Below are positions 1 through 64,000 of a stretch of DNA of 64,000 nt, one piece after another. Both the position numbers and the translations under genes were made by a program. The notes below the pieces were generated by a model that saw only the letters and a list, made by a program, of their open reading frames with translations, did no database searches and was not told the DNA's origin. The number at the start of each line of letters is the position of its first letter. Within the stretch, counting starts at the first letter, position 1. Origin of the DNA: Chthoniobacterales bacterium (GTDB lineage: Bacteria; Verrucomicrobiota; Verrucomicrobiia; Chthoniobacterales; Chthoniobacteraceae); the NCBI GenBank assembly GCA_038207335.1, contig JBBQZX010000009.1, positions 103,174 to 167,173 on the forward strand. The letters run 5' to 3'.

Positions 1-3000
1 GAGATCGTCGTCGCGGAAAACCGTGCCTGTCAGCGACGCGCCGACTTCGTCAAAGGTGTAGCCCGTCGCGTCGATGCCGCCGTTCAGTGCGATGCCGGTC
101 GTCACGTCATTTCCCGCGATGCCGCCCGCCGTGCCGGCCATGTCGAGCCCGTCGTTGTAGGCCGCGGGCTGATCTTCGGTGATCATGTAGGTGCCATTGA
201 AAAGTCCGCCAAACGAGTAGCTCCCATCGCTCGCCGTCATCGTGTTCAGCGCGACCGCGATGCCGCTCGCCGAGGTGCCCGTGAGATGCACCGCGACGCT
301 GCCGATGCCGCGCTCGCTCGTGCCGCGGACGCCGTCGTTATTCCCATCGACGAAGACCGATCCCGCGACGCTGTTCAGCGTCTCGCCGAAATTGTTCCCG
401 TCATTCACCATCCCGCTCGCGACTGTGATTCCAGCGATCGTATTCGGCGTGTCGGAGCCGTAGTCGATCGGCTGATTTTCCACCACCGAGTATCCGCTGC
501 CGGCGGGGACGTTGTTGAAAATGTAACTCCCGTCCGGGTTCGTCGTCGTCAACCCGATCAAGTTTCCATTCACGTCGAGCAGCGTGAACTGCACACCGCC
601 GACTCCTGCCTCGCCACCGGTGAGCGTCATGTCGCGATTCGTATCGACGAAGACCGTGCCGGTGATCGCGCCGGTGCCCGGATTACTCACCAGCGTTTCA
701 CCGAAATTGTAGCCCGTCTCGTTCGTCCCTGCGCCGAGTCCGATGCCCGAGATCACGTCGTTCACGAGTGTGCTGCCGCCCGCCGTGCCCGCCGTCTCAG
801 CTCCGTCGGTGTAGGCCGCTGGCTGCGTCTCGCTGAGCGAGTAGGTGCCCGCGAGCAGGCCGGTGAACTGATACGTCCCATCGCCCGCAGTCGTTGTGCT
901 GAGGCTGATCGCCACGCCATTCGCATCCGTGCCGGTGAGTGTGATCATCACGCCGCCGATGCCCGCGTCCGGCGCGGTGAGCGTGTTGGAATTATCCACG
1001 TCCCGATAAACTGTCCCCGCCAGTGAGCTCGTCGTCTCGCCGAAATTCTGCCCCATCAAACCGCTCGTCGGCACGTTCACCGTCAGCACATTCGCGGTGC
1101 TCGAGCCGTAGCCGTTCGGTTGCGTCTCGGTGATCGTGAACTGACCAGCGTCGATGTTGTTGAACACGTAGCTGCCGTCTGGGTTCGTCGTCGTCATCCC
1201 GACGACGTTGCCGTTCACATCGCGCAGCGTGAGTGAGACGCCGCCGATTCCCGGCTCGCCGTTGTCGAGCGTCGCGGAGTTATCGCGATCGATGAATACC
1301 GTGCCGGAAAGCGACGGGAGCAGTTCGCCGAAGTTGTAGCCCGTCGCGTCGATGCCGCCGTTCAGTGCGATGTTCGAAAGCACGTCGTTGCCCGCCGTGC
1401 CGCCGCTCGTGCCGACGCTGTCGATCCCGTCCGCGCGCGTCGCAGGCTGCGTCTCGGTGATCGTGTAATTCCCCGCGAGCAGCCCGCCGAACGAATACGT
1501 GCCATCGCTCGCCGTCATTGTGCTGAGGCTGATTGGCGCGCCGGTCACGTCCGTGCCGCTGAGCATCACCGCGGCCCCGCCGATGCCCGTGTCACCGCCT
1601 TCGATGAGCCCGTTGTTATTGAAGTCGGTGAAAACCGTGCCCGCGAGGCTGCCCAGCGTTTCGCCGAAGTTCTGATTCGCAGTCGTCTGGTTCGCGGCGA
1701 CCGCCACGCCGGTGATGAGATTCGGCGTGTCCGAGCCGTAGCCGAGCGGCTGCGTCTCGCGCAGTTGATAAGTCCCCGGCGGGAGATCCTGGAACGAATA
1801 CGAGCCGTCCGGCGCGGTGTTCGTCGTCGCGAGGAAATTGCCGTTCGCATCGAGCAGGTCGATTCTCACGCCGCCGAGACCGGGCTCATTCGGGTCGATG
1901 GTCGTGTTCTTGTTTCTGTCCACGAAGACCACCCCGGTGATCACACCGAGCGTCGGAGTCGCCCCGGAGACCTCACCGAAATTGTATCCGGTCGCGTCGT
2001 TGCCGACTGGCAGACCGATCGCGCTGACGATGTCGTTTCCGAGCGTGCCGCCCGCAGTGCCCACGGCATCCAGCCCATCCGCGAAACCGCCCGGCTGCGT
2101 CTCGCGCACCGTGTAATTTCCCGCGAGCAAATCGCCGAAGACGTAGCTCCCATCGGACCCCGTGGTCGCCGTGCGATTCACGTTCGCGCCTGCCGCGTCC
2201 GTGCCGGTCAGCGTGAGCAGCACGCCGCTGATGCCCGGCTCCGCGCCATTCTGCGCGCCGCTGGTGTCCTGGTCGAAGAACACGGTACCCGCGAGACTGC
2301 CGAGCGTTTCGCCGAAATTCTGATTCATCAATCCGCCGACCGGCACCGTGATTTGCAGCACATTCGGGCTGCTCGATCCGTAGCCCGCGGGCTGCGTCTC
2401 GACGATGCGGTAGTCGCCCGCCGGGATGTTGGGGAATGTGTAGTTTCCAAATTCATCCGTCATCGTCGTGCCGATCATCGTCGTGCCCGTGCTGTCGAAA
2501 ATCTGCACCGTGACGCCGCCAATCCCTGTGTCAGCGGGCGTTTGCAGTGTGCCGTCTCTATTCACATCGAGGAAAACGGTGCCGGAAACGCCGGACGCGA
2601 TTTCACCGAACGTGTAGCCCGTGCCGTCGAAGCCCTGCGTGAGCGCGATGTTCGAGAGCACGTCGTTCCCTGCCGTGCCGCCGAGCGTGACGACCGCGTC
2701 GATGCCGTCGCTGAAGTTCGCAGGCTGCGTCTCGGTGAGCGTGTAGGTGCCGGGCCGCGGATTTGCGAAGGCGTAGCTGCCGTTGCCGCCGGTCATCGTC
2801 GTGAGCAGAACGGCTTGTCCCGCGAAGTCCGTGCCGGTGAGCGTGATCAGCACGCCACCGATTCCGGGCTCGCCGATATTCTGCGCGCCGGAGTTGTTGT
2901 CATCTCGGAAGACCACGCCCGCGAGCGAGCCGGGGAGGACTTCGCCGAAGTTGTAGCCGTCGCCCGCGACGTTCGATTGCGGCGGGATGACGACGGACGA

Positions 3001-6000
3001 GATCGTGTTGCTGCCGAGCGCGTCGGACACCGTGCCGCCGAATGGCATGCCCGCCGTCTCGAGCGCGTCGATGAGCCCCGCGGGCTGCGTCTCGGTGATG
3101 AGGTAGGTGCCCGGCGGCAGGCTGGCGAAAGTGTAGCGGCCGAGCGCGTCGGTCATCTGCGTGAAGTTCACGACCAGCCCGCTGTCGGTCGTGCCGGTGA
3201 GCTGTACGGTGACGCCGGAGAGCCTCGGGTCGCCCGCCGTGAGCGTGCCGCTCGCATCCGCGTCGCGATAAATCGTGCCGCTGGTCGAGTTGATATTCAC
3301 CACGATCCGGACGCTGTCCTGCGCCGGATCGATGTCGTCTGCGGGTGCCTCGACGACGCCCGGCTGCGCGCCGTAGTCGCGATCCGGCGTGCCGTCGAGT
3401 GTCCCAGTGAGGACGCCGTTCGGCTCGTCGTTTGCCGAGCTGTCCCAGTATAGGCGGGCGTTGTTGCCGTGCGTCGTGCCGGTGTTCGCGAAAGCATTCA
3501 CGACGACGGTTTGATACGTGACGGTCACGGTGCCGCCGACCGCGAGCTGGTCGAGGTCGAGCGAAAGCGCGGAGGTCGTCGAGGCATTCGCGGTCAGCGC
3601 CGCGCCGTTCACCTGGATGCTCGTCGGGTCGAGCACGAGCCCGGCTGGGATGGTGTCGCGCACTAGCAGGTCGAACGCGGTCGCCGTGCTGCCCGGCTGA
3701 TGCGTGAGCGTGAGCGTGAAGGTGAGCACCTGGCCGATGTCCGGCGTCGCGTCATCGACCGATTTCACGAGCTGCAATTTCGGCTCCACGATCGTCACGA
3801 CAGGATCGACCGGCGTGCCCGTCGTGTCAGGCACGATGATCAGCGTCGGCGTCCCGTCGCTCAGCGGACCGTCGGGATCAGTGAAGGTCAGGTTGGCCGA
3901 ATTCGTGAGATTCGCGCCGCTCACATTCGTCGCCAAATCCGCGGCGCGCGCGGTGAGCAGGATCGAGAAGCTGTCATTCGTCGCGTCGTTGTCAGCCGCG
4001 TTCGTGAGCGTGCCGAGGGTGAAGACGAGAGTGGTGCCGGTGGCCTCGGATCCTGTGCTGGCGGGGCTTCCGAGGACAAATGGCGTGACGCCCGAGCCTG
4101 TGAAGTCGGCGGTGGCCGAGAGGAATTCCAGACCCGCCGGGAGGAAATCGGTGACGATCGTGCTGCGCGTTGTCCCCTCCGGCAGCGTGATGAGGATGCG
4201 ATACATCACCGACTCGCCGATGGACAAATTCGTGCCCGTGGTCGCCGGATCGCTCGTGCTGAGGAACTGCTTGTCGATCGTCGGCTTCGCGATGTTGCGC
4301 GCGGCGGAGGTCGCGCCGATCGCGTAATTATTGAGCACCGCGTCGTTCAGCGGCGCTGAGTTGTCGGTAGGCGCGGGCACGTCGGTGCCGTTGCGCTCGC
4401 CGGTCGCGGAGCCGCTGCTGCCGGGCGAAGTGACGACGCTGCCCGCGCTCGTGAGCGTGGTGAGCGTCGCGCCGGAGCCGGGCAGGCTCGAGTAGCTGGC
4501 GGTTGCGGAATTCAGAATCTGCGCGCCCGCCGGGGCGTCGGCGACGACGCGGGTCGTGAGCGTGAGCGTGATGGAATAGCCCGCGTCGAGGCGGGAGAAA
4601 ACGAGGTCGAGCGCGCCGAGCGTGGAGGAGTTCGTGAGCGCGGAATATCCCGGCGCGGAGACTGCGATGCCGCTGCCGATCGTCGTGTCGATGAGCTGCA
4701 GCTCGATCGTCGGATTCGCTGCCGTGATCGCGTCGAGGATGTCGCGAAAGCGCACGTCGAACGCCGAGGTCGCGTTCGCTCCGCCCGCGTTGTTGGTCAC
4801 GACGATTTGATACGTGAGCGTATCACCCGCATCGACCGGGTTCGCCGCGGTCACGGTCGTTTTCGTGATCGCGAGATTCGCCTCCGCGACGACCACCTGC
4901 GGCTGCGCCGCCAGGGTTTCGCCGACTTCGTTCGCGCTCGTCTTGCCGTTGGCATCGAGATCGTAGAGCGTCTCGAAGCCGTTCGTGAGCGTGCGTCCCG
5001 ACTGGTTTGCCGTCTCGTTGACGACCCTCGTGTTGAACTCGATGACGACGAATTCGCCGTCCGCGTCGTTGGCCGCGTTCGTGACATTTCCGAGGTGAAA
5101 GTAGATGTCGCTGCCGCTCACGAAGGTCTGCGAGGCACTCGCGAGGTCGCTCGAAATCAGCGCGCCGCCGAGCTGGAAAGTCGGCGTGACATTTCCACTC
5201 GAACCCGCCGCAAAGGCCGCCGGATCGACGATCGCGGAGGAAGAGATGCCGCCGTTTGCTCGAGACGAAGACCAGCGTCGCGCTGCCGTCGTTGATGAAT
5301 TGCAGCCCGTCCGGCAGCATGTCGTGCAGCAGGAGATCGCCAAACGTGCTTTCGCCGAGTTGAAGCGTCACGCGGTAGCGCACGAGCTCGCCGACCGCGA
5401 CGCGCTCGACCCCGCCGACGAGGCCGGTGAAGGTCTCCGAGGTCGCGACGATCGCCTTCGTGAGGCCGGGCGCGAAGGTCTCGCCAAAGTTGTAATTGAT
5501 TCCCGTGTTATTGCCCGGCGCGACGTTCACGATGACGATGCCGCTGAGCACGTCGTTGCCCGCCGTGCCCGCGCTGTTCGGCGCGGAGAAGCCCGTCCCC
5601 ACAGCATCCGCGCCGTCCGTGAAGCCGCCCGGCTGCGTCTCGGCGAGCGTGTAGCCCGCCGCGTTGCTCGGGCGCAGGCCGCCGAAAGTGTATGCGCCGG
5701 TCGGGTCGGTGAAGGTCGTGCGGCTCACGGGATTCCCGAGGTCGTCCGTGCCGGTGAGCGTGATTTGCACGGCGTTGATTCCGGCCTCGTTCGCACCTTT
5801 TACCGCGTTGCCATCGATGTCGTTGAAGACGAATCCTGAGAGGCTCGCGGGCAGTAATTCGCCGAAAATGTAGCCGGTCGCCGCGGTGTCTTGCGGCAGC
5901 ATTATCGAGTAGATGACGTCGTTGCCCGCGGTGCCCATCGCAGTGCCAGCGGTGTCGCGTCCATCGAGGTATGTCGCGGGCACGGTGCCTTCGGTGATCG

Positions 6001-8272
6001 TGTAATTTCCGGGGCGCAGCCCCGCGGTGGCGTTGTCGAAAATGTAGTTGCCGTTGCCGTCGGTCATCGCCGTTGCGGTGACAGACTGCCCGTAAACATC
6101 GGTGCCCGTGAGCGTGACGGTGATGCCGGAAATGCCCGGCTCGCCCGCCTCGCGCGTGCCGCTGTTGCTGTCGTCGCGATAAACCGATCCCGCGAGCGAG
6201 GCCGTGAGGACCTCGCCGAAATTGTATCCGATGCCCGTCTGCGAGACCTGCGCGGGGATCGTAATCGTGCCGATGAGATTCGACCCGGCGGCGCCGGAAA
6301 CGGTCCCGCCGAAATTTGTCCCCACGGTCTCAAGCGCGTCGGTGTAGTCAGCCGGCTGCGTTTCGCTGAGCGTGTAATTTCCCGACGGCAGATTGCCGAA
6401 GCTGTAGCTGCCATCGTCCGCCGTCATCGTGCTGAGGCTGATCGGCAGCCCGCTGAGGCTCGTGCCGCTGAGGAAAATCGGGACGCCGGTCAGCGGCACA
6501 TCGCCCATGGAAAGCACGCCATTCACATCCACGTCCTGATAGACGAAGCCGCTGATCGTGCTCGCATTCACGGTCACGCGGACAGTGTCCTGTGCCGGAT
6601 CGCTATCCACATTTGCCCCCTCGATTACGCCGGGCTGTGCGCCGTAATCGCGATCCGGCGTGCCATCGGGAGTGCCCGTCAGCACGGAGTTCGCATCGTC
6701 CACCGCGAGGCTGTCCCAATAGAGACGAGCGTTCTTGTCAAAGGTCGCGCCGGGAGTCGCGAGCGTGTTCGCGACGGTCGCCTGATACGTGATCGTGGCA
6801 GTGCCGCCGACGGCGAGTTGGTCGAGCGTGAGGTCGAGCTGATTGCCCGCGCTCGCATTCGAGGTGATGCCGGCACCCGTCACGGTGATGGACGAGGGAT
6901 CGAGAGTGAGCCCGGCGGGGACGAGGTCGCGGAGGATGAGGTCGTAGGCGGTCGAGTTGCTGCCCGCCGCGTGCGTGATCGTGAGGGTGTAGGTCAGCGT
7001 CTGTCCGAGGTCCGGTGTGTCGTCGCTCACGCCTTTCACGATCTGCAAAAGCGGCTCGACGACGGTGACGGTCTCGGTGTCCTGCCGCGTGATCGGGCCG
7101 GTGCCGGGGTCGTAGCTGGCGTTCGCGACATTCGTCTTGATGGACTGCGCGGCGGTGCCGAATGCGTTGTTCGCCGCAGTGTCGAGCACGTCCGCCTGAT
7201 AGGGACGGTGATCGTATTCGCCACGCCATCGACCGCGCTCATGACGTTCGCGATGCTCAGCGAGATCGAGTTCGCGGCGTTGGTGAAATTTGCGCCATTG
7301 ATCGTAACTCCCGCGCCCGGTGTGAGGACGACGGAGCCGGCGACGAGCTGCAGCCCGGCAGGGATGGCGTCGGTTAGCGCGAGATTCTGGATCGTGCCGT
7401 CGGCGACATTCAGCGTGAGCGTGTAGCTGAGCCGCTCGCCGATTTGCGCGAAGCTGTCGCCGACGATCGCCTTATCCAGCGCGAAGGTGGCCGCGCCGCT
7501 GTCCACGGTGCGCGTGGTGGTGTCTCGGAGTTCGTAGTCGTTGAGCCCGCCGGCATTGAGCAGGCTGTCGCCATTCGCGCGCTCGTTTGCGCTCGCGCCG
7601 GGGAGGCTCTACCAGACGACATCGGCGAGATTCGTGAGCTGCGAGCCGAGCACCGTGGCGCTCGTGACCGTCGCGGTGTAGGTGACGGTGACGCTGTCGC
7701 CGACGGGAATGTCGTAGGTGCCGCGCAGCCCCGTGCCGCCGCCGGTGACCGCCGCCCCGCTCTGCGCGGTCGCGCCGCCCGTGAGCGTGGTGCCGGTGAT
7801 CGCGGTGATTTGCAGGCCAGTCGGCGCGGTATCCGTGAGCAGGGAATCGAACGCCGTGCTGCCGCTGCCGGCCGCGTGGGCGGAGGCCGGTCGGGAGATT
7901 CTCAAGCAGCTGAAAATCGGCGAGCGAACCCTGCGGGACGGTGACGACGAGGCGAAAGCGCGCGACTTCGCCGATCACGAGATTTGCGCCGTTTGTGGCG
8001 CTCACGGTGGTGCTGACGAGGCTCTTCGTGAGCTGCGCAGTGAAGCGTTCGCCGAGGTTGTTCGCAGTGCCGTTCGTGTTCGGCACGACGACGATATTGC
8101 TGAAAACATCATTGCCCGTCGTGCCGCCCTGCGTGCCGATCGTGTCGATGCCGGGGAGCAGGTTGTTGAAGGCGTAGGTGCCGTTGCCGAGTGTATTCTG
8201 CGTGAGCGTGACCGTCGCGCCGGTGAAGTCCGTGCCAGTCAGCGTGATGAGCGCGCCGGCGACTGGAAGCGG
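1..8272 (-). pseudogene. Giant repetitive adhesin (SdrD B-like repeats plus DUF11/fimbrial isopeptide D2-type domains); 5' part broken, 3' end outside window
   Basis: Minus-strand repeats G(T/S)V(F/Y)xDxxxxG...GEPGIxGVxxTLTGTD...YTxTETQPxGY...GNDVxSxI...YNFGE and IGExxxYxxTxT domains. The frame appears continuous from 5256 to the window edge (spot-checked at 5256, 1563 and 3). Upstream lesions: extra A at 5255-5257, missing base at ~7203, in-frame TAG at 7609-7611, frameshifting junction at ~7885, short in-frame deletion at ~8150, and no start/signal peptide (TAG at 8273-8275). Confidence 0.8.
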
Positions 8273-8541
8273 CTACGGCGGGCATGCCGTTCGCATCACG
8301 TTTGAGAGTGCAACGCGGTCGCTACGCGGAGCACGCGACGGCCGTCCAGGCTAACGCTGTCGATCTGGACAGAAAAAACGGGTTGCCCGGAGGCGGCGGA
8401 CCAAGTGCCTCCCCCCACCAATTCGCCACTTGAAAAAGACGCGTGGGCGCTTAAAAAATAGCAGAAATGAGAAATTGACGGTTTGGCATTCGGGCTGCTG
8501 GTGCGGGCGGAAGTATTTTCGGTTCAACCCCTTGCCCACCC

Positions 8542-9627
8542 ATGCACATCCTTGCCCAACCGCTTGTCCACGCCCTCACCGCCACCCTTTTCACCAGCGC
8601 CTGCTTGGCCGGGGTAGGCTCGAATCCCGCGATGGAAAGAGCTCCGGTCCGGGCCACCTGGCTGAACCAGCCGATCGGGGTGACGCTCGAGGCTCGCACG
8701 GTCGAGCACGACGCCGCTTTCGGGATGCACATCGTGCGGCCGATCTTCCAAGGGCGGGTGTCTGCGGTGCTGCTCGAGGCGTATGGCTTCGAGGGTGAAG
8801 GGGAGCTCGGGCTGGTCGGCGGCGGCGCGATTTACCGCACGGACATCGGTCGCCGGAGTGGCTTCGAGGCGAGCGCGTTTTTTGAGGGATTGCGGAGCAC
8901 GGACGGGTTTTCGTATCCGCAGTTTGGCGCGGGTCTGGTCTTCAGCATGGATCGCTGGCTCCGGCTAAGCGCGAATGGCTATCTGCCGCTGCGGGGCAAG
9001 GATCGGGTGCGCGACGGCTCGGATCGTTTTACCGAGACGGAGGGGAGTGGAGCCGGGCTGCGCGACGTGTCCTACTCGCGCGATCGGTTCTCGGAGCGGG
9101 CGCCGATGCGCGGCTTCGATGTGGAGGCGGAATTTCGCCTGTCGCATCCGCCGCGTTGGGTGGATCCGCGGCTGGCGATCGGCTACGCGTATCGCGAGGC
9201 GGAGGATCGGCCGGAGGTTTACGCCGGGCCGCTGGTGCGCGGGGAGCTGCATTTTGGGAAACACTGGGTCGCTGAGAGCGAATGGCGGCACGACATGCAC
9301 GGCGCGGATCAGGAATGGCGCGTCGGCATCCGGTTCGAGACGCTCTTCGGCGGGCCGAAGCCGCGCGTAGAACGCCCGGCGGTGGCGTCCAACGGGAAAA
9401 ATGCGGTGCCGCTCGAGGACGCGGCGGAGCCGGCGGACGACCGGGCCAGCGAACGTTATCTGCCGGTGCAGCGCTTTCCGTGGCCGACGCTGGCGCGCGG
9501 CGTGACCCGGGGAAAACCGCGGCGCGGCGACACGCGTCTGCTCGCGCCGGCACCTGCGTCCGCGCCCGCCCCGGCAGACCCCGGTGACTGCTGCCCGAGC
9601 GGCAACGCGCCTCTCATTTTCGACTGA
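8542..9627 (+). CDS. Inverse-autotransporter (intimin/invasin-like) beta-barrel domain protein without Ig passenger
   Basis: Motifs GxGxIYR, FF(E/D)xxxS...YPQFGAG, LSANGYLPL, PMRGFDVEAE and amphipathic strands; ends in a short Pro/Ala tail with DCCP. Confidence 0.6.
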   Translation: MHILAQPLVHALTATLFTSACLAGVGSNPAMERAPVRATWLNQPIGVTLEARTVEHDAAFGMHIVRPIFQGRVSAVLLEAYGFEGEGELGLVGGGAIYRTDIGRRSGFEASAFFEGLRSTDGFSYPQFGAGLVFSMDRWLRLSANGYLPLRGKDRVRDGSDRFTETEGSGAGLRDVSYSRDRFSERAPMRGFDVEAEFRLSHPPRWVDPRLAIGYAYREAEDRPEVYAGPLVRGELHFGKHWVAESEWRHDMHGADQEWRVGIRFETLFGGPKPRVERPAVASNGKNAVPLEDAAEPADDRASERYLPVQRFPWPTLARGVTRGKPRRGDTRLLAPAPASAPAPADPGDCCPSGNAPLIFD

Positions 9628-9672
9628 GCCGCTCCCGGCCAGATCGGACCAACCTTCTTCACCTCTCCATTT

Positions 9673-12600
9673 ATGCTCGTTTCTTTCACCTCCATCCTTT
9701 CTCGCAAATGGCTGCTGCTAGCAGCCGGCGCGCTCCTCACGACCGCCTCGGCGCACGCGGGATCCGCGGCTCCCGCGCGGAGTGAAACTGATTTCGCGCA
9801 ACCGGAGAAACTCACCGAAAAGCAGCGCGCTGCGATCCATTCGGTCGTGCGCGATTCGACGGAGCAGATTTGGTTTCAGGAGAACGTCGGGCAGTTTCCG
9901 AAAGAGGCGCGTTACGGGTTCAAGACGACGTTTGGCTCGATGCTCATCTTTGAGAATCACCTTCGCATCGTCGCGAATCAGCGGGACGCAGCGACCGGCG
10001 TGGTCGGCGTGCAGGCGGTCGATCTTGCCTTTCCCGGCGGCACGGGAGCGTGGGAGATCGTGACGGGCGGCGCGTCCGCGGTGACCGGTTCATATCAGCA
10101 AAAGGACGGCACGACGCTGACGCCGCGCATTTTCAACGAGCTCACCATCCGCAACATTTACGACGGCGTGGACCTCCGCGTTTACTCCGCGGACAAGGGC
10201 GTGCTCGAATTCGACTGGATCGTGGCGAAGGCGCAGGACTACGCGCAAATCCGCCTCGCGGCGACGGGGCAGGACGGGATGATTTTCAACGCCGACGGCT
10301 CGGCGACGCTCGGCCTGCGTTTTCAAGATCTCACGCTGAACATGCCGGCGACGTATCAGGTGATCGACGGCGAAAAGCACGCGCTCCACGGCGCGATGGT
10401 CGCCGCGGAAACGCCCGGCACGATGCGCTACGCGATCTCCGGCGACCTCGTCGCGGACCAGCCGCTGATTATCGATCCGAACGTCGTCTGGTCCACCTAC
10501 ATCGACCTGAACGATCTCGCGACGGACACCACCGACTCGACGCCCAGCGCGCCGTTCGATTCCTACATTTTCGCGGTCAACGCCAACGCCAACGGCACCT
10601 ACGCGTCGGGCTGGATCGGCGAGATCATCACGAATGGCTCATACGCCAATTACATGGAGGTGAACGCCGGCTTCGTGCAGGGCACGGTGGTCAACCAGAC
10701 GTATCTTTACCGTCTTTCGAACGACGGCTTGAACATCACTGCCTGGACGAGCACGGGGGTGACGTCGCCCACTGGCGGCGTGACGAATCAAAAGCTTGGC
10801 GCGGTGCCGGCAGACTTGGAGTTGTTCCCGGACGGGCGCGTGATCCTCGGCTTTGGCAACGGGCTCGTGCAGATTTATTCGGCAAATCTCGGAGCGCGGG
10901 GCTACTCGGGTACTCCGGTGACGATGGACACGCTGAACTCGGTCGCGGTCGTGAATAACAACTCGTTTTACGTCGGTGGACGGGTCGCGGCGGCGATCCC
11001 GATCGCCCAAATCCCGGTGGCGAACGTCGGCCCGGACGCGACTTTCGCCGGCACGCTGGAGGGCGTGATCATCCGCTACTCGAACGCGGCGACGACCCCG
11101 ACGCCGGATTGGGCAACCTACGTCGGCGGCGACGCGCAGGAATATTTCACCGCGGTGTCGATGACGCCCGATCTCTCGAAAGTGGTCTTTGCCACGAGCA
11201 CCACGGGCGGCGCGAATTTTCCCGCGTTGGTGAACGCGGTCGATTCCACGATCTCCGGCACGGAGCTGCTCGTCGGAGTGCTGGCGGAGTCGGCGACGAA
11301 GCCGGCGGCGTTCAGTGTCTTCTCTTTTCTCGGCGGCACCGGCGACGAAGGGACGGTCGCCACGAACACGATGGCGGCATTGGTCACGGCCACAAACACC
11401 GATTTTTTCGTCGGAGGCACCACGGCTTCCACCGATCTGCCCGGCACGGTCGGCGGGGCGCAGCCGGCGAATGGCGGCGGCGTGTTTGATGCGTTCGCCT
11501 CGCGCATCCCGCTGAATGGCAGCGCGGGAGTCGGCTTCCAAAGCACCTACATGGGCGGCGCGGGCCAAGATCGCATCGGCGGCATCGCCTATGACGTCCG
11601 AGCGGACCGGCTGCTGATTTTCGGCACGACGACGGGGACCTTTCCGACGGTCGATACTGTTCCGCCGAGTAACTATTACGCCAGCGCGTTCGGCGGCGGC
11701 ACTTACGACATCTTCGTGGCAACGGTGAACGGCGCGCTGACGCTGAAGGATTACGCCACCTACATCGGCGGCAGCGTGAACGATTACCTCGGCCAAACGG
11801 GCAATCTCGTCGGGCAGGGTCACGTGGTTTACAGTCAGGCGACCGGGCTCACTTATCTCGCGACGACGGTGCATTCGGCGGATCTCCCAGCGAGCGCGAT
11901 CGGCACGCCGCCCGGCAAGGACCGCGTGAAATCCAACGGCGTGAATGACACGCATTTCGTCATCGCCTTCAACATCAACTCCTTCGACTACGGCGACGCA
12001 CCGGCGACGTATGAGGGCGGCTCGCCCGCGCGGGAAGCGCTCACGGCCACCCTGCGCATCGGCGCGACGATCGATGCTGAAGCCACGGCGGCGAGTGGCG
12101 TCGGCGCGACCGGCGACGACCTGCTCACCTCCGACGACGAGGACGGCATTGCGGCGCTCCCGACGCTGCTGACCACGCAGACGAGCCATTCGGTGGCTGT
12201 CTCGGTCTTCAACAACACGGGCGTCGCGCGGACTTTGCGCGGCTGGATCGACTTCAATTTGAACGGCACCTTCGAGGCTGGCGAATCCGCTAGTGTGAGC
12301 GTGCCGGCGAGTGCGGTGCAGCAGACAGTGACGCTGACGTGGGCGACCCTGCCTGGAATCACCGCGGGACAGAGCTATCTGCGGGTGCGGCTTTCCGACA
12401 CCGCGCTGGTCGATAACGCCGGGACGGCGAACATCGACGAGCGCTCCATCGGCACGGGCGGTTCGGGTGAGTTGGAAGATTACGCGCTCACGATCGCACC
12501 GCTGACGCTGGCGGTAAGCAACGTCTCAACGACCGAAGGCGTCGATCCGTTCGCGATTTTCAATGTGACGCTTTCGCAGCCATCGCCCTCGGCGGTCACG

Positions 12601-15600
12601 GTTTCGCTGGCGCTGGCCAATGGGACTGCGGTCGGGGCAGATTACGGCCCCGGGACCGAAGTCTCGACCAACGGCGGCACGACGTGGACCCCCGCGGCGA
12701 CCGCGACTTTCGCGCCGGGTGCGACGAGCGTGCTCGTACGGACGCCGATCGTGAACGATACGCTGGATGAGAACACCGAGAACTTCACGCTCACCGCGAC
12801 GACGACGGTCGGCAGCACGACCAACCTGAGCGCCACCGGCACCGGGACGATCATTGATGACGACGCGCCACCCTCCTTCACGATCGACGACGTGACGCGG
12901 AACGAGAAGGCGGGGACGATGACTTTCACCGTCACGCTTTCGACGGCGAGCGGTTTGCCGATCACCGTCGGCTACGCGACGGCGAGCGGGACGGCGACGA
13001 GCAGCGCGGACTTCTCGCCGACGAGCGGGACGCTGAATTTCGCGCCCGGTGTGACCACGCAAACGATCGTCGTCCCGATCACGGACGACACGATTTACGA
13101 GAACAGCGAAAACTTCACCGTGGTCCTGAGTGCGCCGACCAACGCGACGATCTCCGATGGAACGGGCCTCGGCACGATCCTCGACGACGGCACCGGCGGC
13201 GGTGGCGCGGATAACGACAAGCCGACGCTCGCCGTGGGCAACGTCTCGACGACCGAGGGCATTAACCCTTTCGCGGTCTTCACCGTTTCGCTTTCCAATC
13301 CGTCGGCCTTCACGACGACGGTCTCGCTTGCGCTGGCGAATGGCACCGCGGTCGCCACGGATTACGGCCCCGGTCTGGAAGTCTCGACGAACGGCGGCAC
13401 GACCTGGACGGCAGCGGCGACGGCGACATTTGCCCCCGGCGTCACAAGCCTGCTCGTCCGCACGCCGATCGTGGACGATGCCGTCGCGGAGAGCACGGAA
13501 GCCTTCACGCTAACCGCGACGACGACGGTGGGCACGACCGCGAACCCGAGCGCCACCGGCACCGGGACGATTGTCGATGACGACGCGGCACCCGCCTTCA
13601 CGATCAATGACGTGACCCGCAACGAGAAAGCCGGCACCGCGACCTTCACCGTCACGCTCTCGAGCGCGAGCGGCCTGCCGATCACGGTCGGCTACGCGAC
13701 GGTTGGCGGGACGGCGACGAGTGGCGCGGACTTCGCACCGACATCCGGCACGCTGAGTTTCGCGCCGGGCGTCCTCACGCAGACGATCGTCGTGCCAATC
13801 ACGGACGACACGATCTTTGAGAATAGCGAGAGCTTCACCGTCGTCCTGAGCGCGCCGACGAATGCGACGATCACCGACGGCAGCGGCCTCGGCACGATCC
13901 TCGACGACGGCACCGGCGGCGGCGGAGTGGACGACGACCGTCCGACGCTCGCCGTGGGCAACGTCTCGACGACCGAGGGAATCAATCCGTTCGCGGTCTT
14001 CACGGTTTCGCTTTCGAATGCGTCGGCGTTCACGACCACGGTCGCGCTGACGCTGGCCGACGGCACGGCGATCGGCGCGGACTACGGCCCCGGACTCGAA
14101 GTCTCGACCAACGGCGGCACGACTTGGACCGCGGCCGCGACGGCCACCTTCGCTCCCGGCGCGACTAGTCTGCTCGTCCGCACGCCGATCGTGAACGACA
14201 CGCTCGACGAGAACACCGAGGCTTTCACGCTCACCGCGACGACGACGGTGGGCACGACCGCGAATCCGAGCGCCACCGGCACCGGCACGATCCTCGACAA
14301 CGACGCGCCGCCCGCCTTCACGATCGACGACGTGATCCGCAACGAAAAAGCGGGCACGGCGACCTTCACCGTCACGCTCTCCACCCCGAGCGGCCTGCCG
14401 ATCACGGTGGACTTTGCGACCGCGAGCGGGACGGCCACGAGCGGCGCGGACTTCTCGCCGACGAGCGGCACGCTGAATTTCGCACCCGGCGTCACCACGC
14501 AGACGATCGTCGTCTCGATCACGGACGACACGATCTTTGAAAACAGCGAGAGCTTCACTGTCGTCCTGAGCGCGCCGACGAACGCGACCATCACCGACGG
14601 CAGCGGCCTCGGCACGATCCTCGACGACGGCACCGGCGGCGGAGGGGCAGACAACGACAAGCCGGTCCTCGCGATCAACAACGTCTCGGGCACGGAAGGA
14701 ACCGACCCGTTTGAGGTCTTCACGGTCTCGCTATCCAATCCCTCGGCTTTTGCGACGACCGTGTCGCTGGCGCTGGCCAACGGCACCGCGGGCGCCGCGG
14801 ATTACGGCCCCGGTCTGGAAGTCTCGACGAATGGCGGCACGACGTGGACCCCCGCGGCGACGGCCACCTTCGCCCCCGGCGCGACCAGCCTCCTCGTCCG
14901 CACGCCGATCGTGGACGACGCCTTGGCGGAGAACACAGAAGCCTTCACGCTCACCGCGACGACGACTGCCGGGACGACCGCGAATCCCAGCGCCACCGGC
15001 ACCGGGACCATCCTCGACAACGACGCCGCCTCCTTCTCGATCAACAACGTGACCGTCGCCGAGGAAGCCGGCACCGCGACCTTCACGGTCACGCTTTCCA
15101 CGCCGAGCGCGCTGACCACGACGGTCAGCTACGCCACGGCGAGCGGGACGGCGACGAGTGGCGTCGATTTTACGGCAAAGAGTGGCACGCTTAGCTTCGC
15201 GCCGGGCGTGCTCACGCAGACGATCACCGTGCCGATCATCGACGACGCGATCTACGAGAATAGCGAGAACTTCACCGTGACCCTGAGCGCCCCGACCAAC
15301 GCGACCATCGCGAACGGCACGGGCGTCGGCACGATCGTCGATGATCCGATGATCGACAACCGACCGCCGGTCGCGAACCCCGACTCCGCGACGACGCCGG
15401 AAGACACCGCGGTCAACATCCCGGTGCTCACGAACGACACCGATCCCGACAGCGATCCGCTGACCGTGACGATCGCGACCGTTCCGCCGGCGCAGGGCAC
15501 CGTAATCATCAACCCCGACGGCACGCTGACCTTCACCCCGGCGCCGAATTTTAACGGCCTCGCGACGGTCAACTACATGATCACCGACGGCAACGGCGGC

Positions 15601-18534
15601 AGTTCTTCCACGATCGTGACTGTGACGGTGACGCCAGTGAACGACGCGCCGGTCGCGGTAAACGACAGCGCGCGGACGCCGCAGGATCGCCCGATTGCGA
15701 TTGAGATTCTCGCGAACGATTCCGACCCGGAAGGCAATCCGCTCACCGTCACGACCGCGACGGTCACTGGCGGCCGTGGCAGCGTGGTGATCAATCCCGA
15801 CGGCACGATCGAGTTCACGCCGGCGCCCGGCTTCACCGGCCCCGCGACCGTGGTTTACACGATCTCCGACGGACAGGGTGGAACCGCCACGGCGACGGTG
15901 GATATCCTCGTCGATGGGCTGCCAATCGCGACGGATGACTTCGCCTCGACCACGCCCGGCACGGCGGTCCTGATCCCGGTGCTCGGCAACGACATCGACC
16001 CCGAAGGCCTGCCGCTCACGCTCGTCTCCGCGACGATCCTGCCGAGCCAGGGGACGCTGACGATCTCGGGGGGCCAGCTTCTTTACACCCCCGCCGCCGG
16101 CGTCGTCGGCACGGTGGTCGGCCGCTACACCATCACCGACCAGGCGGGCAACATCGCCTCCGCAAACGTCACCATCACCATCGCGCAGACCCCGCCGCCT
16201 GCGCCGCCGGTCGCGACGAGCGACTCCGCTTCCACGGTGCAGCAGACGCCGGTGACGATCCCGGTTTTGCAAAATGACAGCGACCCCGCGGGCGGCGCGC
16301 TGACCGTGATCACGGCGAGCGTCCCGGCTGCGCAAGGCACGGTCGTCATCAACCCGGACGGCACGCTCACATTTACCGCAGCCCCCGGTTTTGAGGGAAC
16401 CGCGACGATCAACTACACGATCCAGAATCCCGTCGGCGACACCGCCACTGCGCCAGCAGTCGTGCAGGTCACCGGTGGCAATAGGCCCCCGATCGCGTCG
16501 CCCGATTCCGCGACTGCGGCGAGCGGCGTGCCGAAAATCGTGCGCCTCCTCCGCAACGACACCGACCCCGACGGCGACCCGCTCAGCGTGGTCTCTGCGA
16601 GCGTCCCGATCGCGCAGGGAACGGTGACCGTGAACCCCGATGGCACCGTGACCTTCACCTCCGCGCCCGGCTTCACCGGCACGGCCGTGATCGACTACAC
16701 GATCACCGACGGCAATGGCGGCAACAGCTCCAGCACCGTTTCGATCCTCGTGAGCGCCGCGCCCGTGAACGCCCCGCCGGTCGCAGTGAACGACACCGCC
16801 ACCACGCCGGTCGGTCAGCCGATCGATGTGCCGGTCCTCGACAATGACAGCGATCCCGACGGCGACCTGCTCACCGTCACGAGCGTCACCGTTCCTGCCG
16901 GCCAAGGCACCGCGACGATCAATCCCGACGGCACGATTCACTTCGTCCCGCCGCCCGGATTGAACGACGACGTGGTCCTCACCTACACGATCTCCGACGG
17001 TAATGGCGGCACGGCCACCGCGCTCGTCACGATCAATGTGAACGACAAGCCGATCGCCGTGGCCGACCAGGCCAGCACTCTGCCCGCGGTGCCGGTCACC
17101 GTTGCGGTGCTCACGAACGATTCCGACCCGAACGGCAACCCGCTCACCGTCACCGACGCGACGGCCGACCCCGCGGAAGGCACGCTCGTCATCAACCCTG
17201 ACGGCACGATCCGCTTCACGCCGGTCGCAGGATTCACCGGCATCGCGGAGGTGACCTACACGATCACCGACGGCAAGGGCGGCTACGCGGAAGCCATCGC
17301 CTACATCACGGTCAACAGCCCGCCCGTGCCGGTGGACGACACCGCCTTCACCCCTCTCGGCCAGCCCGTGACCGTCGCCGTCCTCGCCAATGACACCGAC
17401 CCCGACGGCGACCCGCTCACGGTCATTGGCGCGACCGTCGATCCGATCCAAGGCACAGTCGTCATCAACCCCGACAACACGCTCACCTTCACCCCCGCGC
17501 CGACCTTCACCGGACCCGCGATCATCACCTACGTGATCCGCGATCCGAGTGGCGCGCAGCGTTCCGCGCTCGTCACGATCACCCGGGGAAATATCGCGCC
17601 CGACTCGGACGACCGCACGGTTTACACCTACTGCGCCACGCCGCTGCGGATCAACCCGCGCCGCACCGCGACCGACGCCGACGGCGACCCGCTCACCGTC
17701 ACCGCGGTCACTCAGCCGCGCTTCGGCCGGGTCAAGATACTGCCCGATGGCAACGTGCTCTACCGCCCGCGGCTGAACTACACGACCACCACGACCGACA
17801 CCTTTACCGTCACGATCAGCGATGGCAAAGGCGGCACCACGATCGAGACGATCAGGGTCCGTTCGTTCGCGCAAATCGCAGGCACTTTCCAGGGCCTGAT
17901 GGTCAACACCGCCCCGCCGATCATGCCGATCGTCCCGGTCGCGCCCACCACCCGCGGGCGCCTCAAGATCACGCTGAATAACAGCGCCGCATTCTCCGCG
18001 CGGCTGGAGATCGACGGCAGCGTCTCCGCCTTCACCGGCAAGCTGGTCGGCGCGCTGACCTACTCGCGCACGCTGCGCATCGCGGGCCAGTCGGCCACAG
18101 TCACGGTGACCTACGACGACCTCGCCGATAGCTGGAGCGCCACCGTCACCGGACCCGGACTTGATGTCGAACAGGAAGCGGTCTACCTCGTGCGGCGTCC
18201 GATGAAAAAGCGCGCCGCCGCGGTCTATCCCGTGCAGCAGTTGGTGCCGCGCGGCAGCGTCGTCGCACCCGGCACCGCGCTCGTCCGCGTCAACAAGACC
18301 GGATCGGTGACCATCGTCGGCAAACTGCCGAGCGGGGCGGCGTTCAGCTCGTCCGCGTATCTCGATGTGGCAAATTCAGCGCCGATCTTCGACTGGGTCC
18401 CCAACGGCGCGCAGAGCATCGCCGGTCCCGTGCAAATCCCCGCGGTCGTCCCCGGCACACCGACCGCCGCCTTCGAGTGGCAAGGCAATTTCCCCGGCCT
18501 GCCCGACATCCTCGATCTCGCCCCCGCGCCGTAG
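9673..18534 (+). CDS. 2953-aa secreted adhesin: SBBP-type beta-propeller region, GEVED, 8 Calx-beta, 9 cadherin-like (Big_9) domains, basic C-terminal domain
   Basis: Signal peptide (…ASAHA); FQENVGQ/YDGVDLRVY/LEFDWIV/PLIIDP and STYxGG motifs; DYGDAP…GWIDFNLNGTF…GELEDY; Calx-beta 'GTATSGADF…SGTLxFAPG…GTIxDDD'; PVAxxD…VLxNDxDPDGDPLTV repeats. Confidence 0.9.
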   Translation: MLVSFTSILSRKWLLLAAGALLTTASAHAGSAAPARSETDFAQPEKLTEKQRAAIHSVVRDSTEQIWFQENVGQFPKEARYGFKTTFGSMLIFENHLRIVANQRDAATGVVGVQAVDLAFPGGTGAWEIVTGGASAVTGSYQQKDGTTLTPRIFNELTIRNIYDGVDLRVYSADKGVLEFDWIVAKAQDYAQIRLAATGQDGMIFNADGSATLGLRFQDLTLNMPATYQVIDGEKHALHGAMVAAETPGTMRYAISGDLVADQPLIIDPNVVWSTYIDLNDLATDTTDSTPSAPFDSYIFAVNANANGTYASGWIGEIITNGSYANYMEVNAGFVQGTVVNQTYLYRLSNDGLNITAWTSTGVTSPTGGVTNQKLGAVPADLELFPDGRVILGFGNGLVQIYSANLGARGYSGTPVTMDTLNSVAVVNNNSFYVGGRVAAAIPIAQIPVANVGPDATFAGTLEGVIIRYSNAATTPTPDWATYVGGDAQEYFTAVSMTPDLSKVVFATSTTGGANFPALVNAVDSTISGTELLVGVLAESATKPAAFSVFSFLGGTGDEGTVATNTMAALVTATNTDFFVGGTTASTDLPGTVGGAQPANGGGVFDAFASRIPLNGSAGVGFQSTYMGGAGQDRIGGIAYDVRADRLLIFGTTTGTFPTVDTVPPSNYYASAFGGGTYDIFVATVNGALTLKDYATYIGGSVNDYLGQTGNLVGQGHVVYSQATGLTYLATTVHSADLPASAIGTPPGKDRVKSNGVNDTHFVIAFNINSFDYGDAPATYEGGSPAREALTATLRIGATIDAEATAASGVGATGDDLLTSDDEDGIAALPTLLTTQTSHSVAVSVFNNTGVARTLRGWIDFNLNGTFEAGESASVSVPASAVQQTVTLTWATLPGITAGQSYLRVRLSDTALVDNAGTANIDERSIGTGGSGELEDYALTIAPLTLAVSNVSTTEGVDPFAIFNVTLSQPSPSAVTVSLALANGTAVGADYGPGTEVSTNGGTTWTPAATATFAPGATSVLVRTPIVNDTLDENTENFTLTATTTVGSTTNLSATGTGTIIDDDAPPSFTIDDVTRNEKAGTMTFTVTLSTASGLPITVGYATASGTATSSADFSPTSGTLNFAPGVTTQTIVVPITDDTIYENSENFTVVLSAPTNATISDGTGLGTILDDGTGGGGADNDKPTLAVGNVSTTEGINPFAVFTVSLSNPSAFTTTVSLALANGTAVATDYGPGLEVSTNGGTTWTAAATATFAPGVTSLLVRTPIVDDAVAESTEAFTLTATTTVGTTANPSATGTGTIVDDDAAPAFTINDVTRNEKAGTATFTVTLSSASGLPITVGYATVGGTATSGADFAPTSGTLSFAPGVLTQTIVVPITDDTIFENSESFTVVLSAPTNATITDGSGLGTILDDGTGGGGVDDDRPTLAVGNVSTTEGINPFAVFTVSLSNASAFTTTVALTLADGTAIGADYGPGLEVSTNGGTTWTAAATATFAPGATSLLVRTPIVNDTLDENTEAFTLTATTTVGTTANPSATGTGTILDNDAPPAFTIDDVIRNEKAGTATFTVTLSTPSGLPITVDFATASGTATSGADFSPTSGTLNFAPGVTTQTIVVSITDDTIFENSESFTVVLSAPTNATITDGSGLGTILDDGTGGGGADNDKPVLAINNVSGTEGTDPFEVFTVSLSNPSAFATTVSLALANGTAGAADYGPGLEVSTNGGTTWTPAATATFAPGATSLLVRTPIVDDALAENTEAFTLTATTTAGTTANPSATGTGTILDNDAASFSINNVTVAEEAGTATFTVTLSTPSALTTTVSYATASGTATSGVDFTAKSGTLSFAPGVLTQTITVPIIDDAIYENSENFTVTLSAPTNATIANGTGVGTIVDDPMIDNRPPVANPDSATTPEDTAVNIPVLTNDTDPDSDPLTVTIATVPPAQGTVIINPDGTLTFTPAPNFNGLATVNYMITDGNGGSSSTIVTVTVTPVNDAPVAVNDSARTPQDRPIAIEILANDSDPEGNPLTVTTATVTGGRGSVVINPDGTIEFTPAPGFTGPATVVYTISDGQGGTATATVDILVDGLPIATDDFASTTPGTAVLIPVLGNDIDPEGLPLTLVSATILPSQGTLTISGGQLLYTPAAGVVGTVVGRYTITDQAGNIASANVTITIAQTPPPAPPVATSDSASTVQQTPVTIPVLQNDSDPAGGALTVITASVPAAQGTVVINPDGTLTFTAAPGFEGTATINYTIQNPVGDTATAPAVVQVTGGNRPPIASPDSATAASGVPKIVRLLRNDTDPDGDPLSVVSASVPIAQGTVTVNPDGTVTFTSAPGFTGTAVIDYTITDGNGGNSSSTVSILVSAAPVNAPPVAVNDTATTPVGQPIDVPVLDNDSDPDGDLLTVTSVTVPAGQGTATINPDGTIHFVPPPGLNDDVVLTYTISDGNGGTATALVTINVNDKPIAVADQASTLPAVPVTVAVLTNDSDPNGNPLTVTDATADPAEGTLVINPDGTIRFTPVAGFTGIAEVTYTITDGKGGYAEAIAYITVNSPPVPVDDTAFTPLGQPVTVAVLANDTDPDGDPLTVIGATVDPIQGTVVINPDNTLTFTPAPTFTGPAIITYVIRDPSGAQRSALVTITRGNIAPDSDDRTVYTYCATPLRINPRRTATDADGDPLTVTAVTQPRFGRVKILPDGNVLYRPRLNYTTTTTDTFTVTISDGKGGTTIETIRVRSFAQIAGTFQGLMVNTAPPIMPIVPVAPTTRGRLKITLNNSAAFSARLEIDGSVSAFTGKLVGALTYSRTLRIAGQSATVTVTYDDLADSWSATVTGPGLDVEQEAVYLVRRPMKKRAAAVYPVQQLVPRGSVVAPGTALVRVNKTGSVTIVGKLPSGAAFSSSAYLDVANSAPIFDWVPNGAQSIAGPVQIPAVVPGTPTAAFEWQGNFPGLPDILDLAPAP
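12505..15345 (+). repeat. Intragenic tandem repeat, 720-bp unit (two Calx-beta domains) x ~4
   Basis: Unit starts align at ~12508, 13228, 13948 and 14668 (…gcaacgtctcgacgaccgagg…) with high nucleotide similarity. Confidence 0.9.
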
Positions 18535-18591
18535 CCGGCCGTTAAAAAACGGGGCGAGTCCCCGGATGATTGGTGATCGGAGCGCGTCGAG

Positions 18592-19149
18592 CGTCCATCA
18601 AAAAAAGGAGAGGTCGTCGCGCGGCTCGACACCGCGACTTTGGCCGCCGAACTCGACATCGCAAATGCCGAGGCCAAATTGCAGTCGACCCGCAAATCAA
18701 GGCTGGAAGAGCTCGGGACGGCGAATCGCTCGACGCCGGAGGAGCTGGAAAAGGCGCGCACCGACCTGACGATCAAGCAGGCGCAGGTGCGGAAAATCGA
18801 GGCGATGATCGAGAACCGCACGATGCGGAGCCCGGTCGCCGGCGTCGTCACCGAGATTAAGCGCGACCCGAGCGAGAGCGTCTCCGCCGCACAGCCGCAC
18901 GTCCTCACAGTCGTGCAAATCGACAAGCTGATCGCCAATCTTTTCCTCCCGCCTGCGCGTGCCGAATCCCTGAAAACTGGCGCCATCGCCGAGCTTCAGC
19001 TCCTCGACGAAAATCAAAAAGCGCCCGCGACGATCGAGTTCGTCAGCCCGATCACCGACTCCGCGAGCGGCACGGTGCGCGTGAAATTCGTCATCGATAA
19101 CACCGCCGGCACACACCGCGCCGGCGGCCGCTGCACCCTCGCGGAGTAG
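18592..19149 (+). pseudogene. Efflux RND/HlyD-type periplasmic adaptor subunit, N-terminally truncated or frameshifted
   Basis: KKGEVVARLD…RSPVAGVV…FVSPITDSASGTVRVKFVIDN membrane-fusion motifs. An A7 run at 18600-18606 shifts the frame relative to the upstream ASIKK, and there is no signal peptide or first lipoyl strands. Confidence 0.7.
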
Positions 19150-19157
19150 CCTCGACC

Positions 19158-19343
19158 TTAGTAAGGCGTGGTCACTTGCCGCCCGTCTTTTTTGTATTCG
19201 AACTGCCGGTTGTTCGCGTCATACACGCGTTCCGTGCTGCTGCCGGCGGACGCATGAGACGCGTGGGAGGTGGCCTGCGACGCGCATGAGGAAAGCAGCG
19301 AAACGAGGCCAACGATGGCGAGGGTGAGAATGGAGGTTTTCAT
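19158..19343 (-). CDS. Small lipoprotein
   Basis: MKTSILTLAIVGLVSLLSSC: basic n-region, hydrophobic core, LSSC lipobox. Confidence 0.7.
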   Translation of the reverse strand: MKTSILTLAIVGLVSLLSSCASQATSHASHASAGSSTERVYDANNRQFEYKKDGRQVTTPY

Positions 19344-19584
19344 CGGCAGACAAATCGAACGTCTTGGACGCGGAAGCCGTATCGATTCGAGGTCGCGAGA
19401 TTTGAAGCGCGGGAGCTTGTTCCCGCATTCCTCAGCCCTTCCCGCCCCTTCTCGATGCCAAGCGGAGCTTCGGAACGAGAGTCTCCCGGCGAGGAGTTCG
19501 TCTGTGCACGGCTACAACTCGCATACCGTCTTTCTCGGTGTCTCCACGACTCGGCGATTCTTTCGCGTGGCTGATTCCAAGACG

Positions 19585-19615
19585 AAAAAAAGGGCGGGAT
19601 CGAAATCCCGCCCTT
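19585..19615 (-). terminator. Rho-independent terminator
   Basis: aagggcgggat-cgaa-atcccgccctt hairpin with an A7 run (U-tract on minus strand), 30 bp past the stop of 19645..20982. Confidence 0.85.
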
Positions 19616-19644
19616 CTCAAAACTTAAACGCTCGCGCTTTTCGC

Positions 19645-20982
19645 CTACTGGCTCACCGGAGTGGGCTCGCCGACGAGGACTGGCGGGAATCCCAGTGAGC
19701 CGGGGAGGTAAGGCGAAGAAAGCAGTTCCTTGACCTCCTCCAGCGGCTCTTTGAAGTCCTTCGACTCTTTGCCGTCTTTCGAAGCATCGTAGCGAGCGCG
19801 ACGAGGGTCGCGCTCGGGGCGGCTTTCCGCGATCGCTTCAAGCGACGGGGCTACTTCATTGCTGGCGAGCGAGATGTCGCTGAAGGTGTTCACTTCATGC
19901 AGCGCGATGACGTCGGTACCGTTGGTAGGAGTCCAGCGGGCGAGGATTTGCGAGCCGCTGATTGCGGGGAAATCCGCGGAGGCGGTTCCGCTCGAGCCAT
20001 TGAATACCAAGCGGGCGGCAGGTGTGCGGCCTTCGAGCGAAACCGCTTTTGCCGGCGTGCTGGAAGTGGTCGCGGGGTTGCTCACTTTGATGAGATTCTG
20101 CTCCCCGGCATCAATGGTTTTTGTGACTCCATCCGCGGGTGCAACGACGAAGATGTCGAGTGTGCCGATGGCTTTGTTATCGGCTTGGACGGCCAAGCGG
20201 GTGATGGACCTGCTCGCTTTGCTTTCGATCACAAGGCCGGACTCCGTGGTGGTCGGGGCGATGGTCACTGCGCTCTCGGGATTGTCGTCGATGGCCTTTT
20301 GCCAGGAGACGTATCCCTCGGCTGAGTTTGCGTAGGCGACGCGGCTGTCGCTGTAGAGTGCCGCGGCGTTGAAGCTCGTCTGAAGATTCACTGCGGAGCC
20401 GAAGACGGCATTGACATCGATCGGCTGCTCCCGCTGGCGAATGCTGTAGCTGGTGGCAGCCTGATCGCCGTAGAGATAGAGGCTGTAGAGCGAGCCGGCG
20501 TCGGCTACATCGGTTTCGATGAGCAGGTATTTCGCGAAACGGCTGAACGATTTCGCGAGTCGCTTGCCGTTGATTGTGTCGAAGGGCACGTCTTTCGCGA
20601 TCACGCTCCACGATATCGCGCCAGGGGCGGCTGGGGAGTCGCCAGCGTAGAGCGTCACGGTTCCGGTCGCCGGGGCGGCGGAGACGCAGAAGTTCGTCAA
20701 AAGCTGGGGCTCGGAAAGGACGACGAGGTAATCCTGCTTGCCGGGAAGCATGGGATACCGGGTCGTCACATCGTCATCCAGCCACGCAGCGGCGGCTTCG
20801 GTTGCGGTGTACTCTTTGCTCGCGGAGTCAAAGTGGCGAAGGTTTGTGCCTAGGTGCTGCCGGGCGAGATTTTTTGGAAAAATCTGCAACTGCCGGGAAG
20901 CGTTATCCGAATCGGACGGTGCCGCGAAAGCGGCACCTGAGCAGGTCAAGGCGACGAGAGAAACCAGCGTTTTGGTCTTCAT
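19645..20982 (-). CDS. Secreted hypothetical protein with two possible discoidin/galactose-binding-like domains
   Basis: Signal peptide (…AAFA); AWLDDDVTT and KAIDDNPES motifs; C-terminal DGKESKDFK and Pro-rich tail. Confidence 0.7.
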   Translation of the reverse strand: MKTKTLVSLVALTCSGAAFAAPSDSDNASRQLQIFPKNLARQHLGTNLRHFDSASKEYTATEAAAAWLDDDVTTRYPMLPGKQDYLVVLSEPQLLTNFCVSAAPATGTVTLYAGDSPAAPGAISWSVIAKDVPFDTINGKRLAKSFSRFAKYLLIETDVADAGSLYSLYLYGDQAATSYSIRQREQPIDVNAVFGSAVNLQTSFNAAALYSDSRVAYANSAEGYVSWQKAIDDNPESAVTIAPTTTESGLVIESKASRSITRLAVQADNKAIGTLDIFVVAPADGVTKTIDAGEQNLIKVSNPATTSSTPAKAVSLEGRTPAARLVFNGSSGTASADFPAISGSQILARWTPTNGTDVIALHEVNTFSDISLASNEVAPSLEAIAESRPERDPRRARYDASKDGKESKDFKEPLEEVKELLSSPYLPGSLGFPPVLVGEPTPVSQ

Positions 20983-21232
20983 AATGTGGAGTTCAGTATC
21001 GGGTTTGGGTTAAATTGGAAGCAGGAAAAGAAGACGATGCGAATTTCGGTGGTTGTGGAAATTTCAGCAAATATGGAAGGTTTTTTGACGCGGGCAATGA
21101 TTTTCTTTCGGGAAAAAAGGTGTGTCAGCGATGGCGAATTTGGTTGGCAAACTCCTTGATGAAAAGTTATTAACAATACCGGACTGGTGCGTCTGATGCT
21201 CGCGTCTCCCGTTACTTTAAAAAACACAAATT

Positions 21233-24200
21233 GTGAATTCAAACGATAACAACCCCACTGATTCCTCGAAGCCGGTCCAGCCAAGTTTCGCCGAAGGCCA
21301 GAAACTTGCAGGCTGCTATGTCCTCCGTCGGCGAGTCGATGCCGGTGGCGGCGTCGATATCTGGCTGGCGCATGATCAGGTGCTCGGCAAAGATGTCTCT
21401 CTCCACTTCATTCCGCAGGAGATCCGCGCGGTTCCGGCGACGATGGATGCCGTGCGGCAGGAGGTGAAGCGGAACCGGCAGCTCATTCATCCAAATATCC
21501 TGCGAGTCTATGATTTTGTGGAAGAGGCGGACTGGTCTGCCATTTCGATGGATTGGTTCGAGGGGGAATCGCTCGCGTCGGTACTGGCTCGCAGGCCCGC
21601 GGGTTTTTTTGAGCCTGTGGACATCAAGGCGTGGACTGCCCAGCTTTGTGCGACGCTCGACGATGCTCACAAAGTACAACTCGTGCATCGCGACATTTCG
21701 CTGACGAATATCTTTGTGGAGAAGAGTGGGAAAATTCTCGTCGCCAATTTTGGGATCAGCCGTCTTTTGCAAGATGCGCTTGGCCGCCTGCGCGGACCGG
21801 AGGAAGCCGCCGCAGGAATGGCGTTCATGAGCCCGCAACAGCTCGATGGCGAGCGTGCGAGCAGCAGCGACGACGTATATTCGTTCGGCGCGCTCGTGCA
21901 GACTTTGCTGGTCGGCGAGCCGCCGTTTACTGTTCGCGATATCGTCGCAAAAATCCGCCGGACCGTGCCGCTATCGATATCTGAGCGGCGTGCGCAACTC
22001 AAGAAGTCTGGAGCCGTGATTCCGGCCTCTTGGGAAAAAACAACCGCGGCTTGCCTCGAGAAAAGTCCTGAGCAACGACCGGCGGGCATGGCGGAAGTGG
22101 CGTCGCGCCTGATGATCGAAAAACCAGCAGGCGCGCTCGAGTCGGCGCCACCGGTGGTGGCTGTCACGGAATCCGTGCCCGCCAACGAGGCTGTGGCCGC
22201 TGTGCCTGCGATTGGGCTTGGAGCAGCGAAATCCGGACTTCGACCGGTGGATGTTCTGCGCGCAAAAGCGAAAGCCGCCGAAGAGGCGGAAGCCGCGGGT
22301 CCGGTAATAGTGCCACCTTTCGTAAAGCCGGCTGAACCCGCCATCAACAAGTCTGCCAAACCCTTGGCCGAGAAGCCGCCCACGCCGCCCAAATCCGAGC
22401 AGGACGCAATCCCCGAACACTTCCCGAGTTTTACGCCCCGCCGTTCGGGCTTCCCGCTCACCGGAGTCGCCGCTGGCATTATCCTCGTGGGAGTTACCGG
22501 ATATTTGGCATTTTTCTATCCGGGCGAAAAAAACAACGGGTCGGCGTCCGATCCCGGTGGAGTCGAGCGCGAGGGTGCGAGTGACCTCGCGCCGGTGGCC
22601 AATGTCTTGGAAGGTGCGCCGGTTTCCGATGAAGCTCTTCCGGATAAGTCTGACAGCGATCCGCTTCCGACGCCGGATGCCGTGAATGCGCCTCTGCAGG
22701 TCGTGCAAATCACTCCCGCTCCGACTCCCGCAAATGTGGACAAGGGGACTACGGACGTGAGTGCCGCGACCGCTGCGCTGGAAAAGGCGAAGCACGAAGC
22801 GGAAGCCGCGGAGAAGCAGCAGGCCGAGATGTTGAAGCAGCAAAAGCAGGCCGAAGCGGCCGCTGCCGATGCGAAAAAGCAGCTCGAAGAGAAGACCAAG
22901 ACGGCTGTGCCTGTTCAAAAAGCAGCCGCGGATGTCGCCACGCTTTTGCAGAAACGGGACGAAGAAATGCGCAGCGCGCAAGCCGCAGCGGACGAGGCGC
23001 AGAAAGCGGCGGCGGAGAAAGCCAAGCTCGCGGAAGATGCGAAAAAGGCATACGATACCGTCGCTGCCGACGGTCGCGAGAAGCTCGCGATGCAGCAAAA
23101 ATCCGATACGGAGTTAAAAGCGTTGGGAAAAGCCATCGAGGATAAGCAGCGCGTTGCGACGGAGATGGAGAAATCCATTGCGGACGCAGCGGAGAAGCTC
23201 GAAGAGCAAAAAACCGCAATCAAGCGAAGCGAACAGGATCTTGCCGAAGCTAAGATGGCTGCGCAGAAAGTGGCCGAGGAAATGGCCGCGAAAAAAGCAG
23301 CCGAGGAAGCTGCGCGGATGGCAATGGAAAAACGTCACGCAGTTGAAACGGAGATTGAAGAAACCAAGCGCCTCTTCGCCGAGAAAATGAAGGCACTCGA
23401 GGACATGCTCAACAAAGGCTCCTCCACGCCACCGGCGCCCGAGCCCTCCGGCAAACCGGATGCGCCTGCGGCCAAGCCCGGTGCCAACGCAAAGCCCGCA
23501 GCAGATGTGAAGCCTGTGGCGGCCACTGCGCCCCCCGCCGAAACGCTGCTAGCGATGAAGACGGAGGCGGCCAAACCCGGTGGCACACAAAAAACTGCTG
23601 TCGTTCCCGGAGGAGTCGAAAACAGCTTGGGGATGAAATTTGTCCCAGTCGGTGACGTGATGTTTTCGGTGTTTCAAACCCGCGTGAAGGAGTTTGAGAC
23701 TTTCGCGAAGGAGACCGGGCTCAAATCGACTCTCTGGAAAGATCCCGGCTTCAAGCAGGGGCCCGATCATCCGGTCGTGAACGTGACATGGCAGGAGGCG
23801 ATGACTTTTTGCAAATGGCTGAGTGCGAAGGAGCACAAAGATGGGAAGCTCGGGCAAAACCAAGCCTACCGGCTGCCCACCGACCTCGAATGGAGCAAGG
23901 CTGTCGGTCTCCCCGAAGAAAGCGGAAGAACGCCGGAGGCCCGGGATATGGGGGTGCCGGAGATTTACCCGTGGGGCAGCGCGTGGCCACCGCCTCCCGG
24001 TGCCGGAAACTACACGGGCGAGGAAACCGGCTCCGATGTGGCGATCAAAGGCTACGACGACGGCTACGCGTGGACGTCGCCGGTGGGAAGTTTCCAGCCG
24101 AATAAATACGGACTTTACGACATGGGCGGCAACGTCTGGCAATGGTGCATGGACTCGTGGAACAGCGATCAGAAGGCCAAGGTCCTGCGGGGTGCCTCGT

Positions 24201-24334
24201 GGTACAACGGCGCTCTAAAGCTCAGCCTCCTCTCCTCCTGTCGCGTGCATGCAGCGCCCGATAGCAGTACTGACAACTATGGATTCCGCTGCGTCATCGC
24301 TTCGGGCGATTCAGGCAAAACCCCGAAGAAGTGA
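21233..24334 (+). CDS. Ser/Thr pseudokinase - TM - TolA-like coiled coil - FGE/SUMF1-family domain fusion
   Basis: Hanks kinase fold (HPNILRVYD, HRD, MSPQQ, DVYSFG); TM GVAAGIILVGVTGYLAFF; A/E/K-rich coiled coil; ENSLGMKFVPV…HPVVNVTW…YRLPTDLEW…GLYDMGGNVWQW…YGFRCV. Confidence 0.9.
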   Translation: MNSNDNNPTDSSKPVQPSFAEGQKLAGCYVLRRRVDAGGGVDIWLAHDQVLGKDVSLHFIPQEIRAVPATMDAVRQEVKRNRQLIHPNILRVYDFVEEADWSAISMDWFEGESLASVLARRPAGFFEPVDIKAWTAQLCATLDDAHKVQLVHRDISLTNIFVEKSGKILVANFGISRLLQDALGRLRGPEEAAAGMAFMSPQQLDGERASSSDDVYSFGALVQTLLVGEPPFTVRDIVAKIRRTVPLSISERRAQLKKSGAVIPASWEKTTAACLEKSPEQRPAGMAEVASRLMIEKPAGALESAPPVVAVTESVPANEAVAAVPAIGLGAAKSGLRPVDVLRAKAKAAEEAEAAGPVIVPPFVKPAEPAINKSAKPLAEKPPTPPKSEQDAIPEHFPSFTPRRSGFPLTGVAAGIILVGVTGYLAFFYPGEKNNGSASDPGGVEREGASDLAPVANVLEGAPVSDEALPDKSDSDPLPTPDAVNAPLQVVQITPAPTPANVDKGTTDVSAATAALEKAKHEAEAAEKQQAEMLKQQKQAEAAAADAKKQLEEKTKTAVPVQKAAADVATLLQKRDEEMRSAQAAADEAQKAAAEKAKLAEDAKKAYDTVAADGREKLAMQQKSDTELKALGKAIEDKQRVATEMEKSIADAAEKLEEQKTAIKRSEQDLAEAKMAAQKVAEEMAAKKAAEEAARMAMEKRHAVETEIEETKRLFAEKMKALEDMLNKGSSTPPAPEPSGKPDAPAAKPGANAKPAADVKPVAATAPPAETLLAMKTEAAKPGGTQKTAVVPGGVENSLGMKFVPVGDVMFSVFQTRVKEFETFAKETGLKSTLWKDPGFKQGPDHPVVNVTWQEAMTFCKWLSAKEHKDGKLGQNQAYRLPTDLEWSKAVGLPEESGRTPEARDMGVPEIYPWGSAWPPPPGAGNYTGEETGSDVAIKGYDDGYAWTSPVGSFQPNKYGLYDMGGNVWQWCMDSWNSDQKAKVLRGASWYNGALKLSLLSSCRVHAAPDSSTDNYGFRCVIASGDSGKTPKK

Positions 24335-24410
24335 TCATGCTCCTGAAAGATCGCATTTTTTCGATTGCATTTGACCGCGACCTCGCAGACCTGACCCAAC
24401 TCTACACTTT

Positions 24411-25832
24411 ATGAAACAACTATTCGGACGCGCTGTTTTAGTCGCCGGGATCGCGGCGCTCCTTTGTTCGGAAAATTCCGCCAGTGCGCAGGATTTCTTC
24501 CGGGATTTCGGAACGTCCCGCTCTTCCGGCGGCATGGGTCCGGTCGCGCCCTCGGAATACACTTATGAGAATGTCGCACCCAGCGGCTATGCGGGATTTG
24601 CCGACGGCGGTGGACTTGCTCAGCAATCCCCACTCTATAACAGCGGCCTCGGTGAGCAGACGCCGGAAGAGAAGTATAATTTTGCGATTGGGCCAATTCG
24701 CTTCAGCATGGCCGCGGGAATCGGCGTTGAATTTAACGACAACATCGACCTTTCCCAGAACGATCGGCAGTCGGATTTCATCCTCCGCCCGAGCCTGAGC
24801 ATCGATGCAGCGTGGCACATCACCGAGCGTAATACGATCCACCTTACTATCGGTGCGAGCTACGCGAAATACCTCGACCATTCCGAGTACGATACCGACG
24901 GCGTGCTGCTTTCGCCGACCTCGGAACTCGCATTCAAATTTGTCGTCGGAGCAATCGATTTCACGGTCCGAGATCGGTTCAGCTATCAGGAGGACACGTT
25001 CGATACCCCGCAGATCAGCGGAATCGCGCGGTACGACAGGTATGAAAATCAGGCCGGGATCAAGGCCGATCTCGCGGTCAACGAGTATTTCTCGATCACT
25101 GCCGGCTACGACCACTTCAACTTGTGGACGACCCAGGATGAATTCTCGGATCAAGATCGCTCGATCGACACGTTTTTTGTCACGCCGACCTACCAACTCA
25201 CGCCCTCCATTAAGGTCGGTCTGAATGTCGCTTGGAGCATTATCGACTTCGACAGCAGTTCGCGGGCGGATGGCAACAATTTACTCATCGGGCCGCTCAT
25301 CCAATGGAACATTTCGGACGTCACGCATCTTTTCCTTGAGGCAGGTTATCAGCGGTTGAAATTCGACGGGCAGTCGAGCTATGACGACACGTTTTTCCGG
25401 GACCTCAGCAGTGAAGAGCGCGCGCTCTTTACGGTCGTGGATGATCAAGAGGACTCGAACAATTTCTACGTGAAACTGCAGATCGAAAATCATCCGACCG
25501 AAACTTTCACGCACCGGCTCTCCGCTTCGAAGACCGCCGAGATCGGTTTTGAAACGAACTACTACGATCTCTACCACATCGAGTACAGTGCAGACTGGAC
25601 TGGGATTGATAAAATGCAGATCGGGCCGACGCTCTTCTACGAGTACTATGACACGTCGGGAGCCTTCCCTGAGCAAGCCTGGCGCGTCGGTGCGGCAATT
25701 GGAATTCGCCGAACTTTTTCCGATTCAATCACCGTTGGGCTCGATTATCGCTTTATCCTCAAAAACTCAAATCTGGACGGAGCCGACTACTACCAAAATC
25801 TCGTCTTCCTCAGCGCCTACTATAAGTTTTAA
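24411..25832 (+). CDS. Outer-membrane beta-barrel, EPS export-associated
   Basis: Signal peptide, EFNDNI motif, aromatic-rich alternating strands, terminal YYKF, directly upstream of Wza/Wzc. Confidence 0.75.
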   Translation: MKQLFGRAVLVAGIAALLCSENSASAQDFFRDFGTSRSSGGMGPVAPSEYTYENVAPSGYAGFADGGGLAQQSPLYNSGLGEQTPEEKYNFAIGPIRFSMAAGIGVEFNDNIDLSQNDRQSDFILRPSLSIDAAWHITERNTIHLTIGASYAKYLDHSEYDTDGVLLSPTSELAFKFVVGAIDFTVRDRFSYQEDTFDTPQISGIARYDRYENQAGIKADLAVNEYFSITAGYDHFNLWTTQDEFSDQDRSIDTFFVTPTYQLTPSIKVGLNVAWSIIDFDSSSRADGNNLLIGPLIQWNISDVTHLFLEAGYQRLKFDGQSSYDDTFFRDLSSEERALFTVVDDQEDSNNFYVKLQIENHPTETFTHRLSASKTAEIGFETNYYDLYHIEYSADWTGIDKMQIGPTLFYEYYDTSGAFPEQAWRVGAAIGIRRTFSDSITVGLDYRFILKNSNLDGADYYQNLVFLSAYYKF

Positions 25833-25849
25833 CCCGCATCTCATGCCTC

Positions 25850-26575
25850 ATGCCTGATTCTCTCATCCGACTCCTCACCATCGGAGTTGCGCTCTTCGCA
25901 ACTGGAATCTCAGGACATGCACAGTCCTCGTTTCGGCGCGTCGATTCCGCCTTTCCGACCAGTCCGCCGGCCGCAACCGCTGCTCCGATGAATGTGGCGC
26001 CGGGAATTCCCGTTTCATCCGGCATCAATCGGACGACCCTCGTAGATCCCAATAAGAAACTCGCCGCCGGAGATCAGGTTTCAATCGAGATTCTCGAAGA
26101 TCGCGAGCCGGCCACCCCGCGGATCATTACAGCGACCGGGGACATCGATGTGCAGCCGCTCGGCCGCGTGAGCGTCGTTGGCAAGACGACCAACGAAGCG
26201 GCTTCCGAGATCAAGCGCAAGCTGGAAGCCGACTACTACTACACCGCGACTGTGCGGCTTTCGATCGATCGCGTGAATCAAAGCGCCACGATGGGAAAGG
26301 TGCAGGTGCAGGGCGAAGTGCGTGTGCCGGGAGTGCTCGAGATTTTCGCCGGTGATAACCTCACGCTGAATGAAGCGATTCTCCGTTGCGGAAACTTTAA
26401 GGACTTCGCGGATGCGAAGAAAGTGAAACTCACCCGGAGGCATGGCACCGAATCGAAGACCTACAGCGTCAACGTGCAGGACATCCAGAAAAAAGGCCTA
26501 GGCGAAAATGACATGAAGCTTGAGGACGGCGACCGGATCTTCGTTCCGAAGGCATCTTTCCGCATTCTTTACTAA
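25850..26575 (+). CDS. Polysaccharide export protein (Poly_export + SLBB; short Wza/OPX)
   Basis: LAAGDQVSIEI…GDIDVQPLGRVSVVGKT…VQGEVRVPG…LEDGDRIFVP. Confidence 0.85.
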   Translation: MPDSLIRLLTIGVALFATGISGHAQSSFRRVDSAFPTSPPAATAAPMNVAPGIPVSSGINRTTLVDPNKKLAAGDQVSIEILEDREPATPRIITATGDIDVQPLGRVSVVGKTTNEAASEIKRKLEADYYYTATVRLSIDRVNQSATMGKVQVQGEVRVPGVLEIFAGDNLTLNEAILRCGNFKDFADAKKVKLTRRHGTESKTYSVNVQDIQKKGLGENDMKLEDGDRIFVPKASFRILY

Positions 26576-26578
26576 GCA

Positions 26579-28651
26579 ATGGACTCCATCAATCCGCAGG
26601 CACCGCCGCGTGCATTGGGCGCAATTTTTGGCGCGAAATTCTACCGCTATCGCGGTCTTCTCCGCCGACAATGGTGGATCCTCGCCATCGCGGTGGGCAT
26701 CGGCCTTACGTATGAAGGCTGGACGATTTTCAAGAAGTCCGACTTGTTTGAGTCTTCGAGCGAAATCATGGTTCGCTCGGAGGTCACCGGTGTCGATCCG
26801 AAGGTCCGCGAAACCGTTGATAGCCTTTACGGGGACACGCTGAAAATCCTCCAGAGCCCCGGCATGATCGAGGCGGCGAAACGCAACGTCGAACTCAAAG
26901 CGCCTTCGCTTTCAGGCACTGTTCAAATCACGCCGAGCGTCGCGCCCCGGACATCGATTTTTACAGTCAGCGGGCAGGGGACGAATCCCGAATATACGCA
27001 GCGATTTGTCGATGCGCTGGTGGATGAATTCATGTCCTTCCGCAAATCGCAGGTAAAGGTGGACCTCATCAACACGAGTGGCGAAATCGGTGGACAACTT
27101 GAAGTGGTGCGCAAATCGCTCGCATTGCAGCAGGCTGCGTTGAAAGACTTCGTGCAGGCGAATGACATGCAGTTTTGGCAATCGCGCGGATCGAAGGCGG
27201 CTGAGACTTTGAACGAACTGCGCAATCGCGAAACCGAGAAGAAAACCGAACTCCAGAACCTGCAAAATCTAACGCCCGAAGAACTCCTGAGCACACCCCG
27301 GCTCGCTGCGGTCGTCAGCAAGCCGGATGCGCGTTCGGCGGCGGGCGAGCAAAAGGAGGCGGTCTTCAACAACGAGCTCTACTCTCAGTATCTCCAGACG
27401 ACTCAGGCGCTCTTTCAGAAGCAGGCGGAACTCGACGAGCGGAGCACCGTCTGGAAGCCGAAGCATCCCCGGTTGCAGGCGCTCCAAGCCGAAGTGAGCG
27501 CGATCCAGCGGAGGATTGATCTGATCAAGGCCCAGAATATCGAAGCGACAAAATCGCGAGCGGCTGCGGTAGGCGCGGAACTCAAGAGCATCGGCAACAT
27601 GATCGCGACGTGGACGAAGGAAACGCAGGAGGCCAGCGTCAAGGACGGCGAATATCAGCAACTCCAAGCGGCAGTCACGCGCTCTCAGGCGCAGGAAGAC
27701 AAACTTTTGGAGAAACTCACGCAGGTCGATCCTAGCTTTGGTGGCAATGGCATCTTCAAGATTTTGCGTAAGGCGAGCAGTCCGGCTCCCGTGTCGAAAG
27801 GCATCGGCAAACATCTCACACTTGGCTTGATCGCTGGCTTGATGGTGGGATGCCTCGTGCTCTTTCTACTCGATCGGAGCGACGACCGGCTTTCTAGCTC
27901 GTCGGAAGTCATCCAGCATTTCTCCGAGCCGATTCTCGGCCAGATTCCGAATGTCGCCGATTCGCGGAAAGAAACCGGCCTCCCGCTGCTACAGTTGGAA
28001 GATGAGCGCTACTCGTTTTCCGAGTCGTTCCGCAGTCTGCGCTCGTCGCTGATATTCATGCCAAATCAAGCGGAGTTGAAGACGCTGCTCGTCACCAGCG
28101 CGATCCCGAACGAAGGCAAATCGACAGTTGCGAGTAACATGGCGATCACGATGGCGGCAGGTGGCGCGCGGGTGCTGCTCGTGGATGCGGACCTGCGGCG
28201 CGGTGACCTCGCGGCGCTCTTCGACACCGATGGCCGCAACGGTCTTTCGAGTATTTTGCGAGGCGAGATGCCTTGGAAGTCCTCGGTGCAATCCACGAAC
28301 TATCCGACCCTGTCGCTGATCCCGCGCGGTCCGGTCACGAATCAGTCCGGCGAGCTTTTGCTACGGCCCGAGATGCAGAAAATTCTCGGAGAAATGAAAG
28401 ACGCCTACGACTTGGTCATCTTCAACACCGCACCCATCCTCGCGACCGACGATACGCCGACCTTCGCTCCGCATTTCGATGGTGCGTTGATGGTAGTCCG
28501 CGCGGCGTTCACATCCGCGCGCCTCACGCAGAATTCTCTCAACGCGCTCTACCAGCGGCAGGTCAACGTCCTCGGACTCATCCTGAACTGCATCGATACC
28601 GAGACGCCGGACTACTACTACTACCGGTATCCGAAGTATTACGCTGCGTGA
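26579..28651 (+). CDS. Polysaccharide co-polymerase / BY-kinase (Wzc-like)
   Basis: Two TMs flanking a coiled coil; Walker A SAIPNEGKST, A' LLVDADLR, degenerate Walker B VIFNTAP, C-terminal Tyr cluster DYYYYRYPKYY. Confidence 0.9.
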   Translation: MDSINPQAPPRALGAIFGAKFYRYRGLLRRQWWILAIAVGIGLTYEGWTIFKKSDLFESSSEIMVRSEVTGVDPKVRETVDSLYGDTLKILQSPGMIEAAKRNVELKAPSLSGTVQITPSVAPRTSIFTVSGQGTNPEYTQRFVDALVDEFMSFRKSQVKVDLINTSGEIGGQLEVVRKSLALQQAALKDFVQANDMQFWQSRGSKAAETLNELRNRETEKKTELQNLQNLTPEELLSTPRLAAVVSKPDARSAAGEQKEAVFNNELYSQYLQTTQALFQKQAELDERSTVWKPKHPRLQALQAEVSAIQRRIDLIKAQNIEATKSRAAAVGAELKSIGNMIATWTKETQEASVKDGEYQQLQAAVTRSQAQEDKLLEKLTQVDPSFGGNGIFKILRKASSPAPVSKGIGKHLTLGLIAGLMVGCLVLFLLDRSDDRLSSSSEVIQHFSEPILGQIPNVADSRKETGLPLLQLEDERYSFSESFRSLRSSLIFMPNQAELKTLLVTSAIPNEGKSTVASNMAITMAAGGARVLLVDADLRRGDLAALFDTDGRNGLSSILRGEMPWKSSVQSTNYPTLSLIPRGPVTNQSGELLLRPEMQKILGEMKDAYDLVIFNTAPILATDDTPTFAPHFDGALMVVRAAFTSARLTQNSLNALYQRQVNVLGLILNCIDTETPDYYYYRYPKYYAA

Positions 28652-28811
28652 GCGGTCGGATTTTTCTCCCGCAACGACGCGAGCCCCGGTTCAGTGCCCC
28701 ATCGCGGCAGGGCCTTTGGTTTTGCGAAGCAGAAATGTGATCGGAACGCGCGGATTCCTTTAACATCGACCTGCATTCGCGACGCGCCCGGCTTGTCTAT
28801 CCACGCGAATT

Positions 28812-29510
28812 TCACCCCTGCTCCTGCCCCACCCAGTCGATCGCAAACCGCACCATTTCCTCAGCATCCTTGAATCCCAGCTTCTCCTTGATGTGGGCGC
28901 GGTGGGTCTCGATCGTCTTCACGCTGAGGTGCAGATTTTCCGCGATCACGCGAGTGCCAAAGCCTTTGCCGAGGAGATTGAGCACCTCCAATTCGCGATC
29001 CGAGAGCTGGTCCACCGGCGAACCCATCCCGCCATCGAGCGATTGGATCGCCTTGAAAACCAGCTTTTCGCTGAAGCGCGGGCTCACATACACGTCGCCC
29101 GCCAGCACCTTTCGCACAGCCGCCAGCACCTGCGCCGCCGGCTGGGATTTCATTACGTAGCCTTTGGCACCAGCCCGCAGCGCGCGCAGTGCATAGAAGG
29201 TCTCATCGTGCATCGAGAGGATGAGGATCGGGAGCCGCGGAAGTTCCGCTTTCATCAGCTTCACGAGCTCGATTCCATTCGTGCCGTTCAGCGAAATATC
29301 GAGGATCGCGAGGGTTGGCTTCAGCGTGCGCATTGCCTCCAGGGCGGCGGGAGCGCTTTCAGCGGTGCCGCAGACCTGCATGTCTTTTTCGGTTGAAAGA
29401 AGTCCCACGATGCCTTGGCGAAAGACCGGATGGTCATCGACGATCAGAATGCGCTCCTGTTTCCCGCGCCTGGATGTCGTTTTTGTGGGTTCGGCGGTTT
29501 GTGTCGTCAT
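28812..29510 (-). CDS. NarL/LuxR-family response regulator
   Basis: ILIVDDHPVFR, ILDISL phospho-Asp, LSDRELEVL…LSVKTIETHRAHIKEKL HTH. Confidence 0.95.
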   Translation of the reverse strand: MTTQTAEPTKTTSRRGKQERILIVDDHPVFRQGIVGLLSTEKDMQVCGTAESAPAALEAMRTLKPTLAILDISLNGTNGIELVKLMKAELPRLPILILSMHDETFYALRALRAGAKGYVMKSQPAAQVLAAVRKVLAGDVYVSPRFSEKLVFKAIQSLDGGMGSPVDQLSDRELEVLNLLGKGFGTRVIAENLHLSVKTIETHRAHIKEKLGFKDAEEMVRFAIDWVGQEQG

Positions 29511-29627
29511 CGGAAATCCTTCGTCAAAGGGGAACTTGGGAGTCTCATACCTATCCGCCGTTAAATCGGATCGGGCCGCGATTTCGCATGGATCAAAACG
29601 CGTTGAGCGGGAAGTTTTTTACCAGCG

Positions 29628-30323
29628 TCACGCGAGATCGAACACCAGCAGATGCGCACCCTCCTTCGCCCGGAGCGAAACCGCATCCACCTCACTCACC
29701 GCAGCCGAATCGCCTGCGTGCAAGATCGCGCCATTCACCTCCAGTTCCCCCTCGATCAATTGCACCCAAGCCGCGCGCCCTTCCGCCAGCGTGTGTTCCA
29801 CTGCATCCCCGGCGCCCAGCTTTGCCACGAAAAGATCGGCGTCCTGATTGATCGCGATCGACCCCTCCCGTCCGTCGCCTGAAGTCACCAGTTGCAGCCG
29901 TCCTTGCTCGATCCCGCCGAACGACTTCTCCGCGTAGCTCGGCGTCACCCCGCGCAGATCCGGCAGCAGCCAGATTTGCAGCAGGTGCACCGGCTCCGTC
30001 GGCGAGTCGTTGAACTCACTGTGCGTGATTCCACTCCCCGCGGTGATCCGTTGCACGTCGCCCGCGCGCATCACCGCCGTATTACCCATCGAATCCCGAT
30101 GCCGGAGCGCCCCGCTCACCACATACGTGATGATCTCCATGTCCCTGTGCGGATGCGTCCCGAAGCCCATCCCCGGCGCCACGCGATCCTCATTGATCAC
30201 CCGCAGCGTGCGGAAGTGCATATGTTTCTCATCGTGATAATCCGCGAAGCTGAACGTGTGAAACGAGTCCAGCCAGCCGTGCTGTGCGTGCCCGCGCTCG
30301 GCGGACTTGCGAATTGTGATCAT
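29628..30323 (-). CDS. Pirin family protein (YhhW-like)
   Basis: HGWLDSFHTFSFADY, GFGTHPHRDMEIITYV, AGSGITHSEFN, LLQIW. Confidence 0.95.
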   Translation of the reverse strand: MITIRKSAERGHAQHGWLDSFHTFSFADYHDEKHMHFRTLRVINEDRVAPGMGFGTHPHRDMEIITYVVSGALRHRDSMGNTAVMRAGDVQRITAGSGITHSEFNDSPTEPVHLLQIWLLPDLRGVTPSYAEKSFGGIEQGRLQLVTSGDGREGSIAINQDADLFVAKLGAGDAVEHTLAEGRAAWVQLIEGELEVNGAILHAGDSAAVSEVDAVSLRAKEGAHLLVFDLA

Positions 30324-30326
30324 GAC

Positions 30327-32900
30327 TTAGAGCTTCGCCGGTTCCGGTTGAAAATCGAGCTTTCCGTCGCTCGCATCGATCCGGATTGTTTGGCCAGCGA
30401 GGAACTTTCCCGCGAGGATTTCCATGCTCAGCGGGTCCAGCACCTCCCGCTGGATCACCCGTTTCAGCGGACGCGCCCCGTACACCGGGTCGAAGCCCTC
30501 CCGCGCCAGATGCGCCTTCGCCGCGTCGGTTAGCGTGATCGTTAGGTTCTGCGCGGCGAGCCGTTTGGTCAGACGCGCGAGCTGGATTTCCACGATGCTT
30601 GCCAGCTCCGTTTCCGTCAGCCGGTCGAACATCACGATCTCATCCACCCGGTTCAGGAACTCCGGTCGAAAGTGCGCCCGCAGCGCATCCATCACCAGCG
30701 CCTCCCGCTGCTCCACGTTGTCCGAATCGTCGATGTGCTGACTCCCGATGTTCGACGTCATGATGATCACCGTGTTCTTGAAATCCACCGTCCGTCCCTG
30801 CCCATCCGTGATCCGCCCATCGTCCAGCACCTGCAGCAGCACGTTAAAAACATCCGCATGCGCCTTCTCGATCTCGTCGAAAAGCACCACCGAATATGGC
30901 TTCCGCCTCACCGCCTCGCTCAACTGCCCGCCCTCCTCATACCCCACGTAACCCGGAGGCGCCCCGATCAACCGCGCCACCGTGTGCTTCTCCATGTATT
31001 CACTCATGTCGATGCGGATCATCGCCCGCTCGTCGTCGAACAGAAACTCCGCCAGCGCCCGTGACAGCTCCGTCTTTCCCACACCCGTCGGTCCTAGAAA
31101 AATGAACGACCCGATCGGCCGCGCATCGTCCTGGAGCCCCGCACGCGCCCGCCGCACCGCGTTGGAAACCGCGGCGATCGCCTTCTTCTGCCCGATCACC
31201 CGCGCCCCCAGCCGCTCCTCCATCTTCAGCAGCTTCTCCCGCTCCCCCTCCAGCATCCGCGACACCGGGATGCCCGTCCACGCGCTCACCACCTTTGCGA
31301 TATCCTCATCCGTCACCTCCTCCCTCAGAAACCGAAACTCCCCCGCATCCCCAGCCGTCTCCGCCACCTTCGCCTCCAGCTCCGGGATCGCCCCGTACTG
31401 GATCTCACTCGCCCGTCCCAGCTCCCCCCGCCGCTGCGCCTGCTCCAACTCCGTCCGAGCCTGCTCCAACTCCGTCTTCCAACCCCGCTGCTCCTCGATC
31501 TCCGCCTTCTCCTTCTGCCACTCCGCCTTCATCGCCCCGCCACGTTCGTTCAAATCCGCCAACTCCCGCTCGATCTTCTCCAGCCGCTCCTTGCTCGCCG
31601 GGTCCTTCTCCTTCTTCAGCGCCTGGCGCTCCATCTCGTGCTGCATCACCGCCCGTTCGATCACATCGATCTCCGTCGGCATCGACTCGATCTCCATCTT
31701 CATCCGGCTCGCCGCCTCATCCATCAGGTCCACCGCCTTATCCGGCAGAAAACGATCGCTGATATACCGGTTCGACAGCGTCGCCGCCGCCACCAGCGCG
31801 CTATCTTGGATTCGCACCCCATGATGCACCTCGTACCTCTCCTTCAGACCCCGTAAAATCGCGATCGTATCCTCCACCGACGGCTCATTCACCTGCACCG
31901 GTTGGAACCTCCGCTCCAGCGCCGCATCCTTCTCCACATACTTCCGGTATTCATCCAGCGTCGTCGCCCCGATCGTCCGCAGCTCCCCCCGCGCCAGTTG
32001 CGGTTTCAACATATTGCTCGCATCCACCGCCCCCTCACTCGCCCCCGCCCCCACGATCGTGTGCAGCTCATCGATAAAAAGCACGATCTCCCCATTCGAA
32101 TCCACCACCTCCTTCAAAAACGCCTTCAGCCGATCCTCGAATTCCCCTCGGAACTTCGCCCCTGCGATCATCGCCCCCAGATCCATCGCGATGATCCGCT
32201 TCCCTTTCAGCGACTCCGGCACATCCCCGCTCACGATCCGCCGCGCCAGCCCCTCCACGATCGCCGTCTTCCCCGTCCCCGGCTCCCCGATCAGCACCGG
32301 ATTATTCTTCGTCCTGCGAGAAAGCACCTGCATCACCCGGCGGATCTCATCATCCCGCCCGATCACCGGATCGATCTTCCCCCGCCGCGCCTGCGCCGTC
32401 AGATCCCGCCCATACTTCTCCAGCGTCTGATACTTCCCCTCCGGATTCTGATCCGTCACCCGCTGCGAACCCCGCACCTGCTGCAGGCCCTCCATCAGCC
32501 CCTTCCGCTCCACCCCTGCCTGCCGCAGATACTTCCCCGCCGGCACCGTCGCATCCACCAGCGCCAGCAGATAATGCTCCGCACTCAGAAACTCATCCTT
32601 CATCCGCGCCATCTCCCCCTCCGCCGCATTCAGCACCGTCGTCAGCTCCCGCCCGATCCCCGACTGCGTCCCTCCATGCACATTCGCCCTCCTCGAAAGA
32701 TCCGCCCTCAGCGCATCCTCCACGTTCTGCGCCGAAGCCCCCACCTTCTCCAGCAGCGGCCGCGTCACCCCCTCCGCCTGCTCCAGCAGCGCCAGCAGCA
32801 TATGCTCATTCGAAATCTCCGAGTGATTCCCCTCCGAAGCCATATCCTGCGCCCCCTTCAGCGCCTCCTGCATCTTCTGCGTAAAACGATCGATTTTCAT
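30327..32900 (-). CDS. clpB: ATP-dependent chaperone ClpB
   Basis: Two AAA+ modules ([16 protein letters not shown]), [12 protein letters not shown], long coiled-coil M domain, [13 protein letters not shown]; 857 aa. Confidence 0.98.
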
Positions 32901-33115
32901 AGATAAACTAGTCCGCCCGGTTCAGCACAAAGTCTTCCCCAGCCGCGCCAGAGTAATCGCCCCGCCCCCCTGCGCCAGCTTTACCCAAAATAGCGCCACC
33001 CCCCGCGCCAATGTCGCCCTCTTCTCCCTGCTTTGAACATGGAAGGTGCGAAAAACCCGGCCCATAGCAGCGCCCTCCCGTCATAAAATCTGCCCGACAA
33101 CGAAAGAGCGCACGC

Positions 33116-33220
33116 TGGATGGCGGCGCTCCGCGCGCCATGCGTCTCTTCGCCGAAGGCCATCCTTTCCGAGTGGCGCTAGCGCGCAGTGATGGCATGGC
33201 GCGCGGAGCGACGCCATCCA
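33116..33220. repeat. REP/MITE-like palindromic element, copy 1
   Basis: Terminal inverted repeats tggatggcggcgctccgcgcgccatgc … gcatggcgcgcggagcgacgccatcca. Confidence 0.8.
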
Positions 33221-33242
33221 CCTTGGCCTTCTCCTCCGCGAA

Positions 33243-33848
33243 TTAAATATCCTTCCGCGGCGCGGCAGCCCCCGCCTTTCCAGCCGCAGCCTCATCCTCA
33301 TACACCACCTTAAAGGTCCAGCTATAATACCCGATCCCCGGCACCGTCAGCGTGATCGTGCGCCGCTCCCTCTTTAGCGCATCCTTCGTCTCCCACACCG
33401 TCTCCAGCGCATTCTCCTTCGCCTTCTCTGCAAAATTCTTCCCATGCGCGATACTCGGCACCTTTACCGGCGTCCCATACTTCTCCGTCAGAGACTTGCG
33501 CATCGACTCATAGAAGGCCAGTCCCTTCTCCTCTGACTTATCCACACTGTATTTTACGCTTACCGTCGCCGCCGCAAAAGCATCACCCGCGAAGCGCAAC
33601 TCCAGCTCCGAGATCGGCTCCCCGGCATACGTGCCGCCCGAAAAGGTCATCACATCCGACTTCTCAGCCTTCAGCTTGATCCCCCGAGCCTGCATCTCCT
33701 TCTTCGCCGCCGCCGGATTCGCCCCAAACTTCAGCCCGAGGAAATCATCGATCTTCTCCGCCGCGGAAAGAGGCACCAAGGCCAGCGTAAGACACAACAA
33801 CGCGAGCAGGGAGGGGAGTTTGATCGGAGGAGGACTCATGATGGCCAT
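33243..33848 (-). CDS. Secreted hypothetical protein
   Basis: Signal peptide LLALLCLTLALVPLSA; plausible globular sequence (FLGLKFG…SLTEKYGTP). Confidence 0.75.
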   Translation of the reverse strand: MAIMSPPPIKLPSLLALLCLTLALVPLSAAEKIDDFLGLKFGANPAAAKKEMQARGIKLKAEKSDVMTFSGGTYAGEPISELELRFAGDAFAAATVSVKYSVDKSEEKGLAFYESMRKSLTEKYGTPVKVPSIAHGKNFAEKAKENALETVWETKDALKRERRTITLTVPGIGYYSWTFKVVYEDEAAAGKAGAAAPRKDI

Positions 33849-33942
33849 AAATTACCACACGCAGCCCCTCGCAGGCGATAATATTCCCGGCAATAACGCC
33901 ACAGGCCGTCATGCATGTTGCAGGTTGCCGGAGGAGGAAGCC

Positions 33943-34055
33943 GGGTGGATGGTGGCACTCCGCGCGCCATGCCGACCGATGCGCGACAGCGCCACTCGGC
34001 AAGGATGGCCTCCGGCGATGGGAACGCATGGCGCGCGGAGCGACGCCATCCACCC
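33943..34055. repeat. REP/MITE-like palindromic element, copy 2 (inverted relative to copy 1)
   Basis: Same terminal IRs; the core agcgccactcggcaaggatggcctccggcga is the reverse complement of the copy 1 core tcgccgaaggccatcctttccgagtggcgct, with few mismatches. Confidence 0.8.
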
Positions 34056-34341
34056 TGCGCTCCTTCACCCGACGGCCAAGCTACAAGGCAACCGGACGTT
34101 GCCATGGGAGGTCGATCGGGCGGGTGTCGCATTTTTGAGATTTACTCTGGTCTGTACCGCGTACAGCAGCCTACTTGTGCGGTACAGGGGGCAAGGCGCC
34201 GCGCGGCGCGCGGGGTATTTTTGTTTAAGAATATCACTTGCCCCCTGCTTCGGCGTGGAGGATAGGCAGCGCGCGAAGGCTGGAGGCGTCTCTGAATGCA
34301 AGGAAACCGCTCGGTCAGGCCGCATTATCCCCCACTTTCCT

Positions 34342-37300
34342 ATGAATATCCTGTCTTTGTCTCTGTCCACGCTCCGCTCGGTGCTGTCTGCCCGCGGTGG
34401 CTTCGCTGCCGCGGCCGCCGGGGTGCTGCTGCTCGCGAGCTTTGCAGGGAGTGCGGAGGGGAAAGTGGTGGCTTGGGGGTATGGTGGGGAGGGGGTGGCT
34501 CCCGTGCCGCCAGGGGCGCTGACCGGGGTGAAGGCGATCGCGGCGGGGTCGAATCACACGCTCGCGCTGAAGGTGGATGGCAGCGTGGTGGCGTGGGGGC
34601 GCAATGTGGAAGGGCAGACGACGGTGCCCGCAGCAGCGCTGTCGGGGGTGACGGCGGTGGCCGCAGGCTACTATCACAGTGTGGCGCTGACGAGTGCGGG
34701 GAAGGTGATTTCCTGGGGCTCGAGTGCCGGAGGGCAAACATACGTGCCGGTGGCGGCGCAGTCGGGCGTAGTCGCAATCGCCGGCGGGGCGTATCACACG
34801 ATGGTACTCAAGGACGACGGGAGCGTGATCGTGCTGGGTGCGCAGGGCCAGCCGGTGCTCACGGTGCCGCCCGCGGCGAAAAGCGGTGTGATCGCGATCG
34901 CGGCGGGATTTTACTCCTGTGTCGCGCTGAAGGACGACGGGAGCGTGGTCGCGTGGGGTCAGAACGATCGTGGCCAGACGACGGTGCCGGCGGCGGCGCT
35001 GTCGGGAGTGACGGCGATTTGCGCGAGCGATTATGCGACTTTTGCGGTGAAGGACGGAGGGGTGATCGCGTGGGGCAGCAATGATTACGACGAGACGGCA
35101 ATCCCGCTCGATGCGCAGTCGGAAGTGACGACTATCACGGCTGGGAGGTTTCATATGTTCGCGCTGAAGATCGACGGAACGTTGGTTGGGTGGGGATACA
35201 ACGCCTACGGGGACCTGCTTCCTCCCGCATCGGCGCAGTCGGGCGTGCTGGCGGTGGCCGCGGGGGGGTATAACAGCGTGGCGATCGTCGGGGCGATCGA
35301 GGTGCTGCCGACTCTGGGTGCGCCGACGAGTGCATATATTTCCTCCTATTCCGCGACGCTCGGAAGCGATGTCGCTGCCGATGGCGGGGCGGCGATCGTG
35401 GAGCGCGGGGTGGTGTTTTCTCTGACTTCGGAAAGTGCGACGCCTAGTCTCGGCGGCGCGGGCGTGACGAAGATCACGGACAGCGGGACGACGGGCGTCT
35501 TCACGGTGCTGACCTGGTCACTTCAGCCCGCTTCGAGATATTCGTTCCGAGCGTATGCGACGAATTCCGAGGGGACGGCCTATTCGAGCGCGGCCACATT
35601 CCGTGCGCTGCCGGATACGGTGATTACCACGATATTTTCGCAGGTGCCGACTCAGAACACGGGGGCGGAGATCATGTTCAATCGAGGAGATTCTTCACCG
35701 GCGGAGCCGCTCACTTTTGAGGGAAGCCTGGATGGGGCGGTGTTTGCGACGGTGACGAGCCCGGTGACGCTGACCGGGCTGGCCGATGGGTACCGCACGT
35801 ATGTCGTGCGGGCGAAGGACAGCGATGGGAACGTGGACCCTGCGCCGGCCGTCTTGCCCTGGGTGGTGGATACGACGCCGCCGGAGACGACGATCACCTA
35901 CGGCCCGGTCGGGCGCGTGGCGAGTACGAGTGCGGCGTTTGCATTCGGGGCGGGTGAGGCTGTGTCTTTCACTTATGTGCTGGATCACGGCGAACCGGTG
36001 GCCGGCCTGACGGGGACGGTGTGTCACGGCCTGCCGCCGAGCTTCGTCTTTCATGGGCCAACCGGCTCCTACGCGGCGGTGAGTTTCGATGGACTCGCGC
36101 TGGGAACGCACACGCTGCGGGTCTTCGCGACGGACTTGGCGGGGAATGTGGACGCGACTCCCGAGACGCGGACGTGGTCGATCCAGATCGATCCCGTGGT
36201 GGCTGTGGAGTTTGCGAAAGGGTCGGCGGTGCCGGGTGCGGGGGTGGAGGGGAGCGGAGTGGCAGCGGGGGCGGTGTTCGTGAGCTTCGGGGTGCCGTCG
36301 ATCAATGACGCGGGGGATGTGGCTTTTCTGACGAAGTGGAGTGCGCCAAGGGAGAAGGGTGTTGGGATCTTTGCGGGGAGTCCGGCGGCGCTGGTGGTGA
36401 AGGTGGGGGACGAGGCGACGGGTGGGGCGACGTTCGCGACGCTGAAGGACCCGGTGCTGGGGGATACGGGGGCGGTGGCGTTCAAGGCGACGCTGGTGGG
36501 GCCGGGGGTGACGACTGGGAATGACACAGTGCTTTTCACGAATGCGGCTCCCGGTGGGGCGCTCAGGCTGGTGGCGCGGGAGGGGGCGGTAGTGGATGGG
36601 TTGAATATCAAGAGCATCGGGAGCTTTTCGCTGCGCGGGGCGGAGGTGCTTTATGTGGCGACGCTGGCTGGCGGGCATCCGGCGGTGACGGAGGCGAACA
36701 ATATGGCGGCTTACAGCGTGATGGCGGGTATGCGAAGGACGGTGGTGCGGAAGGGGCGGCTGTTTGGGGCATCGCCGGTGAAGAGTTTCTCGCTGCTGGC
36801 GGCGGTGGCGGGTTCGCCGGGGCAGAATCGCGCGCATGTCGCCGGGAGCGCGGCATTTCTCGTGTTGCTCGCGGATGGGACACAGGCGCTGGTGGATAGC
36901 GCTGGAGGAGTGCTGACGGCATTCGCGCAGACGGGCGGGACGACTGGCAGCACGGCACTGCCGGGCACGACATGGAAGAGCTTTGGCCCGGTGGCCGCGC
37001 CGGAAGGGGCGTTCGCGGCTGTGGCGGCGACGCTGACGCCGGGTGTGGGCGGGGTGACGGCGGCGAACGCGAAGGGGATTTTCGTGGGCAATGGGACTGC
37101 ATTTAACCCGGTGGCGCGCGTGGGCGGGCCGACGGGGACGGGTGGGGCGGTTTTCGCGAGCTTCAAGGATCCGGTGCTCGCACCGGAGACGGGGGCGGTG
37201 GCCTTCCGGGCGACGATCGCGGGCACGAGGGCTGTGACGACCGCCAACGATACAGCGCTGTGGTGGAAGCCGGCAGGCGGGGCGCTCACGCGGCTCGCCC

Positions 37301-37662
37301 GGGAGGGCGGTCACCCGGAGGAAACGGAGGCTGGGGTGACGTGGCTGAGCTTCACGAGTCTCGCGATCGCCGGAGGCGAATATGGCGCGCCGATCTTCGT
37401 CGCCACGCTGCTTCAGGGGAAAGGGGGCGTGAAAGCCTCGAATGACACGGGCCTCTGGGCCGTTGACAGCAACGGCGCGCTGCGTCTGCTGGCACGCGAA
37501 GGGGATACGATCGAAGGCAAGAAGTTGAAGACGATCACCGCGCTGACGGCGGCGCCCGGCGCGCCGGGAGTAACGCGGAGCTTTAACAACGCCCGGCAAG
37601 TCATCTACCTCGCGACTTTCACTGACGCCTCGCAGGCGGTGATCACGGTGCAGGTGCCGTAG
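34342..37662 (+). CDS. Secreted protein: RCC1/BLIP-II-like repeats, FN3/Ig-like domains, C-terminal NxxGxxAF-type repeat domain
   Basis: Start re-called at ATG 34342 (signal peptide). IAAGxxHxxALKxDGSVVAWGxNxxGQ repeats; LQPASRYSFRAYATNSEG; VDTTPPETTI; PSINDAGDVAF…RLLAREGD…RSFNNARQVIY. Confidence 0.85.
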   Translation: MNILSLSLSTLRSVLSARGGFAAAAAGVLLLASFAGSAEGKVVAWGYGGEGVAPVPPGALTGVKAIAAGSNHTLALKVDGSVVAWGRNVEGQTTVPAAALSGVTAVAAGYYHSVALTSAGKVISWGSSAGGQTYVPVAAQSGVVAIAGGAYHTMVLKDDGSVIVLGAQGQPVLTVPPAAKSGVIAIAAGFYSCVALKDDGSVVAWGQNDRGQTTVPAAALSGVTAICASDYATFAVKDGGVIAWGSNDYDETAIPLDAQSEVTTITAGRFHMFALKIDGTLVGWGYNAYGDLLPPASAQSGVLAVAAGGYNSVAIVGAIEVLPTLGAPTSAYISSYSATLGSDVAADGGAAIVERGVVFSLTSESATPSLGGAGVTKITDSGTTGVFTVLTWSLQPASRYSFRAYATNSEGTAYSSAATFRALPDTVITTIFSQVPTQNTGAEIMFNRGDSSPAEPLTFEGSLDGAVFATVTSPVTLTGLADGYRTYVVRAKDSDGNVDPAPAVLPWVVDTTPPETTITYGPVGRVASTSAAFAFGAGEAVSFTYVLDHGEPVAGLTGTVCHGLPPSFVFHGPTGSYAAVSFDGLALGTHTLRVFATDLAGNVDATPETRTWSIQIDPVVAVEFAKGSAVPGAGVEGSGVAAGAVFVSFGVPSINDAGDVAFLTKWSAPREKGVGIFAGSPAALVVKVGDEATGGATFATLKDPVLGDTGAVAFKATLVGPGVTTGNDTVLFTNAAPGGALRLVAREGAVVDGLNIKSIGSFSLRGAEVLYVATLAGGHPAVTEANNMAAYSVMAGMRRTVVRKGRLFGASPVKSFSLLAAVAGSPGQNRAHVAGSAAFLVLLADGTQALVDSAGGVLTAFAQTGGTTGSTALPGTTWKSFGPVAAPEGAFAAVAATLTPGVGGVTAANAKGIFVGNGTAFNPVARVGGPTGTGGAVFASFKDPVLAPETGAVAFRATIAGTRAVTTANDTALWWKPAGGALTRLAREGGHPEETEAGVTWLSFTSLAIAGGEYGAPIFVATLLQGKGGVKASNDTGLWAVDSNGALRLLAREGDTIEGKKLKTITALTAAPGAPGVTRSFNNARQVIYLATFTDASQAVITVQVP

Positions 37663-37730
37663 CGCGCGTTCGCCTTTCCCGCGCCGTTGTAGCCGGGATC
37701 GCCGATCCCGCGGCCGGTGTGGAAGGTGCG

Positions 37731-40700
37731 CTAGGCTCGGCGGCGGCGGATGCCGAGGAGCATGGCCATTCCGCCGAGGAGGCTCAGGGCGGTGGCGGGC
37801 TCCGGGACGACGGTGAGGGTGATGGAGCTGTTGCTGCCGGTGCCGTAGTTAAGGGTGCCGCCATTGGGGAGGGCCGCGTTGTTAAATGTGCCGGTGAGGG
37901 TGCCGGTGTAGGTGGCGAGGGTGTAGGTGTGGAGGGCGGTGATGGTGCCGTTGAGGACGGTGAGGGTGAGCTGGTCGAAGGCGCTGCTGAGGTCGAGGTT
38001 GCCGTTGACGAAAAGGAGGTCGCTGGAGTTGCTGGTGGAGTCGAGGCGGATGCGGAGGGCGGCGTTGTTGCCGCTGGTGCCGGCGAAGAGGAGGGAGGTG
38101 GTGCCGCCGGCGGCGCCGACATTGAGGAGGCCGATGGTGTCGTTGCCGGGGGCGATCGTGCCGCTGGCGCCGACGGTGACGGTGGCTGCGGTGCCGCCGA
38201 CGGTGCCGAAGGAGCCGCTGAGGGTGCCGCCGCTGTTCACATTGACGATGTTGCCGACGATGGAGCCGCTGACGAAGAGGGTGCCGCCGGTGATGTTGGT
38301 GTCGCCGGTGTAGGTGTTGGTGCCGGAGAGTCTCCAACTGCCGGTGCCGGTCTTGGTGAGGCCGGTGGTGGTGGTGGGGGAGTTGTCGCTGATGGAGCCG
38401 GAGATTTCGCCGGTGCCGGCGGTGGAGCCTTGGAGGACGAGTGCTTTGCTGCTGGCGCCCGCTGCTGTGATGTTGGAGGTGAGCTTGAAGAGGCCGGTGC
38501 CGGACTGGTCGAGGATGGCGTTGAGGTTGGCGCCGGTGCCGGCAAGGTTGATGATGCGATTATTTGTCTCGCCGGTGCCGGTGTAGCGGAGGGTGGCGGG
38601 GCTGGAGGAGGAGCCGATGGAGAGTGTGCCGTTCGTGCCGAGGTTTCCGAGGACGCCCGCGTCGCCGATTTTCGCGACGCTGACGATGCCGGACTGGATG
38701 TTGGTGGTGCCGTCGAAGGTGTTGTTCGCGGTGAGGACGACGACGCCGGTGCCGTTGGAGGTGTTGTAGAAGTCCAGGGAGTTCTGGGTGCCGTTGGCGA
38801 TGACGGCGTTGATGGTGAGGGAGTTGCCGTTGGTGGTGCCGATGTCGCCGTTCGCGATATTGAGGAGGAGCTGGCCGCCGCCGGTGGCGTTGATGGTGCC
38901 GCCGTTGCCGTTGATGAGGGTGGCGTTCCCGAGTGCCAAATTGCCCGTGGAGCTGAGGTCGATGGTGCCGCCGTTGAGGGTGACGGCGCCGGTGAAAGTG
39001 TTGGTCGTCGTGAGGGCGAGGGTGCCGGGGCCGTTTTTGGTGAGGCCGCCGGTGGTCTGGTTGAGGACTTGCGAGACGGTGAAGGTGTTGGTGGGGGAGG
39101 CGATGTCGAAGCCGACGTTCTTGGCGGCGGTGAAGGTGCGGGTGTGGGCGCCGAAGTTGGTGAGGGTGTTGGCGGTGACTTGGAGGATGCCGCCGTTGAA
39201 TGTGATGGCGTTGGCGGGGTCGCCGAGATTGGCGTCGGTGCCGACGCTGAGGGTGCCGGCATTGAGGGTGATGCCGCCGGTGAAGCTGTTCGGCCCTGAC
39301 AGTGTGGTGGTGCCGGTGCCGGACTGGAAGACTCCGCCCGCACCGCTGATGGCGTTGCCGATCGTATAGGCGTTGGTGCGGTTGACGGTGAGGAAACCGA
39401 AGGCGTTCAGATTGACGGCGCCTGCGCCGAGGCTGCCGGTGGTGCCGCCGGTGCCGATGTTGAGCGTGACCGGGTTGGTGGCGGTGCGCCCCGTGACGGT
39501 CGTGGTCCCCGCGTAGGTGTTGTCGTTGCCGAAGAAGACGTTCACGGCCTGAGTGGTCTGTGCAGCGGAGGAGTTGACGAGCACGCCGCCGGCACCGCCG
39601 ATCGAGCCGCCGACGATCAGGTTTTTTCCGGTCCACTGCGCCTGAAAGGTCCCGCCGCCCGAGTTGACGGTGATCGGCCCGGCGACGGTGTGGATGCCAT
39701 CTTCGTCGCGGATCGTGCCGCCATCGAGTGTGATCGGATTCGGGATCGAGTAGGAGACCGCGTTGTTGTTTTTGATCCACAGCCGCAGGATTCCGCCTGC
39801 ATTGATCGCGACCGATCCCGTGCCCAGCGCATCCACCGTGGAGGTATCGGCAGCCGTCCCGCCGGTGCCGATGCTCACGATGCCGTTGTTGATTACTGTG
39901 CCGCCGGCGTAGGTGTTCGCCACCAAACCCGTCAGTGCCACCGCGCCGGGGCTCGCATTGATGATCGACCCCGTTCCGCTGATCAGCCCGCTGAGCGCCG
40001 TCGAGCCATTCAGATTGACGGCGAAGGTGTTCACCCCGGTGAGCGTGACCGGCCCGCTGATGTTCGATGCGTTGCCGTTGGTATTCGCCACGGTTCCGGA
40101 GTTCAGGAAGATCGGGCGCGCGATGGCCGTCGCGAGGCTATACATCGCCAGCGTGCCGCCAGTGTTCACCGTGATCGATCCGGTCGCGCCGATATTCGTG
40201 CTCGTCTCGATGCCCAGCAGGCCGCCGTTGATCACGATCGGCCCGGGATTCAACACCGTCCCGAGATTCGTCAGGTAGGTCGTGTTGACGCCGGTCTTGG
40301 TCAACGTGAACCCGCCCATGTCAAAGGTTCCCGTCGTCGCGAAGCGAATATCCCACCGGGCCGTCCCGCCGAAGGTCGTGTCTCCGTTCATCGTCACCAA
40401 CCGCAGCGCATTGAGCTGATCCGTCGCGCTGTTATTGACGATCGCCCCGAGCCCTCCCACGCCCGCGCCGCTCACGGTCACCATTTCACCTCCGAGGTTC
40501 ACTCCGTTGTTATCCAGCGTCGCGCCTGACGCGATGAAGGTCCCGTCTGCCGAGCCCACCTGTGTCCCGAGCGCAGTCGCATTTGTCACCTTCAGCGTCC
40601 CCGCCGCGATCGTCGTGACGCCGGAGTAAGTGTTTGCCGCCGAGAGTGTCAGGATGCCGGCGCCCGCCTTATTCAGCGTGGTCCCCGAGCCCGCGAGCGT

Positions 40701-41159
40701 TGCGGTGATTGTCGTCGCGATCCCCGTTCCGAGCTTCACATTTGCCGTCGTGCCATTCAGCGTCAGGGCGTTCGCGACGGTGCCAGCGATCGTGTAGCCC
40801 GTCGTGTTGAAAGTCAGGTCGTTCGCTGCGATCGGCGTTTGCAGCGTCACGGTGCCGGCAGCGCCGCCGAAGACCGCGTCGTTATCCGTCCCGGACGACG
40901 GCCAGACGACGTGTGTCACGCTGTCGTCCCAATTCGCCAGCCCCGTGTCCCAGTTGCCATTACCTCCTGCGCTCAACCCATCACCCGGCACCGCGCTGAG
41001 ATCCACCGTCCCGCCGTCCCAGAAGAACGTCGCCGCCGAGGCCGAGTGCCCCGCGAGCATTGCTGCGGCAAAAGTGGCCACCTGGGAAAAGCGCGCCAGT
41101 CGGCGTGCCTGAGTGGATGAGAATCGGCGTGAAGTCGGAAACAGAGAGGCAGTGATCAT
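37731..41159 (-). CDS. Autotransporter-associated beta-strand repeat protein with PEP-CTERM sorting signal
   Basis: Repeated LxKxGxGxLTLSxxNTYxGxTxIxxGTL; C-terminus VPEPATALSLLGGMAMLLGIRRRRA. Confidence 0.95.
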   Translation of the reverse strand: MITASLFPTSRRFSSTQARRLARFSQVATFAAAMLAGHSASAATFFWDGGTVDLSAVPGDGLSAGGNGNWDTGLANWDDSVTHVVWPSSGTDNDAVFGGAAGTVTLQTPIAANDLTFNTTGYTIAGTVANALTLNGTTANVKLGTGIATTITATLAGSGTTLNKAGAGILTLSAANTYSGVTTIAAGTLKVTNATALGTQVGSADGTFIASGATLDNNGVNLGGEMVTVSGAGVGGLGAIVNNSATDQLNALRLVTMNGDTTFGGTARWDIRFATTGTFDMGGFTLTKTGVNTTYLTNLGTVLNPGPIVINGGLLGIETSTNIGATGSITVNTGGTLAMYSLATAIARPIFLNSGTVANTNGNASNISGPVTLTGVNTFAVNLNGSTALSGLISGTGSIINASPGAVALTGLVANTYAGGTVINNGIVSIGTGGTAADTSTVDALGTGSVAINAGGILRLWIKNNNAVSYSIPNPITLDGGTIRDEDGIHTVAGPITVNSGGGTFQAQWTGKNLIVGGSIGGAGGVLVNSSAAQTTQAVNVFFGNDNTYAGTTTVTGRTATNPVTLNIGTGGTTGSLGAGAVNLNAFGFLTVNRTNAYTIGNAISGAGGVFQSGTGTTTLSGPNSFTGGITLNAGTLSVGTDANLGDPANAITFNGGILQVTANTLTNFGAHTRTFTAAKNVGFDIASPTNTFTVSQVLNQTTGGLTKNGPGTLALTTTNTFTGAVTLNGGTIDLSSTGNLALGNATLINGNGGTINATGGGQLLLNIANGDIGTTNGNSLTINAVIANGTQNSLDFYNTSNGTGVVVLTANNTFDGTTNIQSGIVSVAKIGDAGVLGNLGTNGTLSIGSSSSPATLRYTGTGETNNRIINLAGTGANLNAILDQSGTGLFKLTSNITAAGASSKALVLQGSTAGTGEISGSISDNSPTTTTGLTKTGTGSWRLSGTNTYTGDTNITGGTLFVSGSIVGNIVNVNSGGTLSGSFGTVGGTAATVTVGASGTIAPGNDTIGLLNVGAAGGTTSLLFAGTSGNNAALRIRLDSTSNSSDLLFVNGNLDLSSAFDQLTLTVLNGTITALHTYTLATYTGTLTGTFNNAALPNGGTLNYGTGSNSSITLTVVPEPATALSLLGGMAMLLGIRRRRA

Positions 41160-41534
41160 AGATAGAAACGTCAGGGGACGCGCTGGGGAAAACGTTGGAA
41201 GATTGCAATGATTCGACCTTTGTCACCTCGTTTTCTCGCGAAAAATCGGACCCGCCGTTTCAAAGCCCCGCTTAGAGCGATGCGAGGTGTACGGCTGCAA
41301 ATTGCGTCTTCTGGCTTCTCATATTGGATTTATAAGTGAGAATTGCTCCTGAGTATGGATAGGAAGCCGCAGAATAGGAATTCCACGGTCGGCGGAGGCT
41401 CTGGGGATGTTCGGCGACATCATCTCAGGCTGGAGATGGCATATCGGTGCGATTTTCACCCAACGCCGCACCCGCTTCCCGACCCGGAACCCCGTCCACG
41501 CTACGGAGCCTTGAGCTGCGCTGTGCCTCACGAG

Positions 41535-44500
41535 CTACTTGAGCGTCATCAGGTAGGCGAAGAGGTCGCTGACCTGCTGCGGCTGCATCGTGTCGAGCAG
41601 GCCCTCGGGCATGATCGAGCGGCGGAGGAATTTGCTCGCGCGGATGTCGCGTTTTTCGATGCGCCGGTCCGCTGCGCCGGGCGCGCGGAGGACGACGGCG
41701 TCCTTGTCGTCGCTCACGAAAAACCCCTCCGCGAGGTCGCCGCTTTTCAGCTCCACGCGGAAAAGGTGGTAGCCGTTTTCCATCGCCGCATTTGGCGTGA
41801 TGATGTTGCGCAGCAGTCCCTCGACGCCCATCGCGCCGGCACCGGAGAGATTCGGCGCGAGGTTGCCGCCTTGCCCCTGGATGAGGTGACACGCCTGGCA
41901 AAGCTGCGTGACTGCTTTGCCTCGCGCGGCGTCGCCGGGCTGGCCCGCAAGCGCGCGATATTTCGCAAATTTAGCGTCGAGCTGCGTCGCTTCGTCCGAC
42001 GTCAGGATCGGGGGAAAATCGCTCGTCTTCGCGATCTTCGCGCCGCCTTGCACCTTGCCCCACGGCCCCGCGCCGGGCGCGTAAAAGACGAGGCCCGGCG
42101 GTTTCGCCTGACCGTCGTAACTGCGGTCGAAGTCGTTGCGGATCTCATCCGCCGAGCGCACGCGATTCCAGATGCGGAATTCGCTGAGAGCGCCCGCCGT
42201 TCCTTTGCCGGGACCGTTTCCGCCGATGCGCACGTTCTCGAACTTTTGCGGCGCCAGCTTCGACTGTTCCTGATCGAGCGAGCCGTCCTGATAGATTTTG
42301 AACGCCCCCTTTTCATCCCGCGTCACCGCGATGTGCGTCCAGATTCCAGGCACCATCGGCTTCTTCGCGACGAGCATGTCGCCGCTACCGTCCCACACGC
42401 GGAAGAGCGCGTTGTAAAAGTTCATCGAGAGCTTTCCGGGGACGCCGAGGATCGCGTCGTCGTTGCCGATCGGGCGACCTTTCGGATCGAGCAGCACCCA
42501 TGTCTCCACGGTGAATGGGCCGTCGAGCGTGACGCCGGTTTCGGTCCACGCGTTCCTGCCGCCGTCGAGCGTGAGGACGGGGCGGAAGAGCGCGCCGAGT
42601 TCGTTCGTGAGCTTTGCGAGTGCCGGATCGTCGCCGACCACAGCCTGCAATTTGTCGAGGGTCGAGCCGTCGAGATCGGTTTTCGCGATCGTGCCCGCGG
42701 TGAGCGCGGCGAGGACGGTTTGCGCGCCGGGTTTCGTGGTCGTCAGGCGGTCGATCGAATCGCGGCGCTGCGCGGGCGAAAGTTCCGGCCACAAGGCCAG
42801 CACTTGCTTCCCAGCCCGGTCGCTCTTTGCGGAAGCCAGTGCATTGAGCGCTTCGTCGCGCACCAGTGGGTCTTTGGACTCGTGGAGAAGTCGTACGAAA
42901 AAGTCCGTCTGCGCGCTGCCGATCTCGCGCAACGCGCGGAGCGCAGCGAGCTTTCCCCCTCCCTGCGCGAGCCTCAGCAGCGCCGACTCGGCGCTTGCGA
43001 TTTTGAAGTCGGACGCAATCTTCACCCCGAGCTCGACACTCGCCGGCTCCGGGCTCGCGAGCAGCTTCGCAGCAGCATCCGCGAGCAGCGGCATGAGCTT
43101 CGTGGCATCGAGCCGGGTGCGCGTCGCGAGCAGCGATTCGAGCGCGGCGTTGCGCGTTGCGGGATTTTCGAGCGTCGCCTTGAGCGCCTCGCCGACGCCC
43201 GGCTCATCGAGAAATTCCGCAAGCCGCAACACTTCTTCCTGTCCCGGGGGTCGCGTCAATTTCGGCAAAAGCTGCGCGACCCGCGCCGCACTAACTTTCG
43301 GCTCCAGCGCGAGCGAAGCGAGGAGCAACGCCTCGGTCGTTGGCTTCCTCGCTGCATCAGAAGCGTCGAATGTTTTCGCAGCATCAGAAAGGAAGTAGGT
43401 AACGCCGTTTGCTGCCTCTTTACGATCCCGTTCACCGAGAGTTTGGTTTGTTGAGAAATCGAGAAATTTCGCGACGGCGTCCGGGCGCCGTTCGAGGATG
43501 AATCGTACGACGTAGCGCTCGAATTCGCGGTCATACGCTGCACCAATTTTGATCGTTTTCTTGTTTTGTGTGGATGGGGCGGTCGGCGCGTTGAGCGATG
43601 GTTGAATCATCGAGAGCAAAAAACCGATTCCATAAAACAAGCTCGTCTCCACGCTTTCCGTTGCCTCCTTTCGAATGCGAGCGCCCACGGTGCGGATCAA
43701 CTGTGCACGCACTTCCGGGTCCGTCTCCGCCAGCAGCAACGAGAGTTCCTGAGCTTCCTCGACAGCTAGATACGTCCCTGCCGCGCCTTGATCCATGCGC
43801 ACGAGTTCGCGTCTCACGTTGCGATTGGGATCCTTTGCCAGATCCGGAAAGTCCATGATCCAGATGTTGTCGTGCTCGAGTCCTTCCAGTGCCCAGAGTG
43901 CTTGAATTCGACGGGAGGCGCTTTGCGTCTTGTCGTGGATGACAGATGAAATCCTGTCTTGGAAATTGTCTTTTTGCAGGTCTTCGGCGCGATCTCCAAT
44001 CGCCTGCCACGCGAGGTGGCTTTGCGTCAGGGACTCCCCGCCGAGTTTGGCCAGCAGTTGATCTCCGGTCGCTTTCGTAAAATCCTCCATCACGAACGGC
44101 GTCTGGTCTTTGTGCTTCACGCGCCAGATGCGGCCGCGGGTTTTATCCCGGTCGGGATGGTTCCGAGGGACCTCGTTGTGCGAGATGATTTTGTTGTACC
44201 AATCGACGATGTAGAGGCAGCCGTCGGGGCCGAAATGGATCGAGACGGGGCGGAACATTTCGTCGCTGGAACGGATGAAGTCGCCGAGCAAGCGGTAGCT
44301 GAAACGCGGGCCGTCGGGCGTGATTTTGATCGCCTGGATTTTCCGCGTAATCGGATTCGCGACGAACATCACGTCGGCATACGCCTCGGGCCACGCGCCT
44401 TTTTTATCTGAAAGTGCGAGGCCGCTGAGGCCCGTGCCGCCCATTTTGAACTCGGGCGCGGTGCCCGGAAACTCGGGCGCGTAACTTTTCCACTGCCGTT

Positions 44501-45914
44501 CGGAGCAGCCCGGATAATTCGCGTATTCGTGAAACGGCATAACGGGGTAGCCGTAGTCGTTCGCCTCCTGAATCCACGCCTGCCCCTCGCCGTCGAGCAC
44601 GAGTCCCCAGATGTTGCACGGGCCCTGGCTCGTGATCTCGAAGTCCGCGCCGTCTGGCCGGAATTTTGCCATCCGCGTCTGGTCGAATTTCGTCTCGACG
44701 CCGGTCGTCGTTTTGACCGTGCCGTAATTGAAAGCGCCCTGCGCCACCCAGATCCAGCCGCCAGGCGCGCGCGTGAACTGGTGCGGAAAGAGATGCGAAT
44801 CCTGCACGCCAAAGCCGCTCAGGATGACCTCCGTTTTGTCCGCCTTACCGTCGCCGTCCGTGTCGTGGAGCAGCTCGATATTCGGCCCGTGTTGCACGTA
44901 GCAGCCATCTTTGTAAGGCAGGATGCCCTCGGGAATCGCGAGGCCATCCGCGAAAATGCGGGGCTTCTGCACCCCCGGCGCGAATGGCGTGTCGAAGACG
45001 AGCACTTTGTCCCGGCCCGGATTTTCGTAAAGCGCCTTTGCTTGCGCTGCGTTTTCATTTCCATCGACCGGATATTCCAGCGCCGTCATCGACCACATGC
45101 GCCCGCGCTGATCCCAATCGACCGTGATGAATTTCCCGATACCCGGCTCCTCTTTCGCCACGAGTTCGATCTCGAATCCCGGCGGCAGCGAGAAGGTCGG
45201 CAGCTCCTCCTCCGCCGTGAGCGGCGAGGCGTGCGGGGGTTTCGGCGGCTCGGGCGCGACGACGAATTTCGGGCGTTCCGGCAGCTCCTCGATCGTCAGG
45301 TCTTTCGCCTGCGCAACGGTCTTCCCGCCGCCGTGGATTTGCAGCCCGAATTTCCCCGTGAGCGGGATCGCCGGGTCGCTCTCGGTAAAGTCCACCGCGT
45401 GGACGCCATTGATCCAAGTCGTGATGCGCGGCCCATCCGCGCGGATGATGTATTCGTTCCAGTCGCCGCGCTTCAGCACGGGCTCAATCGCCGCCATGTC
45501 GGACTGCGCGAGGAGTTTGTTGCGGCGCGATTCGTCATACACGCAGCCGTACCAGCTCGGATCGCCCCAGTCGCATTGGTAGCCGGCCATCTCGGGATTA
45601 TTCGGCACGCGCTGGCTGCGGATTTGGAAGCCGCTGTTCACAAAACCGTCCGTGCCCGTGAGCTTGATTTTCATCCGCACGATGAAATTCCCGTAGTCCT
45701 TCACGCTCGCGAGGAAGTCATTGTGCGGCACCTTTTCGCCCGCCGTGCCACCGGTCAGGCATCCATCCTCGACGCGCCAGAATTTTGGATCGCCCTCCCA
45801 GCCCGCGAGCGTCTTTCCGTCGAAAAGCGGCGTCGTCTTTCCAATCGCGGGCGGCGGCTCCGCGCGGAGGATCGTGAGTGTAAGCAGCAGTGCGAGGAGG
45901 ATCGGAAGTTTCAT
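41535..45914 (-). CDS. PVC-type heme-binding CxxCH protein (DUF1080 + membrane-bound dehydrogenase-like propeller + HEAT + LamG + cytochrome c)
   Basis: Start re-called at MKLPILL (45914). LFDGKTLAGW…NSGFQIRS…GKFGLQIHGG; FSLPPGFEIELVA; FRPVSIHFGPDGCLYIVDWYN; FTVETWV…WTHIAVTRD…EFRIWN; CQACH…SIMPEGL. Confidence 0.9.
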   Translation of the reverse strand: MKLPILLALLLTLTILRAEPPPAIGKTTPLFDGKTLAGWEGDPKFWRVEDGCLTGGTAGEKVPHNDFLASVKDYGNFIVRMKIKLTGTDGFVNSGFQIRSQRVPNNPEMAGYQCDWGDPSWYGCVYDESRRNKLLAQSDMAAIEPVLKRGDWNEYIIRADGPRITTWINGVHAVDFTESDPAIPLTGKFGLQIHGGGKTVAQAKDLTIEELPERPKFVVAPEPPKPPHASPLTAEEELPTFSLPPGFEIELVAKEEPGIGKFITVDWDQRGRMWSMTALEYPVDGNENAAQAKALYENPGRDKVLVFDTPFAPGVQKPRIFADGLAIPEGILPYKDGCYVQHGPNIELLHDTDGDGKADKTEVILSGFGVQDSHLFPHQFTRAPGGWIWVAQGAFNYGTVKTTTGVETKFDQTRMAKFRPDGADFEITSQGPCNIWGLVLDGEGQAWIQEANDYGYPVMPFHEYANYPGCSERQWKSYAPEFPGTAPEFKMGGTGLSGLALSDKKGAWPEAYADVMFVANPITRKIQAIKITPDGPRFSYRLLGDFIRSSDEMFRPVSIHFGPDGCLYIVDWYNKIISHNEVPRNHPDRDKTRGRIWRVKHKDQTPFVMEDFTKATGDQLLAKLGGESLTQSHLAWQAIGDRAEDLQKDNFQDRISSVIHDKTQSASRRIQALWALEGLEHDNIWIMDFPDLAKDPNRNVRRELVRMDQGAAGTYLAVEEAQELSLLLAETDPEVRAQLIRTVGARIRKEATESVETSLFYGIGFLLSMIQPSLNAPTAPSTQNKKTIKIGAAYDREFERYVVRFILERRPDAVAKFLDFSTNQTLGERDRKEAANGVTYFLSDAAKTFDASDAARKPTTEALLLASLALEPKVSAARVAQLLPKLTRPPGQEEVLRLAEFLDEPGVGEALKATLENPATRNAALESLLATRTRLDATKLMPLLADAAAKLLASPEPASVELGVKIASDFKIASAESALLRLAQGGGKLAALRALREIGSAQTDFFVRLLHESKDPLVRDEALNALASAKSDRAGKQVLALWPELSPAQRRDSIDRLTTTKPGAQTVLAALTAGTIAKTDLDGSTLDKLQAVVGDDPALAKLTNELGALFRPVLTLDGGRNAWTETGVTLDGPFTVETWVLLDPKGRPIGNDDAILGVPGKLSMNFYNALFRVWDGSGDMLVAKKPMVPGIWTHIAVTRDEKGAFKIYQDGSLDQEQSKLAPQKFENVRIGGNGPGKGTAGALSEFRIWNRVRSADEIRNDFDRSYDGQAKPPGLVFYAPGAGPWGKVQGGAKIAKTSDFPPILTSDEATQLDAKFAKYRALAGQPGDAARGKAVTQLCQACHLIQGQGGNLAPNLSGAGAMGVEGLLRNIITPNAAMENGYHLFRVELKSGDLAEGFFVSDDKDAVVLRAPGAADRRIEKRDIRASKFLRRSIMPEGLLDTMQPQQVSDLFAYLMTLK

Positions 45915-46128
45915 GGATGGGGCAGGGGATTTGTCGTGCGAGGGCTGAGTCGAAAAGTATCCGAAAAGCACGCAAGTCTTAGCGAGAGCGTTGCAGCCGG
46001 GATGGTTGAACCCGGCAGGGTATGAGTTGCTGATTACGCTGTCCTCGCAACGGCTACAACTTTCCGCTTCCCACATCGAAAGTCGCGCCTATAGTGCCCG
46101 CCCGTTCGCAGCCACCAGTCCCATTTTT

Positions 46129-46284
46129 ATGTCGCAACATCGCAGTCTCAAAGGTTCCAGCACCATCGCCGCCAAGCGCAACGTCTTGAAGCGCTTCGAG
46201 CGTGTCGAACTCCTCAAAAAGCGTGGTCAATTCAAGCCCGGTGACAAAGTCATCGGCCTCAAAAAGACCAAGCCGGACGAGTAG
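46129..46284 (+). CDS. PVC superphylum small basic protein
   Basis: MSQHRSLK…KRNVLKRFERVELLKKRG…VIGLKKTK, 51 aa, highly basic. Confidence 0.9.
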   Translation: MSQHRSLKGSSTIAAKRNVLKRFERVELLKKRGQFKPGDKVIGLKKTKPDE

Positions 46285-46317
46285 CCTTGCCGGCGGTATC
46301 CCGCCGCAGCGCAAACC

Positions 46318-46356
46318 GAAAACCGCCGCGCCCACTTCAGGGCCCGGCGGTTTTGC
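46318..46356 (+). terminator. Probable intrinsic terminator
   Basis: aaaaccgccg…cggcggtttt inverted repeat just after the small basic protein gene. Confidence 0.6.
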
Positions 46357-46461
46357 TTTGCCCTGAGGATGCGAGCGCCCCGCCCGCAATGCGCAAGCTG
46401 CTCGGGCGAATTTCCTTTCCCCGCGCCGCATCGTGTTGTTTCTCACTCCGCTCCGCGATTC

Positions 46462-47439
46462 ATGAAAAAAGCACTCATCACCGGCATCACCGGCCAGGAC
46501 GGCTCGTATCTCGCCGATCTCCTCCTCGCAAAAGGCTACGAAGTCCACGGCATCATCCGCCGCGCGAGCACCTTCAACACGTCGCGCATCGATCACCTTT
46601 ACACCGACCCGCACGTCAATGGCGTCCACCTATTCCTCCACTACGGCGACCTCGCCGACGCGCTGAATCTCACGCGCCTCATCGACCGCATCGGGCCGGA
46701 CGAAATCTACCATCTCGGCGCGCAGAGCCATGTCCGCGTCAGCTACGACATCCCGGAATACACCGGCGACGTCACCGGGCTTGGCACGATCCGCATCCTC
46801 GAGGCGATCCGCGAGGCAAAGGTGCCCGCGCGATTTTATCAGGCCAGTTCAAGCGAGATGTTTGGAAAAGTGCAGGCCGTGCCGCAGGTCGAGACCACGC
46901 CATTTTGGCCGCGCAGTCCGTATGCAGTGGCAAAAGTGTATGCCTATTGGGCGACCGTGAACTACCGCGAGAGCTACGGCATGCACGCCAGCAACGGCAT
47001 CCTTTTCAACCACGAGAGCCCTCGCCGCGGTGAGACCTTCGTCACGCGGAAAATCACACGCGCCGTCGCAGCGATCAAGAATGGCACGCAAAAAGACCTC
47101 TACCTCGGCAATCTCGATGCGAAGCGGGATTGGGGCTATGCACCCGAGTATGTCGAAGGCATGTGGCGCATGCTGCAGCAGGACACGCCCGAGGACTACG
47201 TGCTAGCCACAAACGAGACACACACCGTTCGCGAGTTTGTCGTCGAGGCGTTCCGGCACGCCGGGCTCGATTGGGAGAAATTCGTGAAATACGACCCGCG
47301 CTACGAGCGCCCCGCGGAAGTCGATCTCCTCATCGGCGACCCGGCAAAAGCTAAGGAGAAACTCGGCTGGGTGCCCGAGACAAAGTTCAGCGAACTGGTC
47401 CGCATCATGGTCGAGGCGGACATCGCGGCGCTCGGTTAG
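46462..47439 (+). CDS. gmd: GDP-mannose 4,6-dehydratase
   Basis: [56 protein letters not shown]. Confidence 0.98.
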
Positions 47440-47546
47440 CGCCATCGCGTCCATTCGGTCCATCCCGTCGGTCTCATCGATCGACGCCGCAACGTCGCGT
47501 ACATCTGCCATTGACATTGATACGCCGCCGTACGATCAATGCCCCT

Positions 47547-47567
47547 GACTGTTAGGTGCCTTATCAA
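47547..47567. promoter_or_regulatory. Candidate MarR operator (imperfect palindrome) with TTGACA at 47511 upstream
   Basis: gttagg-tg-ccttat just before the ATG; no well-spaced -10 box found. Confidence 0.35.
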
Positions 47568-47570
47568 AAA

Positions 47571-48107
47571 ATGCCGCTACTTCTGCTCAAAGATCTTCCG
47601 CGTTTCGAGTGCCTCCTCCGCGCCGCGGAGCGCTACCCGACGCTGGACCCCGCGGCCTCGGAAGCCTTTCTGCACCTGCTCCGGACGGGTGATGCGGTGT
47701 ATGCAAAGGAGAGCGATTTTCTCGGCCAGCACGCCATCAGCCAGGGCCGGTTCACCGTCCTCATGTTGCTGAACCGCACCGAGGACGGCTGCTCCACGCC
47801 CGCCGAACTCGCCGAAAAAGTAGGCGTGGCGCGTGCCACCATGACCGGCCTGCTCGACACATTGGAAAAGGACGGCGTCATCACGCGCGGCGACGATGCG
47901 CAAGACCGGCGCACCGTCCCGGTCCGCCTCACTGTCGCCGGTCGCAAACTGCTGGAAAAAATGCTCCCCGATTACTTTGCATGCGTCGCCGGAATCATGG
48001 AGCCGCTCAACGCCGCCGAGCGCCGCCAGCTCGTCCGCCTTCTCCAAAAAATCCAACGCGGGCTTCTCGCCGAAGAACCCGCTGACCTCGCCACCGCAAC
48101 CGGTTAA
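47571..48107 (+). CDS. MarR family regulator
   Basis: ISQGRFTVLMLL…TPAELAEKVGVARATMTGLLDTLEKDG…DRR…LT. Confidence 0.92.
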   Translation: MPLLLLKDLPRFECLLRAAERYPTLDPAASEAFLHLLRTGDAVYAKESDFLGQHAISQGRFTVLMLLNRTEDGCSTPAELAEKVGVARATMTGLLDTLEKDGVITRGDDAQDRRTVPVRLTVAGRKLLEKMLPDYFACVAGIMEPLNAAERRQLVRLLQKIQRGLLAEEPADLATATG

Positions 48108-48122
48108 TCCGCTCTTAAATTT

Positions 48123-49241
48123 ATGTTCAAACGCATGTCGGTCATGATCCTCCTCGCGCTCCTGTTCATCGGGGGGATCGCCTTTTGGAAATACAAAACG
48201 ATCCGCGCGGGAATGGCGATGGGTGCCAAATTCGCCCCGCCTCCCACCGCCGTCACGACCGTCGAAGTCAAAGCGCAAACGTGGCAGCCTGTCCTCAGCG
48301 CGGTCGGCTCGATGAAGGCCGTCAACGGCGTCATGGTCAGCACCGACATGGCCGGGATCGTGGCCGAAGTTGCCTTTGAATCCGGCACGCCGGTCAAAAA
48401 AGGCACGATGCTCGTGAAGCTCGATACCGACGAGGAGGCCGCGCAACTCGCCTCTTCCCAAGCCAAGCTCGCGCTCGCGAAAACCGACCTCGAACGGAAG
48501 CGCGACCTCGTCACGAAGAAGGCGATTGCGCAGTCCGATCTCGACTCCGCGGAGAGCATGTTGAAGCAGATGGACGCGCAGGTCGCCGAGATGAAAGCCG
48601 TCGTCGCGCGCAAGCAGATCGTCGCGCCATTCGACGGCATGGTAGGCATTCGACAAGTCAATGTGGGACAGTATTTGCAGCCCGGCTCGTCTATCGCGCC
48701 GTTGCAATCGATGGACCCGATTTACGTCGAGTTCGCGCTCCCGCAGCAGCACCTCCTCGAGATCGCGCTCGGCAAAAAACTTCGCCTCACAGTCGCAGGC
48801 GAAAAGTTCGATGGCGAGGTTACGGCGATCGACTCCCGCGTCGACGAAAGCACTCGCAACATCACGATCCAGGGCACGGTCAAAAACCCTGCCAACAAGC
48901 TCCGCCCCGGCATGTTCGTCGATGTCGATGTCCTCCTGCCCGAGACCGACGGCGTGCTCGCGATCCCGTCTTCCTCCATCGCCTACGCGCCTTACGGCGA
49001 TTCCGTCTATGTCGTGAAAGAGGCGACCGGCGCGGATGGGAAAACCGGCAAGGAAGTCGAGCAGCGCTTCGTGAAACTCGGCTCGAAGCGCGGCGATCAG
49101 GTCGCCGTTTTGACCGGTGTGAAAGCGGGCGACGAGATCGTCTCCGCCGGCGTCTTCCGCCTCCACGCGGGTTCCCCCGTGCAGGTTAACAACGACGTGC
49201 AGCCCGGCAACGAACTCCATCCGAAGCCCGAGGACAGTTGA
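48123..49241 (+). CDS. RND efflux periplasmic adaptor subunit
   Basis: N-terminal TM; GIVAEVAFESGTPVKKG, IVAPFDGMVGIR, LRPGMF. Confidence 0.95.
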   Translation: MFKRMSVMILLALLFIGGIAFWKYKTIRAGMAMGAKFAPPPTAVTTVEVKAQTWQPVLSAVGSMKAVNGVMVSTDMAGIVAEVAFESGTPVKKGTMLVKLDTDEEAAQLASSQAKLALAKTDLERKRDLVTKKAIAQSDLDSAESMLKQMDAQVAEMKAVVARKQIVAPFDGMVGIRQVNVGQYLQPGSSIAPLQSMDPIYVEFALPQQHLLEIALGKKLRLTVAGEKFDGEVTAIDSRVDESTRNITIQGTVKNPANKLRPGMFVDVDVLLPETDGVLAIPSSSIAYAPYGDSVYVVKEATGADGKTGKEVEQRFVKLGSKRGDQVAVLTGVKAGDEIVSAGVFRLHAGSPVQVNNDVQPGNELHPKPEDS

Positions 49242-49260
49242 TCCGCGAGCAATCACCCGC

Positions 49261-52200
49261 ATGAAATTTACCGACTTCTTCATCCGCCGACCGGTCTTCG
49301 CGACCGTCGTCAGCCTCATCATTTTGCTTGCCGGCTTGCAGTCCATCAAGTCGCTCAACCTCCGCCAGTATCCGCGCAGCGACATCGCCGTCGTCAACGT
49401 CAAAACGCGCTACGTCGGCGCGAACGCCGACCTCGTCCGCGGCTTCGTCACCACCCCGCTCGAGCGCGTCATCGCGAGCGCCGACGGCATCGACTACATC
49501 GACTCATCCAGCTCGCAGTCGCTGAGCATCATCACCGTCCACCTCAAGCTCAACTACGACACCAACGCCGCGCTCACGCAGATTCAGGCAAAGATCGCGC
49601 AAGTCCGAAACACGCTCCCGCCCGAGGCCGAGGCGCCCGAGATCGAACTCACGATGAGCGACACGCAGTTCGCGCAAATGTACATTTCATTTGCCTCCGA
49701 CGACCTCTCGCCGAGTCAGGTCACCGACTACCTCACGCGCGTCGTGCAGCCGAAGCTCACCGCTGTCAGCGGCGTGCAAAAAGCCGACATCCTCGGCGCG
49801 CGCACCTTTGCCATGCGCGTCTGGCTGAAGCCCGATCGCATGGCCGCGCTCAATATTTCTCCGAGCCAAGTCCGCCAGGCGCTCGCGTCCAACAACTACC
49901 TCTCCGCCCTCGGCATGACGAAAGGCTCGATGATTACCATCAACCTCGTCGCCAACACCGACCTCCGCACCGCCGACGAATTCCGCGAACTCGTCGTCCG
50001 CGAGCAAAACGGCGCAATCATTCGCCTCAAGGACATCGCCGACGTCGAACTCGGTGCGGAGGACACCGACATGGACGTCCGCTTTTCCGGCCAAAAAGCG
50101 ACCTTCATCGGCATCTGGCCGCTGCCCACGGCGAACTCCCTCGACGTAATGAAAGCCATTCGCGCCGACCTGCCGGACATCGAGAAGCAGATGCCCGCCG
50201 GCATGAAAGTCGGCGTCCCGTACGACGCCACAAAATACATCCAGGACGCGCTGAACGAAGTCATCCACACGCTCGTCGAGACGCTGCTCATCGTCGTCGT
50301 GGTCATCTTCCTTTTCCTCGGCTCGCTCCGCGCGGTCATCATTCCCGTCGTCGCGATCCCCATCTCGCTCATCGGCGCGGCGTTCCTGATGCTCGTCTTC
50401 GGCTTCACGATCAATCTCCTCACGCTCCTTGCGATCGTCCTTTCCGTCGGCCTCGTCGTCGATGACGCCATCGTCGTGGTTGAAAATGTGGAGCGCCATT
50501 TGCACGAGGGCCTCAGTCCGATTCGCGCGGCGATCCAGGGCGCGCGCGAACTCGTCGGCCCGATCATCGCGATGACCATCACCCTCGCCGCCGTCTATGC
50601 GCCCATCGGCGTGCAGGGCGGCCTCACCGGCACGCTCTTCCGCGAATTCGCCTTCACGCTCGCCGGCGCGGTCGTCGTTTCCGGCATCGTCGCGCTCACC
50701 CTTTCGCCGATGATGTCCTCGAAACTCCTGCGCGAAGGCGACTCTCACAAAGGCTACGCCGGCTGGATCAACGCGCGTTTCGAGGGCCTGCGAAACGGCT
50801 ACACGCGCACCCTTTCCAACACGCTGAAATGGCGGCCCGTCACGATCACGCTCGCGGTCATCATGATCCTCCTCGTCATTCCGTTCTTCCTCATGACGTC
50901 GAAGGAACTCGCGCCGAAAGAAGACCAAGGAGTCATCCTCGGCATTGTGCAGGCGTCGCCAAACTCCACCATCGAGCAGACCACGAAATACACCGAAATC
51001 GTGAACAGAACGCTCATGTCCTTTCCCGAGGCGAAGCACACGTTCCAGCTCACGCAGCCGTTCATGGGCTTCGGCGGCGTCGGGCTGAAGCCGTGGAGCG
51101 AGCGCAAGCGCACCGTCGAGCAAATCCTCCCCGAGGCCTTCGGAAAACTTGGCGCAATCCCCGGTGTGAAAGTCATCGCCACCGCGCCCGCGCCGCTGCC
51201 GGGCGGCGGACAATTCCCCGTCGAGGTCGTCATCTCCTCGACCGCCGAGCCGCGCGAACTCGTCGATCTCGCCAATCACCTCGTCGAGACCGCGCTGAAA
51301 AGCGGCAAGTTCATCTTTGCCGACACCGACCTGAAATACGATATGCCGCAGTCCGAGATCGTCTTCGATCGGGATAAAGTCGCATCGCTCGGGCTCAATC
51401 TGCAGCAAGTCGGCGCGGACCTCGGCACGATGCTCGGCGGCAATTACGTCAACCGTTTTTCCATCCAAGGCCGCAGCTACAAAGTCATCCCGCAGGTCAA
51501 GCGAGCCGAGCGCCTGAACCCCGAACAGCTCAAGGACCTTTACGTCAGCGGACCCGGCGGAAAACTCGTCCAACTTGCGACATTCGCCTCGATCAAAGAC
51601 AGCGTCCAGCCGCGCCAGCTCAATCGCTTCCAGCAGCTCAACTCCGCGAAAATCCAAGGCGCCACCCCGCCGCACATCACCCTCGATCAGGCATTGAAAG
51701 TCATCGAGGACGAGGCCGCGAAGACGCTGCCGAAAGGCTTCAACATCGACTACGCGGGCGAGGCCCGGCAGCTCCGGGTCGAGGGCAACAAACTCACCGC
51801 GACGCTCGTCCTGTCAGTCATCCTGATCTTCCTCGTCCTCGCCGCGCAGTTCGAGAGCTTCCGCGATCCGTTCATCATCCTTCTCGGCTCCGTCCCGCTG
51901 GCGCTCTGCGGCGCGATGCTCTTCGGCTTCCTCGGCTTCACGACCTTGAACATCTACAGCCAGGTCGGCCTCATCACCCTTGTCGGCCTCATCGCGAAAA
52001 ACGGCATCCTCATCGTCGAATTCGCCAACTCCCTCCAGGAAGCTGGCCGCAGCAAACTCGACGCCGTCATTGAAGCCGCCGGCACCCGCCTGCGTCCGAT
52101 TTTGATGACCAGCGTCGCCACCGTCGCCGGCCATTTCCCGCTCGTCCTCGCGAGCGGCCCCGGCGCCGGCGCGCGCAACAGCATCGGAATCATGCTAGTC

Positions 52201-52347
52201 ACCGGCATGACCATCGGCACCTGCTTCACGCTCTTCGTCCTGCCAGCCATTTACGTCGTTATCGCCCGCGACCACAGCTCCGGCAAACATGACGAGGAGC
52301 CCGACGAAATCCCGCGCGAACTCGAACTCGAGCCAGTCGGCGCATAG
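49261..52347 (+). CDS. RND efflux permease (MexW/MexI-like)
   Basis: MKFTDFFIRRPV, GLVVDDAIVVVEN, GLIAKNGILIVEFA, RLRPILMT; 1028 aa. Confidence 0.97.
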   Translation: MKFTDFFIRRPVFATVVSLIILLAGLQSIKSLNLRQYPRSDIAVVNVKTRYVGANADLVRGFVTTPLERVIASADGIDYIDSSSSQSLSIITVHLKLNYDTNAALTQIQAKIAQVRNTLPPEAEAPEIELTMSDTQFAQMYISFASDDLSPSQVTDYLTRVVQPKLTAVSGVQKADILGARTFAMRVWLKPDRMAALNISPSQVRQALASNNYLSALGMTKGSMITINLVANTDLRTADEFRELVVREQNGAIIRLKDIADVELGAEDTDMDVRFSGQKATFIGIWPLPTANSLDVMKAIRADLPDIEKQMPAGMKVGVPYDATKYIQDALNEVIHTLVETLLIVVVVIFLFLGSLRAVIIPVVAIPISLIGAAFLMLVFGFTINLLTLLAIVLSVGLVVDDAIVVVENVERHLHEGLSPIRAAIQGARELVGPIIAMTITLAAVYAPIGVQGGLTGTLFREFAFTLAGAVVVSGIVALTLSPMMSSKLLREGDSHKGYAGWINARFEGLRNGYTRTLSNTLKWRPVTITLAVIMILLVIPFFLMTSKELAPKEDQGVILGIVQASPNSTIEQTTKYTEIVNRTLMSFPEAKHTFQLTQPFMGFGGVGLKPWSERKRTVEQILPEAFGKLGAIPGVKVIATAPAPLPGGGQFPVEVVISSTAEPRELVDLANHLVETALKSGKFIFADTDLKYDMPQSEIVFDRDKVASLGLNLQQVGADLGTMLGGNYVNRFSIQGRSYKVIPQVKRAERLNPEQLKDLYVSGPGGKLVQLATFASIKDSVQPRQLNRFQQLNSAKIQGATPPHITLDQALKVIEDEAAKTLPKGFNIDYAGEARQLRVEGNKLTATLVLSVILIFLVLAAQFESFRDPFIILLGSVPLALCGAMLFGFLGFTTLNIYSQVGLITLVGLIAKNGILIVEFANSLQEAGRSKLDAVIEAAGTRLRPILMTSVATVAGHFPLVLASGPGAGARNSIGIMLVTGMTIGTCFTLFVLPAIYVVIARDHSSGKHDEEPDEIPRELELEPVGA

Positions 52348-52730
52348 CTGCACCAGAGTTCGCAGAGCTGTTCTTGCTCACTCGGCGGGTGGTTGTCACC
52401 GATTCGACTTCATGAAAACCATCCAGGTCATCGGTGAACTCGCCTCTACGGCCCAGCGAAGTTGCGCGCTTCTCAGCAATGAATGAAGGGTTGCCGGGGA
52501 TTGATGCTCCTGGCGGGGCGGGGTGGAGGCAAAGCGCATACTGCCGGGATCGACGATTCCGGGTCACGTGGGTGCCTGCGCAACATGGACATGCAAATTT
52601 TGCTAAATTGTTTATTCGGTAGCTTGAAAGTGGTGGGTTCGCGGATACGTTCGCGGGCTTTTTCGCCTCCGACTCGCTGCTTCACGCCCTCCCACCGCTG
52701 CACTGCTAATTTTCCGACCTCTCTTCTTTT

Positions 52731-55700
52731 ATGAAACATCCCCTCATCGAACCGCTCGAGTCCCGTATCGCTCCAGCTTCGCTTTCGATCTCGATCGTCA
52801 ATGCTCAAATTCCCGAGGGAAACCAGGCGGATGCGGGGACGGTTTTTGCGGAGTTCACGGTGACGCTGGATGTGGCGGACACGCAGACGGTGTCGGTGCA
52901 TTTCGCAACGAGCGATGGGACGGCGACGCTGGCGGATGGGGATTACACGCAGGTGAATCAGACGGTGACTTTTGCGCCGGGGGTAACGCAGCAGACGGTG
53001 CGCGTGCCGATCACGAGCGATGCGAATTTCGAGAACGACGACGTTTTCCACGCGACGCTGTCGTCGCCGACGAATGCGACGCTCGGAGTGTCGATGGCGG
53101 ATGCGACGATCATGAATGACGATGGGCGGCCGACGGTGTCGATCTCGAGCCCGAGTGTGACGGAGGGCGGTGCGCTGAGTTTTGTCGTGTCGCTTTCGGC
53201 GAAGTCGATCGAGCCGATCACGGTGAATTACAACAGCGCGGATGGGACGGCGATGATCGCGGATGCGGATTACACGGCGGTGGGCGGGACGTTGGTTTTC
53301 TCGCCGGGGCAGACGACGAAGACGATCAATGTGGCGACGCGGAGCGACACGACTTTCGAGCAGGATGAGACGCTGACGGTGCAACTCACGGGACTGCAAA
53401 ATGCGACGTTTGCGAATGACACGGGGACGGGGAAGATCATCAACGATGACTCGGCGCTGACGATCGACTCGGTGACGATTGTGGAGGGGAATGACGGGAC
53501 GAAGGATGCGGTCTTTACGGTGCGGCTGAGTGGCGGGCCGGGCGGGCCGGTGTCGGTGGATTTTGCGACGTTGGATGGGACGGCGACAGGGGGCTTGGAT
53601 TTCACTCATGCGTCGGGGACGCTGATGTTTGAAGGGACGACGGTGCTTCAGACGATCACGGTGCCGATCATCGGGGATACGATTCAGGAGGCGGATGAGA
53701 CATTTTCGGTCAAGCTGTCGAATGCGTCGGGAGCGACGATTTCGAGCGATACCGGGACGGGGACGATCACAAATGACGACGTCGCGAATTTGTCTGTGAC
53801 GAACTTCTCCGTGCCGGAGGGAAATGACGGGCCGGCGCAGGTGGGCTTCGTGGTGAATCTGAGCACGGTGGCGGACCAGGATGCGACGGTGCACTACACG
53901 ACGGCGAATGGGACGGCGGCGGCGGGCGATGATTACACGGCCACCACGGGGACGCTGACAATCCCGGCGGGGCAGACGAGCGGGACGGTCTTTGTGGAGG
54001 TGAATGGTGACACGCTGGGCGAGCCGGATGAGACGTTCTCGCTGGTCTTCGACACGCCGACGAATGCGACTTTCACCGGATCGCGCACGCAGACGGTGAC
54101 GCTGCTGAACGATGACTCGCCGTCGCTGAGCATCGCGGACTTGAGCGTGACGGAGGGGACGGGCGGGGTGCGGAACGCCGTCTTCGTGGTGTCGCTGAGC
54201 GCGCCGGCGACGGAAGCGGTGACGGTGCATTTTGCCACGGAGGATGGGACGGCGACCGCGGCGGATTACACACCGACGGTGGGCGACCTGATGTTTGCGA
54301 TCGGCGAGCGGACGAAGACGATCACGGTGCCGATCACGACGGATGCGATCGCGGAGGGGAATGAGACTTTCACCGTGAAGCTGTCGGCGGCGACGGGAAG
54401 CTCGGGCTTCACGAAGGATTCGGCGACGGGGACGATCCTCGACGATGACGCGAAGCCGGTGGTCTTCATCGACAGCGTGAGCGTGAGTGAAGGGGCATCG
54501 GGGCTGACGACGGCGCACTTCACCGTGACGCTGACGGGCGCGACGGAGCAGACGGTGACGGTGGATGTGGTGACGCAGGACGGGACGGCGACTACGGCGG
54601 ACAACGACTACGTGGCGCGCGCGACACAGACGCTGACTTTCGCGCCGGGTGTGACGACGCAGAGCTTCGATGTGTCGGTGATCGGCGACACGCGCGGGGA
54701 GGCGAATGAAACGTTTTTTGCCAAACTGTCCGGGGCGACGAATGCAACCATCGGCACGGCGCAGGGGACGGGGACGATCCTCAACGATGACGCGGCGCTG
54801 ACGATCGACGACGTGCGGATCGTGGAGGGGGACGGCGGGACTTCGATGGCGGTCTTCACGGTGTCGCTGAACTTCGCGGACCCGATGCTGACGACGACGG
54901 TGGACTTTGCGACGAGCGATCTGACGGCGACATCCGGGACGACCGGGACGGATTACGATGCGAGGAGCGGGACGCTGACTTTTGCGCCGGGGGAGATGAC
55001 GAAACAGATTTCGGTGCCGATCCGTGGGGATACGGTCGGGGAAAACGATGAGACATTCCGCGTGACGCTGAGTAATGCGGCGAATGCGGCGATCGTGAAG
55101 GGGCAGGGGACGGGGACGATTTTGAACGACGACTCGTCGATCTCGATCGGGAATGTGTCGATCGTGGAAGGAGACTCGGGGACGAAGAACGCGGTGTTCA
55201 CGGTGACTCGGTCGGGTTCGACGTTCGGCGCGGTGACTTTCCACTACACGACGACGGACGACACGGCAGTCTCGACGGGCACGGATGCGGATTTCAATGC
55301 GGTGTCGGGGACGGGAACGATCGCGGCGGGCGCGACGATCACGACGATCAGCGTGCCGATCCGTGGCGACCTGAACAAGGAGGCGACGGAGCAGTTTTTC
55401 GTGGACCTGAGTGACTCGGCGAATGCGCTGATTTCCGGCGCCCGCGGGACGGGGACGATCACGGACAATGACCCGAACCCGACGGTGTCGATCAGCGATG
55501 CGCCTGCGATCTTCGAGGGCGACAGCGGGACGACGAATGCGATTTTCACGGTGACTCTGTCGGGATCGTCGAACCTGCCGATCACGGTGAACTACGCGGC
55601 GATCGACGGGACGGCGGCGAATGGTAGCGACTTCACGTTGCCGGGCGGGACGGTGACGTTCGCGCCGGGTGAGGTGACGAAGCAAATCCTCGTGCCGGTT

Positions 55701-58700
55701 AATGGGGACACGATCGACGAAATCGATGAGGCTTTTTCCGTGAAGCTGAGCGGCGCGACGAATGCGACGATCGGGCGCGACACGGCGGCGGGGACGATCC
55801 TGAACGACGACCTGTCGATCACGATCGACGACAATCCTGCGATAGTGGAAGGCGACAGCGGGACGAGCAACGCGCAGTTCACCGTTCATCTGAGCGCGGC
55901 GAGCACGCATCCGGTGACGGTGAATTACGTGACGTCGAACGGCACGGCGACCGCGGGACAGGACTATACGTCGAGCAGCGGGATGGTGACTTTCGCGGCG
56001 GGCAGCACGACGGCGACGATCTTCGTGCCGATCATCGGCGACATGCTGGATGAGCGTGCGGACGAGACGTTCACGGTGAAACTTTCCGGCGCGACGGCCG
56101 CGGTGATCGGCGACGACACGGCGACCGGCACGATCCTCAATGACGACGCGAATCCGGGGCTGACGATCGACGACCTGACGATCGCGGAAGGCGACACGGG
56201 CACGAGCATGGCGACTTTCACGGTGCATCTTGCGAAGCCCTCGACCGAGGCGATCACAGTGAATTACGCGACGATGGACGGCACGGCGATGGCGGGTTCG
56301 GATTACGACGCGAAGATGGGGACGCTGACGTTTGCGCCGGGTGAATTGACGAAGACGATCTCTGTCACAATTCACGGCGACACGCTCGCGGAGCCGGATG
56401 AGACCTTCACGGTCGAACTGAGCGACGCGAGTGCGAACTCGACGCTCGCGAAGGCGTCGGGCATCGGCACGATCCAGGATGCGCGCACGATTTCGATCGA
56501 CAACGTGACAAAAAGCGAGGGTCAGAGCGGCACGACGGTCTTCACTTTCACCGTGAGCCTGGATGCAAATGCGGAGCAGGAAATCACGGTGAAATTTGCG
56601 ACGGCGGACGGCACGGCGACCATTGCCGGGAACGATTATCTCGCGACGAATGGGATGCTGACTTTCGCCGTGGGCGAGCGCACGAAGACGGTCGAGGTAA
56701 TCGTCAATGGCGACACTGCGGTGGAGCCGGATGAGACTTTCAACGTGAACCTGACCGACGCGACGCACGCGACGCTCGCGAAAGCCATCGGCGTCGGACG
56801 GATTCAAAACGACGAGACGACGTTCAAGATCGTGAGCGGGAGTGATGCGACGTCCTCGACGGTGACGGTCTTGGAAGGCAGTCCGGGAGCGACTTCGCCG
56901 ACGAATGCGACTTTCACGATCGTGCGCGGCGGCGACCTGTCGCAGGCCGGTTCGGTGCAATATCAGACGATCGCGGGGACTGCGACGGCGGGCGCGGATT
57001 TCACGGGAACTGGGCTCGTGTCGATCGGCTTCGCGCCGGGCGAATCGACAAAGACGATCAGCATCCCCATCACGCAGGACGCGGATCGCGAGGCGCAGGA
57101 GAGCTTCACGGTCGTGCTCGCGAACCCGGTGAATGCGGCGATTGCGGACGGCGGCGGGACGGGGACGGTGGTCATCAATGACGACGACGGGCCTGTCACG
57201 ATCAGCGTTTCCAACCCAGCGATCATCACGGAAGGGAACACGGGCGACACGAACTTGAGCTTCGTCGTGCGGCTTTCCGCGGCCGATTACACGGGGCCGG
57301 TGACAGTGCATTATCGCACGACCGACGGCACCGCGGTGAGCACTGGCGACGCCGCGGATTTCCTCGCGATCGATGACACGGAGCTAACCTTCGCGCCGGG
57401 TGAGACGACGAAAACGATCGCGGTGTTAATTCACGGTGACGTGATCCACGAGCCGGATTTGGAGACGTTCAGTTTCGATCTCAGCGATGCGACCAATGCG
57501 ACGATCGCGAACGGCCACGCGGTCGGAACGATCCGTGACGATGACACGTCGACGATCTCCTTCTCCGGCGGAAACAACGGCGACATCAGCCTCGCGGAAG
57601 GCAACAGCGGCACGACGGATTTCGTCTTTACGGTGCATCTCTCGGTCGCCTCCCAGAGTACGGTGACGGTGAGCTACACGATCGAGGACGGCACCGCGAA
57701 ATTCGGCGGGACGTCGCCGGATTACACGACGGCTTTGCGCACCGGCACGCTGACTTTCACGCCCGGTGAGGTGGATCAAACGATCACGATCAGCGCGCTC
57801 GGCGACTCGATTTTCGAGGGGGATGAGACGTTCAATGTTCGGCTGAGTGGTGCGGTCGGTGCGACGATCTCCGACGCGCTCGCGGTCGGCACGATCTTGA
57901 ATGACGACGCCGCGCCATTGCTCACGATCGGCGATGTGACGGTGACGGAAGGCGACTCCGGCACGACGAACGAGGTCTTCACCGTGACGCTCTCCGGGGA
58001 ATTTCAGGATTCCGTGACTGTCGATTTCGCCACTGCCGACGGCACTGCGAAAGACGGCGTGAATGACGGGATCACGCTCGCGGATTATCGTGAGGCGCAC
58101 GGCACGCTGACCTTCCTCGCGGGCCAGACGACAAAGACGATCACCGTCGCGATCGTGGGCGATCTTTTCAAAGAGGCGACCGAGACGTTCTCGGTGAATC
58201 TCACGAATTTGGCCGGCGCGACTTTCGCCAATGACACGGACAGCGCGACGGGCACGATCCTCGACAACGACACGAAAGTCGGCGTGCTCATCGGCGACGT
58301 GTTTGTCGTCGAGGGCAATCTCGTGGCCGGAACTCAGACGCCGCAGCAGACGGGCGCGACTTTCCAGATCGAGCTCACCGGCCCATCGGACACTGACGTG
58401 ACCTTCACCGTCGCGACCTCGGATCGCACCGCAATCGCCGGCTCCGACTACATCGCGTCGTCGCAACTCGTGACGATCCCCGCCGGACAAACGACCGCGA
58501 CTTTCACCGCGACCGTGCTGGGGGACAACGACTTCGAGTTCGGCGCGACCGAGGCTTTCTCCGCGAAGATTAGCGGCATCTCGGCGAATGCGACCGGCGC
58601 ACGGACCGAGGCGACTGGGTTCATTTACGGCGACGACCGCTTCATCTCAGCCGACGGGCGCACCGTGAAATACATGGATGTCGATGGCGACGTCGGGACG

Positions 58701-60719
58701 ATCACGATCTCGAAAGGGCGGTTCACGGGGAATGAGTTCCAGTGGCAAAAGGCCGGAACGGTTGGCGGCGAGCAGTTGCAATTTATCGATCTGCGCGGCG
58801 CGACGCGCTTCGCCAATGCGAACCTGCGCGTGACCGGCGAGCCCGCGCCCGGCTTTCCCGGCGTGAGCGATGGTAAGGTGAATGTCGGCTTCATCGTCGC
58901 AGCCGTGCCCGATCCCCAGTCGCTGCAATTCACCCTTGGCATCGACCTCGGCACGGTTTTCATCGATGGTGATCTCGGGCGCATCGACGCGGGCGACACC
59001 TTCGTCTCACCTGCGATTCGGAAGCTCGAGGTCGGCTCATTCGGCGCCGTCCCCGGCACCCTCCCGAATGGCAGCGACGGCAATCCGCTGCCGAACACCA
59101 GCTCCGTACTCGCGTCGATCTCGAAGATCATCGTCCACGGCGATTTCGCCGGCCAGTTGCAGGTCTTCGGCGACAATTTTGGTGACATCGGCTCGCTGAA
59201 AATCGAAGGCGCGCTGACCGGCGCGCTCGGCGAGGGGGTCGTCTTTTTCAGCGGCACGCTCGGCAATGCTGTCATCGGCAGCATCGTCGGTGGCTCCGTC
59301 AATGGCAGCGGCCAAGTGATCGGAAACGTAAGCACTCACGCGAATATCAACTCCATCACTGTGCTCGGCGCAGTGACCGGTGGCAGTGGTGGCTCGAGCG
59401 GTCAAATTCACGCGGAGCGCATTGGCAGCGTGAAAATGGGGAGTCTTGTCGGTGGTACCGGCATCAACTCGGGCACGATCGTCGGCGATGGCACTCGCGG
59501 TCGAGTCGGTACCGTGAAAATCCTCGGCGACATCATTGGCGCGCAGACCCTCGGCGCGTCGGATGACAACACCGTGGCTGCGACCTCCGGCACCATCTTC
59601 GGCCAGACCGGCGTCGGGAATGTCAACGTCGGCGGCAGCATCCGCGGCGGCGTACTGCACAACAGCGGCTCCATCGTTTCCAGCGGAAATATCGGCTCCG
59701 TCACCATCGGCGGAAACGTGGAAGGCGGCACCGGTACCGGCAGTGGCTCGCTCCTCGTCAGCAACGGAAAAGCGAACCGCGTGCAAGTCGGCACGGCCAG
59801 TTCGCCGAGCCAGATCATCGGTGGAAGCGGCGCATCCTCCGGTATCCTTTCCATTCACGACGCGCCGAACATCAAGGTCTTCGGCGACATTCTCGGCGGC
59901 CTCGGCAACCGCAGCGGCGGCATCGATTCACAGGGGAAAATCAACGCCATCACCGTCACCGGAAACATCACCGGCGGAGACTCCCTCGCGAGCCGCGCCG
60001 TCGTCAACAGCGGCTACATCAGCGCCGCAAAGCTCGGCAACGTCACGATCAACGGCAACGTCACCGCAGGCACGAATGGCGGTGCGGGCATCGCGGGCAG
60101 CGGCGCCATCCGCGCGCTCGACACCATCAGCTCGCTCACCATCAAAGGCAGCGTCGTCGGCAATTCCACGAACGCCGTTCAGATTTCCGCCGGCGGATTC
60201 CGCGGTTCCGGCTTGGCCGAGTCCACGTTAGTCCTCCGCAGCATCAAGCTCGCGACCGACACCGGAAACGTCGTCCGCTTCGCCGAAATCCTCGCCGGAT
60301 ACGGCGGCGCGCTCAGCGTCGGCTCGCCCCGCGCCACCGCGCTAAATCCCGACGCGCAAATCGGCGACATCCTTATCGGCGGCACCATCTCCGGCACGAA
60401 TATCGTTGCCGGCAGCGCGCCCGGCACCGACGGCCGCTTCGGCACCTCCGACGACGCGATCATCTCCAGCGCTCAGGTCACCGACGACACGCGCCTCATC
60501 TCAAAAATCGCGAGCGTCGTCATCCGCGGAGCCGTCGAGCCTGATGCCGATCCGGCCAACAGCTACGGCATCGTCGCGCAGCAAATCGGCAGCATCAAAG
60601 TCGGCAGCGCCGCCGCGATCAAACTCCCGAAAAACGCCGTGAAACATCTCGTCCCCATCGGCCCCGCCGCCGCGAATTTCACAGCCGTCCAAATCGAACT
60701 CAACCCGACAGCAATCTAA
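52731..60719 (+). CDS. LEPR-XLL-like (IEPLESRIAPA) giant surface protein, ~17 Calx-beta domains plus Gly-rich beta-helix-like C-terminal region
   Basis: N-terminus MKHPLIEPLESRIAPA with no hydrophobic signal peptide; repeated xEGxxG…DGTA…TLTFAPG…DETF…GTIxNDD; C-terminal YMDVDGD…GTDGRFGTSDD…YGIVAQQIGSIKVG. Confidence 0.9.
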   Translation: MKHPLIEPLESRIAPASLSISIVNAQIPEGNQADAGTVFAEFTVTLDVADTQTVSVHFATSDGTATLADGDYTQVNQTVTFAPGVTQQTVRVPITSDANFENDDVFHATLSSPTNATLGVSMADATIMNDDGRPTVSISSPSVTEGGALSFVVSLSAKSIEPITVNYNSADGTAMIADADYTAVGGTLVFSPGQTTKTINVATRSDTTFEQDETLTVQLTGLQNATFANDTGTGKIINDDSALTIDSVTIVEGNDGTKDAVFTVRLSGGPGGPVSVDFATLDGTATGGLDFTHASGTLMFEGTTVLQTITVPIIGDTIQEADETFSVKLSNASGATISSDTGTGTITNDDVANLSVTNFSVPEGNDGPAQVGFVVNLSTVADQDATVHYTTANGTAAAGDDYTATTGTLTIPAGQTSGTVFVEVNGDTLGEPDETFSLVFDTPTNATFTGSRTQTVTLLNDDSPSLSIADLSVTEGTGGVRNAVFVVSLSAPATEAVTVHFATEDGTATAADYTPTVGDLMFAIGERTKTITVPITTDAIAEGNETFTVKLSAATGSSGFTKDSATGTILDDDAKPVVFIDSVSVSEGASGLTTAHFTVTLTGATEQTVTVDVVTQDGTATTADNDYVARATQTLTFAPGVTTQSFDVSVIGDTRGEANETFFAKLSGATNATIGTAQGTGTILNDDAALTIDDVRIVEGDGGTSMAVFTVSLNFADPMLTTTVDFATSDLTATSGTTGTDYDARSGTLTFAPGEMTKQISVPIRGDTVGENDETFRVTLSNAANAAIVKGQGTGTILNDDSSISIGNVSIVEGDSGTKNAVFTVTRSGSTFGAVTFHYTTTDDTAVSTGTDADFNAVSGTGTIAAGATITTISVPIRGDLNKEATEQFFVDLSDSANALISGARGTGTITDNDPNPTVSISDAPAIFEGDSGTTNAIFTVTLSGSSNLPITVNYAAIDGTAANGSDFTLPGGTVTFAPGEVTKQILVPVNGDTIDEIDEAFSVKLSGATNATIGRDTAAGTILNDDLSITIDDNPAIVEGDSGTSNAQFTVHLSAASTHPVTVNYVTSNGTATAGQDYTSSSGMVTFAAGSTTATIFVPIIGDMLDERADETFTVKLSGATAAVIGDDTATGTILNDDANPGLTIDDLTIAEGDTGTSMATFTVHLAKPSTEAITVNYATMDGTAMAGSDYDAKMGTLTFAPGELTKTISVTIHGDTLAEPDETFTVELSDASANSTLAKASGIGTIQDARTISIDNVTKSEGQSGTTVFTFTVSLDANAEQEITVKFATADGTATIAGNDYLATNGMLTFAVGERTKTVEVIVNGDTAVEPDETFNVNLTDATHATLAKAIGVGRIQNDETTFKIVSGSDATSSTVTVLEGSPGATSPTNATFTIVRGGDLSQAGSVQYQTIAGTATAGADFTGTGLVSIGFAPGESTKTISIPITQDADREAQESFTVVLANPVNAAIADGGGTGTVVINDDDGPVTISVSNPAIITEGNTGDTNLSFVVRLSAADYTGPVTVHYRTTDGTAVSTGDAADFLAIDDTELTFAPGETTKTIAVLIHGDVIHEPDLETFSFDLSDATNATIANGHAVGTIRDDDTSTISFSGGNNGDISLAEGNSGTTDFVFTVHLSVASQSTVTVSYTIEDGTAKFGGTSPDYTTALRTGTLTFTPGEVDQTITISALGDSIFEGDETFNVRLSGAVGATISDALAVGTILNDDAAPLLTIGDVTVTEGDSGTTNEVFTVTLSGEFQDSVTVDFATADGTAKDGVNDGITLADYREAHGTLTFLAGQTTKTITVAIVGDLFKEATETFSVNLTNLAGATFANDTDSATGTILDNDTKVGVLIGDVFVVEGNLVAGTQTPQQTGATFQIELTGPSDTDVTFTVATSDRTAIAGSDYIASSQLVTIPAGQTTATFTATVLGDNDFEFGATEAFSAKISGISANATGARTEATGFIYGDDRFISADGRTVKYMDVDGDVGTITISKGRFTGNEFQWQKAGTVGGEQLQFIDLRGATRFANANLRVTGEPAPGFPGVSDGKVNVGFIVAAVPDPQSLQFTLGIDLGTVFIDGDLGRIDAGDTFVSPAIRKLEVGSFGAVPGTLPNGSDGNPLPNTSSVLASISKIIVHGDFAGQLQVFGDNFGDIGSLKIEGALTGALGEGVVFFSGTLGNAVIGSIVGGSVNGSGQVIGNVSTHANINSITVLGAVTGGSGGSSGQIHAERIGSVKMGSLVGGTGINSGTIVGDGTRGRVGTVKILGDIIGAQTLGASDDNTVAATSGTIFGQTGVGNVNVGGSIRGGVLHNSGSIVSSGNIGSVTIGGNVEGGTGTGSGSLLVSNGKANRVQVGTASSPSQIIGGSGASSGILSIHDAPNIKVFGDILGGLGNRSGGIDSQGKINAITVTGNITGGDSLASRAVVNSGYISAAKLGNVTINGNVTAGTNGGAGIAGSGAIRALDTISSLTIKGSVVGNSTNAVQISAGGFRGSGLAESTLVLRSIKLATDTGNVVRFAEILAGYGGALSVGSPRATALNPDAQIGDILIGGTISGTNIVAGSAPGTDGRFGTSDDAIISSAQVTDDTRLISKIASVVIRGAVEPDADPANSYGIVAQQIGSIKVGSAAAIKLPKNAVKHLVPIGPAAANFTAVQIELNPTAI

Positions 60720-60795
60720 CACCAACCCCCTTTCGCCGCGCAAAATCCCGGCTTGCCAAAGCAACCCGAACGCGCACATTTTTAGGGCTCACCTC

Positions 60796-60869
60796 GCGGG
60801 TGTAGCTTAGTGGTAAAGCTCCAGCCTTCCAAGCTGGCCATGAGGGTTCGATTCCCTTCACCCGCTCCA
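60796..60869 (+). tRNA. tRNA-Gly (TCC)
   Basis: GCGGGTG acceptor stem, ccagc-cTTCCAa-gctgg anticodon arm, GGTTCGATTCC T-arm, encoded CCA. Confidence 0.97.
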
Positions 60870-61232
60870 ATCCTTACTGGTACAAGGTTTGCGGGCGATT
60901 AAGGGTCTGAAAAAACGCGAGTGAGAACGGTTAGTGAGAACATTTCCTCCCGTTTCCAGCGCCGTCCATTCGTTGCCAAGCGTAGGAAAAATTGCAGTTG
61001 CGTGAAAGCGTGACGCGGCTTTATCTCCCGCCACGTTTTTGAAACTGCCGAGCGGCCTTGCTGCTTTGCGGGAGCGAAAATTGAGGGCGTCGCCTTCCGG
61101 CTTTTGCCGATTGGCAGCGACCTCGCCGCATTCCGCGGCAACCACGACCACGACCACACAAGGGCAGTCCTTTGTCGCGTCGTGGGACGGACATTGGATC
61201 GCCTTTGAGTTGTCGAACTCCGCATCCATCCA

Positions 61233-61574
61233 ATGTCTCAAAAATCTACCGTTACCAAAGAGCAGGCGACACGCGAACCCCGCCGGGATTCTGCCGTTGC
61301 CGGAACTTCCGCCCGCGGCACCCGTCGCCGGCTCGCCGCAAAACAGAAGGGCGCAGAAATCCAATCCGCACTCCCGGTTTGGATTCGTTGTCCGAAATCC
61401 GGCCCCGAGCACTACAGCGGCATCACTCGCTCGAAACTGTATGAGTGGGCATCCAAGGGCTACATCCGAGCGGTTTCAATTTGTGAGCCGGGGAAGCTCA
61501 CGGGCAGTCGGCGATTTCACCTTGGATCAATCCTCGACTTCATCGCGAAGTGTGAAGCGCGCGGCGGGGAATGA
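61233..61574 (+). CDS. Excisionase/AlpA-like small DNA-binding protein
   Basis: WIRCPKSG…SGITRSKLYEW…IRAVSI…G.RRFHLGSILDFI winged-HTH pattern; first gene after the tRNA. Confidence 0.6.
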   Translation: MSQKSTVTKEQATREPRRDSAVAGTSARGTRRRLAAKQKGAEIQSALPVWIRCPKSGPEHYSGITRSKLYEWASKGYIRAVSICEPGKLTGSRRFHLGSILDFIAKCEARGGE

Positions 61575-61701
61575 CGTGACTCCGCGCCAAGGTTTCGACC
61601 TGCTGACTTCCGCCGCCTCATGCGTCGAGAGTGCGGGCAACCGTCGCGGGGCCGAAGTTCCTATCAAGCTGCTACATCGGTCAAATCCTGCCGTTTTGGG
61701 G

Positions 61702-62541
61702 ATGTTGGATACTGTGCGAATCCGAGCGAACTGGCCTGTTCGCGATGACCTTCCGCGCGACCGGTCCTTTAACCTTCCAAATGAGCGGTCTGTGAGGGTG
61801 ACAACAGACATATCTGGCCGGTTGATCGTCGCGGTCGAATGCTCGTTGCCGAGATTGCTTCACGGCCACAACGGATCAGTCATGGAGGACCAAAGCCAAA
61901 TTGACGCGGCCTGCGAAAAGTTACGTGCAAAGCTGAGCGTCGATGCCGTCGTGCCTGACCCTTGCGAATGGCAAATCTCGCGTGCGGACATCGCTTGGAA
62001 TTTTGAGTTATCCGCCCGCGGTTTGATCCTCGCGCATTCGTGCCTGCGAATTCCCGGAATCCGCAACGGCGCAACCGTTTGGGCAGGCGGAAATGGCCTC
62101 TCGTGGAAAGGGGCAAAGTCGCAATTTATTGTCACGTTTTACGACAAGGCGCGAAAAATGGGGATCAAAGGCTCTGTGTTGCGAGTTGAGGTGCGGTTGG
62201 TGGGGCGCACGTTGACCTCGCGCCTACCCGGTTCGGAATCGCGCTGCTTTGATCGGTTGTGGGCGATTTACCGGGGAATATTGGCGGGGATTCCGCCCAT
62301 CGAAAACACGGGCGGAAACGGTGACTGGCAAGAAGCCGTGGGAGCCGAGCCGCCGGAAATCCGCGCCCGGATCATGGCAAGAATGGCTCATAAACCAGAG
62401 CGCACACAGAGAGGGCATCGACAACGAGTAGAGGCCGAAGCCGCGAGACTTCCCGCGCCGTTCTCGTGGGCGAATTTTCTCCCAACGGTTCGCCCACCCT
62501 TGCCCGTGAACATCCAAGCTCGCACGCGCGGAGGAAAATGA
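61702..62541 (+). CDS. Phage/plasmid replication initiation protein, gene II/X (Rep_trans-like) family
   Basis: MLDTVRI, ECSLPRLLHGHN, ISRADIAWNF, FYDK, VLRVEVRL motifs; start re-called at ATG 61702. Confidence 0.7.
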   Translation: MLDTVRIRANWPVRDDLPRDRSFNLPNERSVRVTTDISGRLIVAVECSLPRLLHGHNGSVMEDQSQIDAACEKLRAKLSVDAVVPDPCEWQISRADIAWNFELSARGLILAHSCLRIPGIRNGATVWAGGNGLSWKGAKSQFIVTFYDKARKMGIKGSVLRVEVRLVGRTLTSRLPGSESRCFDRLWAIYRGILAGIPPIENTGGNGDWQEAVGAEPPEIRARIMARMAHKPERTQRGHRQRVEAEAARLPAPFSWANFLPTVRPPLPVNIQARTRGGK

Positions 62542-62960
62542 CCGGACGAAAGCCAAAGCTCACGCGAGAACTCAACCAACGGATTTGCGAGTTTCTGCGC
62601 GCTGGGAATTACGCCGAAGTCGCGTGCGCGTCCGTGGGAGTCGGCACCACGACTTTTTACCGCTGGCTTGAGGAAGCCGAGACGCGCGGCGGGCTATTTC
62701 GGGAATTTCGGGACGCGGTATTGGCGGCGTCGGCAGAGGCGGAAATGGAAGCCGTCACGATCATTCGCAGCGTGAAAACACCGGAGCACGCGAAGTGGTT
62801 TTTGGAGCGGCGCTTTCCCGAGCGGTGGGGACGGAAAGAACGACACGAGCCGCCGGGCGACACGTTCGGAAAAGCCTCTTCGGAACAGCCGGTCGTGAAC
62901 ATCATCCTTGAAGGAGCGCCACATCCTCACCGCCCGATCGTTGATGAAACGGGGGAGTGA
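62538..62960 (+). CDS. Terminase small subunit-like HTH protein
   Basis: GRKPKLT…ICEFLRAGNYAEVAC…TTFYRWL…AKWFLERRFPERWGR; ATGA overlap with rep and a GGAGG SD. Confidence 0.55.
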   Translation: MTGRKPKLTRELNQRICEFLRAGNYAEVACASVGVGTTTFYRWLEEAETRGGLFREFRDAVLAASAEAEMEAVTIIRSVKTPEHAKWFLERRFPERWGRKERHEPPGDTFGKASSEQPVVNIILEGAPHPHRPIVDETGE

Positions 62961-63120
62961 TGCGACGCCGGATGATGCTTCGGACTGAGCGTTGTTTCGC
63001 GATCCGGCCGGCCGATTGGTCGCTCGATACAAAACGGGGTTCCGCACCGCTTGTGGCAAATTTGCCCTAAGCGGTTTTACACTGGAAAAACACCCGAACG
63101 AGCGTTTCCATAAATTCCAA

Positions 63121-63501
63121 CTATTCGGACTTTTTTCGTGGCTTCGCCGCCGCCTTCGGACGCGACCTTTCATCGTCTTGAAGCTGGCGCATGTGACCCC
63201 AAATCTTCATGTAGGCCGGCACTTTATGTTTCTGGGTCGGCGAGGCACCAACGGCACTTTTGAAGTTCCTGTAGTCGATGCTTCCCGTGAGGAAATTGAC
63301 GAGCCCCATCATCTTCATTTTCGGAATGAGGATGCGATAGCCGTAATCGCCGCGCGGCGTGTCGATGATCTCCGCCTCAACTCCCGACGCTTCGATGAGC
63401 TGTTCCAAATCGGCTCGCTCCCGAGCGCGCATCTGGTAGAGGGATTCATCTTCGGGATAAACCGTGACGCTGAAAAAACCTTGTTCGGTGAAAAGCCACA
63501 T
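63121..63501 (-). CDS. Conserved hypothetical phage-type protein
   Basis: MWLFTEQGFFSV…RAR…DYGYRI…IDYRNFK pattern, recalled from uncharacterised phage/MGE proteins. Confidence 0.65.
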   Translation of the reverse strand: MWLFTEQGFFSVTVYPEDESLYQMRARERADLEQLIEASGVEAEIIDTPRGDYGYRILIPKMKMMGLVNFLTGSIDYRNFKSAVGASPTQKHKVPAYMKIWGHMRQLQDDERSRPKAAAKPRKKSE

Positions 63502-63559
63502 GGGGCGAAGGTTACTCGCCCTTGTCCGGCGGCGGCAACCTCGCGAATGTGCCGCCACG

Positions 63560-63964
63560 ATGACTCCGCAAAGCGTGCTTACTGCAATGATGCCCGGCGG
63601 TGCCGTGTTGTGGTTGGACGGACTGTTTTACGTGTGCCTCCACGCGGAATTCATCGGCGACGATCGATTATTTTTCATCGCGCACCCGGCGCAGAGTCAG
63701 GCCGACGCCCACACGATCAAATTCACGCGCGCGGAAACGCCGTGGGATCGCGACGTTTCGATGTTCGACGCCGCGGGCATCATGTTCGCCGATTTGGTGC
63801 CGGCGATCGAATGCCCAGAAGTGGACGCGAACGACGTGCGGGCGGTGTTGGCCGGGTTCCGCGCACCGTTGGAAGATCCTCAGAACGCGACCACGTGGGC
63901 CGAATTCGTGGCGCGCGAGCGGCCGCGGAGGCGTCGCCGGAAACCATCGGAGCGCGCGTTGTAG
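63560..63964 (+). CDS. Hypothetical protein
   Basis: Open frame with plausible composition, divergent from 63121..63501; no motif recognised. Confidence 0.45.
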   Translation: MTPQSVLTAMMPGGAVLWLDGLFYVCLHAEFIGDDRLFFIAHPAQSQADAHTIKFTRAETPWDRDVSMFDAAGIMFADLVPAIECPEVDANDVRAVLAGFRAPLEDPQNATTWAEFVARERPRRRRRKPSERAL

Positions 63965-64000
63965 CGGATTCGCCGTCTCGGTATCGCAGCGGGGCAAAGC

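What the first reader, a model, noticed from the sequence alone, without database searches (positions are those of the whole stretch)
29600..60720. Multi-kb G/C-skew oscillation independent of gene direction, with sharp C->G switches
Seen on the + strand: C-rich ~30.3-33.8 kb (hand count, 60-nt line 31321: 32 C/8 G), then G-rich ~34.4-39.5 kb across two convergent genes (line 36421: 32 G/13 C; line 38341: 31 G/11 C). C-leaning again through the RND gene, G-rich from ~52.8 kb (line 53521: 31 G/11 C), fading to C-rich by ~60 kb. Much of it is synonymous (ACG/GTG/GGG versus ACC/GTC/GGC) and it shifts within single genes. Known: replication skew normally flips only at ori/ter, and transcription skew follows gene direction. 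Inference: a local strand-asymmetric mutation or repair process radiating from discrete sites about 19 kb apart here. The lines counted were hand-picked.
Basis: partly seen in the sequence, partly recalled or inferred. Interest (0 to 1): 0.7.

Follow-up and report, generated by a model that had tools for sequence, protein, structure and literature searches.

The report
One-way G-rich tracts from intergenic sites
In this bacterium, well over a hundred short gaps between genes each start a stretch of about four thousand bases in which one DNA strand has been pushed almost entirely toward G and away from C, whatever the direction of the genes, which points to an undescribed local DNA copying or repair process.

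Summary
The skew is real, extreme and genome-wide. At fourfold-degenerate sites clpB has 22 G to 375 C on the + strand, and the 3' third of the convergent PATR gene has 226 G to 11 C. The genome is Chthoniobacteraceae-like and has 177 source regions among 1,841 intergenic regions scored. C-to-G switches are sharp and intergenic; G-to-C returns are gradual and lie inside genes. Most sources are one-sided: a G-rich tract runs 5'->3' outward for a median 4.1 kb. It is equally strong in sense and antisense genes, crosses convergent gene ends and ignores replichore. A and T stay balanced, so plain deamination fails and a direct C/G asymmetry is needed. Intergenic 21-bp-period arrays mark sources (20 of 23, 2.8 expected), as do several hairpin repeats, but 132 of 177 sources carry no marker. 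Inversion, chimerism, gene-specific codon use, oriC-type origins and a HIP1-type motif were not supported. Best inference (0.4): local, leading-strand-like displacement or repair synthesis starting at structured intergenic DNA. I did not find it in nine literature searches. The scan noted analogous footprints on other DNA (HIP1, Asgard atpB).

The parts
29628..33848 (-). Left-going tract: C-rich on +, G-rich on the - strand, covering pirin, clpB and an unannotated ORF; residual fourfold skew about -1.0 at 31-33 kb
30327..32900 (-). clpB (AAA_2, ClpB_D2-small, Clp_N); 22 G / 375 C at fourfold sites on +
32901..33242 (.). Intergenic region fitted as an extra left-going source (amplitude 0.57)
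32948..32956 (-). TTACTCTGG on the - strand, pointing into clpB; polar source-associated motif that resembles a -10 box (resemblance recalled)
33111..33225 (.). REPIN-like palindromic doublet, copy 1 (arms 33111-33142 and 33194-33225); DNA fold z -5.4
33849..34341 (.). Source A: divergent intergenic region, two-sided (right 0.91, left 0.85); second strongest switch of the genome
33940..34058 (.). REPIN-like palindromic doublet, copy 2 (arms 33940-33972 and 34026-34058); z -5.9; all 4 intergenic regions holding this family are sources
34142..34187 (+). TTACTCTGG followed by a CTGTACCG...CGGTACAG hairpin; by eye a remnant of the 21-bp-array family at G000 C13:48145-48300
34342..39750 (+). Right-going G-rich tract through the RCC1-repeat gene (+, 34342-37662) and on into the 3' part of the convergent PATR gene (-, 37731-41060), ending inside that gene
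39750..45914 (.). Mostly neutral stretch between tracts (residual skew mostly -0.3 to 0)
46129..52347 (-). Weaker left-going tract (about -0.2 to -0.5) under + strand genes gmd, marR, the HlyD-family gene and the RND gene
52348..52730 (.). Source B: tandem intergenic region (right 1.05, left 0.42); no strong hairpin (z -0.9 and +0.9) and no marker motif
52731..57750 (+). Right-going G-rich tract within the 5' 5 kb of one Calx-beta repeat gene (52731-60719)
58500..60719 (-). Left-going tract in the 3' end of the same Calx-beta gene, from a third source near 60.7-63 kb (step 0.74, rank 98)
60796..60866 (+). tRNA gene (anticodon read by eye as TCC, Gly) in the third source region, followed by a phage-like remnant

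Best explanation
Shown: many intergenic sites each anchor a one-way tract of about 2.4-9.5 kb (median 4.1 kb) in which the strand running 5'->3' away from the site has gained G and lost C at all classes of silent site, with A and T balanced, independent of gene direction and of contig-level fork direction. Inferred: these sites, often hairpin- or 21-bp-array-bearing junk DNA, are recurrent starting points of local, leading-strand-like DNA synthesis or unwinding (a nick, a migrating D-loop or a primosome-type restart) that runs a few kb. The outward strand is left single-stranded or is copied by a repair pathway. It takes C>T, A>G and above all C>G changes (fitted about 1.8-, 4- and 11-13-fold if transitions outnumber transversions fourfold or more). 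Palindromic elements act on both strands and give two-sided switches; asymmetric ones give one tract. The enzyme is not identified.
For: Sharp up-steps are intergenic and down-steps are not. Intergenic C->G sources fit with R2 0.61, random positions 0.43, flipped sign 0.43, on the 12 largest contigs. The 111 one-sided sources average about 0 upstream and +0.52, +0.63, +0.66, +0.61, +0.54, +0.43, +0.33, +0.25, +0.13 per 500 bp downstream. Sources occur in all four gene contexts (4.2-4.6%, 10% at convergent ends). Tracts do not drop where a sense gene meets a convergent one (-0.06 against -0.17 within genes). Right- and left-going sources are mixed within contigs (chi2 p 0.84, 36 contigs). Source share by marker, against length-matched expectation: 21-bp arrays 20 of 23 (2.8), other periods 3 of 34 (4.8), GGTGCGGCGTT hairpin 14 of 37 (4.7), TTACTCTG 11 of 21 (3.1), REPIN 4 of 4 (0.6). 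The palindromic REPIN profile is two-sided, the GGTGCGG hairpin profile one-sided. Contig ends are G-rich outward in 24 of 105 cases and C-rich in 2. The polarity equals that of a leading strand. The fitted spectrum resembles the C>G, A>G, C>T set on single-stranded DNA and in break-induced replication (PMC7615360, passages).
Against: No enzyme or universal cis-motif was found: 132 of 177 sources carry none of the six markers, and source B in the window has neither hairpin nor marker. Hairpin strength hardly differs between sources and non-sources. One abundant GTAG-type REP is not clearly enriched (5 of 29, 2.6 expected). The markers were first noticed at strong switches, so their enrichment is partly circular, and they may be passengers at insertion-prone sites: near-identical IS-like ends also sit at tract starts. 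Proteins in strong tracts are not more diverged from relatives (rho +0.05, p 0.23, 665 pairs), so there is no sign of a raised rate. A two-parameter fixation-bias model fits about as well (SSE 0.06). DnaE2, DinB/ImuB, MutL, RecG and Y1 transposases occur in relatives with and without strong skew.
Confidence: 0.4

Rival explanations
1. Strand-biased mismatch resolution. Breaks or nicks at the sources give 3' tails that form heteroduplex with a divergent homolog for a few kb. MutS/MutL corrects the invading strand well at G-containing mispairs and poorly at C-containing ones, so that strand drifts to C and its partner to G: a polar form of biased gene conversion.
For: Base shifts behave like fixation weights, G x4 and C /2.2 with A=T, alike at twofold and fourfold sites (SSE 0.06) and without a strong sequence-context preference. 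No protein acceleration. MutL is present. C-C mismatches are not repaired by E. coli MMR (PMC5416779, passages). Strand-biased mismatch resolution at breaks is documented in mouse cells (PMC9001825, passages). The inward-running C-rich strand is the one a resected break would leave as a 3' tail (inference).
Against: It needs frequent recombination with divergent DNA at fixed sites. A two-ended break should give two-sided switches, but only 10 of the 83 right and 72 left strong sources are paired. The full mismatch ranking beyond C-C is recalled, not read. MutL is also present in relatives without the pattern.
Confidence: 0.2
2. Dispersed true replication origins. The chromosome is copied from very many DnaA-independent starts, and the skew is a fork-direction map like mammalian N-domains.
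For: Polarity and sawtooth shape match origins. Contig-level offsets are small in G000 (within +-0.15) while same-genus G004 has offsets of +0.20 to +0.44 and -0.51 to -0.54 over 20-160 kb, and G017 has plateaus of +-0.7-0.9 over 20 kb or more with sharp -/+ switches, which suggests a continuum of domain length. No cluster of three near-consensus DnaA boxes was found. Multi-origin, DnaA-independent replication is reported in cyanobacteria (PMC7198777, abstract).
Against: Most sources are one-sided and tracts fade to zero in about 4 kb even with no opposing source. That would need hundreds of starts per round. dnaA, RNase HI and recG are present. No DnaA-box enrichment at sources (0.102 against 0.105 per kb at up to one mismatch). 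G000 lacks the T>A component seen in G004 (dln T/A 0.12 against 1.10). The intergenic anchoring is clear only in G000 (mean step +0.152 against +0.015 to +0.065 and -0.027 in five relatives).
Confidence: 0.15
3. Transcription or R-loops. Element-borne promoters fire outward, sense or antisense. The displaced non-template strand loses C, and G-rich RNA stabilises the loop further.
For: Geometry fits a displaced non-template strand. TTACTCTG resembles a -10 box, is polar, and is active only between genes (downstream +0.60 for 21 intergenic copies, +0.07 for 17 coding copies).
Against: Generic -10 and -35/-10 patterns are not enriched at sources. Tracts pass convergent gene ends and stop inside long genes. 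Divergent promoter regions are not favoured. TTACTCTG explains only 11 of 177 sources.
Confidence: 0.1
4. Selection on RNA sequence, for example C-rich Rho-loading RNA heading into the sites or G-rich RNA leaving them.
For: The spectrum behaves like selection weights on G and C, and convergent ends are twice as often sources.
Against: Equal strength in sense and antisense genes. Amino-acid composition is dragged along (Val 0.056 to 0.083, Pro 0.063 to 0.048 across bins). Ortholog skew is not consistently shared with relatives (rho -0.32 to +0.37 over 11 genomes). Most transcription-unit borders show no step.
Confidence: 0.07
5. A mosaic: inversions or transfers scrambled an ordinary replichore skew, or the assembly is chimeric.
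For: The clade holds genomes with strong long-range skew (G004, G017), and in G017 six of seven sharp down-steps are also at junctions.
Against: Inversions give equal sharp up and down steps; here 167 up against 28 down at intergenic regions of 150 bp or more. Gradients lie inside single genes. Separately assembled contigs of the likely source run span 31768-34445 and 34436-44196 with no differences at depth 14-17. Contamination is 0.63%.
Confidence: 0.03

Closest known systems
Replication-origin GC-skew switch (oriC), including proposed or shown multi-origin bacteria (Xia 2012 PMC3269012, passages; Ohbayashi 2020 PMC7198777, abstract)
   Same: C-rich to G-rich switch on the + strand; G-rich strand runs 5'->3' away from the site; independent of gene strand.
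   Different: About 177 sites instead of one or a few; mostly one-sided; about 4-kb reach; intergenic repeats rather than DnaA boxes; amplitude up to +-0.9 at fourfold sites; almost no T/A component.
Mammalian skew domains and CpG-island bidirectional asymmetries (Polak and Arndt 2009 PMC2817419, abstract; N-domains recalled)
   Same: Sharp upward jumps at discrete sites with gradual decline between them.
   Different: Bacterial; kilobase rather than up to megabase scale; far stronger; polar sources.
Strand-asymmetric mutagenesis at meiotic break hotspots and in break-induced replication (Hinch 2023 PMC7615360, passages)
   Same: Kilobase footprints with off-centre peaks; C>G, A>G, C>T spectrum; flips at the site.
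   Different: In resected flanks the single-stranded forward strand lies left of the break, which would give the opposite polarity; only a migrating D-loop geometry matches (my inference). No SPO11, PRDM9 or REV1 equivalent is identified here.
HIP1 skew footprint in a cyanobacterium (scan note e1-7687214; Elhai 2015 PMC4390886, abstract)
   Same: Site-anchored synonymous G/C skew, independent of gene direction.
   Different: Opposite polarity (G to C), about 1 kb, thousands of copies of one palindrome, also inside genes. No such k-mer or palindrome here.
REP/REPIN elements with RAYT (Y1) transposases (PMC3733652, passages)
   Same: Hairpin doublets sit at source A; three Y1_Tnp matches in the genome.
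   Different: The word skew does not occur in that paper; one REP family is not enriched at sources; Y1_Tnp number does not track the pattern across relatives.

Membership tests
oriC-type replication origin | One or few switches per chromosome, skew held to the terminus | tested here: not met
   177 sources; median tract 4.1 kb
oriC-type replication origin | DnaA-box cluster at the switch | tested here: not met
   0.102 against 0.105 boxes per kb at up to one mismatch; no cluster anywhere; box consensus recalled
oriC-type replication origin | Bidirectional, C-to-G polarity | tested here: inconclusive
   Polarity met; only 10 sources are two-sided above 0.5
oriC-type replication origin | Forks start at the site | not testable with these tools
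   Needs nascent-strand or marker-frequency data; only contigs are available
Transcription-associated skew | Sign follows gene strand and ends at terminators | tested here: not met
   0.58 sense, 0.53 antisense; no drop at convergent ends
Single-strand deamination skew | T exceeds A on the G-rich strand | tested here: not met
   Predicted ln shift about +1, observed +0.1; SSE 1.25-1.45
HIP1 / methylation-site footprint | Over-represented short motif at switches, including in coding DNA | tested here: not met
   No 4-, 6- or 8-mer or 3+4 bipartite motif with a sizeable step in coding DNA; no iterated palindrome
Chi-like recombination site | Short polar motif active in genes and between genes | tested here: not met
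   TACTCTG downstream +0.36 for 32 intergenic, -0.03 for 53 coding copies
Resected double-strand-break footprint | C loss on the forward strand left of the break | tested here: not met
   The left side is C-rich
REP/RAYT system | Palindromic REP doublets plus a Y1 transposase | tested here: met
   this classifies the hairpins, not the skew
REP/RAYT system | Transposase needed for the tracts | tested here: inconclusive
   G039 has strong skew and no match; G014 and G030 have 15 and 8 matches and no pattern
Inversion mosaic | Equal numbers of sharp up and down steps at breakpoints | tested here: not met
   167 up against 28 down
Biased gene conversion | Bias acts at fixation, at recombination hotspots | not testable with these tools
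   No close relative or strain variants; nearest ClpB 85% identical

The most novel reading that the evidence does not exclude
This lineage has a previously undescribed site-initiated DNA-synthesis system, possibly extending to chromosome replication from hundreds of dispersed one-way starts. It loads at structured intergenic elements, generates or attracts 21-bp-period arrays, and overwrites oriC-based strand asymmetry with a C>G-dominated footprint. Across Chthoniobacterales its tract length would range from about 4 kb (G000) through tens of kb (G017) to replichore scale (G004).
Probability: 0.25. Interest if true: 0.92.

Novelty: new variant of a known kind. Interest (0 to 1): 0.74.

Why it matters
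Bacterial GC skew is treated as a read-out of one origin plus transcription. Here silent sites are nearly saturated by a third, local force, with mapped start points, a measured reach and a distinctive spectrum. That gives a ready list of about 177 sites at which replication start, single-strand exposure, breaks or conversion can be tested directly. It also bears on why GC content and codon use vary in high-GC bacteria: A+T at fourfold sites falls from 17% to 8-10% in the strongest tracts, and amino-acid use shifts. It warns that skew-based origin calling, assembly checks and codon-bias inference fail in such genomes.

Tried and rejected
Universal motif: contiguous, gapped and oriented k-mer scans; best TTACTCTG in 10 of 177 source sequences against 8 of 2,096 others. 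Known RNA family at sources: Rfam on window 28-64 kb and on 20 source regions gave three tRNAs and one sub-threshold 6S match. Sigma-70 promoters: none in 32.8-34.5 kb, no enrichment genome-wide. Flanking gene families: none enriched (best p 0.04, uncorrected). Hairpin energy and BLAST self-inverted repeats: little or no difference. ops-like antitermination element and dif/XerC arm for GGTGCGGCGTT (both recalled): orientation to the next gene is mixed and I saw no XerD arm (by eye). TnpB: no match. One reverse transcriptase, not followed up. Loss of dnaA, RNase HI, recG, mutL or a Y-family polymerase: all present. Replichore dependence: none. Periodicity: none. No RNA holder listed for the region; the only DNA holder may be the source sample and gave no usable strain variants. 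Equilibrium models with deamination only, C>G only, C>X only or oxidation on the other strand fit badly; X>G only was intermediate, SSE about 0.42.


Full report
Setting. The window is G000 C9:103174-167173 of a 5.17-Mb, 53-contig genome, 94.7% complete and 0.63% contaminated. Its ClpB is 83% identical to that of a Chthoniobacteraceae genome, so the organism is a verrucomicrobium of that family or near it. Genes were called with a self-trained dicodon model (3,781 genes, 89% coding). 'Residual skew' is G versus C at fourfold sites on the + strand after removing each codon family's genome-wide preference.

The observation. The cumulative residual over 5,006 sites spans 695, against at most 157 in 2,000 shuffles. 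Genome-wide, 1-kb windows have a z-score spread of 4.1 where chance gives 1; 32% of 4,952 windows exceed |0.3| and 12% exceed |0.5|. As a control, 48 of the 80 clpB loci were 15 kb or longer; 3 gave no scorable window and 2 gave only one. The other 43 have spreads of 0.64-2.29, and only one (L066) has a window beyond |0.5|. These are short loci with locally estimated baselines, so the comparison is rough.

Geometry. Steps are skewed upward: 40 up-steps but 4 down-steps reach 1.0. Of 181 up-steps of 0.6 or more, 149 lie within 100 bp of a gene junction; of 128 down-steps, 38 do, against 25% for random positions. A non-negative fit with sources allowed only in intergenic regions explains 61% of variance on the 12 largest contigs, against 43% for random positions and 43% for the reversed sign. 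Of 1,841 intergenic regions scored (60 bp or longer, away from contig ends), 177 exceed amplitude 0.45. Above 0.5 there are 83 right-going and 72 left-going sources, 10 of them paired (3.2 expected). The 111 one-sided sources show no skew behind them and a tract ahead that peaks at 1-1.5 kb and fades by about 4.5 kb. Tract length for 101 strong sources is 2.4-9.5 kb, median 4.1 kb. In the window, source A (33849-34341) is two-sided, with a booster at 32901-33242; source B (52348-52730) is mainly right-going; a third source lies near the tRNA at 60796.

What it does not follow. Sources make up 4.2-4.6% of oriented intergenic regions in three gene contexts and 10% at convergent ends. Tract skew is 0.58 in sense and 0.53 in antisense genes, and it does not fall at a convergent junction more than within genes. 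Right- and left-going sources are mixed within contigs (p 0.84), and the dnaA region shows no dominant switch. Ortholog skew is not consistently shared with 11 relatives (rho -0.32 to +0.37; three nominally positive, one nominally negative), so it is not gene-specific codon choice. Contigs assembled separately from the likely source run cover 31768-34445 and 34436-44196 without a difference; this checks the assembly but is not an independent organism, and source B was outside the stretch laid.

Spectrum. From the most C-rich to the most G-rich bin, fourfold A/C/G/T go from 0.041/0.853/0.067/0.039 through 0.083/0.446/0.381/0.090 to 0.048/0.115/0.781/0.056. Twofold sites move in step (T at NNY 0.12 to 0.56, A at NNR 0.50 to 0.14), all codon contexts respond, and amino-acid use shifts. 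Equilibrium fits reject deamination alone, which predicts T well above A. Two models fit: fixation-like weights (G x4, C /2.2; SSE 0.06), and C>T x1.8, A>G x4 plus C>G x11-13 (SSE 0.004-0.08 when the transition ratio is 4-8). Either way a direct C/G asymmetry of about 8-fold or more is needed. Proteins in strong tracts are no more diverged from relatives than others (665 pairs, p 0.23), a weak argument against a much higher local rate.

What marks the sources. No motif is universal. Several lineage-specific elements are enriched against length-matched expectation: 21-bp-period arrays 20 of 23 (2.8), against 3 of 34 (4.8) for other periods; the GGTGCGGCGTT hairpin 14 of 37 (4.7); TTACTCTG 11 of 21 (3.1); the window's REPIN 4 of 4 (0.6); one GTAG-type REP 8 of 21 (3.1); attC-like sites 6 of 19 (2.7). 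Another REP (5 of 29, 2.6) and tRNAs (4 of 19, 2.8) are not clearly enriched. The arrays differ in consensus from locus to locus, and several reverse orientation mid-array (by eye). GGGTGCGGCGTT occurs 39 times in G000 and at most 7 times in each of 40 relatives; its 35 intergenic copies have +0.47 and +0.40 in the first two kb downstream and about 0 upstream, while the 5 REPIN copies are two-sided. Together the six markers cover only 45 of 177 sources. They were first seen at strong switches, so the tests are partly circular. Near-identical IS-like ends at tract starts show that elements can also arrive after a tract exists. Cause and passenger are not separated.

Relatives. Of 24 relatives sampled (20-180 kb each; G036 failed gene calling), 9 of 23 have a spread above 2 (G017 5.5, G039 3.85, G018 3.6, G005 2.85, G019 2.84, G007 2.4, G031 2.4, G028 2.3, G004 2.2) and 14 do not. 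G017 has plateaus of +-0.7-0.9 with sharp -/+ switches. G004 has humps almost all of one sign per contig and a T>A component. Against my reading of one shared process, the intergenic anchoring is clear only in G000: mean step +0.152 over 1,021 regions of 150 bp or more, against +0.024 (G004), +0.015 (G017), -0.027 (G039), +0.065 (G018), +0.041 (G028) and +0.011 in a pool of eight pattern-free genomes. DnaE2, Y-family polymerases, MutL, RecG and Y1 transposases do not separate the two groups.

Mechanism. Shown: a polar, site-anchored, transcription- and replichore-independent C/G substitution bias. Inferred: the G-rich strand has leading-strand polarity, so the simplest cause is local synthesis or unwinding that starts at structured intergenic DNA and runs a few kb (0.4). 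Strand-biased mismatch resolution in heteroduplex explains the spectrum with fewer parameters but predicts two-sided switches and needs divergent donors (0.2). True dispersed origins (0.15), element-driven transcription or R-loops (0.1), selection on RNA (0.07) and mosaic or artefact (0.03) follow; the remainder is unassigned.

Literature. Nine full-text searches listed no paper that, by title or start of abstract, describes kilobase polar skew tracts from intergenic sites in a bacterium. The library lacks most subscription journals, and I read no supplements; genome-by-genome skew tables there could list such genomes as anomalous. I saw passages of 10.1101/808410, PMC3733652, PMC5416779, PMC8941118 (no mention of Verrucomicrobia in the main text), PMC7615360, PMC9001825 and PMC3269012, and abstracts with outlines of PMC4390886, PMC2817419 and PMC7198777. 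N-domains, ops, dif, Chi, primosome assembly sites and the full MutS ranking are recalled, not read. Two unchecked scan notes describe analogous footprints on other DNA.

Verdict. The feature is real and strong, and I could not find it described. The pattern is established with high confidence, the mechanism is not. New variant of a known kind (site-anchored strand asymmetry), interest 0.74.

Noticed in passing
window 60796-62960: A tRNA gene followed by low-coding DNA and a terminase small-subunit ORF (62466-62960; PHROG 4102, E 4e-30): a phage-like remnant at a tRNA, beside the third skew source.
   Followed up: partly
G000 intergenic regions, e.g. C10:15560-16032, C1:388676-389293, C13:47869-48541, C20:71162-72038: 23 or more degenerate 21-bp-period arrays, each with its own consensus, several reversing orientation mid-array; origin unknown.
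   Followed up: partly
G000, 39 exact copies, e.g. C3:125591-125602: Lineage-specific short hairpin with loop GGTGCGG and G-T-tolerant stem, in two subfamilies; the reverse strand also reads like a conserved N-A-A-P peptide with a variable third codon position (by eye).
   Followed up: partly
G000 C4:172435-176392: By eye an imuA-like ORF with a TGTTC-N4-GAACA box (Verrucomicrobia LexA box, recalled), followed by an IMS-family gene and a second DNA polymerase III alpha; it sits beside a strong left-going source.
   Followed up: partly
G000 C3, C14, C29, C36, C50 contig ends: Many attC-like repeats (25-37 BLAST hits per end), suggesting integron cassette arrays.
   Followed up: no
G000 whole genome: Strong avoidance of GTCGAC (0.08 of expected) and CAGCTG (0.13), suggesting restriction-modification sites.
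   Followed up: no
L066 (Edaphobacter record): The only control locus with a 1-kb window beyond |0.5| (-0.77); Acidobacteria may show a related local skew.
   Followed up: no
G004 C1-C4, G017 contigs: Fourfold-site skew of +-0.5-0.9 held over 20-160 kb in high-GC relatives, unusually strong long-range asymmetry.
   Followed up: partly
L173:180-363 (G000 C6): Sub-threshold 6S RNA match (40 bits, cut-off 46.4) inside a strong source region.
   Followed up: no
G000 C3:272665-273270: Single reverse-transcriptase match in a 467-aa open frame.
   Followed up: no
window 9673-18534 and 19227: A 2,953-aa Ig/Calx-beta adhesin-like gene whose skew also drifts along its length, ending at a weaker up-step near 19.2 kb (step 0.54).
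   Followed up: partly
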